64,000 bases of DNA from NCBI GenBank assembly GCA_964016885.1, contig OZ024742.1:204972001-205036000 (forward strand), written 5' to 3'. The notes beneath the pieces were generated by a model, which saw only the letters and a list, made by a program, of their open reading frames with translations, was not told where the DNA came from and did not search any database. This DNA is from Eledone cirrhosa (Eukaryota). Within the stretch, counting starts at the first letter, position 1. The number at the start of each line of letters is the position of its first letter. The translations under genes were made by a program, and so were the position numbers. This document shows, piece by piece, positions 1-64,000 of the stretch.

Positions 1-124
1 TGAAACTGACAGTTGATAGCCTGTCTGCCTGGGACAGTGCATAGACAGTCTAACTGCGACATTAGATAGACTGTCTGACTGGGACATTAGATAGACAGTA
101 TGACTGGGACAGTAGATAGACATT

Positions 125-233
125 CTGGCTGAGACACTAGGTAGACAATTATGAAAGGTAAATAATTTTATGTAAGACTTATATCCTTTTGTTTGTGTGT
201 CTGCTTCTCCATGTTTTCTATCTGTTTATCCAG
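125..233 (+). repeat. Non-satellite interrupting module, short type A (GT 158 to AG 233, 76 nt); second copy GT 3454
   Basis: CTGGCTGAGACACTAGGTAGACAATTATGAAAG|GTAAATAATTTTATGTAAGACTT...TTCTATCTGTTTATCCAG|TAGATAG. Lacks the 10-nt ATATTTGTCT present in types B and C. Confidence 0.95.
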
Positions 234-3200
234 TAGATAGACTGTCTGACTGTGACAGTTGAAAGACAGTCTGACTGGGACAGAAGATAGACAGTGTGAC
301 TTGAACAGTAGATAGACAGTCTAACTGGGACAGTAGATAGACTGTCTAACTGGAACAGTAGATAGACTGTGTGACAGTAGATAGACTCTCTGCCTAGGAC
401 AGTTCATAGACAGTTTCCCTAAGACATTAGATAGACTGTCTGTCTGGGACAGTCATAGACTATCTGACTGAGACAGTTTATAGACTGTCTGCCTGGGACA
501 CTTGATAGACAGTTTAACTGGGACAGTAGATAGAGTGCCTAACTGTGACAGTAGATAGACTCTCTTACTGGAACAGTAGATAGACTGTCTGTCTGGGACA
601 GTTCATAGACAGTCTACCTGGGACATTAGATAGACTTCTGACTGGGCCAGTAGATAGACTGTCTGCCTGCGACAGTTCATAGACAATCTACCTGGCACAT
701 TAGATAGACTTCTGACTGTGCCAGTAGATAGACTATCTGACTGAGACAGTTTATAGACTGTCTGACTGGGACAGTAGATAGACTGTCTGACTGGGACACT
801 TGATAGACTGTCTGACTGGGACAGTAGATAGACTGTCTGTCTGGGACAGTTGATAGACAGTCTGACTGGGACAGTTGATAGACTGTCTGACTGGGACAGC
901 GGATAGACTGTCTAACTGGGACAGTTCTTAGACAGTCTAACTGGGACATTAGATAGACTCTCTGACTGGGACAGTAGATAGACTGTCTGACTGTGACAGT
1001 TGATAGTCAGCCTGGCTGGAACAGTTGATAGACTGTCTGACTGGGACAGTAGATAGACTGTCTGACTGGGACAGTAGATAGACTGTGTGACTCTGACAGT
1101 AGATAGACTGTGTGACTGTGACAGTATATAGAATGTCTGCCTGGGACAGTTCATAGACAGTCTAACTGGGACATTAGATAGACAGTCTGACTGGGACAGT
1201 AGATAGACTGTGAAACTGTGACAGTTGATAGCCTGTCTGCCTGGGACAGTGCATAGACAGTCTAACTGCGACAGTGCATAGACAGTCTAACTGCGACATT
1301 AGATAGACTGTCTGACTGGGACAGTAGATAGACAGTATGACTGGGACAATTGATAGACTGTCTGACTGGGACAGCGGTTAGACTGTCTAACTGGGACAGT
1401 TCATAGAAAGTTTAACTGGGACAGTTCATAGACAGTTTAACTGGGACATTAGATAGACTCTCTGACTGGGACAGTAGATAGACTGTTTGACTGTGACAGT
1501 TGATAGACAGCCTGACTGGAACAGTTGATAGACTGTCTGACTGGGACATTAGATAGACAGTCTGACTGGGACAGTAGATAGACTGTCTTACTGGGACAGT
1601 ATATAGACTGTGAGACTGTGACAGTAGATAGACTGTCTGCCTGGGACAGTTCATAGACAGTCTAACTGGGACATTAGATAGACTGTCTAACTGGAACAGT
1701 AGATAGTCTATCTGACTGGGACAGTCGATAGGCTGTCTGTCTGGGACTGTTGATAGACAGTTTAACTGGGACAGTAGATAGACTGTCTGACTGGGACAGT
1801 AGATAGACTGTTTGACTGGGACAGTTCATAGACAGTCTAACTGGGACATTAGATAGACTGTCGGACTGGGACAGTAGATAGACTGTCTGACTGGGACAGT
1901 AGGTAGAATGTCTCACTGTGACAGTAGATAGACAGTCTGACTGGGAGAGTTGATAGACTGTCTGACTGACAGTTGATAGACTGTCTGACTGACAGTTCAT
2001 AGACAGTCTAACTGGGACATTAGATAGACTGTCTGACAGGACCAGTAGATAAACTGTCTGACTGAGACAGTTGATAGACTGTGTGACTGGGACAGTTGAT
2101 AGACAGTTCAACTGGGACAGTAGATAGACTGTCTGACTGGGACAGTTGATAGACAGTCTAACTGTAAAAGTAGATAGACTGTCTAACTGGGATAGTAGAT
2201 AGACAGTCTAACTGGGACAGTTGATAGACATTCTAACTGGAACAGTAGATAGACTGTCTAACTGGAACAGTAGATAGACTGTCTAACTGGAATAGTAGAT
2301 AGACTGTCTAACTGGAACAGTAGATAGACTGTCTAACTGGAACAGTAGATAGACTGTCTAACTGGAACAGTAGATAGACTATGTGACTGGGACAGTTGAT
2401 AGACAGTTTAACTGGGACAGTAGATACACTGTCTGACTGGGACAGTTCTTAGACAGTCTGACTGGGACAGTAGATAGACTGTTTGACTGTGACAGTTGAT
2501 TGACAGCCTGACTGGAACAGTTGATAGACTGTCTGACTGGGACAGTAGATAGACTGTCTGCTTGGGACAGTTCATAGACAGTCTAACTGGGATATTACAT
2601 AAACTCTCTGACTGGGGCAGTAGATAGACTGTCTGACTGAGACAATCAATAGACTGTGTGACTGGGACAGTTGATAGACAGTGTAACTGCGACAGTAGAT
2701 AGACTGTCTGTCTGGGACAGTAGATAGACTTTCTAACTGGAACAGTAGATAGACTGTCTGCCTGGGACAGTTCATAGACATTCTACCTGGGACATTAGAT
2801 AGACTTCTGACTGGGCTAGTAGATAGACTATCTGACTGAGACAGTGTATAGACTGTCTCCTGGGACAGTAGATAGGCTGTCTGACTGGGACACTTGATAG
2901 ACTGTCTGACTGGGACAGTTGATAGGCAGTCTGACTGGGACAGTTGATAGACTGGCTGACTGGGTCAGCGCATAGACTGTCTAACTGGGACAGTTCATAG
3001 AAAGATTAACTGGGCCAGTTCTTAGACAGTCTAACTGGGACATTAGATAGACTCTCTGACTGGGACAGTAGTTAGACTGTATGAGTGTGACAGTTGATAG
3101 TCAGCCTGGCTGGAACAGTTGATAGACTGTCTGACTGGGACAGTAGATTGACTGGGACAGTAGATAGACTGTGTGACTGTGACAGTAGATAGACTGTGTG

Positions 3201-6200
3201 ACTGTGACAGTATATAGAATGTCTGCCTGGGACAGTTCATAGACAGTCTAACTGGGACATTAGATAGACAGTCTGACTGGGACAGTAGCTAGACTGTGAA
3301 ACTGACAGTTGATAGCCTGTCTGCCTGGGACAGTGCATAGACAGTCTAACTGCGACATTAGATAGACTGTCTGACTGGGACATTAGATAGACAGTATGAC
3401 TGGGACAGTAGATAGACATTCTGGCTGAGACACTAGGTAGACAATTATGAAAGGTAAATAATTTTATGTAAGACTTATATCCTTTTGTTTGTGTGTCTGC
3501 TTCTCCATGTTTTCTATCTGTTTATCCAGTAGATAGACTGTCTGACTGTGACAGTTGAAAGACAGTCTGACTGGGACAGAAGATAGACAGTGTGACTTGA
3601 ACAGTAGATAGACAGTCTAACTGGGACAGTAGATAGACTGTCTAACTGGAACAGTAGATAGACTGTGTGACAGTAGATAGACTCTCTGCCTAGGACAGTT
3701 CATAGACAGTTTCCCTAAGACATTAGATAGACTGTCTGTCTGGGACAGTCATAGACTATCTGACTGAGACAGTTTATAGACTGTCTGCCTGGGACACTTG
3801 ATAGACAGTTTAACTGGGACAGTAGATAGAGTGCCTAACTGTGACAGTAGATAGACTCTCTTACTGGAACAGTAGATAGACTGTCTGTCTGGGACAGTTC
3901 ATAGACAGTCTACCTGGGACATTAGATAGACTTCTGACTGGGCCAGTAGATGGACTATCTGACTGAGACAGTTTATAGACTGTCTGCCTGGGACACTTGA
4001 TAGACAGTTTAACTGGGACAGTAGATAGACTGCCTAACTGGGACAGTAGATAGACTCTCTTACTGGAACAGTAGATAGACTGTCTGCCTGGGACAGTTCA
4101 TAGACAGTCTACCTGGGACATTAGATAGACTTCTGACTGGGCCTGTAGATAGACTATCTGACTGAGACAGTGTATAGACTGTCTGCCTGAGATAGTAGAT
4201 AGGCTGTCTGACTGGGACACTTGATAGACTGTCTGACTGGGACAGTAGATAGACTGTCTGACTGGGACAGTTGATAGACAGTCTGACTGGGACAGTTGAT
4301 AGACTGTCTGACTGGGTCAGCGGATAGACTGTCTAACTGGGACAGTTCATAGAAAGTTTAACTGGGACAGTTCATAGACAGTCTAACTGGGACATTATAT
4401 AGACTCTCTGACTAGACAGTAGATAGACTGTCTGCCTGGGACAGTTCATAGACAATCTACCTGGCACATTAGATAGACTATCTGACTGAGACAGTTTATA
4501 GACTGTCTGACTGGGACACTTGATAGACTGTCTAACTGGGACAGTTGATAGACAGTCTGACTCGGACAGTTGATAGACTGTCTGACTGGGACAGCGAATA
4601 GACTGTCTAACTGGGACAGTTCATAGAAAGTTTAACTGGGACAGTTCTTAGACAGTCTAACTGGGATATTAGATAGACTCTCTGACTGGGACAGTAGATA
4701 GACTGTCTGCCTGCGACAGTTCATAGACAATCTACCTGGCACATTAGATAGACTTCTGACTGTGCCAGTAGATAGACTATCTGACTGAGACAGTTTATAG
4801 ACTGTCTGACTGGGACAGTAGATAGACTGTCTGACTGGGACACTTGATAGACTGTCTGACTGGGACAGTAGATAGACTGTCTGTCTGGGACAGTTGATAG
4901 ACAGTCTGACTGGGACAGTTGATAGACTGTCTGACTGGGACAGCGGATAGACTGTCTAACTGGGACAGTTCTTAGACAGTCTAACTGGGACATTAGATAG
5001 ACTCTCTGACTGGGACAGTAGATAGACTGTCTGACTGTGACAGTTGATAGTCAGCCTGGCTGGAACAGTTGATAGACTGTCTGACTGGGACAGTAGATAG
5101 ACTGTCTGACTGGGACAGTAGATAGACTGTGTGACTCTGACAGTAGATAGACTGTGTGACTGTGACAGTATATAGAATGTCTGCCTGGGACAGTTCATAG
5201 ACAGTCTAACTGGGACATTAGATAGACAGTCTGACTGGGACAGTAGATAGACTGTGAAACTGTGACAGTTGATAGCCTGTCTGCCTGGGACAGTGCATAG
5301 ACAGTCTAACTGCGACAGTGCATAGACAGTCTAACTGCGACATTAGATAGACTGTCTGACTGGGACAGTAGATAGACAGTATGACTGGGACAATTGATAG
5401 ACTGTCTGACTGGGACAGCGGTTAGACTGTCTAACTGGGACAGTTCATAGAAAGTTTAACTGGGACAGTTCATAGACAGTTTAACTGGGACATTAGATAG
5501 ACTCTCTGACTGGGACAGTAGATAGACTGTTTGACTGTGACAGTTGATAGACAGCCTGACTGGAACAGTTGATAGACTGTCTGACTGGGACATTAGATAG
5601 ACAGTCTGACTGGAACATTAGATAGACAGTCTGACTGGGACAGTAGATAGACTGTCTTACTGGGACAGTATATAGACTGTGAGACTGTGACAGTAGATAG
5701 ACTGTCTGCCTGGGACAGTTCATAGACAGTCTAACTGGGACATTAGATAGACTGTCTAACTGGAACAGTAGATAGTCTATCTGACTGGGACAGTCGATAG
5801 GCTGTCTGTCTGGGACTGTTGATAGACAGTTTAACTGGGACAGTAGATAGACTGTCTGACTGGGACAGTAGATAGACTGTTTGACTGGGACAGTTCATAG
5901 ACAGTCTAACTGGGACATTAGATAGACTGTCGGACTGGGACAGTAGATAGACTGTCTGACTGGGACAGTAGGTAGAATGTCTCACTGTGACAGTAGATAG
6001 ACAGTCTGACTTGGAGAGTTGATAGACTGTCTGACTGACAGTTGATAGACTGTCTGACTGACAGTTCATAGACAGTCTAACTGGGACATTAGATAGACTG
6101 TCTGACAGGACCAGTAGATAAACTGTCTGACTGAGACAGTTGATAGACTGTGTGACTGGGACAGTTGATAGACAGTTCAACTGGGACAGTAGATAGACTG

Positions 6201-9200
6201 TCTGACTGGGACAGTTGATAGACAGTCTAACTGGAAAAGTAGATAGACTGTCTAACTGGGACAGTAGATAGACAGTCTAACTGGGACAGTTGATAGACAT
6301 TCTAACTGGAACAGTAGATAGACTGTCTAACTGGAACAGTAGATAGACTGTCTAACTGGAACAGTAGATAGACTGTCTAACTGGAACAGTAGATAGACTG
6401 TCTAACTGGAACAGTAGATAGACTGTCTAACTGGAACAGTAGATAGACTATGTGACTGGGACAGTTGATAGACAGTTTAACTGGGACAGTAGATACACTG
6501 TCTGACTGGGACAGTTCTTAGACAGTCTGACTGGGACAGTAGATAGACTGTTTGACTGTGACAGTTGATTGACAGCCTGACTGGAACAGTTGATAGACTG
6601 TCTGACTGGGACAGTAGATAGACTGTCTGCTTGGGACAGTTCATAGACAGTCTAACTGGGATATTACATAAACTCTCTGCAGTAGATAGACTGTCTCACT
6701 GAGACAATCAATAGACTGTGTGACTGGGACAGTTGATAGACAGTTTAACTGCGACAGTAGATAGACTGTCTAACTGGAACAGTAGATAGACTGTCTGCCT
6801 GGGACAGTTCATAGACAGTCTACCTGGGACATTAGATAGACTTCTGACTGGCCCAGTAGATAGACTGACTGAGACAGTTTATAGACTGTCTGACTCGGAC
6901 ACTTGATAGACTGTCTGACTGGGACAGTAGATCGACTGTCTGTTTTGGACAGTTCATAGACAGTGTAATTGGGACAGTTCATACACAGTGTAACTGGGAC
7001 ATTAGTTAGACTGTCTGACTGGGACATTAGATAAACTGACTGGGCTAGTCGATAGACTGTCTGACTGGGACAGTAGATAGACTGTCTGACTGGGACAGTA
7101 GATAGACTGTCTGACTGGGACAGTTGATAGACAATCTGACTCGGACAGTTGATAGACTGTCTGACTGGGACAGCGAATAGACTGTCTAACTGGGACAGTT
7201 CATAGAAAGTTTAACTGGGACAGTTCTTAGACAGTCTAACTGGGACATTAGATAGACTGTCTGACTGGGACGGTAGATAGACAGTCTGCCTGGGACAGTT
7301 CAGAGACAGTCTAGCTGGGACATTAGATAGACTTCTGACTGGCCCAGTAGATAGACTGACTGAGACATTTTATAGACTGTCGGACTGGGACACTTGATAG
7401 ACTGTCTGACTGGGACAGTAGATAGACTGTCTAACTGGAACAGTAGATCGACTGTCTGTTTGGGACAGTTCATAGACAGTGTAACTGGGACATTAGTTAG
7501 ACTGTCTGACTGGGACATTAGATAGACTGACTGGGCCAGTCGATAGACTGTCTGACTGAGACAGTTCATAGACAGTCTGACTGGGACAGTTGATAGACTG
7601 TCTGACTGGGACAGTAGATAGACTGTTTGCCTGGGACAGTTCATAGACAGTGTAACTCGGAGATTAGATAGACTTCTGACTGGGACAGTTCATAGACAGT
7701 CTGACTGGAACAGTTGATAGACTGTCTGACTGGGACAGTAGATAGACTGTCTGCTTGGGACAGTTCATAGACAGTCTAACTGGGATATTACATAAACTCT
7801 CTGACTGGGGCAGTAGATAGACTGTCTCACTGAGACAATCAATAGACTGTGTGACTGGGACAGTTGATAGACAGTTTAACTGCGACAGTAGATAGACTGT
7901 CTGTCTGGGACAGTAGATAGACTGTCTAACTGGAACAGTAGATAGACTGTCTGCCTGGGACAGTTCATAGACAGTCTACCTGGGACATTAGATAGACTTC
8001 TGACTGGCCCAGTAGATAGACTGACTGAGACAGTTTATAGACTGTCTGACTCGGACACTTGATAGACTGTCTGACTGGGACAGTAGATCGACTGTCTGTT
8101 TTGGACAGTTCATAGACAGTGTAACTGGGACAGTTCATAGACAGTGTAACTGGGACATTAGTTAGACTGTCTGACTGGGACATTAGATAAACTGACTGGG
8201 CTAGTCGATAGACTGTCTGACTGGGACAGTAGATAGACTGTCTGACTGGGACAGTTGATAGACAATCTAACTCGGACAGTTGATAGACTGTCTGACTGGG
8301 ACAGCGAATAGACTGTCTAACTGGGACAGTTCATAGAAAGTTTAACTGGGACAGTTCTTAGACAGTCTAACTGGGACATTAGATAGACTGTCTGACTGGG
8401 ACGGTAGATAGACAGTCTGCCTGGGACAGTTCAGAGACAGTCTAGCTGGGACATTAGATAGACTTCTGACTGGCCCAGTAGATAGACTGACTGAGACAGT
8501 TTATAGACTGTCGGACTGGGACACTTGATAGACTGTCTGACTGGGACAGTAGATAGACTGTCTAACTGGAACAGTAGATCGACTGTCTGTTTGGGACAGT
8601 TCATAGACAGTGTAACTGGGACAGTTCATAGGCAGTGTAACTGGGACATTAGTTAGACTGTCTGACTGGGACATTAGATAGACTGACTGGGCCAGTCGAT
8701 AGACTGTCTGACTGAGACAGTTCATAGACAGTCTGACTGGGACAGTTGATAGACTGTCTGACTGGGACAGTAGATAGACTGTTTGCCTGGGACAGTTCAT
8801 AGACAGTGTAACTCGGAGATTAGATAGACTTCTGACTGGGACAGTTCATAGACAGTCTAACTTGGACAGTAGATAGCCTGTCTGACTGGGACTGTAGATA
8901 GACTGTCTGACTGGGACAATAGATAGACTGTCTGACTGGGACAGCGGCTAGACTGTCTAACTGGGAGAGTTCATAGAAAGTTTAACTGGGACTGTTCATA
9001 GACAGTCTAACTGGAACATTAGATAGACTCTCTGACTGGGACAGTAGATAGACTGTTTGACTGTGACAGTTGATTGACAGCCTGACTGGAACAGTTGATA
9101 GACTGTCTGACTGGGACAGTAGATAGACTGTCTGCTTGGGACAGTTCATAGACAGTCTAACTGGGATATTACATAAACTCTCTGACTGGGGCAGTAGATA

Positions 9201-11427
9201 GACTGTCTCACTGAGACAATCAATAGACTGTGTGACTGGGACAGTTGATAGACAGTTTAACTGCGACAGTAGATAGACTGTCTGTCTGGGACAGTAGATA
9301 GACTGTCTAACTGGAACAGTAGATAGACTGTCTGCCTGGGACAGTTCATAGACAGTCTACCTGGGACATTAGATAGACTTCTGACTGGCCCAGTAGATAG
9401 TCTGACTGAGACAGTTTATAGACTGTCTGACTGGGACACTTGATAGACTGTCTGACTGGGACAGTAGATCGACTGTCTGTTTTGGACAGTTCATAGACAG
9501 TGTAACTGGGACAGTTCATAGACAGTGTAACTGGGACATTAGTTAGACTGTCTGACTGGGACATTAGATAAACTGACTGGGCTAGCGATAGACTGTCTGA
9601 CTGGGACAGTAGATAGACTGTCTAACTGGAACAGTAGATCGACTGTCTGTTTGGGACAGTTCATAGACAGTGTAACTGGGACAGTTCATAGACAGTGTAA
9701 CTGGGACATTAGTTAGACTGTCTGACTGGGACATTAGATAGACTGACTGGGCCAGTCGATAGACTGTCTGACTGAGGCAGTTCATAGACAGTCTGACTGG
9801 GACAGTTGATAGACTGTCTGACTGGGACAGTAGATAGACTGTTTGCCTGGGACAGTTCATAGACAGTGTAACTCGGAGATTAGATAGACTTCTGACTGGG
9901 ACAGTTCGTAGACAGTCTAACTGGGACAGTAGATAGCCTGTCTGACTGGGACAGTAGATAGACTGTCTGACTGGGACAATAGATAGACTGTCTGACTGGG
10001 ACAGCGGCTAGACTGTCTAACTGGGAGAGTTCATAGAAAGTTTAACTGGGACTGTTCATAGACAGTCTAACTGGAACATTAGATAGACTCTCTGACTGGG
10101 ACAGTAGATAGACTGTTTGACTGTGACAGTTGATTGACAGCCTGACTGGAACAGTTGATAGACTGTCTGACTGGGACAGTAGATAGACTGTCTGCTTGGG
10201 ACAGTTCATAGACAGTCTAACTGGGATATTACATAAACTCTCTGACTGGGGCAGTAGATAGACTGTCTCACTGAGACAATCAATAGACTGTGTGACTGGG
10301 ACAGTTGATAGACAGTTTAACTGCGACAGTAGATAGACTGTCTGTCTGGGACAGTAGATAGACTGTCTAACTGGAACAGTTGATAGACTGTCTGCCTGGG
10401 ACAGTTCATAGACAGTCTACCTGGGACATTAGATAGTCTTCTGACTGGCCCAGTAGATAGACTGACTGAGACAGTTTATAGACTGTCTGACTCGGACACT
10501 TGATAGACTCTGACTGGGACAGTAGATAGACTGTCTAACTGGAACAGTAGATCGACTGTCTGTTTGGGACAGTTCATAGACAGTGTAACTGGGACAGTTC
10601 ATAGACAGTGTAACTGGGACATTAGTTAGACTGTCTGACTGGGACATTAGATAAACTGACTGGGCTAGTCGATAGACTGTCTGACTGGGACAGTAGATAG
10701 ACTGTCTGACTGGGACAGTTGATAGACTGTCTGACTGGGTCAGCGGATAGACTGTCTAACTGGGACAGTTCATAGAAAGTTTAACTGGGACAGTTCATAG
10801 ACAGTCTAACTGGGACATTAGATAGACTCTCTGACTGGGACAGTAGATAGACTGTCTGCCTGGGACAGTTAATAGACAATCTACCTGGGACATTAGATAG
10901 ACTTCTGACTGTGCCAGTAGATAGACTATCTAACTGAGACAGTTTATAGACTGTCTGACTGGGACAGTAGATAGACTGTCTGACTGGGACACTTGATAGA
11001 CTGTCTGACTGGGACAGTAGATAGACTGTCTGACTGGGACAGTTGATAGACAGTCTGACTGTGACAGTTGATAGACTGTCTGACTGGGACAGCAGATAGA
11101 CTGTCTAACTGGGACAGTTCATAGAAAGTTTAACTGGGACAGTTCTTAGACAGTCTAACTGGGACAGTAGATAGACTGTCTGACTGGGACAGTAGATAGA
11201 CTGTGACTCTGACAGTAGATAGACTGTGTGACTGTGACAGTATATAGAGTGTCTTCCTCGGACAGTTCATAGACAGTCGAACTGGGACATTAGATAGACA
11301 GTCTGACTGGGACAGTAGATAGACTGTCTTACTGGGACAGTAGATAGACTCTCTGCCTGGGACAGTTCATAGACAGTCTAACTGGGACATTAGATAGACT
11401 GTCTGACTGGGACAGTAGATAGACAGT

Positions 11428-11546
11428 CTGGCTGAGACACTAGGTAGACAATTATGAAAGGTAAATCATTTTACATAAGACTTACATCCTTTTGTTTGTG
11501 TGTCTGCTTCTCCATGTTTTCTATCTATATTTGTCTGGTTGTCCAG
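11428..11546 (+). repeat. Non-satellite interrupting module, type B (GT 11461 to AG 11546, 86 nt); further copies at GT 21450 and GT 26738
   Basis: Three copies share the diagnostic variants GTAAATCATTTTACATAAG and GTCTGGTTGTCCAG. Confidence 0.95.
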
Positions 11547-14500
11547 TAGATAGACTGTCTGACTGTGACAGTTGATAGACCATCTGACTGGGATAGTATA
11601 TAGACTGTCTGACTGGGATGGTAGATAGTCAGTGTGACTGGAACAGTAGATAGACTCTCTGTCTGGGACAGTTCATAGAAAGTCTACCTGGGATATTAGA
11701 TAGACTGTCTGACTGATACAGTAGATAGACTGTCTGACTGGGACAGTAGATAGACAGTCTAACTGGGACAGTAGATAGACAGTCTGGCTGGGACAGTAGA
11801 TACACTGTCTGACTGGGACAGTAGATAGACTATGTGAATGGGACAGTTGATAGACAGTCTAACTGGAACAGTAGATAGACTGTCTAACTGGAACAGTAGA
11901 TAGACTATGTGAATGGGACAGTTGATAGACAGTTTAACTGGGACAGTAAATACACTGTCTGACTGGGACAGTAAATAGACTGTTTGCCTGGAAAAGTACA
12001 TAGACAGTCTAACTGGGACATTAGATAGACTGTCTGACTGGGACAGTAGATAGACTGTCTGACTGAGACAGTAGATAGACTGTCTGACTGAGACAGTTAA
12101 TAGAGTGTGTGACTGGAACAGTTGATAGACAGTTTAACTGGCACAGTAGATAGACTGTCTGACTGGGACTGTAGATAGACTGTCTGCCTGGGACAGTTCA
12201 GAGACAGTCTAGCTGGGACATTAGATAGACTTCTGACTGGCCCAGTAGATAGACTGACTGAGACAGTTTATAGACTGTCTGACTGGGACACTTGATAGAC
12301 TGTCTGACTGGGACAGTAGATAGACTGTCTAACTGGAACAGTAGATCGACTGTCTGTTTGGGACAGTGTAACTGGGACAGTTCATAGACAGTGTAACTGG
12401 GACAGTTCATAGACAGTGTAACTGGGACATTAGTTAGACTGTCTGACTGGGACATTAGATAGATGGTCTGACTGGGACAGTTGATAGACAGTCTGACTCG
12501 GACAGTTGATAGACTGTCTGACTGGGACAGCGAATAGACTGTCTAACTGGGACAGTTCATAGAAAGTTTAACTGGGACAGTTCTTAGACAGTCTAACTGG
12601 GACATTAGATAGACTGTCTGACTGGGACAGTAGATAGACAGTATGATTGGGACAGTAGACAGACAGTCTGACTGAGACAGTTGATAGACTGTCTGACTGG
12701 GATAGTTCATAGACAGTCTAACTGGGACATTAGATAGACTGTCTGACTGGGACAGTTGATAGACAGTCTAACTGGGACATTAAATAGACTGTCTGACTGA
12801 GACAGTATATAGCCTGTCTGACTGGGACAGTAGATAGACTGTCTGACTGGGACAATAGATAGACTGTCTGACTGGGACAGCGGCTAGACTGTCTAACTGG
12901 GACAGTTCAATAGAAAGTTTAACTGGGACAGTTCATAGACAGTCTAACTGGGACATTAGATAGACTCTCTGACTGGGACAGTAGGTAGACTGTTTGACTG
13001 TGACAGTTGATTGACAGCCTGACTGGAACAGTTGATAGACTGTCTGACTGGGACAGTAGATAGACTGTCTGCTTGGGACAGTTCATAGACAGTCTAACTA
13101 GGATATTACATAAAGTCTCTGACTGGGGCAGTAGATAGACTGTCTGACTGAGACAATCAATAGACTGTGTGACTGGGACAGTTGATAGACAGTTTAACTG
13201 CGACAGTAGATAGACTGTCTGACTGGGACAGTAGATAGACTGTCTGACTGAGACAGTTGATAGACTGTCTGACTGAGACAGTTGATAGACTGGGACAGTT
13301 GATAGACAGCTTAACTGGCACAGTAGATAGACTGTCTGACTGGGACGGTAGATAGACTGTCTGCCTGGGACAGTTCAGAGACAGTCTAGCTGAGACATTA
13401 GATAGACTTCTGACTGGCCCAGTAGATAGACTGACTGAGACAGTTTATAGACTGTCGGACTGGGACACTTGATAGACTGTCTGACTGGGACAGTAGATAG
13501 ACTGTCTAACTGGAACAGTAGATCGACTGTCTGTTTGGGACAGTTCATAGACAGTGTAACTGGGACAGTTCATAGACAGCGTAACTGGGACATTAGTTAG
13601 ACTGTCTGACTGGGACATTAGATAGACTGTCTGACTGAGACAGTTTATAGACAGTCTGACTAGGACAGTAGATGGACTGTTTGCCTGGGACAGTTCATAG
13701 ACAGTGTAACTGGGAGATTAGATAGACTTCTAACTGGGACAGTTCATAGACAGTCTAACTGGAACAGTAGATAGCCTGTCTGACTGGGACAGTAGATAGA
13801 CTGTCTGACTGGGACAATAGATAGACTGTCTGACTGGGACAGCGGCTAGACTGTCTAACTGGGAGAGTTCATAGAAAGTTTAACTGGGACTGTTCATAGA
13901 CAGTCTAACTGGGACATTAGATAGACTCTCTGACTGGGACAGTAGATAGACTGTTTGACTGTGACAGTTGATTGACAGCCTGACTGGAACAGTTCATAGA
14001 ATGTCTGACTGGGACAGTAGATAGACTGTCTGCTTGGGACAGTTCATAGACAGTCTAACTGGGATATTACATAAACTCTCTGACTGGGGCAGTAGATAGA
14101 CTGTCTCACTGAGACAATCAATAGACTGTGTGACTGGGACAGTTGATAGACAGTTTAACTGCGACAGTAGATAGACTGTCTGTCTGGGACAGTAGATAGA
14201 CTGTCTAACTGGAACAGTAGATAGACTGTCTGCCTGGGACAGTTCATAGACAGTCTACCTGGGACATTAGATAGACTTCTGACTGGCCCAGTAGATAGAC
14301 TGACTGAGACAGTTTATAGACTGTCTGACTCGGACACTTGATAGACTGTCTGACTGGGACAGTAGATCGACTGTCTGTTTTGGACAGTTCATAGACAGTG
14401 TAACTGGGACAGTTCATAGACAGTGTAACTGGGACATTAGTTAGACTGTCTGACTGGGGCATTAGATAAACTGACTGGGCTAGTCGATAGACTGTCTGAC

Positions 14501-17500
14501 TGGGACAGTAGATAGACTGTCTGACTGGGACAGTAGATAGACTGTCTGACTGGGACAGTTGATAGACAATCTGACTCGGACAGTTGATAGACTGTCTGAC
14601 TGGGACAGCGAATAGACTGTCTAACTGGGACAGTTCATAGAAAGTTTAACTGGGACAGTTCTTAGACAGTCTAACTGGGACATTAGATAGACTGTCTGAC
14701 TGGGACGGTAGATAGACAGTCTGCCTGGGACAGTTCAGAGACAGTCTAGCTGGGACATTAGATAGTCTTCTGACTGGCCCAGTAGATAGACTGACTGAGA
14801 CAGTTTATAGACTGTCTGACTGGGACACTTGATAGACTGTCTGACTGGGACAGTAGATAGACTGTCTAACTGGAACAGTAGATCGACTGTCTGTTTGGGA
14901 CAGTGTAACTGGGACAGTTCATAGACAGTGTAACTGGGACAGTTCATAGACAGTGTAACTGGGACATTAGTTAGACTGTCTGACTGGGACATTAGATAGA
15001 TGGTCTGACTGGGACAGTTGATAGACAGTCTGACTCGGACAGTTGATAGACTGTCTGACTGGGACAGCGAATAGACTGTCTAACTGGGACAGTTCATAGA
15101 AAGTTTAACTGGGACAGTTCTTAGACAGTCTAACTGGGACATTAGATAGACTGTCTGACTGGGACAGTAGATAGACAGTATGACTGGGACAGTAGACAGA
15201 CAGTCTGACTGAGACAGTTGATAGACTGTCTGACTGGGATAGTTCATAGACAGTCTAACTGGGACATTAGATAGACTGTCTGACTGGGACAGTTGATAGA
15301 CAGTCTAACTGGGACATTAGATAGACTGTCTGACTGGGACAGTATATAGCCTGTCTGACTGGGACAGTAGATAGACTGTCTGACTGGGACAATAGATAGA
15401 CTGTCTGACTGGGACAGCGGCTAGACTGTCTAACTGGGACAGTTCAATAGAAAGTTTAACTGGGACAGTTCATAGACAGTCTAACTGGGACATTAGATAG
15501 ACTCTCTGACTGGGACAGTAGGTAGACTGTTTGACTGTGACAGTTGATTGACAGCCTGACTGGAACAGTTGATAGACTGTCTGACTGGGACAGTAGATAG
15601 ACTGTCTGCTTGGGACAGTTCATAGACAGTCTAACTAGGATATTACATAAAGTCTCTGACTGGGGCAGTAGATAGACTGTCTGACTGAGACAATCAATAG
15701 ACTGTGTGACTGGGACAGTTGATAGACAGTTTAACTGCGACAGTAGATAGACTGTCTGACTGGGACAGTAGATAGACTGTCTGACTGAGACAGTTGATAG
15801 ACTGTCTGACTGAGACAGTTGATAGACTGGGACAGTTGATAGACAGCTTAACTGGCACAGTAGATAGACTGTCTGACTGGGACGGTAGATAGACTGTCTG
15901 CCTGGGACAGTTCAGAGACAGTCTAGCTGGGACATTAGATAGACTTCTGACTGGCCCAGTAGATAGACTGACTGAGACAGTTTATAGACTGTCGGACTGG
16001 GACACTTGATAGACTGTCTGACTGGGACAGTAGATAGACTGTCTAACTGGAACAGTAGATCGACTGTCTGTTTGGGACAGTTCATAGACAGTGTAACTGG
16101 GACAGTTCATAGACAGCGTAACTGGGACATTAGTTAGACTGTCTGACTGGGACATTAGATAGACTGTCTGACTGAGACAGTTTATAGACAGTCTGACTGG
16201 GACAGTTGATAGACTGTCTGACTAGGACAGTAGATGGACTGTTTGCCTGGGACAGTTCATAGACAGTGTAACTGGGAGATTAGATAGACTTCTAACTGGG
16301 ACAGTTCATAGACAGTCTAACTGGAACAGTAGATAGCCTGTCTGACTGGGACAGTAGATAGACTGTCTGACTGGGACAATAGATAGACTGTCTGACTGGG
16401 ACAGCGGCTAGACTGTCTAACTGGGAGAGTTCATAGAAAGTTTAACTGGGACTGTTCATAGACAGTCTAACTGGGACATTAGATAGACTCTCTGACTGGG
16501 ACAGTAGATAGACTGTTTGACTGTGACAGTTGATTGACAGCCTGACTGGAACAGTTCATAAAATGTCTGACTGGGACAGTAGATAGACTGTCTGCTTGGG
16601 ACAGTTCATAGACAGTCTAACTGGGATATTACATAAACTCTCTGACTGGGGCAGTAGATAGACTGTCTCACTGAGACAATCAATAGACTGTGTGACTGGG
16701 ACAGTTGATAGACAGTTTAACTGCGACAGTAGATAGACTGTCTGTCTGGGACAGTAGATAGACTGTCTAACTGGAACAGTAGATAGACTGTCTGCCTGGG
16801 ACAGTTCATAGACAGTCTACCTGGGACATTAGATAGACTTCTGACTGGCCCAGTAGATAGACTGACTGAGACAGTTTATAGACTGTCTGACTCGGACACT
16901 TGATAGACTGTCTGACTGGGACAGTAGATCGACTGTCTGTTTTGGACAGTTCATAGAGAGTGTAACTGGGACAGTTCATAGACAGTGTAACTGGGACATT
17001 AGTTAGACTGTCTGACTGGGGCATTAGATAAACTGACTGGGCTAGTCGATAGACTGTCTGACTGGGACAGTAGATAGACTGTCTGACTGGGACAGTTGAT
17101 AGACAATCTGACTCGGACAGTTGATAGACTCTGACTGGGACAGCGAATAGACTGTCTAACTGGGACAGTTCATAGAAAGTTTAACTGGGACAGTTCTTAG
17201 ACAGTCTAACTGGGACATTAGATAGACTGTCTGACTGGGACGGTAGATAGACAGTCTGCCTGGGACAGTTCAGAGACAGTCTAGCTGGGACATTAGATAG
17301 ACTTCTGACTGGCCCAGTAGATAGACTGACTGAGACAGTTTATAGACTGTCGGACTGGGACACTTGATAGACTGTCTGACTGGGACAGTAGATAGACTGT
17401 CTAACTGGAACAGTAGATCGACTGTCTGTTTGGGACAGTTCATAGACAGTGTAACTGGGACAGTTCATAGACAGTGTAACTGGGACATTAGTTAGACTGT

Positions 17501-20500
17501 CTGACTGGGACATTAGATAGACTGACTGGGCCAGTCGATAGACTGTCTGACTGAGACAGTTCATAGACAGTCTGACTGGGACAGTTGATAGACTGTCTGA
17601 CTGGGACAGTAGATAGACTGTTTGCCTGGGACAGTTCATAGACAGTGTAACTCGGAGATTAGATAGACTTCTGACTGGGACAGTTCATAGACAGTCTAAC
17701 TGGGACAGTAGATAGCCTGTCTGACTGGGACAGTAGATAGACTGTCTGACTGGGACAATAGATAGACTGTCTGACTGGGACAGCGGCTAGACTGTCTAAC
17801 TGGGAGAGTTCATAGAAAGTTTAACTGGGACTGTTCATAGACAGTCTAACTGGAACATTAGATAGACTCTCTGACTGGGACAGTAGATAGACTGTTTGAC
17901 TGTGACAGTTGATTGACAGCCTGACTGGAACAGTTGATAGACTGTCTGACTGGGACAGTAGATAGACTGTCTGCTTGGGACAGTTCATAGACAGTCTAAC
18001 TGGGATATTACATAAACTCTCTGACTGGGGCAGTAGATAGAATGTCTCACTGAGACAGTTGATAGACTGTGTGACTGGGACAGTTGATAGACAGTTTAAC
18101 GGGCACAGTAGATAGACTGTCTGACTGGGACGGTAGATAGACTGACTGCCTGGGACAGTTCAGAGACAGTCTAGCTGGGACATTAGATAGACTTCTGACT
18201 GGCCCAGTAGATAGACTGACTGAGACAGTTTATAGACTGTCGGACTGGGACACTTGATAGACTGTCGGACTGGGACAGTAGATAGACTGTCTAACTGGAA
18301 CAGTAGATCGACTCTTTGTTTGGGACAGTGTAACTGGGACAGTTCATAGACAGTGTAACTGGGACATTAGTTAGACTGTCTGACTGGGACATCAGATAGA
18401 CTGACTGGGCCAGTCGATAGACTGTCTGACTGAGGCAGTTCATAGACAGTCTGACTGGGACAGTTGATAGACTGTCTGACTGGGACAGTAGATAGACTGT
18501 TTGCCTGGGACAGTTCATAGACAGTGTGACTGGGAGATTAGATAGACTTCTGACTGGGACAGTTCATAGACAGTCTAACTGGGACAGTAGATAGCCTGTC
18601 TGACTGGGACAGTAGATAGACTGTCTGACTGGGACAATAGATAGACTGTCTGACTGGGAGAGTTCATAGAAAGTTTAACTGGGACTGTTCATAGACAGTC
18701 TAACTGGGACATTAGATAGACTCTCTGACTGGGACAGTAGATAGACTGTTTGACTGTGACAGTTGATTGACAGCCTGACTGGAACAGTTGATAGACTGTC
18801 TGACTGGGACAGTAGATAGACTGTCTGCTTGGGACAGTTCATAGACAGTCTAACTGGGATATTACATAAACTCTCTGACTGGGGCAGTAGATAGACTGTC
18901 TCACTGAGACAATCAATAGACTGTGTGACTGGGACAGTTGATAGACAGTTTAACTGCGACAGTAGATAGACTGTCTGTCTGGGACAGTAGATAGACTGTC
19001 TAACTGGAACAGTAGATAGACTGTCTGCCTGGGACAGTTCATAGACAGTCTACCTGGGACATTAGATAGACTTCTGACTGGCCCAGTAGATAGACTGACT
19101 GAGACAGTTTATAGACTGTCTGACTCGGACACTTGATAGACTGTCTGACTGGGACAGTAGATCGACTGTCTGTTTTGGACAGTTCATAGACAGTGTAACT
19201 GGGACAGTTCATAGACAGTGTAACTGGGACATTAGTTAGACTGTCTGACTGGGACATTAGATAAACTGACTGGGCTAGTCGATAGACTGTCTGACTGGGA
19301 CAGTAGATAGACTGTCTGACTGGGACAGTAGATAGACTGTCTGACTGGGACAGTTGATAGACAATCTGACTCGGACAGTTGATAGACTGTCTGACTGGGA
19401 CAGCGAATAGACTGTCTAACTGGGACAGTTCATAGAAAGTTTAACTGGGACAGTTCTTAGACAGTCTAACTGGGACATTAGATAGACTGTCTGACTGGGA
19501 CGGTAGATAGACAGTCTGCCTGGGACAGTTCAGAGACAGTCTAGCTGGGACATTAGATAGACTTCTGACTGGCCCAGTAGATAGACTGACTGAGACAGTT
19601 TATAGACTGTCGGACTGGGACACTTGATAGACTGTCTGACTGGGACAGTAGATAGACTGTCTAACTGGAACAGTAGATCGACTGTCTGTTTGGGACAGTT
19701 CATAGACAGTGTAACTGGGACATTAGTTAGACTGTCTGACTGGGACATTAGATAGACTGACTGGGCCAGTCGATAGACTGTCTGACTGAGACAGTTCATA
19801 GACAGTCTGACTGGGACAGTTGATAGACTGTCTGACTGGGACAGTAGATAGACTGTTTGCCTGGGACAGTTCATAGACAGTGTAACTCGGAGATTAGATA
19901 GACTTCTGACTGGGACAGTTCATAGACAGTCTAACTGGGACAGTAGATAGCCTGTCTGACTGGGACAGTAGATAGACTGTCTTACTGGGACAATAGATAG
20001 ACTGTCTGACTGGGACAGCGGCTAGACTGTCTAACTGGGAGAGTTCATAGAAAGTTTAACTGGGACTGTTCATAGACAGTCTAACTGGAACATTAGATAG
20101 ACTCTCTGACTGGGACAGTAGATAGACTGTTTGACTGTGACAGTTGATTGACAGCCTGACTGGAACAGTTGATAGACTGTCTGACTGGGACAGTAGATAG
20201 ACTGTCTGCTTGGGACAGTTCATAGACAGTCTAACTGGGATATTACATAAACTCTCTGACTGGGGCAGTAGATAGACTGTCTCACTGAGACAATCAATAG
20301 ACTGTGTGACTGGGACAGTTGATAGACAGTTTAACTGCGACAGTAGATAGACTGTCTGTCTGGGACAGTAGATAGACTGTCTAACTGGAACAGTTGATAG
20401 ACTGTCTGCCTGGGACAGTTCATAGACAGTCTACCTGGGACATTAGATAGACTTCTGACTGGCCCAGTAGATAGACTGACTGAGACAGTTTATAGACTGT

Positions 20501-23500
20501 CTGACTCGGACACTTGATAGACTCTGACTGGGACAGTAGATAGACTGTCTAACTGGAACAGTAGATCGACTGTCTGTTTGGGACAGTTCATAGACAGTGT
20601 AACTGGGACAGTTCATAGACAGTGTAACTGGGACATTAGTTAGACTGTCTGACTGGGACATTAGATAAACTGACTGGGCTAGTCGATAGACTGTCTGACT
20701 GGGACAGTAGATAGACTGTCTGACTGGGACAGTAGATAGACTGTCTGACTGGGTCAGCGGATAGACTGTCTAACTGGGACAGTTCATAGAAAGTTTAACT
20801 GGGACAGTTCATAGACAGTCTAACTGGGACATTAGATAGACTCTCTGACTGGGACAGTTCATAGACAATCTACCTGGGACATTAGATAGACTTCTGACTG
20901 TGCCAGTAGATAGACTATCTAACTGAGACAGTTTATAGACTGTCTGACTGGGACAGTAGATAGACTGTCTGACTGGGACACTTGATAGACTGTCTGACTG
21001 GGACAGTAGATAGACTGTCTGACTGAGACAGTTGATAGACAGTCTGACTGTGACAGTTGATAGACTGTCTGACTGGGACAGCAGATAGACTGTCTAACTG
21101 GGACAGTTCATAGAAAGTTTAACTGGGACAGTTCTTAGACAGTCTAACTGGGACAGTAGATAGACTGTCTGACTGGGACAGTAGATAGACTGTGACTCTG
21201 ACAGTAGATAGACTGTGTGACTGTGACAGTATATAGAGTGTCTTCCTGGGACAGTTCATAGACAGTCGAACTGGGACATTAGATAGACAGTCTGACTGGG
21301 ACAGTAGATAGACTGTCTTACTGGGACAGTAGATAGACTCTCTGCCTGGGACAGTTCATAGACAGTCTAACTGGGACATTAGATAGACTGTCTGACTGGG
21401 ACAGTAGATAGACAGTCTGGCTGAGACACTAGGTAGACAATTATGAAAGGTAAATCATTTTACATAAGACTTACATCCTTTTGTTTGTGTGTCTGCTTCT
21501 CCATGTTTTCTATCTATATTTGTCTGGTTGTCCAGTAGATAGACTGTCTGACTGTGACAGTTGATAGACCATCTGACTGGGATAGTATATAGACTGTCTG
21601 ACTGGGATGGTAGATAGTCATTGTGACTGGAACAGTAGATAGACAGTCTAACTGGGACAGTAGATAGACTGTCTAACTGGAACAGTAGATAGACTGTGTG
21701 ACAGTAGATAGACTCTCTGTCTGGGACAGTTCATAGAAAGTCTACCTGGGATATTAGATAGACTGTCTGACTGATACAGTAGATAGACTGTCTGACTGGG
21801 ATAGTAGATAAACTGTCTGACTGGGACAGTAGATAGACAGTTTGACTGGGACAGTAGATAGACTATGTGAATGGGACAGTTGATAGACAGTCTAACTGGA
21901 ACAGTAGATAGACTGTCTAACTGGAACAGTAGATAGACTATGTGAATGGGACAGTTGATAGACAGTTTAACTGGGACAGTAAATACACTGTCTGACTGGG
22001 ACAGTAAATAGATTGTTTGCCTGGAAAAGTACATAGACAGTCTAACTGGGACATTAGATAGACTGTCTGACTGGGACAGTAGATAGACTGTCTGACTGAG
22101 ACAGTAGATAGACTGTCTGACTGAGACAGTTAATAGAGTGTGTGACTGGAACAGTTGATAGACAGTTTAACTGGCACAGTAGATAGACTGTCTGACTGGG
22201 ACTGTAGATAGACTGTCTGCCTGGGACAGTTCAGAGACAGTCTAGCTGGGACATTAGATAGACTTCTGACTGGCCCAGTAGATAGACTGACTGAGACAGT
22301 TTATAGACTGTCTGACTGGGACACTTGATAGACTGTCTGACTGGGACACTTGATAGACTGTCTGACTGGGACAGTAGATAGACTGTCTAACTGGAACAGT
22401 AGATCGACTGTCTGTTTGGGACAGTGTAACTGGGACAGTTCATAGACAGTGTAACTGGGACAGTTCATAGACAGTGTAACTGGGACATTAGTTAGACTGT
22501 CTGACTGGGACATTAGATAGATGGTCTGACTGGGACAGTTGATAGACAGTCTGACTCGGACAGTTGATAGACTGTCTGACTGGGACAGCGAATAGACTGT
22601 CTAACTGGGACAGTTCATAGAAAGTTTAACTGGGACAGTTCTTAGACAGTCTAACTGGGACATTAGATAGACTGTCTGACTGGGACAGTAGATAGACAGT
22701 ATGACTGGGACAGTAGACAGACAGTCTGACTGAGACAGTTGATAGACTGTCTGACTGGGATAGTTCATAGACAGTCTAACTGGGACATTAGATAGACTGT
22801 CTGACTGGGACAGTTGATAGACAGTCTAACTGGGACATTAGATAGACTGTCTGACTGGGACAGTATATAGCCTGTCTGACTGGGACAGTAGATAGACTGT
22901 CTGACTGGGACAATAGATAGACTGTCTGACTGGGACAGCGGCTAGACTGTCTAACTGGGACAGTTCAATAGAAAGTTTAACTGGGACAGTTCATAGACAG
23001 TCTAACTGGGACATTAGATAGACTCTCTGACTGGGACAGTAGGTAGACTGTTTGACTGTGACAGTTGATTGACAGCCTGACTGGAACAGTTGATAGACTG
23101 TCTGACTGGGACAGTAGATAGACTGTCTGCTTGGGACAGTTCTTAGACAGTCTAACTAGGATATTACATAAAGTCTCTGACTGGGGCAGTAGATAGACTG
23201 TCTGACTGAGACAATCAATAGACTGTGTGACTGGGACAGTTGATAGACAGTTTAACTGCGACAGTAGATAGACTCTCTGACTGGGACAGTAGATAGACTG
23301 TCTGACTGAGACAGTTGATAGACTGTCTGACTGAGACAGTTGATAGACTGGGACAGTTGATAGACAGCTTAACTGGCACAGTAGATAGACTGTCTGACTG
23401 GGACGGTAGATAGACTGTCTGCCTGGGACAGTTCAGAGACAGTCTAGCTGGGACATTAGATAGACGTCTGACTGGCCCAATAGATAGACTGACTGAGACA

Positions 23501-26500
23501 GTTTATAGACTGTCGGACTGGGACACTTGATAGACTGTCTGACTGGGACAGTAGATAGACTGTCTAACTGGAACAGTAGATCGACTGTCTGTTTGGGACA
23601 GTTCATAGACAGTGTAACTGGGACAGTTCATAGACAGCATAACTGGGACATTAGTTAGACTGTCTGACTGGGTCATTAGATAGACTGTCTGACTGAGACA
23701 GTTTATAGACAGTCTGACTGGGACAGTTGATAGACTGTCTGACTAGGACAGTAGATGGACTGTTTGCCTGGGACAGTTCATAGACAGTGTAACTGGGAGA
23801 TTAGATAGACTTCTAACTGGGACAGTTCATAGACAGTCTAACTGGAACAGTAGATAGCCTCTCTGACTGGGACAGTAGATAGACTGTCTGACTGGGACAA
23901 TAGATAGACTGTCTGACTGGGACAGCGGCTAGACTGTCTAACTGGGAGAGTTCATAGAAAGTTTAACTGGGACTGTTCATAGACAGTCTAACTGGGACAT
24001 TAGATAGACTCTCTGACTGGGACAGTAGATAGACTGTTTGACTGTGACAGTTGATTGACAGCCTGACTGGAACAGTTCATAGACTGTCTGACTGGGACAG
24101 TAGATAGACTGTCTGCTTGGGACAGTTCATAGACAGTCTAACTGGGATATTACATAAACTCTCTGACTGGGGCAGTAGATAGACTGTCTCACTGAGACAA
24201 TCAATAGACTGTGTGACTGGGACAGTTGATAGACAGTTTAACTGCGACAGTAGATAGACTGTCTGTCTGGGACAGTAGATAGACTGTCTAACTGGAACAG
24301 TAGATAGACTGTCTGCCTGGGACAGTTCATAGACAGTCTACCTGGGACATTAGATAGACTTCTGACTGGCCCAGTAGATAGACTGACTGAGACAGTTTAT
24401 AGACTGTCTGACTCGGACACTTGATAGACTGTCTGACTGGGACAGTAGATCGACTGTCTGTTTTGGACAGTTCATAGACAGTGTAACTGGGACATTAGTT
24501 AGACTGTCTGACTGGGACATTAGATAAACTGACTGGGCTAGTCGATAGACTGTCTGACTGGGACAGTAGATAGACTGTCTGACTGGGACAGTAGATAGAC
24601 TGTCTGACTGGGACAGTTGATAGACAATCTGACTCGGACAGTTGATAGACTGTCTGACTGGGACAGCGAATAGACTGTCTAACTGGGACAGTTCATAGAA
24701 AGTTTAACTGGGACATTAGATAGACTGTCTGACTGGGACGGTAGATAGACAGTCTGCCTGGGACAGTTCAGAGACAGTCTAGCTGGGACATTAGATAGAC
24801 TTCTGACTGGCCCAGTAGATAGACTGACTGAGACAGTTTATAGACTGTCGGACTGGGACACTTGATAGACTGTCTGACTGGGACAGTAGATAGACTGTCT
24901 AACTGGAACAGTTCATAGACAGTGTAACTGGGACAGTTCATAGACAGTGTAACTGGGACATTAGTTAGACTGTCTGACTGGGACATTAGATAGACTGACT
25001 GGGCCAGTCGATAGACTGTCTGACTGAGACAGTTCATAGACAGTCTGACTGGGACAATTTATAGACTGTCTGACTGGGACAGTAGATAGACTGTTTGCCT
25101 GGGACAGTTCATAGATAGTGTAACTCGGAGATTAGATAGACTTCTGACTGGGACAGTTCATAGACAGTCTAACTGGGACAGTAGATAGCCTGTCTGACTG
25201 GGACAGTAGATAGACTGTCTGACTGGGACAATAGATAGACTGTCTGACTGGGACAGCGGCTAGACTGTCTAACTGGGAGAGTTCATAGAAAGTTTAACTG
25301 GGACTGTTCATAGACAGTCTAACTGGAACATTAGATAGACTCTCTGACTGGGACAGTAGATAGACTGTTTGACTGTGACAGTTGATTGACAGCCTGACTG
25401 GAACAGTTGATAGACTGTCTGACTGGGACAGTAGATAGACTGTCTGCTTGGGACAGTTCATAGACAGTCTAACTGGGATATTACATAAACTCTCTGACTG
25501 GGGCAGTAGATAGACTGTCTCACTGAGACAATCAATAGACTGTGTGACTGGGACAGTTGATAGACAGTTTAACTGCGACAGTAGATAGACTGTCTGTCTG
25601 GGACAGTAGATAGACTGTCTAACTGGAACAGTTGATAGACTGTCTGCCTGGGACAGTTCATAGACAGTCTACCTGGGACATTAGATAGACTTCTGACTGG
25701 CCCAGTAGATAGACTGACTGAGACAGTTTATAGACTGTCTGACTCGGACACTTGATAGACTCTGACTGGGACAGTAGATAGACTGTCTAACTGGAACAGT
25801 AGATCGACTGTCTGTTTGGGACAGTTCATAGACAGTGTAACTGGGACAGTTCATAGACAGTGTAACTGGGACATTAGTTAGACTGTCTGACTGGGACATT
25901 AGATAAACTGACTGGGCTAGTCGATAGACTGTCTGACTGGGACAGTAGATAGACTGTCTGACTGGGACAGTAGATAGACTGTCTGACTGGGACAGTTGAT
26001 AGACTGTCTGACTGGGTCAGCGGATAGACTGTCTAACTGGGACAGTTCATAGAAAGTTTAACTGGGACAGTTCATAGACAGTCTAACTGGGACATTAGAT
26101 AGACTCTCTGACTGGGACAGTAGATAGACTGTCTGCCTGGGACAGTTCATAGACAATCTACCTGGGACATTAGATAGACTTCTGACTGTGCCAGTAGATA
26201 GACTATCTAACTGAGACAGTTTATAGACTGTCTGACTGGGACAGTAGATAGACTGTCTGACTGGGACACTTGATAGACTGTCTGACTGGGACAGTAGATA
26301 GACTGTCTGACTGGGACAGTTGATAGACAGTCTGACTGTGACAGTTGATAGACTGTCTGACTGGGACAGCAGATAGACTGTCTAACTGGGACAGTTCATA
26401 GAAAGTTTAACTGGGACAGTTCTTAGACAGTCTAACTGGGACAGTAGATAGACTGTCTGACTGGGACAGTAGATAGACTGTGACTCTGACAGTAGATAGA

Positions 26501-28536
26501 CTGTGTGACTGTGACAGTATATAGAGTGTCTTCCTGGGACAGTTCATAGACAGTCGAACTGGGACATTAGATAGACAGTCTGACTGGGACAGTAGATAGA
26601 CTGTCTTACTGAGACAGTAGATAGACTCTCTGCCTGGGACAGTTCATAGACAGTCTAACTGGGACATTAGATAGACTGTCTGACTGGGACAGTAGATAGA
26701 CAGTCTGGCTGAGACACTAGGTAGACAATTATGAAAGGTAAATCATTTTACATAAGACTTACATCCTTTTGTTTGTGTGTCTGCTTCTCCATGTTTTCTA
26801 TCTATATTTGTCTGGTTGTCCAGTAGATAGACTGTCTGACTGTGACAGTTGATAGACCATCTGACTGGGATAGTATATAGACTGTCTGACTGGGATGGTA
26901 GATAGTCAGTGTGACTGGAACAGTAGATAGACAGTCTAACTGGGACAGTAGATAGACTGTCTAACTGGAACAGTAGATAGACTCTCTGTCTGGGACAGTT
27001 CATAGAAAGTCTACCTGGGATATTAGATAGACTGTCTGACTGATACAGTAGATAGACTGTCTGACTGGGATAGTAGATAGACTGTCTGACTGGGACAGTA
27101 GATAGACAGTTTGACTGGGACAGTAGATAGACAGTCTGGCTGGGACAGTAGATACACTGTCTGACTGGGACAGTTGATAGACTATGTGAATGGGACAGTT
27201 GATAGACAGTCTAACTGGAACAGTAGATAGACTGTCTAACTGGAACAGTAGATAGACTATGTGAATGGGACAGTTGATAGACAATTTAACTGGGACAGTA
27301 AATACACTGTCTGACTGGGACAGTAAATAGACTGTTTGCCTGGAAAAGTACATAGACAGTCTAACTGGGACATTAGATAGACTGTCTGACTGGGACAGTA
27401 GATAGACTGTCTGACTGAGACAGTAGATAGACTGTCTGACTGAGACAGTTAATAGAGTGTGTGACTGGAACAGTTGATAGACAGTTTAACTGGCACAGTA
27501 GATAGACTGTCTGACTGGGACTGTAGATAGACTGTCTGCCTGGGACAGTTCAGAGACAGTCTAGCTGGGACATTAGATAGACTTCTGACTGGCCCAGTAG
27601 ATAGACTGACTGAGACAGTTTATAGACTGTCTGACTGGGACACTTGATAGACTGTCTGACTGGGACAGTAGATAGACTGTCTAACTGGAACAGTAGATCG
27701 ACTGTCTGTTTGGGACAGTTCATAGACAGTGTAACTGGGACAGTTCATAGACAGTGTAACTGGGACATTAGTTAGACTGTCTGACTGGGACATTAGATAG
27801 ACTGTCTGACTGGGACAGTTGATAGACAGTCTGACTCGGACAGTTGATAGACTGTCTGACTGGGACAGCGAATAGACTGTCTAACTGGGACAGTTCATAG
27901 AAAGTTTAACTGGGACAGTTCTTAGACAGTCTAACTGGGACATTAGATAGACTGTCTGACTGGGACAGTATATAGCCTGTCTGACTGGGACAGTAGATAG
28001 ACTGTCTGACTGGGACAATAGATAGACTGTCTGACTGGGACAGCGGCTAGACTGTCTAACTGGGACAGTTCAATAGAAAGTTTAACTGGGACAGTTCATA
28101 GACAGTCTAACTGGGACATTAGATAGACTCTCTGACTGGGACAGTAGGTAGACTGTTTGACTGTGACAGTTGATTGACAGCCTGACTGGAACAGTTGATA
28201 GACTGTCTGACTGGGACAGTAGATAGACTGTCTGCTTGGGACAGTTCATAGACAGTCTAACTAGGATATTACATAAAGTCTCTGACTGGGGCAGTAGATA
28301 GACTGTCTGACTGAGACAATCAATAGACTGTGTGACTGGGACAGTTGATAGACAGTTTAACTGCGACAGTAGATAGACTGTCTGACTGGGACAGTAGATA
28401 GACTGTCTGACTGAGACAGTTGATAGACTCTCTGACTGGGACAGTAGATAGACTGTGTGACTGGGACAGTTGATAGACAGTTTAACTGGCACAGTAGATA
28501 GACTGTCTGACTGGGACGGTAGATAGACTGTCTGCC

Positions 28537-31500
28537 TGGGACAGTTCAGAGACAGTCTAGCTGGGACATTAGATAGACTTCTGACTGGCCCAGTAGATAG
28601 ACTGACTGAGACAGTGTATAGACTGTCTGACTGGTACACTTGATAGACTCTGAATGGGACAGTAGATAGACTGACTGGGCCAGTCGATAGACTGTCTGAC
28701 TGAGACAGTTCATAGACAGTCTGACTGGGACAGTTGATAGACTGTCTGACTGGGACAGTAGATAGACTGTTTGCCTGGGACAGTTCATAGACAGTGTAAC
28801 TGGGAGATTAGCTAGACTGTCTGACTGGGACAGTTCATAGACAGTCTAACTGGGACAGTAGATAGACTGTCTGACTGGGACAATAGATAGACTGTCTGAC
28901 TGGGACAGCGGCTAGACTGTCTAAATGGGAGAGTTCATAGAAAGTTTAACTGGGACTGTTCATAGACAATCTAACTGGGACATTAGATAGACTCTCTGAC
29001 TGGGACAGTAGATAGACTGTTTGACTGTGACAGTTGATTGACAGCCTGACTGGAACAGTTGATAGACTGTCTGACTGGGACAGTAGATAGACTGTCTGCT
29101 TGGGACAGTTCATAGACAGTCTAACTGGGATATTACATAAACTCTCTGACTGGGGCAGTAGATAGACTGTCTCACTGAGACAATCAATAGACTGTGTGAC
29201 TGGGACAGTTGATAGACAGTTTAACTGCGACAGTGGATAGACTGTCTGTCTGGGACAGTAGATAGACTGTCTGACTGGGACAGTAGATAGACTGTCTAAC
29301 TGGAACAGTAGATAGACTGTCTGCCTGGGACAGTTCATAGACAGTCTACCTGGGACATTAGATAGACTTCTGACTGGGCCAGTAGATAGACTATCTGACT
29401 GAGACAGTGTATAGACTGTCTGCCTGAGATAGTAGATAGGCTGTCTGTCTGGGACAGTAGATAGACTGTCTGACTGGGACAGTTGATAGACAGTCTGACT
29501 GGGACAGTTGATAGACTGTCTGACTGGGTCAGTGGATAGACTGTCTAACTGGGACAGTTCATAGAAAGTTTAACTGGGACAGTTCATAGACAGTCTAACT
29601 GGTACATTAGATAGACTCTCTGACTGGACAGTAGATAGACTGTCTGCCTGGGACAGTTCATAGACAATCTACCTGGCACATTAGATAGACTTCTGACTGT
29701 GTCAGTAGATAGACTATCTGACTGGGACACTTGATAGACTGTCTGACTGGGACAGTAGATAGACTGTCTGACTGGGACAGTTGATAGACAGTCTGACTCG
29801 GACAGTTTATAGACTGTCTGACTGCGACAGCGAATAGACTGTCTAACTGGGACAGTTCATAGAAAGTTTAACTGGGACAGTTCTTAGACAGTCTAACTGG
29901 GACATTAGATAGACTCTCTGACTGGGACAGTAGATAGACTGTCTGACTGTGACAGTTGATAGTCAGCCTGGCTGGAACAGTTGACAGACTGTCTGACTGG
30001 GACAGTAGATAGACTGTCTGACTGGGACAGTAGATAGACTGTGTGACTCTGACAGTAGATAGACTGTGACTGTGACAGTACATAGAATGTCTGCCTGGGA
30101 CAGTTCATGGACAGTCTAACTGGGACATTAGATAGACAGTCTTACTGGGACAGTAGATAGACTGTCTTACTGGGACAGTAGATAGACTGTGACAGTTGAT
30201 AGCCTGTCTGCCTGGGACAGTGCATAGACAGTCTAACTGGGACATTAGATAGACTGTCTGACTGGGACAGTAGATAGACAGTATGACTGGGACAGTTGAT
30301 AGACTGTCTGACTGGGACAGTTCATAGACAGTCTAACTGGGACATTAGATAGACTGTCTGACTGGGACAGTTCATAGACAGTCTAACTGGGACATTAGAT
30401 AGACTGTCTGACTGGGACAGCGGCTAGACTGTCTAACTGGTACAGTTCAATAGAAAGTTTAACTGGGACAGTTCCTAGACAGTCTAACTGGGACATTAGA
30501 TAGACTCTCTGACTGGGACAGTAGATAGACTGTTTGACTGTGACAGTTGATTGACAGCCTGACTGGAACAGTTGATAGACTGTCTGACTGAGACAGTAGA
30601 TAGACTGTCTGCTTGGGACAGTTCATAGACAGTCTAACTGGGATATTACATAAACTCTCTGACTGGGGCAGTAGATAGACTGTCTGACTGAGACAATCAA
30701 TAGACTGTGTGACTGGGACAGTTGATAGACAGTTTAACTGCGACAGTAGATAGACTGTCTGTCTGGGACAGTAGATAGACTGTCTGCCTGGGACAGTTCA
30801 TAGACAATCTACCTGGGACATTAGATAGACTTCTGACTGTGCCAGTAGATAGACTATCTGACTGAGACAGTTTATAGACTGTCTGACTGGGACAGTAGAT
30901 AGACTGTCTGACTGGGACACTTGATAGACTGTCTGACTGGGACAGTAGATAGACTGTCTGACTGGGACAGTTGATAGACAGTCTGACTCTGACAGTTGAT
31001 AGACTGTCTGACTGGGACAGCAGATAGACTGTCTAACTGGGACAGTTCATAGAAAGTTTAACTGGGACAGTTTTTAGACAGTCTAACTGGGACATTAGAT
31101 AGACTCTGACTGGGACAGTAGATAGACTGTCTGACTGTGACAGTTGATAGTCAGCCTGGCTGGAACAGTTGATAGACTGTCTGACTGGGACAGTAGATAG
31201 ACTGTCTGACTGGGACAGTAGATAGACTGTGTGACTCTGACAGTAGATAGACTGTGTGACTGTGACAGTATATAGAATGTCTGCCTGGGACAGTTCATAG
31301 ACAGTCTAACTGGGACATTAGATAGACAGTCTGACTGGGACAGTAGATAGACTGTGAAACTGTGACAGTTGATAGCCTGTCTGCCTGGGACAGTGCATAG
31401 ACAGTCTAACTGCGACAGTGCATAGACAGTCTAACTGCGACATTAGATAGACTGTCTGACTGGGACAGTAGATAGACAGTATGACTGGGACAGTTGATAG

Positions 31501-34500
31501 ACTGTCTGACTGGGACAGCGGTTAGACTGTCTAACTGGGACAGTTCATAGAAAGTTTAACTGGGACAGTTCATAGACAGTTTAACTGGGACATTAGATAG
31601 ACTCTCTGACTGGGACAGTAGATAGACTGTTTGACTGTGACAGTTGATAGAGAGCCTGACTGAAACAGTTGATAGACTGTCTGACTGGGACAGTTCAGAG
31701 ACAGTCTAGCTGGGACATTAGATAGACTTCTGACTGGCCCAGTAGATAGACTGACTGAGACAGTTTATAGACTGTCTGACTGGGACACTTGATAGACTGT
31801 CTGACTGGGACAGTAGATAGACTGTCTAACTGGAACAGTAGATCGACTGTCTGTTTGGGACAGTTCATAGACAGTGTAACTGGGACAGTTCATAGACAGT
31901 GTAACTGGGACATTAGTTAGACTGTCTGACTGGGACATTAGATAGACTGACTGGGCCAGTCGATAGACTGTCTGACTGAGACAGTCTGACTGGGACAGTT
32001 GATAGACTGTCTGACTGGGACAGTAGATAGACTGTTTGCCTGGGACAGTTCATAGACAGTGTAACTGGGACAATTCATAGACAGTCTAACTGGGACAGTA
32101 GATAGACTGTCTGACTGGGACAATAGATAGACTGTCTGACTGGGACAGCGGCTAGACTGTCTAACTGGGAGAGTTCATAGAAAGTTTAACTGGGACTGTT
32201 CATAGACAGTCTAACTGGGACATTAGATAGACTCTCTGACTGGGACAGTAGATAGACTGTTTGACTGTGACAGTTGATTGACAGCCTGACTGGAACAGTT
32301 GATAGACTGTCTGACTGGGACAGTAGATTGACTGTCTGCTTGGGACAGTTCATAGACTGTCTAATTGGGATATTACATAAACTCTCTGACTGGGGCAGTA
32401 GATAGACTTTCTAACTGAGACAATCAATAGACTGTGTGACTGGGACAGTTGATAGACAGTTTAACTGCGACAGTAGATAGACTGTCTGTCTGGGACAGTA
32501 GATAGACTGTCTAACTGGAACAGTAGATAGACTGTCTGCCTGGGACAGTTCATAGACAGTCTACCTGGGACATTAGATAGACTTCTGACTGGGCCAGTAG
32601 ATAGACTATCTGACTGAGACAGTGTATAGACTGTCTGACTGGGACAGTAGATAGACTGTCTGACTGGGACACTTGATAGACTGTCTGACTGTGACAGTAG
32701 ATAGACTGTCTGACTGGGACAGTTGATAGACAGTCTGACTGGGACAGTTGATAGACTGTCTGACTGGGACAGCGGATAGACTGTCTAACTGGGACAGTTC
32801 ATAGAAAGTTTAACTGGGACAGTTCATAGACCGTCTAACTGGGACATTAGATAGACTCTCTGACTGGACAGTAGATAGACTGTCTGCCTGGGACAGTTCA
32901 TAGACAATCTACCTAGCACATTAGATAGACTTCTGACTGTGCCAGTAGATAGACTATCTGACTGAGACAGTTTATAGACTATCTGACTGGGACAGTAGAT
33001 AGACTGTCTGTCTGGGACACTTGATAGACTGTCTGACTGGGACACTTGATAGACTGTCTGATTGGGACAGTAGATAGACTGTCTGACTGGGACAGTTGAT
33101 AGACAGTCTGACTCAGACAGTTAATAGACTGTCTGACTGGGACAGCGAATAGACTGTCTAACTGGGACAGTTCATAGAAAGTTTAACTGGGACAGTTCTT
33201 AGACAGTCTAACTGGGACATTAGATAGACTCTCTGACTGGGACAGTAGATAGACTGTCTGACTGTGACAGTTGATAGTCAGCCTGGCTGGAACAGTTGAT
33301 AGACTGTCTGACTGGGACAGTAGATAGACTGTCTGACTGGGACAGTAGATAGACTGTGTGACTGTGACAGTAGATAGACTGTGTGACTGTGACAGTATAT
33401 AGAATGTCTGCCTGGGACAGTTCATAAACAGTCTAACTGGGACATTAGATAGACAGTCTGACTGGGACAGTAGATAGACTGTCTTACTGGGACAGTAGAT
33501 AGACTGTGAAACTGACAGTTGATAGCCTGTCTCCCTGGGACAGTGCATAGACAGTCTAACTGCGACATTAGATAGACTGTCTGACTGGGACAGTAGATAG
33601 ACAGTATGACTGGGACAGTAGATAGACATTCTGGCTGAGACACTAGGTACACAATTATGAAAGGTAAATAATTTTATGTAAGACTTATATCCTTTTGTTT
33701 GTGTGTCTGCTTCTCCATGTTTTCTGTAAGACTTATATCCTTTTGTTTGTGTGTCTGCTTCTCCATGTTTTCTATCTGTTTATCCAGTAGATAGACTGTC
33801 TGACTGTGACAGTTGAAAGACAGTCTGACTGGGACAGTATATAGACTGTCTGACTGTGACAGTAGATAGACAGTGTGACTTGAACAGTAGATAGACAGTC
33901 TAACTGGGACAGTAGATAGACTGTCTAACTGGAACAGTAGATAGACTGTGACAGTAGATAGACTCTGCCTGGGACAGTTCATAGACAGTCTGTCTGTCTG
34001 GGACAGTAGATAGACCGTCTGACTGGGACAGTAGATAGACTGTGTGACTGGGACAGCGGATAGACTGTCTAACTGGGACATTAGATACACTGTCTGACTG
34101 GGACAGTAGATAGACTGTCTGACTGGGACAGTTCAGAGACAGTCTAGCTGGGACATTAGATAGACTTCTGACTGGCCCAGTAGATAGACTGACTGAGACA
34201 GTGTATAGACTGTCTGACTGGTACACTTGATAGACTCTGAATGGGACAGTAGATAGACTGACTGGGCCAGTCGATAGACTGTCTGACTGAGACAGTTCAT
34301 AGACAGTCTGACTGGGACAGTTGATAGACTGTCTGACTGGGACAGTAGATAGGCTGTTTGCCTGGGACAGTTCATAGACAGTGTAACTGGGAGATTAGCT
34401 AGACTGTCTGACTGGGACAGTTCATAGACAGTCTAACTGGGACAGTAGATAGACTGTCTGACTGGGACAATAGATAGACTGTCTGACTGGGACAGCGGCT

Positions 34501-37500
34501 AGACTGTCTAAATGGGAGAGTTCATAGAAAGTTTAACTGGGACTGTTCATAGACAATCTAACTGGGACATTAGATAGACTCTCTGACTGGGACAGTAGAT
34601 AGACTGTTTGACTGTGACAGTTGATTGACAGCCTGACTGGAACAGTTGATAGACTGTCTGACTGGGACAGTAGATAGACTGTCTGCTTGGGACAGTTCAT
34701 AGACAGTCTAACTGGGATATTACATAAACTCTCTGACTGGGGCAGTAGATAGACTGTCTCACTGAGACAATCAATAGACTGTGTGACTGGGACAGTTGAT
34801 AGACAGTTTAACTGCGACAGTGGATAGACTGTCTGTCTGGGACAGTAGATAGACTGTCTGACTGGGACAGTAGATAGACTGTCTAACTGGAACAGTAGAT
34901 AGACTGTCTGCCTGGGACAGTTCATAGACAGTCTACCTGGGACATTAGATAGACTTCTGACTGGGCCAGTAGATAGACTATCTGACTGAGACAGTGTATA
35001 GACTGTCTGCCTGAGATAGTAGATAGGCTGTCTGTCTGGGACAGTAGATAGACTGTCTGACTGGGACAGTTGATAGACAGTCTGACTGGGACAGTTGATA
35101 GACTGTCTGACTGGGTCAGTGGATAGACTGTCTAACTGGGACAGTTCATAGAAAGTTTAACTGGGACAGTTCATAGACAGTCTAACTGGTACATTAGATA
35201 GACTCTCTGACTGGACAGTAGATAGACTGTCTGCCTGGGACAGTTCATAGACAATCTACCTGGCACATTAGATAGACTTCTGACTGTGTCAGTAGATAGA
35301 CTATCTGACTGGGACACTTGATAGACTGTCTGACTGGGACAGTAGATAGACTGTCTGACTGGGACAGTTGATAGACAGTCTGACTCGGACAGTTTATAGA
35401 CTGTCTGACTGCGACAGCGAATAGACTGTCTAACTGGGACAGTTCATAGAAAGTTTAACTGGGACAGTTCTTAGACAGTCTAACTGGGACATTAGATAGA
35501 CTCTCTGACTGGGACAGTAGATAGACTGTCTGACTGTGACAGTTGATAGTCAGCCTGGCTGGAACAGTTGACAGACTGTCTGACTGGGACAGTAGATAGA
35601 CTGTCTGACTGGGACAGTAGATAGACTGTGTGACTCTGACAGTAGATAGACTGTGACTGTGACAGTACATAGAATGTCTGCCTGGGACAGTTCATGGACA
35701 GTCTAACTGGGACATTAGATAGACAGTCTTACTGGGACAGTAGATAGACTGTCTTACTGGGACAGTAGATAGACTGTGACAGTTGATAGCCTGTCTGCCT
35801 GGGACAGTGCATAGACAGTCTAACTGGGACATTAGATAGACTGTCTGACTGGGACAGTAGATAGACAGTATGACTGGGACAGTTGATAGACTGTCTGACT
35901 GGGACAGTTCATAGACAGTCTAACTGGGACATTAGATAGACTGTCTGACTGGGACAGTTCATAGACAGTCTAACTGGGACATTAGATAGACTGTCTGACT
36001 GGGACAGCGGCTAGACTGTCTAACTGGTACAGTTCAATAGAAAGTTTAACTGGGACAGTTCCTAGACAGTCTAACTGGGACATTAGATAGACTCTCTGAC
36101 TGGGACAGTAGATAGACTGTTTGACTGTGACAGTTGATTGACAGCCTGACTGGAACAGTTGATAGACTGTCTGACTGAGACAGTAGATAGACTGTCTGCT
36201 TGGGACAGTTCATAGACAGTCTAACTGGGATATTACATAAACTCTCTGACTGGGGCAGTAGATAGACTGTCTGACTGAGACAATCAATAGACTGTGTGAC
36301 TGGGACAGTTGATAGACAGTTTAACTGCGACAGTAGATAGACTGTCTGTCTGGGACAGTAGATAGACTGTCTGCCTGGGACAGTTCATAGACAATCTACC
36401 TGGGACATTAGATAGACTTCTGACTGTGCCAGTAGATAGACTATCTGACTGAGACAGTTTATAGACTGTCTGACTGGGACAGTAGATAGACTGTCTGACT
36501 GGGACACTTGATAGACTGTCTGACTGGGACAGTAGATAGACTGTCTGACTGGGACAGTTGATAGACAGTCTGACTCTGACAGTTGATAGACTGTCTGACT
36601 GGGACAGCAGATAGACTGTCTAACTGGGACAGTTCATAGAAAGTTTAACTGGGACAGTTTTTAGACAGTCTAACTGGGACATTAGATAGACTCTGACTGG
36701 GACAGTAGATAGACTGTCTGACTGTGACAGTTGATAGTCAGCCTGGCTGGAACAGTTGATAGACTGTCTGACTGGGACAGTAGATAGACTGTCTGACTGG
36801 GACAGTAGATAGACTGTGTGACTCTGACAGTAGATAGACTGTGTGACTGTGACAGTATATAGAATGTCTGCCTGGGACAGTTCATAGACAGTCTAACTGG
36901 GACATTAGATAGACAGTCTGACTGGGACAGTAGATAGACTGTGAAACTGTGACAGTTGATAGCCTGTCTGCCTGGGACAGTGCATAGACAGTCTAACTGC
37001 GACAGTGCATAGACAGTCTAACTGCGACATTAGATAGACTGTCTGACTGGGACAGTAGATAGACAGTATGACTGGGACAGTTGATAGACTGTCTGACTGG
37101 GACAGCGGTTAGACTGTCTAACTGGGACAGTTCATAGAAAGTTTAACTGGGACAGTTCATAGACAGTTTAACTGGGACATTAGATAGACTCTCTGACTGG
37201 GACAGTAGATAGACTGTTTGACTGTGACAGTTGATAGAGAGCCTGACTGAAACAGTTGATAGACTGTCTGACTGGGACAGTTCAGAGACAGTCTAGCTGG
37301 GACATTAGATAGACTTCTGACTGGCCCAGTAGATAGACTGACTGAGACAGTTTATAGACTGTCTGACTGGGACACTTGATAGACTGTCTGACTGGGACAG
37401 TAGATAGACTGTCTAACTGGAACAGTAGATCGACTGTCTGTTTGGGACAGTTCATAGACAGTGTAACTGGGACAGTTCATAGACAGTGTAACTGGGACAT

Positions 37501-39719
37501 TAGTTAGACTGTCTGACTGGGACATTAGATAGACTGACTGGGCCAGTCGATAGACTGTCTGACTGAGACAGTCTGACTGGGACAGTTGATAGACTGTCTG
37601 ACTGGGACAGTAGATAGACTGTTTGCCTGGGACAGTTCATAGACAGTGTAACTGGGACAATTCATAGACAGTCTAACTGGGACAGTAGATAGACTGTCTG
37701 ACTGGGACAATAGATAGACTGTCTGACTGGGACAGCGGCTAGACTGTCTAACTGGGAGAGTTCATAGAAAGTTTAACTGGGACTGTTCATAGACAGTCTA
37801 ACTGGGACATTAGATAGACTCTCTGACTGGGACAGTAGATAGACTGTTTGACTGTGACAGTTGATTGACAGCCTGACTGGAACAGTTGATAGACTGTCTG
37901 ACTGGGACAGTAGATTGACTGTCTGCTTGGGACAGTTCATAGACTGTCTAATTGGGATATTACATAAACTCTCTGACTGGGGCAGTAGATAGACTTTCTA
38001 ACTGAGACAATCAATAGACTGTGTGACTGGGACAGTTGATAGACAGTTTAACTGCGACAGTAGATAGACTGTCTGTCTGGGACAGTAGATAGACTGTCTA
38101 ACTGGAACAGTAGATAGACTGTCTGCCTGGGACAGTTCATAGACAGTCTACCTGGGACATTAGATAGACTTCTGACTGGGCCAGTAGATAGACTATCTGA
38201 CTGAGACAGTGTATAGACTGTCTGACTGGGACAGTAGATAGACTGTCTGACTGGGACACTTGATAGACTGTCTGACTGTGACAGTAGATAGACTGTCTGA
38301 CTGGGACAGTTGATAGACAGTCTGACTGGGACAGTTGATAGACTGTCTGACTGGGACAGCGGATAGACTGTCTAACTGGGACAGTTCATAGAAAGTTTAA
38401 CTGGGACAGTTCATAGACCGTCTAACTGGGACATTAGATAGACTCTCTGACTGGACAGTAGATAGACTGTCTGCCTGGGACAGTTCATAGACAATCTACC
38501 TAGCACATTAGATAGACTTCTGACTGTGCCAGTAGATAGACTATCTGACTGAGACAGTTTATAGACTATCTGACTGGGACAGTAGATAGACTGTCTGTCT
38601 GGGACACTTGATAGACTGTCTGACTGGGACACTTGATAGACTGTCTGATTGGGACAGTAGATAGACTGTCTGACTGGGACAGTTGATAGACAGTCTGACT
38701 CAGACAGTTAATAGACTGTCTGACTGGGACAGCGAATAGACTGTCTAACTGGGACAGTTCATAGAAAGTTTAACTGGGACAGTTCTTAGACAGTCTAACT
38801 GGGACATTAGATAGACTCTCTGACTGGGACAGTAGATAGACTGTCTGACTGTGACAGTTGATAGTCAGCCTGGCTGGAACAGTTGATAGACTGTCTGACT
38901 GGGACAGTAGATAGACTGTCTGACTGGGACAGTAGATAGACTGTGTGACTGTGACAGTAGATAGACTGTGTGACTGTGACAGTATATAGAATGTCTGCCT
39001 GGGACAGTTCATAAACAGTCTAACTGGGACATTAGATAGACAGTCTGACTGGGACAGTAGATAGACTGTCTTACTGGGACAGTAGATAGACTGTGAAACT
39101 GACAGTTGATAGCCTGTCTCCCTGGGACAGTGCATAGACAGTCTAACTGCGACATTAGATAGACTGTCTGACTGGGACAGTAGATAGACAGTATGACTGG
39201 GACAGTAGATAGACATTCTGGCTGAGACACTAGGTACACAATTATGAAAGGTAAATAATTTTATGTAAGACTTATATCCTTTTGTTTGTGTGTCTGCTTC
39301 TCCATGTTTTCTGTAAGACTTATATCCTTTTGTTTGTGTGTCTGCTTCTCCATGTTTTCTATCTGTTTATCCAGTAGATAGACTGTCTGACTGTGACAGT
39401 TGAAAGACAGTCTGACTGGGACAGTATATAGACTGTCTGACTGTGACAGTAGATAGACAGTGTGACTTGAACAGTAGATAGACAGTCTAACTGGGACAGT
39501 AGATAGACTGTCTAACTGGAACAGTAGATAGACTGTGACAGTAGATAGACTCTGCCTGGGACAGTTCATAGACAGTCTGTCTGTCTGGGACAGTAGATAG
39601 ACCGTCTGACTGGGACAGTAGATAGACTGTGTGACTGGGACAGCGGATAGACTGTCTAACTGGGACATTAGATACACTGTCTGACTGGGACAGTAGATAG
39701 ACTGTCTGACTGGGACAGT
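28537..39719. repeat. Near-identical 5,587-bp tandem duplication within the satellite (copy 1 ~28537-34123, copy 2 ~34124-39719)
   Basis: Matching ORF-track peptides recur at a constant offset of 5587 (28946/34533, 29868/35455, 31095/36682, 31938/37525, 32824/38411, 33183/38770, 33674/39261). The interrupting modules at 33664 and 39251 share the same offset. Confidence 0.93.
33631..33787 (+). repeat. Type A module with an internal 48-bp tandem duplication (GT 33664 to AG 33787); second copy GT 39251 to AG 39374
   Basis: TGTAAGACTTATATCC...CCATGTTTTC is present twice, visible as the repeated peptide ENMEKQTHKQKDISLT in the ORF track. Confidence 0.95.
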
Positions 39720-42700
39720 AGATAGACAGTCTGGCTGAGACACTAGGTAGACAATTATGAAAGGTAAATAATTTTATGTAAGACTTACAGCCTTTTGTTT
39801 GTGTGTCTGCTTCTTCATGTTTTCTATCTATATTTGTCTGTTTATCCAGTAGATAGACTGTCTGACTGTGACAGTTGATTGACAGTCTGACTGGGACAGT
39901 ATATAGACAGTGTGACTGGAATAGTAGATAGACTGTCTGACTGGGACAGTTGATTGACAGCCTGACTGGAAAAATTGATAGACTGTCTGACTGGGACAGT
40001 AGATAGACTATCTGACTGGGACAGTCATGGACTATCTGCCTGGGACAGTCGATAGACTGTCTGGCTGAGACAGTTGATAGAGAGTTTAACTGGGACAGTA
40101 GATAGACTACCTAACTGGGACAGTAGATAGACTCTCTTACTGGAACAGTAGATAGACTGTCTGCCTGGGACAGTTCATAGACAGTCTACCTGGGACATTA
40201 GATAGACTTCTGACTGGGCCAGTAGATAGACTATCTGACTGAGACAGTTTATAGACTGTCTGCCTGGGACACTTGATAGTCTGTCTGACTTGGACAGTAG
40301 ATAGACTGTCTGACTGGGACAGTTGATAGACAGTCTGACTGGGACAGCGGATAGACTGTCTAAATGGGACAGTTCATAGAAAGTTTAACTGGGACAGTTC
40401 ATAGACAGACTAACTGGGACATTAGATAGACTCTCTTACTGGGACAGTAGATAGACTGTTTGACTGTGACAGTTGATAGACAGTCTGACTGGGACAGTTG
40501 AGAGACTGTCTGACTGTGACAGTAGATAGACTGTGTGACTGTGACAGTATATAGAGTGTCTGCCTGTGACAGTTCATAGACAGTCGAACTGGGACATTAG
40601 ATAGACTGTCTTACTGGCACTGTAGATAGACTGTGAGACTGTGAGATTAGATAGACTGTCTTCCTGGGACAGTTCATAGACAGTCTAACTGGGACATTAG
40701 ATAGACTGTCTGACTGGGACAGTAGATAGACAGTCTGGCTGAGACACTAGGTAGACAATTATGAAAGGTAAATAATTTTATGTAAGAATTACTTCCTTTT
40801 GTTTGTGTCTGCTTCTCCATGTTTTCTATCTATATTTGTCTGTTTATCCAGTAGATAGACAGTCTGACTGTGACAGTTGATAGACAGTCTGACTGGGACA
40901 GTATATAGACTGTCTGACTGGGACAGTAGATAGACAGTGTGAATGGAACAGTAGATAGACAGTCTAGCTGGGACAGTAGATAGACCGTCTAACTGGAACA
41001 GTAGATAGACTGTCTGTCTAGGACAGTTCATAGACAGTGTAACTGGGACATTAGTTAGACTGTCTGACTGGGACAGTAGATAGACTGTCTGACTGGGACA
41101 GTAGATAGACAGTCTGTCTGGGACAGTAGATAGACAGTCTGACTGGGACAGTTGATAGACAGTCTGACTGGAACAGTTGATAGACTGTCTGACTGGGACA
41201 GTAGATAGACTGTGTGACTGTGACAGTATATAGAATGTCTGCCTGGGACAGTTCATAGACAGTCTAACTGGGACATTAGATAGACTGTCTGTCTGGGACA
41301 GTAGATAGACAATCTGACTGGGACAGTAGATAGACTGTCTTACTGGGACACTAGGTGGACAATTATGAAAGGTAAATAATTTTATGTAAGACTTAGATCC
41401 TTTTGTTTCTGTGTCTGCTTCATGTTTTCTATCTATATTTGTCTGTTTATTCAGTAGATAGACTGTCTAACTGGAACAGTAGATAGACTGTGTGACTTGA
41501 CAGTAGATAGACTCTCTGCTTGGGACAGTTCATAGACAGTCTACCTGGGACATTAGATAGACTGTCTGACTGAGACAGTAGATAGACTGCCTGACTGGGA
41601 CAGTAGTTAGACTGTCTGACTGGGACAGTAGTTAGACAGTCTGTCTGGGACCGTAGATAGACTGTCTGACTGGGACAGTAGATAGACTCTCTGACTGGGA
41701 CAGTAGATAGATTGTCTGACTGGGACAGTTCATTGACAGTATAACTGGGACATTAGATAGACTGTCTGACTGGGACAGTAGATAGACTGTCTGACTGGGA
41801 CAGTAGATAGACGGTCTAACAGGGACAGTAGATAGACTGTGTGACTGGGACAGTTGATAGACTGTCTGACTGGGACAGCAGATAGACTGTCAAACTGGGA
41901 CATTAGATACACCGTCTGACTGGGACAGTAGATAGACTCTCTGACTGTGATAGTTGATAGACAGTCTGACTGGAACAGTAGATAGACTATCTGACTGGGA
42001 CAGTCGATAGACTGTCTGACTGGAACAGTTGATACACAGTTTAACTGGGACAGTAGATAGACTGTCTGACTGGGACAGTAGCTAGACAGTCTAACTGGGA
42101 CAGTAGATAGACAGTCTAAATGGGACAGTAGATAGATGTCCAACTGGAACAGTAGATAGACTATCTGACTGGGACAGTCGATAGACTGTTTGACTGGAAC
42201 AGTTGATAGACAGTCTAACTGGGACATTAGATAGACTGTTTGACTGGGACAGTAGATAGACTGTCTGACTGGGACAGTAGGTAGATAGTCTCACTGTGAC
42301 AGTAGATAGACAGTCTGACTGGGACAGTTGATAGACATTTTAACTGGGACAGTAGATAGACTGTCTGACTGGGACGGTAGATAGACTGTCTGCCTGGGTT
42401 AGTAGAGAGACAGTCTGACTGGGACAGTAGATAGACTGTCTGACTGGGACAGTAGATAGACTGTGTGACTGGGACAGTAGATAGACAGTGTGACTGGAAC
42501 AGTAGATAGACTGTCTGACTGGGACATTAAATAGACTGTCTAACTGGGACAGTAGATAGTCTGTCTAACTGGAACAGTAGATAGACTGTGACTGTGACAG
42601 TAGATAGACTCTCTGCCTGGGACAGTTCATAGACTGTCTACCTGGGACATTAGATAGACTGTCTGGCTGAGACAGTAGATAGACTGTCTGACTGGGACAG

Positions 42701-42960
42701 TAGATAGACTGCCTGACTGGGACAGTAGATAGACAGTCTGACTGGGACAGTAGATAGACAGTCTGACTGGGACAGTAGATAGACTGTCTGACTGGGACAG
42801 TAGATAGACTGTCTGACTAGGACAGCAGATAGACTGTGTGACTGACAGTAGATAGAATGTCTGCCTTCGACAGTTCATAGACAGTCTAACTAGGACATTA
42901 GATAGACAGTCTGACTGGGACAGTTGATAGACTGTCTGACTGTGACAGTAGATAGACAGT

Positions 42961-43078
42961 CTGGCTGAGACACTAGGTAGACAATTATGAAAGGTAAATA
43001 ATTTTATGTAAGACTTACATCCTTTTGTGTGTGTGGCTGCTTCTCCATGTTTTCTATCTATATTTGTCTGTTTATCCA
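42961..43078 (+). other. Array/flank junction: terminal copy of the interrupting module (type C); internal type C copies at GT 39764, 40768, 41372
   Basis: Same sequence as the internal modules, but after TTTATCCA it continues into unique flank (TTTCTCCATC...) instead of returning to the satellite. Confidence 0.92.
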
Positions 43079-43529
43079 TTTCTCCATCTTTCTATCTCTC
43101 TGTCTTTTTAGCCCTCAGTGCTTTTCTCTTTGTGACTTTTTTTAATCTATCTATCTGTCTCTTTGTCTAGCCGGCTGTCTGTTCATTTACCTATATGTCT
43201 GTCTATCTATCAATCTATTGATCTATTTGTGTATCTATGTATATAAATATGTGTGAGTGTATACATGTGTGTGTGTGTGTGTACATGTGTATTGTCTTAA
43301 TTATGTGTTCATTAATGCTTTGAGTTTGTTTCACTTAGTTGTGTGGTGTTGGGAGTGGCAGGAATGTCTATAGGACAGTAGGGGACAGGTAAATATAAAT
43401 ACAGGATAACCTGGGAGAGCATTGGGAACAGGAGGGGGTCTGAGTTGAGAAAGTTAACAAGCCATGATGCAGGTGAGGTATTCTCGGTAGTGGGGGAGGA
43501 GCACTGTTGGAAAATTAATGGGGCATGAC

Positions 43530-44110
43530 GTGTGTGTATATCTGTGTATGTGTGTAAATGTCTATGTATGTTTGGAAATGTGTGTGTGTAATGTATGTAT
43601 GTGTGTAACTATGTGTCTCTACCTGACTACATATGTATGTGTGTGCTTATGAACATATATATATATATAAACATAAATACACACTCACACACATGTAACA
43701 TACATACATACACAAATATAGGCACACACCTGCTCACACACACACACACACATAGAGGCACATACACACAAACACTGGCACACACTCCCCTATACACACA
43801 CACACACCTAGAGGCACATACACACACAAACACAGGAACACACTCACCTGCTCACACACATGCACACATAGCAGCATATACATACACACACAAATACAGG
43901 CACACACTCACCTGCTCACACACACAAACACATAGAGGCATATACACACACACATATAGGCACATACACACACAAACAGGCACATACACACACAAATACA
44001 GGCACACACTCACCTGCTGTCACACATAGAGGCACATACACACAAATACGGGCACACACTCACCTGCCTACACACATGCACACACAAATGCAGGCACACA
44101 CAAAACACAT
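43530..44110. repeat. (TG)n/(CA)n low-complexity region with a degenerate AGGCACACACTCACCTGC minisatellite
   Basis: Repeated CA tracts and several GGCACACACTCACCTGC units. Confidence 0.85.
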
Positions 44111-44454
44111 TGCTCTTTTTGAACAATGTGATTAATTGAATAAAATAATCTTTTGAAATGAAAGGTGTGTGAGATATTGTTATTGGGATAGAGTGAATGG
44201 TGGGTTTATATATTTATTAGTTCAGGAAGAGGGGCAGGGCTTCTAGACTCTGGCAACACGAGGGTGGGGTGATTGTGTAGATAATGTGGTTGAGAGTAGT
44301 GTAGTTGAGGTGGGTGAGGGTGAAGCTAATAATGCAGTTGATAAGACAGGGAGGTGTCGGAGGGGTGAAACAGTCAGTGAATAGACACCTTGTTCTCAAA
44401 GAAAGGAAAAAAGGCGGGAAAACATTCTGGATCCCCATAATATTTTCAGATATA

Positions 44455-45345
44455 ACACTATAAACATGTGTGTATATATATATCACTATAGACATGCAAG
44501 TGTATTGATATATACCACTATAGACATGTAAGTGTATTGATATATACCACTACAGACATGTAAGTGTATTGATATATATCACTATAGACATGTAAGTGTA
44601 TTGATATATACCACTACAGACATGTAAGTGTATTGATATATACCACTATAGACATGTAAGTGTATTGATATATACCACTATAGACATGTAAGTGTATTGA
44701 TATATACCACTATAGACATGTAAGTATATTGATATATATACCACTATAGACATGTAAGTGTATTGATATATACCACTATAGACATGTAAGTATATTGATA
44801 TATATCACTATAGACATGTATCTACCACTATGTGTGTGTATGTATATTGATATATACCAATATAAAGATATATGTATATTGATATGTACCACTATATACT
44901 TGTATATAACACTATAAACACGTATATACCACTATAGACATTAAGTATATTGATATATACCACTATAAACATATATGTATATTGTATATATATATATATC
45001 AATATAAACATGTATGTATATTGATATATATATATACCACTATATACATGTATGTATATTGATATATACCACTATAAACGTGTATGTATATTGATATATA
45101 TATGTCAATATAAACATGTATGCATATTGATATATATACCACTATATACATGTATGTATATTGATATATACCACTATCTACATGTATGTATATTGGTATA
45201 TGCCACTATAATCATGTATGTATATTGATATTGCTAGCATCTAACCCATGCTAGCATGGAAAATTGAACATTAAATGGTGATGATGATGATGATCATCAT
45301 CATCACTATAAACATGTATGTATATTTATATATATCACTATTACA
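44455..45345. repeat. 32-bp AT-rich minisatellite (CCACTATAGACATGTAAGTGTATTGATATATA)n
   Basis: Unit spacing of 32 (e.g. 44643 to 44675). Homogeneous over ~44480-44820 and degenerate to the right. Confidence 0.92.
45236..45300 (+). mobile_element. Isolated RTE/SINE 3' tail inside the minisatellite
   Basis: AACCCATGCTAGCATGGAAAATTGAACATTAAATGGTGATGATGATG matches the tails at 50850-50893 and 53080-53128. Confidence 0.75.
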
Positions 45346-45564
45346 TACATATTTAACTAATATGAGGCATGAGAACAAACTATTCCAATAGTTTGAATAT
45401 AGGGTTTGGTTCGAAATTCCAAGAACATTACCTAATATGGCAGCAGGAACCTAAAGATGGAGGGAACATAAAACTAAAGGGTTCAACTAAAATACTGTGA
45501 TTATAACAACCAAGATTGGGACACTGTAGCCTGGATATAGCAGTGTATAATAATGATTATAATT

Positions 45565-46397
45565 CGCCCAGTCCACACAGTAAAATGGTTATGTAGGTGC
45601 CACGACAAAAAGCTCCCAGTACTCACTGTAAAGTGATCGTGTTGCTGCCATGACAAAAATCTCCCAGACCACACTGTAAAGTCATTGTGTTGGTTCCACG
45701 ACAAAAAACGCCCAATCCACACTGTAAAGTGGTTATATTGGTGTCACAACAAAAAGTGTGCAGCCCACACTGTTAAGTAGTTATGTAGATCATCATCATC
45801 ATCATCATTTTACATCCGCTTTTCCCTGCTTGCAAGGGTGGGACGGGAACTGATTCTGGCTTGATTTCTACAGCTGGATGCCCTTCCTAACGCCAACCTC
45901 ATTTACAGTGAGTGCTGGGTGCTTTTTTGCAGTGGAATGATTGGGACCCCAGTCCTATCATCTCATTTCTACAGCTGAGTAAACTGGAGAAAATGTGAAA
46001 TAAAGTGTCTTGCTCAAGGAAACAACACATCACTCGGCCTGAGAATTGAACTCACAACCTTTCGATTGCAAGCCCAATGCTCTAACCACTAAGCCATGCG
46101 CCTTCATGATATCACGACAAAAAGCGCCTAGTCCACACTGTAAAGTGATCATGTATGTGTCATGATACAAAGCACCCAGTACACACTGTAAAGTGATCAT
46201 GTATGTGTCATGATACAAAGCACCCAATACACACTGTAAATGTGGTTGGCATTTGGAAGGGCATCCAGCCATAGAAACTAAGCCAAAATCAGTTCTCTGT
46301 GAGCAAAACATGGTCATCTGACCTGGCTTGTCTCATAATAGAACAGCTCGTCTAACTAATGCTAGCATGAAAAATGGACATCAAATGATGATGATGG
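45565..46397 (+). mobile_element. Non-autonomous RTE-related element: tandem 48-bp units plus GAAGGGCATCCAGCC module plus RTE tail; interrupted by a minus-strand SINE
   Basis: About five 48-bp CCAGTCCACACTGTAAAGT...CACGACAAAAA units at 45568-45790, resuming at 46110-46250. Then GGAAGGGCATCCAGCCATAGAAAC and the tail GCTAGCATGAAAAATGGACATCAAATGATGATG. Confidence 0.7.
45790..46105 (-). mobile_element. tRNA-derived, CORE-like SINE with RTE-derived body and tail
   Basis: On the minus strand: A-box TGGCTTAGTGG, B-box GAGTTCAATTC, CORE-like CCTTGAGCAAGACACTT, then TTAGGAAGGGCATCCAGC and the tail CCCTTGCAAGCAGGGAAAAGCGGATGTAAAATGATGATG. Confidence 0.8.
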
Positions 46398-46709
46398 CTG
46401 GACAGTACAACTAAAACATTGTGACAATAACAACCAAGATAGGGACACAGTAATGTGAATAAATCACAGTGTATAATACATAAAATAGTTATTTCATCTC
46501 TCAGATTAATTTTGTCAAAACTAAATGCTCACTTGTATTTCTGTGATGATTTATAGACATATTCACTGTAGTTTTTGTCCAGTTTTTATTCTCACTTTTC
46601 CTTGTTAGCTTCACAGTATAAATACTTGTAATATGGCATCTTAACTTGCTTACAATTACCTTTTTTTCTTTCACTATGTATGTTTCTTTTATATTGATTA
46701 TTACTATTG

Positions 46710-47020
46710 ATCGTCCCCCCCCCTCTCTCCCTCTCTCTCTCTCTCTCTCAGTTTCTCTTCCCTCCTTTCTCTATTTCTCAATCTCTCATTCATTCTCACG
46801 AACTCTCTTTCACTTTCTCCCCTCTCTCTCACACACCCTCTCCTTCTCACTCACTTTCTCTTTCTATTCCTCTCTCAATCTCTCTTACTCATTTTCACTG
46901 ACTCTTGCTCTCTATCTCTCACTCTTCCTCTTACTTTCTCATTGACTCTCTTTCACTTTTTTCTATCCCTCTCTCTCTCATTCTCACTGACTCTCTTTCA
47001 CTTTCTCCCCCTTCTCTCTC
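46710..47020. repeat. CT-rich polypyrimidine low-complexity tract
   Basis: Almost pure C/T with (CT)n runs. Confidence 0.9.
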
Positions 47021-47116
47021 ATATGCACAGCCAGTTTTTTAATGCATTTTCTTAATTGCTATTTTATATTTTTATCTATACATAACTATATATACATATA
47101 TATATTTCCCCTTCAG

Positions 47117-47225
47117 TGCCAACTATTCCATGAGACTAGTATAATGGTGAGACAGCCAGCTCTGGAAGTTATTGAATACATCAAGAATGCCAATTATGAT
47201 CATCCGGCGCTTAGAGTTATGCTTT
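47117..47225 (+). CDS. DAP3: Internal coding exon of DAP3 / mitochondrial small ribosomal protein mS29 (CQLFHETSIMVRQPALEVIEYIKNANYDHPALRVML+T)
   Basis: Acceptor TTCCCCTTCAG. The peptide aligns with the recalled vertebrate DAP3 segment F.E.CLMVRKPALELL.YLKN....PAIRYLLY. Splices in frame (T+AC=Tyr) to the exon at 49232. Confidence 0.9.
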
Positions 47226-49231
47226 GTATCCTTTTTCTTTGCCTACATTAATCCTCAAACATCTTCACATTTGCTAATTTGTTTTTCCTCCTTTTAAGGG
47301 GTCAGTAAAATAATGTGGCAGCCACTTTAATTGACTATGTCCTTCTTCCTAAATTTGAGGTGCTATGCCTATATCAGAAATCAGTATTAATATTGTTAGG
47401 ACAGGCATGAATGCTACAACTTCCCAGATTTTTCTCTTTATAAAACATGTTCTGGTCTATAATAAGTTAAGCTAGTATGTATCTATGGTCCTGTAATTCC
47501 TGATAGAGTCGTAGAGGTGCCATATGGACATACAGCATTTCTTGGGCATTTTGAGTTTGGCAGAGCTCATCCCTCTCCAGGCCTGAGTACAGTAAATTTC
47601 TTCTACATATAAGTCAGGTGAGCACAAAAGCCAGATTGATTTTATCCTCATCAGCCTCGGCTTCTGATGTAAGCACAAAAGCTAGGCAAACTTGGAAACA
47701 AAAGGCAAATTAGAGAAAGGCCAGTGACAAATTCAAGCATGCCCTGATTGACATTTGTCACTGTAAGGAAGACGTGTTCAAGACCGGCAACATAGTTGAA
47801 CAGTGGAGATTCCTGTGGGATAACCTGCCAGAATGACGTAGAGTAATATGGTGGTGCAATAGGTTGGTAATTAAAATTAAGAATCAGACATTGAAAGACT
47901 AGCAAAATAGGGAAACAGTATCAAGAAGCTAGAAGAGAAGCTAAGCACCAGGAACACTTAGCTAGGAGGGAAGCAGAAAACAATAAGTTTGTACGTATTT
48001 TGCACCATGAAGATCAAAGGCATGGTATTCAGGATTGCAAGGCAGCATGTGAGGGAAAATCAAGATGTTGGGGAGAAATGCATTTGAAATGACAGTGGTG
48101 AAATTGCCCTTACCGAAGCTGAGAAGAAAGAAACATGGAAGTGTCATTATGAGAGACTGTTAAATGAGAAGAATGCAAGGGGGCAAGATGATCTACCTCA
48201 ATCAGATCCAACAGAAGACAAGCCAGCCAAGTTAGCAGCAGTGAAGTAAGACAATTAAGAATATGAAGAAAAGCAAAGCAGTAGGTTCATCAGGGTTAGT
48301 AGCTGAGATTCTGAAAGCATCTGGTTGGATGGAGCACTCATAAACTACATGCATAGTAAAGCAGTTAATACATCCATAATGACAGGCATAGCAAGAACAT
48401 CGTCAACTGCTTTAAGGGCAAAGGAGATGTACTGGACAGAGGAAACTACAGAGGCATCAAGTTGAAGGACCAGGTCATGAAAGTTACTGAAAGAGCTATA
48501 GCACAACTAATTCAGGATAGAATTAACACGGATGAGATAGTTTGGCTTTAGGCTTGGTAAAGGTACCACAGATGGCCTCTTCCTTGTGGGACAGCTGCAA
48601 AAGAAGTACCTAGCACTTATTGATTTGAAAAAAATTTTTGACAGGTTTCCTTGCTCCATAATCTGGTGGGCTCTTAGGAAACCATGGATAGAGAAATGGT
48701 GTTATAAGCCATATACTGAGGTGCAGTCAGTAAAGTTAGAGCCCACAATGAATATAGTGATGAATTTAGTATGCAGGTAGGTATCCATCACCAGGGCACT
48801 GTCCGAAGGCCCCTGCTGTTTATTATTGTCATTCATATCATAACAGGGGAGTTTAAAACTGACTGCCAATGGGAACTCTTATATGCTGATGATCTAGTCC
48901 TCATAGCTCAATCTGCAACAGAATTAGAAACCTATTTCCAGGCATGAAAGCAATGCCTGGAATTAAAAGGCTTCAGAATTAACCCTAGCAAAGATCAAAG
49001 TCCTAGTAAATAAAAAAGAAAACAGAGCCCTGATTCCTTCAGGGAAATTACCTTGCTCAGCATGCAGGAAATGAATAGGTAGAAATTATGATGGTGAGCA
49101 CAGCAGTGGAGATAATGATGATACAATTGTGATCTTCAAATATTTCACATACTGACATCCATACAACATAATGGTAACATTGAAATAAATTGATACAAAA
49201 ACTGTCCGACTTCCTTGACTGTATTTTCCAG
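47226..49231 (+). other. DAP3: U12-type (minor spliceosome) GT-AG intron of DAP3
   Basis: 5' site GTATCCTTTT matches the U12 consensus RTATCCTTT. Branch site TTCCTTGAC at 49211-49219 lies 12 nt before the end of the terminal CAG (49231). Confidence 0.88.
47600..49085 (+). mobile_element. Decayed RTE LINE fragment (endonuclease end to RT to start of PHD), many stops and frameshifts
   Basis: Remnant motifs TYKSGEHKSQIDFIL, WKCHYERLLNE, KGKGDVLDRGNYRGIKL, WELLYADDL and PSGKLPCSAC are collinear with the 969-aa ORF. Confidence 0.88.
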
Positions 49232-49324
49232 ACGGTGAGCGAGGTGTTGGTAAAACCTTGACATTGGCTCATGTCATGCATTTCTGTGCCATCCAAGATT
49301 GGTTACTTATTCACATCTACTGGC
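49232..49324 (+). CDS. DAP3: DAP3 exon encoding the P-loop ([31 protein letters not shown])
   Basis: Walker A GxxGxGKT. Matches recalled DAP3 [28 protein letters not shown]. Donor C|GTAAGT; 93 nt; phases fit both neighbouring exons. Confidence 0.93.
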
Positions 49325-49734
49325 GTAAGTATTCCACTCCTATTTCACATCTTTATCTTATTTTAGCTTTTCTTTTTTTATATGAAACATTTTGGGTGTG
49401 AATATTTTGATAATTTTACAAACACGATTTTTTATACATGTTTTTTGGATATAGCATTTATTATGTATTTATTTTAATAACGTTTTTTTAAGTCCCGAAC
49501 AGAAGGCAGCAGCTAGTATTTCATCATCTGCTGATTCTCTTCCCATCCCAAATCTCTTCTTTTATACATTTGTACTCCTCCTCCTCCTTCACTTACACAG
49601 AATTTACAAGGAAGGTGGTTGTGTGTGGAAGTAGTAGGTAGGAGATAGACATGGCACAGTGCTGCCTGCAGCTATCACATAGTCAGACTGTGAAAGAGTT
49701 AATCTATTGACAGCAATTCTTATAGCTAGAATAG

Positions 49735-49775
<41 letters not shown>

Positions 49776-50060
49776 CGGACGTAAAATGATGATGATGATG
49801 ATAATGATACATATATACACACATATATACATATATGTATGTATGTATGTGTGTGTGTGTATATGTATGTATATATTGGTATGTATGTGTGTATATGTAT
49901 GTATATATTGGTATGTGTGTGTGTGCATGTATATATAGATATGTATGTGTGTGTGTGTATATGTATGTATATATATAGATATGTATAAGTATATATATTT
50001 ATGTGTATATGTAACAATAGACGTTAAATAGTGTGTATATATACTTATGTATGTAACAAT
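49735..50060. repeat. (TA)n/(TATG)n microsatellite containing a ~30-nt RTE tail stub at 49773-49805
   Basis: (TA)n followed by AGCGGACGTAAAATGATGATGATGATG. Confidence 0.85.
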
Positions 50061-50523
50061 AGTCATTAAACAGTGCGACTTGCAGTTGAATGCATGAAAC
50101 TATTAACTTGTGTATGTGTCTGTTTGTTTGTGTGTGTCTGTGCGTGTTTACATACACATGTACATGTTTGAGAGAGATGAGATATGTCTTTGAAAATATA
50201 CCCAGTTGTATTGTAACTATTCTCTTATAAAACTATTGCAACAGAAAATTTTTGTTGTTGATTTTGTCAACCATCCAACTTAATCTCATTTCTTTTCCAA
50301 CAAAAGGTCCTGTCAGAAATCTTTTCTCTCCATCTCATAAATATTATTTTGTGAGCTTTATTTAACTGACTTTTATCAACACAGACAACCTGTTCATTTT
50401 CCAGAAACTAATGTTTTTGTGGTTGATTGATGCCAGCTCAGCTCTGATTGATCAAAACTCTTATCACATAAATAGGTTGATCAAGACTTAGTATGATTCC
50501 TAGATCCATTATTCCAGATTGGT

Positions 50524-50896
50524 GGTGGCGTGGCTGTGTCGTTAAGGAGTTCACTTTGCAACCACATGGTTTTAGGTTCATATACACCTTGAGCACATAT
50601 CTTCTACTATACCTTTGAGTTAACCAATGTTTTGTGAGCCAGATTCAGTAGATGGAAATTATGGAGAAGCCTGTTGTATGTGAGTGTGTGTGTAGGGTAG
50701 AGAGGACTCTTAAGTCTGGTAAAACAACCTCTCTAGTGTTGGGGGCACAAACAATGCACCCAGTCCACACTGTAAAGTGGCTGGGGATAGGAGGGTATCC
50801 AGCCAGTAATACCCAGCCAAAATTATGAAAAGCACGACCAATATGGTTCAACCCATGCAAGCATGGAAAAGCGGACGTAAAAATGATGATGATAAT
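50524..50896 (+). mobile_element. Octopus-type tRNA/CORE-like SINE with (TG)n, RTE 5'-UTR-like body and RTE 3' tail
   Basis: Head GGCGTGGCTGTGTCGTTAAG...AACCACATGGTTTTAGGTTCA; CACCTTGAGCA..TCTTCTACTATA; body 50695-50805 similar to the reverse complement of 61440-61565; tail CCCATGCAAGCATGGAAAAGCGGACGTAAAAATGATGATG. Confidence 0.8.
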
Positions 50897-50955
50897 ATAT
50901 ATGTATATATATATATATGTATGTATGTATGTATGTATATATATATATATATATA

Positions 50956-53131
50956 CTTAATGATGATGGCGTACTTGCCATCACTGACGCTGATAAGAAG
51001 GTCGCTTGGAAGTGTCACTACGAAAGGCTACTAAATGAGGAGAATAAATGGGAGAAAGACAGTCTCCCCCACATCGACCCAATAGAGGGACCAGCAGTGT
51101 TAGTCGAAGGTAGTATAATAAGTAAGGCAATCAAAGATATGAAGACAGGTAAGGCGGCTGGGCCTTCGGAAATAGTTGCTGAGATGCTGAAAGCCTCTGG
51201 AACGGTGGGACACACCGTGGTCACCCGGATAGTAAACCAAGTCATACAGAATGGGGTTGTTCCGAAGGACTGGCATAGCAGCATCATCATTAACTGTTAC
51301 AAGGGTAAAGGAAACGCCCTAGATAGGAGTAACTATAGAGGCATTAAATTAATCGACCAGGTCATGAAGGTCACGGAAAAAGTAATAGCGCAACTAATCA
51401 GAGAGAGAATTGATCTAGATGAAATGCAGTTCGGGTTTGTGTCAGGAAAAAGTACCACAGACGCTCTTTTCATTGTGCGACAACTACAGGAGAAGTACCT
51501 AGCTAAAAGTAAACCCCTATACTTAGCTTTTGTCGACTTGGAGAAAGCCTTCGACAGAGTCTCCCGTTCCATTATCTGGTGGGCTCTTAGAAAACTAGGT
51601 GTTGATGAATGGCTTGTGAGAGCTATACAAGCCATGTATAAAGAAACAGTCAGCAAGGTTAGAATTAACAATGAATATAGTGAAGAGTTTAGCGTAAAAG
51701 TTGGTGTTCATCAGGGCTCTGTTCTTAGCCCCCTACTATTTATTATTGCCCTTCAGGCTATAACAGTGGTGTTCAAGACCGGCTGCCCATGGGAGCTCCT
51801 ATACGCAGATGATCTAACGCCCATAGCTGAATCAATGGCCGAGCTAGAGAAGAAATTCCAAACATGGAAGCACGGCCTAGAATCAAAAGGCCTTAAAATT
51901 AACCTGGCTAAGACTAAAGTTCTAGTTTATAGGAAAGAAAATAAGGCGCCGGTCCCTTCCGGGAAATGGCCATGCTCAGTGTGTAGGAAAGGCGTAGGTA
52001 GAAACTCTATTTTATGTCCCAAATGCAAAGTATGGGTGCATAAAAGATGTAGTGGGATCACAGGTAAGCTAACTAAGAACATAGATTTTACATGTGGCCG
52101 GTGCTCTGGTGCAATAAGTAGCAGCAAGTGCCCACAAAATACTAGCGCTTTCAATTGCGCAGAGGGTTCTATAGAAATAGTGGACAGCTTCCGTTACCTG
52201 GGTGACAAAATCAGCAGTGGAGGAGGGTGCTCGGAAAGTACAGTAGCTAGAGTCAGAACTGGATGGAAAAAGTTCAGAGAGCTTATACCACTATTAGCCG
52301 CTAAAGGGTTCTCCCTAAAAATGAAAGGCAGGCTGTATGATGCCTGCATACGAACAACAATGAGACCTGGGCATTGTGTGCAGAGGATTTACGCAGACTA
52401 GAGAGGAACGAAGCTTGCATGCTCCGCTGGATGTGTAATAGTAATATACGTGAACGGCAAAGCATAAACGAACTAAGGGAAAAATTAGAAATAAGAGGGA
52501 TCAGATGTTTACTCGAGAGAAGGCTACGTTGGTATGGTCATGTGATGCGCATGAAAGACGACAGCTGTATAAAAAAGTGCAGGGCAATAAAGATAGACGG
52601 TAGCCACGGAGTAGGCAGACCCAGAAAAACCTGGGACGACCTGATAAATTCCGACCTCACACACTTACACCTCTCGAAGACAATGTCACTGGACCAAGAT
52701 CTTTGGCGGTACTCAGTAATAGAGAAGACTCGCCTTACCTAAATACAAAGTAAAACCTACTACAGTCAGTAGGCATCTCTAACAAAATACACCCCCGTCC
52801 CACCACCCCCACCCCATCCACGCCGCCCCTTTCAATGTAAATTTATGTTGGTGCCACAACATCCAGGCCGAAACAAATGAGATCGTGTAGGTGTCACGAC
52901 AAAAAAACACACAGTCCACGCTGTAATGTGGCCGTGTAGGCAACACGGTAAAAACCTCCCAGTCCCACACTGTAAATGTGGTTGGTGTTAGGAAGGGCAT
53001 CCAGCTGTAGAAAACCCGCCAGACAGTCCTATGCGAGCAAGACAACCACTCTTGCCTCAAGTGGGAAAACTCCCGTCCAAACCCATGCAAGCGTGGAACA
53101 TGGACGTTAAACGATGATGATGATGATGCTG
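50956..53131 (+). mobile_element. 5'-truncated RTE LINE (RT with YADD, PHD finger, C-terminus) with a frameshift near 52360 and a ~390-nt 3' region ending in (GAT)n
   Basis: ORFs 50917-52401 and 52374-52742: NYRGIKL, FVDLEKAFD, GVHQGSVLSP, LLYADD, FRYLG, RRLRWYGHV, GRPRKTW. Flanked by (TA)n on both sides. Confidence 0.95.
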
Positions 53132-53154
53132 ATATATATATATATATATACATT

Positions 53155-53670
53155 ATGTTTATATGGTGTTATTATTTCTATTGTATTGAGAATACTTTTC
53201 TTAATATGTGTGCAGTGCCTAGTGGGACTATTTTCTGTATATTCTATACATTTGTAAGTCCTGGGGTGTTGGTTATCTGTCTCTGTTATATTGTTTTAAT
53301 CATTCCCAGAGCACCTATTATTATATGGATTGTTTCTGTTTTCATCATCCACATTCAGGTTATTTTTATCTCCGGATCTTTATATTTGGATAATTTATAG
53401 GATAGACATCAATTAGAAGACTTTCTTTTTCATGTGATTGACTATAATGCCCAGTCACTTGCTGTATACAGGAGATGGTTAATTTTCTTGCCGTAGCATT
53501 TATAACTATGTCCATGTCTTGTTTAATATCTCAGATAATCTTGTCAATGAAGAAATGCTGAAAGGGAGTCTCCTTGAAATATCCATCTCTTAATTAGGTT
53601 AGGCCTTTTTTTTATAAATCCATCTTTTGTTAGTATCTGCAGAACTGTTTGTCACTTATCTATGGCATGT
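53155..53670 (-). mobile_element. Decayed R4/Dong-like LINE, 3' part (internally deleted)
   Basis: Minus-strand remnants RWIFQGDSLS, KINHLLY, IIIGALGMI and the C-terminal IQKIVPLGTAHILRKVFSIQ*, typical of R4/Dong ORFs. Confidence 0.8.
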
Positions 53671-53888
53671 TTAACCCTTACATTAACATTTACATTACTC
53701 TATATTTACTATTGTATTTTCATGGTAAAGGCTTTACTTCACATAGTCATCTCACATAATATCAAATCTATGAGATTTTGATATTATTTATTTTGAGAAC
53801 AATACATTAATATCAGTATGAGCAGCTGGTTACAGCTAATTTGAACAAAAAGAGGTGAGAGAATTCTGGCCGGATACAGCCAGTTTTT
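53671..53888. mobile_element. piggyBac-type (TTAA) MITE with one TIR degenerate
   Basis: Starts TTAA|CCCTT. The body is the reverse complement of 61812-61920 plus 62415-62493. Confidence 0.75.
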
Positions 53889-54237
53889 ATTGTTGATGCT
53901 ACTTAGGCTTGTGTGTTCAGTGTGGGGCTGTGTGGAGGAGGTGACCGGAAGTTGGGGACGCTTGACCGGAGGTGGAGGAGGAGTGACGTCAGATGCGTTT
54001 CCAAGGCGGCTGGGACGCTTGACCGGAGGAGGAGTGACGTTAGATGCGTTTCCGAGGCAGCATCTGTAGGCTGCGTCTCTCGCGGTGACTAGGAGATAGA
54101 CGGACGTACCAGATGAAGCTGCAGCTTGGCGAATGGATTATAACACGAAGATTGATGCACGGCTTTGAGTGAACCAGCAGACTCCAAAGCTACTTGACAA
54201 CAAATCTTGTTTTATTACTTACCGCAGGACTAAAAAG

Positions 54238-54987
54238 ATGGCGATGAGATTACAGTTGAGCGGTGAAGTACTTAAAGCTTTCACCGGTGAAGGAGACGTT
54301 ATCACTTGGATGCAAAAGGTCCGGGTGGTCGCCGAGCTACAAAAGATAGACGATGTGGCCGGTCTCATGGCGCTATATCTCAAGGGGGATGCGCCAGCAT
54401 TGTACCTCGAGATGGACGAAATCAACCAGAGGGTCGCAAAAAAAATTGAGTGGCATATGATGGAAGCGTTTGCGGAAGGTCCGTGTACGGCGTTTGCCAA
54501 GCTGGCAAGGATAAGGTGGGAAGGTCAGCGTGTGGTTATTTTTGCTGCGGAGATAAGGAGATTGACCATGCTGGCGGGGTTTCAAGTCGAGTGCAAGTGT
54601 GCGGTGAGGCTGGCATTTATAAACAGATTTCTGGATGACATCACGGTGAGACTGCAGCAAATACCTGGCTACAAGGAAATGGAGATGCGTACATTGGTAG
54701 AGCAAGCCCGCATCATAGCGGAAGATGCTAAGAAGAGTGTTGCGGCGATGGAGGCCCGGGGCAGCTGACAGCGAAATGCCGAAAGGGTGACAAATATGGT
54801 GAACAGTCGCCCGCGCACGTTTAGGGGTCATTGCTATAGGTGCCAGGCTGCGCACATGGTGAGAGATTGCAAGGAGTCAAAACCAGACATAATTTGCTAC
54901 CGGTGTAGGCGGCCGGGCCACATCGCTACTAATTGCGACCAGGGAAACGGTCCAAGGGGGGCTATTGCGGTGGTAGCTAGCCCTTGA
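54238..54987 (+). pseudogene. gag: Gypsy gag with an in-frame TGA at 54766-54768 and two C-terminal zinc knuckles
   Basis: ORFs 54169-54768 and 54787-54987 are in the same frame. Knuckles CYRCQAAHMVRDC and CYRCRRPGHIATNC. Confidence 0.82.
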
Positions 54988-54990
54988 GTA
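54942..54990 (+). promoter_or_regulatory. Putative -1 ribosomal frameshift signal (G GGA AAC plus downstream hairpin)
   Basis: The heptamer is in the correct gag phase (CAG GGA AAC) and the protease ORF is in the -1 frame. GGGCTA...TAGCCC can form a stem just downstream. Confidence 0.65.
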
Positions 54991-57400
54991 TAGAGGCACT
55001 GCCTGTGGTGAAAGTACTGGTGAAGGAAAAGCCGTTACGAGCCCTCATGGACACGTCATGTACAACAACACTGGTAACTACGGGGGTGGTGGAAAAGTGG
55101 AGAGGGAAGAGCATCATAAGAGCACTCGGCGGTAGGAAGATTGAAGGTAGAGGTCGCAGCGAGGTGGAGATGGTGGTAAAGGGAAAGAGAATTAGGCTTT
55201 CAGCCATTGTGGTCGACTGCGTAGTGGATGGAATTGACGTGGTTATGGGCATGGATGCGATTGGCCGATTAGTAGGCGTCATAGTGAACATTGTCGGAGT
55301 AAGGTTTGGTGGCGCTGCACCAGCATGCGCTGTGAGTAGGTGTCAGGAGGGCGAGAAGGCACACAAGGAAAAATATGCCGCTCACACCGCACAGGATAAG
55401 GACTTCAAGGCCGTGTTCGACGGGCAACGCTGGATTGTTGAGTGGTACTGGAAGGGAGAACCGCCAATACTGAAGAAGAAAGTGGGCTGCTATCAGCACA
55501 CACTGAAAGGAGATACTAGGAGAGAGTTTGAGTGAGAGGTAGAGAGATGGATTATTTTGGGCTGAACTCTGCACCGAAGATCATGGCGGCGGTCCTCAAG
55601 ACCGTTCTGGGAAAGGCCAACAAGATGAAGAAGGCCACCAATTCCTACATCGACGACATCTTAGTGGACGAGACTATAGTGTCGGCGGCGGAGGTCACAA
55701 ACCATTTGCGAGGATACGGATTGACTGCGAAGCCGTCAGAGGCGTTGGAGGGAGGAGCCACACTAGGACTTAGGCTGTGAAGTGACAAGACGGGCATGTT
55801 GGTATTTCGGAGGGGAAATGAAGTCCCGGACCTGGGCCCAAATATAAATAGATGGGAACTCTTCTCAGTGTGTGGAAAATTAGTGGGTCATTACCCAATC
55901 GCTGGGTGGCTCCGGACGGCATGCAGCTATGTCAAGAGACGAGCGGACGGGGTGACTTGGAGTGACAAGGTGGGAGAGAGGACGATGGCCATGAGGCAGG
56001 AGATCGTGGGGAGGGTGAAGGCCGATGACCCGGTGCGAGGGCGCTGGCATGTCCCCGAATCACAGAGTAGGATCGTATGGTGTGATGCCAACAGCATAGC
56101 GTTAGGTGTTACACTGGAAATAGGTGTCAAGGTCGGGGATGCAGCCTGGCTCAGGAAGAAGGATGATTGTAACCACATCAATGTGGCCGAGCTGGACGCT
56201 ATGTTGAAGTGGGGACTGCGCACCATCGAGATTCGCACCGACTCGGTGACTGTACTCGGATGGGTGAGGTCAGTGCTTACCAGTGAGAAGAGAGTGCGAA
56301 TGAGAGGGGCAGCAGAAATTCTGATAAAGCGCCGCCTGGTACCTCTAGGAGAGCTGGCCACCGAGTTCGGCCTGAAGTTGAGTGTGGTTTTCGTGCCCTC
56401 GGAGAAAAATAGAACAGACGTTTTAACCAGGGTGAAGAAAGCCAGGATGGAAGAGCCAGAGGATGCAGAAGAGGGGATAGCCGCTGTGTGTCGGCTGAGT
56501 GAATCGGACCTTAAAGGGTTGCATGCCATGCACCACATGGGAGTGGATAGGACCCTGTTCCTAGCCAGGAGAATCGATTCCGACCTTAGCAGAGACTGTG
56601 TCCAGAGAGTGGTCAGAGGCTGCGTCCGATGCCAGTCTATCGATCCAGCCCCGGATGTGCACGAGTCGGGAAGTCTCCTGGTGGATCGCGACTGGAAGCG
56701 ATTGGCGGTGGACGTAACACACTACCGACAGGGAACATACCTCTCGATGGTTGATTGTGGACCGAGATGGATGGCGATATGGAGGGAAATGAAGATGAGA
56801 ACTGCGGAGGAAATCACACGGACGTTGAGAGAGATGTTCTTGGAGCGGGCCCCTGTAGATGAATTGCTGATGGATAATAGCGCAGCGTTCCGCTCGGAGG
56901 CGCTGAGGGAAATGCTTGATGGGTGGAAGGTGGACCGCTTCTTCAGAGCAGCATACAGGCCGAGCGGAAATGGGATTGTGGAGCGACACCACCGCACAAT
57001 CAAAGCAATGGCAGAACGGGGGCACATCTCACCAATGGAGGTAGTGTTTTGGTACAACATGTCCCCTCGGGTGGGACAGGCTGAGGAATCGGTGCCACAC
57101 AGAGCGATATACAAATACGAGTGGCGGCACCCGTGCACTGTACCACAACGGCCAGTGGGGAGAGAGACCGGATTCGTACAGGTGGGCGAGGAAGTCTGGG
57201 TTAAGCCCCCTGACGCACGCTGCACATCTCAATGGGGAACGGTAACGGCCGTAAATTCCCAGAATAACGTGTCTGTGGACGGAGTGCCACGTCATGTCAT
57301 GTTGACGGACTCCGAGGAAGAGGAAATCGAAAGTGCCGCCCAACATTACAGAGATCGCGACGGGATCGCCGACTGCTTGGGTGGACGGCAGATTATCACA
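54984..57400 (+). pseudogene. pol: Gypsy pol: protease, internally deleted RT, RNase H, integrase; several stops and frameshifts
   Basis: ORFs 54984-55535, 55532-55780 and 55796-57622. EVERW is joined directly to FGLNSAP near 55553. Confidence 0.88.
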
Positions 57401-57722
57401 TGCAGCAGTGTGAGGGGGAGATTGATCCTTGAGATCAGGGGGCGTGTGGGGCTGTATGGAGGAGGTGACCGGAAGCTGGGGACGCTTGACTTGAGGCGGA
57501 TGAGGATTGATGCCACATGCGTTTCCGAGGCGGCGGGGATGCTTGACTGGAGGCGAAGGAGTAGTGACGTTAGATGCATTTCCAAGGCGGCGTCTGTAGG
57601 CTGCGTCTCTCGCAGTGACTAGGAGATAGACGGACGTACCAGATGAAGCTGCAGTTTGGCAAATGGATTATAACCCGAAGATTGATGCACGGCTTTGAGT
57701 GAACCAGCAGACTCGCAGTCAG

Positions 57723-58090
57723 TGGAATAGCTTTCTCACCACACTCAGTATCCACATATGAGGAACATTGTCAAAAACCTGGTAATCAATCCATGCCATT
57801 CTGCGCTTTTTTTTTCTTCTGTAGTTTTCTATTATCGCTTTGTTGATTAGCAATTGGTCTTGACAGCCATATGAGCCTTTTTAGCATCTTTTCTGATCTT
57901 TTGAAAACAGGTTGTTTATTTTCCAAGTGTTTGGTCAGTTTCTGCAATATTATTGCAGTTAAGGTCTGTTATAGGTCTGTAGTTTTGGGGGTTTGCTATG
58001 TCATTATTATTGGAGACAATCACTTTCTGGAGAATGAGTTCATCTACTGTCTCTCTATCAATTAGAAATCCATCACCTTGAGCCAATCAA
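57723..58090 (-). mobile_element. Decayed R4/Dong-like LINE, 5' (RT N-terminal) part, separated from 53155-53670 by later insertions
   Basis: Minus-strand PQNYRPITDL, KGSYGCQDQLLINKAIIEN, MAWIDYQVFDNVPHMWI. Abuts a (TTA/TTG)n tract. Confidence 0.82.
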
Positions 58091-58136
58091 CGAAATTATT
58101 AATGTTGTTGTTATTGTTATTGTTGTTGTTTTGCAG

Positions 58137-58273
58137 CCTCAATGTGGAAAAAAGTTTGGCGAGAAATCTCAATGTCAACCTACAAGCCTGGTCGAATTGA
58201 CTTTCCTGTCATAGCTGTTGACTGGCTCAACTTGTTCAGAAGTCAAAATGAAGCAATTTTACACAATATAAAG
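58137..58273 (+). CDS. DAP3: DAP3 exon (PSMWKKVWREISMSTYKPGRIDFPVIAVDWLNLFRSQNEAILHNIK)
   Basis: Acceptor TTTTGCAG and donor AAG|GTATGG. C+CC=Pro keeps the frame. Aligns with recalled DAP3 W.K..R....S.Y...R.D.P..A..WL..F...NE..L..IK. Confidence 0.9.
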
Positions 58274-58310
58274 GTATGGGAACTATATGTATGTATGTGT
58301 GTATATATAT

Positions 58311-61300
58311 ATCATCATCATCATCATCATCATCATCATTTTACGTCCGCTTTTCCCTGCTTGCAAGGGTGGGACGGGTCTTATTCAGCACAGCATCTCT
58401 CCACTCGTCACGGTCCCTCGTCATCTCCACCGTGAGCTTCAATGATCTGAGGTCTGTTCTCACCACCTCCGCCATGTTTTTCGTGGTCTACCTCTACCAC
58501 GTCTTCTTTCAACTGGCATTTCCTGACACTTCTTCACCCATTGGTCATCCTCCATGCGCATCACATGTCCATACCACCTCAGTCTCCTCTCCCGTACACT
58601 ACATTCTATCCCTCTCAGACACAGTTTCTCTCTCAACACATTTATGCTGGGTCGTTCACGCACATTTACACTGCACATCCAACGGAGCATGCTTGCCTCA
58701 TTTCTCTCCAGTCGTCGCATATCCTCTGCGGTTGCTGCCCATGTCTCACTACCATGCAGCATCGCGCTCCTCACACAGGCATCATACAACCGGCCTTTCG
58801 TACGCAGGGAGAAACCCTTCTTCGTCAACAGAGGAAGCAGCTCCCTAAACTTCTTCCAACGCGTCCTTATTCTAGATACTATGGCCTCGGAACACCCTCC
58901 TCCCATGCTAATCTGATCTCCTAGGTACCGGAAGCTATCCACCACTTCTATAGCGCCCTCTCGCATTTGAAAAATGTGTCTATCAGTGCGACTTCTACTG
59001 TCTAATTTCCCTGTACATCTACTGCATACATATTTCTCCCCACCTGTTAGTTTGCCTGCTATCCCGCTACATCTCTTGTGTACCCAGGACCTGCATTGTG
59101 TGCATTTTATAGAATTTATGCCAGTTCCTTTTCTGCATATCGAACATGGCCATTTCCCTGACGGAATCAGGGTTTTGTCCTCTTTTCTACTCATCAACAC
59201 TTTTGTCTTAGCTAAATTTACTCTCAGTCCTCTTGCGTCCAACTGCTGTTTCCATAGCCGGAATTTATTCTCTAGCTCCTCTACTGATTCTGCTATAAGA
59301 GCCAGATCGTCAGTATAGAGAAGTTCCCATGGACAGCCAGTCTTAAACTCCTCTGTTATGGCTTGGAGGACTATAATGAACAAGAGCAGGCTGAGGACCG
59401 AACCCTGATGTACTCCTACTTGTATCTGGAATTCCTCACTAAACTCCATTCCTACCCTGACTTTACTGAGAGTACCTCTGTACAAAGTTTGCACTGTCCT
59501 CACAAGCCATTCCTCAACACCTAGCTTCCTTAGAGACCACCAGATGACAGATCGGGGTACCCTATCAAAGGCCTTCTCTAGGTCAACAAAGGCTAAGTAT
59601 AGTGGCTTATTCTTCTCTACGAACCTCTCTTGCATTTGTCTCACCAAGAAGAGGGCATCTGTTGTACTCTTCCCAGGCACAAAACCAAACTGCATCTCAT
59701 CTAGTTTGACCCTTTCTCTAATTAGTTGTGCTAAAATCCTTTCTGCCACTTTCATAACCTGATCTATCAGTTTTATACCCCTATAATTGCTCCTCTCCAA
59801 AGCATCCCCTTTACCTTTGTAGCAATTTATGAGAATACTGCTGCACCAGTCTTTGGGTATGACACCACCATATATAGCCTGATTGATGATGTGTGCAACC
59901 AGTTTAGTGCCTACGTCCCCTGATGCCTTCAGCATCTCAGCAACTATTCCCGATGGTCCGGCCGCCTTACCATTTTTCATTTCCCTAATCGCCTCTTGGA
60001 CCCTATATTCGTCAATCTCAATAGCTGGTCCCTCTGTCGGATCTACCAAGGGTAATTTCTCTCTCTCCCATTCGTTCTCCACATTCATCAGTCTCTCATA
60101 ATGACATTTCCAGGCCTCCTTTTTCTGATCATTCGTGACACTAAGTACGCCGGCATCATCCCGGACACATTTATCTCCAACAACATCCTGATTTGCATTG
60201 ACACACTGCTTTGCAATGTGGAACACCGCACGCCTCTGATCTTCCCGTCGCAGAACATTGGCAAACCTCCTACTCTCTGCCTCCCTGCGTGCTAAGTACA
60301 CCTGACGTCTAGCTTCTCTCTTAGTGGCTGTATATTCTTCCCTACTCCCACCCTTTTTCCAAGCCTTCCATGCTAGTCTTTTGTCTCTAATAGCCTTATC
60401 TACTGTGCTGTTCCACCACCAGGTCACTCTCTGTCTGGTTGGAGCTCTGCTCCAGCCACAGGTTTCATCAGTAGCCTGCAGCAAGTTGTCACGTAAGAAC
60501 TTCCAGTTATTATCTATGTCATACGTCTCTAAATCGTCTTCTTTTTCGTCATATACATCTTGAAGGGCTTTCCTAAATTTGTATTTTAGTGAAAGGTCTT
60601 TTAGCTTCCAGACCTTTCTTCTCCACACCTTCCTATATGTCTCATTCCATCTCTTGCTTACTGAGATATCACTAACAACTAACCTATGCTGTGGGGTACA
60701 TTCTTCCCCAGGGTATGCCTTGGTATTAGACACTATCTGCCTGTCCCGTTGCCTAACTAGCAGGAAGTCAATCTGGCTTATGTGCTCACCAGATTTGTAG
60801 GTTATTAGGTGATTGGCAGGTTTCTGGAAGTTTGTGTTGCAAATAGTCAATGTACTCGCATCACAAAATTCAAGAAGTCTCACTCCTTCTTCATTTCTTG
60901 AACCGTAACCGTGCCCACCATGTACCCCAGTGTAACCATCCTGGAGCTGTCCAACATGACCATTGAAGTCTCCTGCTAGCATAACGATGTCTCCATCCTC
61001 TGTCATTGTGGTTGTTTGCAAAAGTTGCTCATAAAAGCAGTCTTTCTGATCTTTCCCTAGGCCTGCTTGGGGAGCATAGACCGAGATGATTGTCAGTAGT
61101 CTCCTACCTACAACTAATCTAAGCTTAATTATTCGATTACTAACTCGAACTACCTCTATTGTCTTATTGATCCATTTCTCAGCCAGGAAAATGCCTACTC
61201 CCCCTAACCCATCATCCTTACCTACCCAGAATAGCTTATAGCTAAGACGCTTGCCTATGACTAGTCTCGCAGAGGCACCTCTCCATCTCACCTCTTGCAC

Positions 61301-61574
61301 ACAGCACACATCCACCTGCTTTCTCTCCAGCAGATCTACCTCTGAGAGTGCCAACATTAAGTGTTGCAACTCTGAGATGCGACGTCTTCATATTTTCCTA
61401 TGCTGTTTTGTTGCTGTGCTGATAAGCTTTTTGGCATTGATACACTGGTTGGATGCCCTTCCTAACACCAGCGCCACTTTACAGCATGGACTGGGTGCTT
61501 TTATTTGTGCCACCAGCACTAGAGAGGATGTCTTACTAGACTCAAGGGCCCTCTCTACCCCTCCATTTTACAGC
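58311..61574 (-). mobile_element. Near-full-length RTE LINE (5' UTR, APE endonuclease, RT, PHD finger, (ATG)n tail), antisense to DAP3
   Basis: 969-aa ORF 58460-61369 with VCCVQEVRW, VYAP, GDFNGHVG, QIDF, QHRLV, RT motifs (YTDD) and FRYLG. (TA)n on both flanks. Confidence 0.96.
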
Positions 61575-61807
61575 ATATATATATAGATAATCATTTTCAT
61601 CATCATCATCATCATACATCTATTTTCTTTGTTTCCATAAGTTAGACAGTTTGTCACATATTGAAGCGAGACTGGTCAGATAACCACCTGTTGCATGTAT
61701 ACTCCAATTTTGGCTATTTGCATATTGAACCCGGTCGTTTCTCTGATGAAATCAGGGTCCTGCCATCTTTCCTACTTACTGAAACTTTAGTCATTGTTAA
61801 GTTGATT

Positions 61808-62497
61808 TTAACCCTCTAGCATTTAAACCGGCCGTATCTGGCCAGAATTCTCTCACCTCTTTCTGTTCAAACCAACTGTAACTAGCCGCTCATCAAAATA
61901 AATAGCAACAAAATCTCATACATACTTTGATGCTAAACTCCACCAGTTGCAGACCACATCAGCATGAGATATTTTTCTCCACAAAGTTTGATCACCAACA
62001 GTAGAGTTTAAAGAGCAAAGATCAAGTCTAGTCCATAAGTTGACATTATCAAGCCATCGTTTTGGCTGCCGGCCTCTGCTTCTCTTATCAGCCAACCTTC
62101 CTTCCAGGCATAACCTACTCACACCACGAGTTGATCTTTTTATATGACCGTATAGTTTGAGTACTCTTGATATGAAACCGATGTAATTGGTCTAAGTTTG
62201 GTAATGTTGAGCAGCTCACGTACAGATACGGTCATTGAGCTGCTTTGCCAGTCTCATAAGTCTCATGATGTGGTTCTGGAATGTAGAGAGCTTCTGAAGT
62301 GACCTTGTTGTCCAATTAACACAGTGAAGACCATATAACACAACTGGAAGGATATAAATATCAAAGATCTTAGCCTTCAAATGATAGGAAACTCATTTTG
62401 ATGTTAGTACTTCCTAGATTTGATATTATGTGAGGTAAAGCCTTTATCGTGAAAATACAATAGTATTTATAGAGTAATGTAAATGCTAAAGGGTTAA
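61808..62497. mobile_element. piggyBac-type MITE with intact TIRs and TTAA target duplication, split by a LINE fragment
   Basis: TTAA|CCCTCTAGCATTTA (61808) ... TAAATGCTAAAGGG|TTAA (62497). Confidence 0.85.
61921..62414 (-). mobile_element. Decayed LINE ORF C-terminal fragment inside the MITE
   Basis: Minus-strand LEGRLADKRSRGRQPKRWLDNV, a typical RTE-group C-terminus. Confidence 0.7.
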
Positions 62498-62569
62498 GGC
62501 CTTTTCATTCCAGATTTTACTTCCAAGGTAGAGAGGGGGGAAGATGCATAGATAAAGCAGCTCAACTAT

Positions 62570-63000
62570 TAGGAATAGTTGTTGAGATACTGAAAGTATC
62601 TGGGATGGTGTGTCACACTCTATCCACACATATATTAAATCATATAATACATGATATTGTCACGCCTAATGACTAATTGGTGTAGTAGCATCATTGTCAA
62701 CTGCTACAAGATTGTATGATGCCTGTATGCAAACTGCGATGTTGCAGAGACGTGAAACTTGGGCCGTGAATGCAGAAAGATTGGAAAGAAATGATGTGCA
62801 CATGCCCCAGTGGATGTATAATGTAAGTATGCATGAATGGTTAAGTGTTAACAAATTCAGAGAAAAACCTTGCATAAGCTGGATTAAAAGCAGTGTGCAA
62901 GAGAGAAGACTATGCTGGTGTTGACATGTGATGTACATTGAGGATGAGAGTTGCATAAAGAAGTGCGGGGCATTCAAAGTCAATGGGATGTGGAAGAGGG
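62570..63000 (+). mobile_element. Decayed, internally deleted RTE fragment
   Basis: GIVVEILKVSG and SSIIVNCYK joined to RLYDAC...ETWAV...LERN...QERRL.W. Confidence 0.8.
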
Positions 63001-63520
63001 AACTGGCCCTTATTTAGCCTATACTATAGGGAACTGGTCCTTGCTTAGCCTATACTATAGGGAACTGGTCCTTATTTAGCCTATACTATAGGGGACTAGT
63101 CCTTGCTTAGCCTATACTATAGGGAACTGGTCCTTATTTAGCCTATACTATAGGGGACTAGTCCTTCATTAGCCTATACTAATGGGAACTGGTCCTTATT
63201 TAGCCTATACTCTAGGGAACTAGTCCTTGCTTAGCCTATACTATAAGGAACTGGTCCTTATTTAGCCTATACTATAGCGAACTAGTCCTCCTTTAGCATA
63301 TACTATAGGGAACTGGTCCTTATTTAGCCTATACTCCTGGGAACTAGTCCTTGCTTAGCCTATACTATAGGCAACTGGTCCTTATTTAGCCTATACTCCA
63401 GGGAACTAGTCCTTGCTTAGCCTATACTATAGGCAACTGGTCCTTATTTAGCCTATACTATAGGGAACTAGTCCTTGCTTAGCCTATACTATAGGAAACT
63501 GGTCCATGCAAGCCTATATT
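62997..63520. repeat. 31-bp minisatellite (AGGGAACTGGTCCTTATTTAGCCTATACTAT)n, ~17 units, alternating A/B variants
   Basis: Spacing of 31 (63001, 63032, 63063). GGTCCTTATTT and AGTCCTTGCTT units alternate. Confidence 0.95.
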
Positions 63521-63537
63521 ATTACTATCAAGGGCTG

Positions 63538-63615
63538 GGAGATCCCATTCAGTGCTAGTTTAAGTAGGAAGATCCCATTCAGTGCTAGTTCAAGTGGGGA
63601 GATCCCATTCAGTAA
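63538..63615. repeat. 30-bp unit repeated about 2.5 times (GATCCCATTCAGTGCTAGTT...)
   Basis: GATCCCATTCAGT at 63541, 63571 and 63601. Confidence 0.85.
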
Positions 63616-64000
63616 CTATCAGATTGGTCGATGTGACCCTATGTATCTGAAATAACAAAGAATTAAGCAATGTTTGGTAGAGGGTTTTATTTGTTTTGTT
63701 TTGTTTTACTTTTAATTTTCTGGTTGCATCAATTTGCAGAGAAACCTAATATGACTTTGTATAGATAACAGATGGGGATGGAGAGGAGAAAGATTTTTCA
63801 GGAGGAAATCTGAGATAGTGAGAACTTTTTGTTAATACTATACATATATTTTCCTTTTATCTGTCTCTGTGAATGTCTCCCTCCCCTTTCTTTTTCTCTT
63901 TCATACATTTATATATATATATGTGTGTGTGTATTTACATATATGCATGTATTTATATATGTATGTATATATATATGTATGTGTTTATATATGTATGTGT

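What the first reader, a model, noticed from the sequence alone, without database searches (positions are those of the whole stretch)
125..43078. Satellite array seeded with copies of its own boundary, each reading as a sense-strand GT-AG mini-intron
Seen: a non-satellite module occurs 11 times (GT at 158, 3454, 11461, 21450, 26738, 33664, 39251, 39764, 40768, 41372, 42994). Each internal copy reads AAG|GTAAAT...pyrimidine-rich tract...(C/T)CAG|satellite, with 76-124 nt from GT to AG, on the same strand as DAP3. The donor and terminal CAG survive in all ten internal copies, while the interior has substitutions, a 10-nt deletion and a 48-nt duplication. The CAG exists only because the flank was re-joined to the satellite; the terminal copy has CCAT. 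Inference: the modules could be nested or stepwise splice points that help process a giant satellite-filled intron, or real introns of a satellite lncRNA. Chance resemblance in T-rich DNA remains possible.
Basis: partly seen in the sequence, partly recalled or inferred. Interest (0 to 1): 0.75.

Follow-up and report, generated by a model that had tools for sequence, protein, structure and literature searches.

The report
Satellite multiplying its own intron-like edge
In an octopus-like genome an 87,000-base repeat fills one intron of the intact DAP3 gene and carries 36 internal copies of its own right-hand edge that look like tiny introns; all share one breakpoint, so they are likely passengers of one copying accident rather than a splicing device, and whether the cell ever uses them is untested.

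Summary
The 25-bp satellite runs 87 kb, filling 95% of the 91,496-nt intron between DAP3 coding exons 2 and 3, and holds 37 copies of the edge module: 36 internal and 1 terminal.

All 36 internal copies share one breakpoint with 2-nt microhomology. They sit in larger duplicated blocks: 11 lineages, 6 for the window's ten. Survival of GT and AG is therefore mostly shared descent (P 0.50; 0.08-0.11 for the 12-nt core).

The donor resembles DAP3's real donors. The acceptor is low-end and comes from the satellite's own CAG plus a TATC/TGTC simple repeat. A random re-join gives such a look-alike 0.06-2% of the time.

No copy has a GT after the CAG, so these are not canonical ratchet points. Removing every mini-intron would shorten the intron by 3.4%. 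Use in RNA is untested.

Best reading: passengers, mostly skipped (0.70). Low-level cryptic use (0.20) and a selected splicing aid (0.06) remain open. The scan noted similar decoy-laden intronic satellites elsewhere in this genome.

The parts
1..42985 (+). 25-bp satellite array, right half. It begins 44,110 nt upstream of the window (87 kb in all) and lies inside the intron after DAP3 coding exon 2
   Evidence: an exact 30-mer occurs 93 times in the 3.0-Gb assembly, all in this intron; monomers differ about 11% from consensus
158..233 (+). internal edge module, 76 nt GT..AG (10-nt deletion); lineage shared with 3454
3454..3529 (+). internal edge module, 76 nt
11461..11546 (+). internal edge module, 86 nt; lineage with 21450 and 26738; lost the second donor-like site at +15 and has two tract-weakening changes
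21450..21535 (+). internal edge module, 86 nt
26738..26823 (+). internal edge module, 86 nt
33664..33787 (+). internal edge module, 124 nt (10-nt deletion plus 48-nt duplication); inside a 5.7-kb block duplicated at 39251
39251..39374 (+). internal edge module, 124 nt
39764..39849 (+). internal edge module, 86 nt, own lineage
40768..40851 (+). internal edge module, 84 nt, own lineage
41372..41454 (+). internal edge module, 83 nt, own lineage
42986..43078 (+). terminal (source) copy: true right flank of the array, donor-like GT at 42994, duplication breakpoint at the CA of 43077-43078
43041..43240 (+). degenerate TATC/TGTC simple repeat (74.5% pyrimidine) that supplies the pyrimidine tract; the complement class of the GATA/GACA-rich satellite
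   Evidence: about 70% identical copies on C11 and C17
44450..45231 (+). 32-bp minisatellite in the same intron with 9 copies of GTAAGT (internal control for amplified decoy donors)
47117..47225 (+). DAP3 coding exon 3, the real acceptor of the satellite intron (phase 0)
49232..49324 (+). DAP3 coding exon 4
   Evidence: Pfam PF10236 E=3.9e-9
58137..58273 (+). DAP3 coding exon 5
   Evidence: 82% identical to Octopus vulgaris 28S ribosomal protein S29

Best explanation
The 36 internal modules share one breakpoint and sit inside larger duplicated blocks of an 87-kb single-locus satellite in one DAP3 intron; they are likely passengers of a single microhomology-mediated duplication, likely multiplied by later block duplications, and the spliceosome likely skips most of them. 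Shown: one shared breakpoint, 2-nt CA microhomology, block structure, source of each signal. Inferred steps: (1) a short array of about 0.4-0.6 kb was duplicated together with 85 nt of its right flank, which already held a donor-like AAG|GTAAAT and the start of a TATC/TGTC simple repeat; (2) re-joining into the satellite supplied CAG, because 94% of the satellite's AG dinucleotides are YAG; (3) unequal exchange then amplified 0.5-6-kb blocks with or without modules; (4) exon 2 is spliced to exon 3 across the array, and any use of a module acceptor would meet a stop at once and likely be degraded.
For: One breakpoint in 36 of 36 copies and no partial copies. 11 lineages, in blocks up to 5.7 kb at over 99% identity. 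A non-splice satellite variant was amplified 13 times in the same upstream blocks. 17 distinct substitutions in 100 columns: P(no hit in GT/AG) 0.50, P(no hit in 12-nt core) 0.11, 0.08 with indels. The acceptor-side 14 nt are the most diverged part of the module (6.8% against 4.1% inside). A second, higher-scoring donor-like site at +15 was destroyed in 3 of 37 copies. AG occurs 105 times per kb in the satellite, 8543 of 9112 as YAG. In 109 kb of DAP3's ordinary introns, 49 of 101 decoy donors scoring at least as well have an acceptor scoring at least as well as the module CAG 60-150 nt downstream (7 of 101 at the stricter threshold). A 32-bp minisatellite in the same intron carries 9 GTAAGT. 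No GT after the CAG in 36 of 36; mini-introns total 3,147 of 91,496 nt; spacing is irregular, 370 to 9,903 nt. Intron 1 is 61,647 nt with no modules. The 12-exon ORF is intact, 403 codons, and the O. vulgaris protein joins exons 2 and 3 directly.
Against: The longest invariant run of the module (19 nt) lies on the donor, and the 16 nt around it differ 0% between 10 lineage representatives against 4-8% in neighbouring parts; a run this long anywhere has P 0.26, so this is a weak hint only. The donor is as good as real ones: 8 of 11 U1 matches against 4-8 for DAP3's donors, and exon 10 uses AG|GTAAAT. A single random re-join gives this look-alike only 0.06-0.6% (consensus test) or 0.3-2% (11-site matrix) of the time. 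Modules supply all 36 donors within 2 mismatches of consensus that were counted in the array. The splice matrix rests on only 11 sites. Predicted accessibility of module tracts overlaps that of real ones, so folding does not explain silence.
Confidence: 0.7

Rival explanations
1. Same accidental origin, but the sites are used at measurable levels without benefit: 370-520-nt satellite pseudo-exons (acceptor of one module to donor of the next) act as poison or decoy exons, or are back-spliced into satellite circles, lowering DAP3 output.
For: 14 of 36 acceptor-to-next-donor spans are 370-520 nt, exon-sized; donor of real-site quality, acceptor inside the real pyrimidine range (13-15 of 20 against 11-18); the 15 spans under 1.1 kb have 11 or more stops in each frame; identical repeats flank each span. 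Decoy exons promote intron retention in human introns (PMC7373989, abstract).
Against: The CAG acceptor scores 1.2, below 10 of 11 real acceptors in leave-one-out scoring; ordinary introns of the gene hold many equally scoring exon-like pairs (318 pairs in 109 kb); amphioxus mirages with AG/GT signals did not disturb splicing (PMC3087553, passages).
Confidence: 0.2
2. The modules are kept by selection as nested splice points: donor of one module to acceptor of a later one removes the satellite in blocks as it is transcribed, shortening the intron before exon 2 is joined to exon 3.
For: Invariant 19-nt donor run; modules hold the only near-consensus donors of the array; first module 637 nt after exon 2, last internal one 1.5 kb before the array end, so one nested cut could remove 85 kb. 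Nested splicing is documented in dystrophin (PMC4829307, passages).
Against: Single origin; invariance not significant; no donor regenerated after the CAG; acceptor side decays fastest; chained cuts would leave stop-filled satellite pieces needing a second round; the 61.6-kb intron 1 has no modules.
Confidence: 0.06
3. The modules are true short introns of a separate sense-strand satellite long non-coding RNA.
For: Lengths of 76-124 nt, GT-AG ends and correct order.
Against: No promoter or transcript end was identified; only 4 AATAAA in 87 kb; origin is fully explained by one DNA duplication.
Confidence: 0.04

Closest known systems
Avian 'sequence stuttering', intron and exon types (PMC12954441; abstract and section 7 part 1 of 2 read)
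   Same: Locus-specific repeats grown in place inside one intron, coding exons intact, splice-like signals can be copied along the intron.
   Different: There the copied splice site is the gene's real exon edge. Here neither signal is a real DAP3 site, and the acceptor was created by the duplication joint.
Human F7 intron 7 37-bp VNTR with 5' pseudo-sites (PMC1557585; abstract read)
   Same: Tandem amplification leaves many donor copies that are competent yet normally silent.
   Different: F7 repeats the authentic donor in every unit next to the exon. Here a cryptic donor plus a new acceptor recur once per 0.5-10 kb over 87 kb.
Amphioxus 'mirages' (PMC3087553; passages read)
   Same: Minisatellite-like duplications bearing AG/GT signals, length-unstable, reported not to disturb splicing.
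   Different: Mirages span a real exon-intron boundary and have few units; this spans a satellite-flank boundary.
[quoted passage not shown]
   Same: A tandem duplication brings a donor and an acceptor into intron order.
   Different: There a new intron was detected inside a gene's exon-intron junction; here the product lies wholly in an intron and no splicing is shown.
Recursive (ratchet) and nested splicing of long introns (PMC5126111, part 1 of 3 read; PMC4829307, passages)
   Same: Long intron with internal donor- and acceptor-like sites; the order donor-then-acceptor fits the nested type.
   Different: No YAG|GT at the module acceptor; no conservation or RNA evidence; sites arose by recent duplication.
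Satellite-filled gigantic introns of Drosophila Y genes (PMC6508621, search listing only; PMC11207136, passages)
   Same: An intron made mostly of satellite DNA in an intact gene.
   Different: Those are megabase, germline-specific genes; this is an 87-kb array in a gene for a mitochondrial ribosomal protein.

Membership tests
Recursive splice (ratchet) point | Acceptor directly followed by a donor, (Y)nNCAG|GTAAGT (PMC5126111) | tested here: not met
   36 of 36 internal acceptors are followed by TAGATAGA. A TAG|GT 19 nt upstream of the donor has no pyrimidine tract before it and is a satellite variant. Non-GT recursive sites reported in human cells are not excluded by this test.
Recursive splice (ratchet) point | Located in a long intron | tested here: met
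   91,496 nt
Recursive splice (ratchet) point | Exon-to-site junction reads, saw-tooth coverage, lariats | not testable with these tools
   See Tried and rejected
Nested splicing (intrasplicing) | Internal donor upstream of internal acceptor within a host intron | tested here: met
   donor typical, acceptor low-end
Nested splicing (intrasplicing) | Internal junctions or lariats in RNA | not testable with these tools
   See Tried and rejected
Nested splicing (intrasplicing) | Sites under constraint beyond neighbouring sequence | tested here: inconclusive
   P 0.08-0.11 for the 12-nt core, 0.50 for GT/AG; donor side 0% and acceptor side 6.8% diverged
Intron stuttering / locus-specific intronic VNTR | Repeat confined to one locus and one intron, exons intact | tested here: met
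   93 of 93 exact 30-mer matches in this intron; intact 403-codon ORF
Intron stuttering / locus-specific intronic VNTR | Length varies among individuals | not testable with these tools
   Only one sample's runs were listed
Exon stuttering / mirage / F7-type pseudo-sites | Repeated unit includes the gene's authentic exon boundary | tested here: not met
   Real donor at -44379 and acceptor at 47116 lie outside the array; the module matches neither
Intron gain by tandem duplication | Duplication joint brings donor and acceptor into intron order | tested here: met
   CAG formed at the CA microhomology joint
Intron gain by tandem duplication | New intron is spliced from a transcript | not testable with these tools
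   See Tried and rejected

The most novel reading that the evidence does not exclude
One duplication accident created a working donor-acceptor pair at a satellite's edge, and the growing satellite carried it along, so the array seeded itself with the nested splice points that let its host intron swell from about 4 kb to 91 kb: a satellite that builds its own way out of the transcript.
Probability: 0.07. Interest if true: 0.8.

Novelty: new variant of a known kind. Interest (0 to 1): 0.3.

Why it matters
As a passenger it is a clear fossil of how an intronic satellite grew: a single joint marks every later duplication. It is also a natural test bed. Thirty-six near-identical donor-acceptor pairs with distinguishing flank variants sit in an otherwise almost signal-free 87-kb stretch, so one RNA data set could tell mini-intron removal, pseudo-exon inclusion, long-range nested cuts and back-splicing apart. 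If nested use were shown and needed, it would link satellite expansion to the birth of new splice points and bear on how giant introns are tolerated.

Tried and rejected
RNA test: the one run search (1,001-nt query with exon 2, array start and first module) gave 'no RNA holder listed'; this is evidence neither way. The 3 runs listed are one sample, of unrecorded kind, and look genomic since they cover introns and repeats. Laid on both array ends, a 141-nt contig carries the module into satellite by about 27 nt and a 234-nt contig crosses the terminal CCAT with 30 nt on its short side, both just under the 31-nt bridging rule. Module contig depth is roughly 20-45 times that of unique flank contigs, in line with 37 copies, but such depth is no copy number and the sample may be the assembly's own; not counted as support.

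Ratchet point: rejected. Hidden coding exon: rejected; stops in all frames and the O. vulgaris protein joins exons 2 and 3 directly. Origin of the joint by RNA splicing: rejected; the flank has no GT at the breakpoint. Dispersed transposon or MITE: exact 30-mer only at this locus, and no inverted ends seen on reading the two edges; inexact relatives were not searched. Silencing by RNA structure: module folds with z -1.8 and the terminal region as DNA with z -2.2, but tract accessibility 0.01-0.51 overlaps real acceptors 0.18-0.83; inconclusive. Branch point: only 5 of 11 real acceptors show YTRAY within 60 nt, so the test cannot discriminate. The megablast block search mostly failed and its monomer count returned nothing; both were redone. 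No protein from this species came up in the one homologue search (2 hits among 3 candidates). The orthologous intron of other cephalopods was not available. Six paper searches (listings only) showed no title or abstract start describing a satellite that carries copies of its own flank as donor-acceptor pairs; the library is partial and no supplements were read.

Full report
Observation. The window starts with 43 kb of a 25-bp satellite. The module occurs at the 11 stated positions with the stated lengths and changes. The terminal copy at 42994 is the true right flank and reads CCAT where the internal copies read CCAG.

Setting. The window is G000:C3:204972001-205036000 of a 3.0-Gb animal genome. 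Exon 5 is 82% identical to Octopus vulgaris and 80% to Argonauta hians 28S ribosomal protein S29 (DAP3), so the animal is octopod-like. DAP3 matches at one locus, in 12 exons, which form an intact 403-codon frame. The array begins 44,110 nt upstream of the window, 270 nt after coding exon 2, and ends 4.1 kb before exon 3 at 47117. The intron is 91,496 nt, phase 0, 95% satellite. An exact 30-mer of the satellite occurs 93 times in the assembly, all here. The O. vulgaris protein joins exons 2 and 3 with nothing between.

Origin. The whole array has 37 modules and no degenerate or partial ones. All 36 internal copies end at the same base of the flank, 43078, where flank and satellite share CA. 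The shortest satellite-plus-module units are 0.45-0.6 kb, which suggests the size of the first duplication (inference). Copies group into 11 lineages by shared ungapped blocks of 800 nt or more; 24 copies lie in a 2.8-kb higher-order repeat upstream, and the window's ten internal copies form 6 lineages. A satellite variant with no splice look was amplified 13 times in the same upstream blocks. So the mini-intron look was made once and copied.

Where the signals come from. The donor-like AAG|GTAAAT is in the flank. The pyrimidine tract is the start of a 200-nt degenerate TATC/TGTC repeat, 74.5% pyrimidine, with distant copies on other contigs. The AG is the satellite's own: 105 AG per kb, 8543 of 9112 preceded by a pyrimidine, so almost any re-join yields a YAG.

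How good are the sites? I scored them against DAP3's own 11 introns, a crude model. The donor scores 7.9 (7.0 without exon 10's similar site) against leave-one-out values of -2.7 to 9.3; it matches the U1 complement (recalled motif) at 8 of 11 places against 4-8. The CAG acceptor scores 1.2, below 10 of 11 real ones; the TAG 3 nt later scores 5.8; pyrimidine counts (13-15 of 20) fall in the real range of 11-18. These are believable sites. They are also not rare: of 101 decoy donors of this score in 109 kb of ordinary DAP3 intron, 49 have an acceptor scoring at least 1.2 and 7 one scoring at least 5.8 within 60-150 nt. A single random re-join gives the full look-alike at 179 of 306,988 positions by a strict consensus test, 0.6% by a looser one, and at 358 or 2,161 of 106,609 positions by the matrix. 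That is uncommon per event, but this scan selects such cases from a genome with very many arrays (earlier notes; unchecked).

Selection. Across the 36 internal copies there are 17 distinct substitutions in 100 columns. The chance that none hits GT or AG is 0.50; none in the 12-nt core, 0.11, or 0.08 counting indels. Against it: the acceptor-side 14 nt are the most diverged part (6.8%), and a second, higher-scoring donor-like site at +15 was lost in 3 copies. The test is inconclusive and leans neutral.

Mechanism. Canonical ratchet points need a donor right after the acceptor (PMC5126111, part 1 of 3 read); 36 of 36 module acceptors are followed by TAGATAGA. Removing all mini-introns takes out 3,147 nt, 3.4% of the intron. 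Nested splicing (PMC4829307, passages) fits the order of the sites, and a cut from an early donor to a late acceptor could remove most of the array, but nothing here shows it. Read the other way, acceptor to next donor, the modules define satellite pseudo-exons: 14 of 36 are 370-520 nt, and all 15 under 1.1 kb have 11 or more stops in each frame. Exon 2 joined to a module CAG meets TAG at once. Such use would likely be degraded (established knowledge of nonsense-mediated decay). Two controls in the same gene show tolerance of size and decoys: intron 1 is 61,647 nt without modules, and a 32-bp minisatellite at 44450-45231 carries 9 GTAAGT. The junction proposed as a check would arise equally from mini-intron removal, block skipping and back-splicing; flank variants can separate them.

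Comparison. It works like intron stuttering in birds (PMC12954441, abstract and part of section 7), F7 pseudo-sites (PMC1557585, abstract) and amphioxus mirages (PMC3087553, passages): local amplification that multiplies splice-like signals. It is not a member of the exon-boundary types, since no authentic site is copied. Its twist is that the acceptor is made by the duplication joint, as in intron gain by tandem duplication (PMC4974935, abstract). Six searches (listings only) showed no such arrangement; the library is partial and supplements were not read.

Verdict. Real feature, new variant of a known kind. Passenger copies mostly skipped 0.70; non-adaptive cryptic use 0.20; selected nested splicing 0.06; satellite lncRNA introns 0.04. 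Use in RNA is untested. Interest 0.30.

Noticed in passing
array edges: L015:5884-5889 and window 42986-42991: The hexamer ATGAAA stands at both edges of the 87-kb array, like a target-site duplication. Chance about 1.4% with 2 nt of freedom at each edge. If real, the seed was inserted just before a pre-existing donor-like site.
   Followed up: partly
window 44450-45231: 32-bp minisatellite with 9 sense-strand GTAAGT donor look-alikes, 2.3-2.6 kb before the real acceptor.
   Followed up: partly
window 33664 and 39251: The 48-nt duplication starts exactly at the second donor-like GTAAGA; a TTTT.T microhomology explains it.
   Followed up: partly
window 42860-43240: The GATA/GACA-rich satellite and the TATC/TGTC flank are complementary classes facing each other; weak fold-back, z -2.2 as DNA. 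It may have favoured the template switch.
   Followed up: partly
window 50896-52401 (+) and 58460-61387 (-): Two LINE copies with reverse transcriptase and PHD domains; the second has a 975-codon stop-to-stop frame with an endonuclease domain. A more decayed piece lies near 47900-49050 (read by eye).
   Followed up: partly
window about 53920-57715: LTR retrotransposon copy in DAP3 intron 4: terminal direct repeats seen by eye, integrase core match, reading frames broken.
   Followed up: partly
window 62997-63505: 31-bp minisatellite, 16 copies, in DAP3 intron 5.
   Followed up: no
G000:C3:204832001-204848000 (L024-L023): About 16 kb with 6% G+C next to a 200-N gap, some 18 kb upstream of the DAP3 start codon.
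   Followed up: no
window 47226: DAP3 exon 3 appears to use a weak donor, TTT|GTATCC (4 of 11 U1 matches), just downstream of the giant intron.
   Followed up: no
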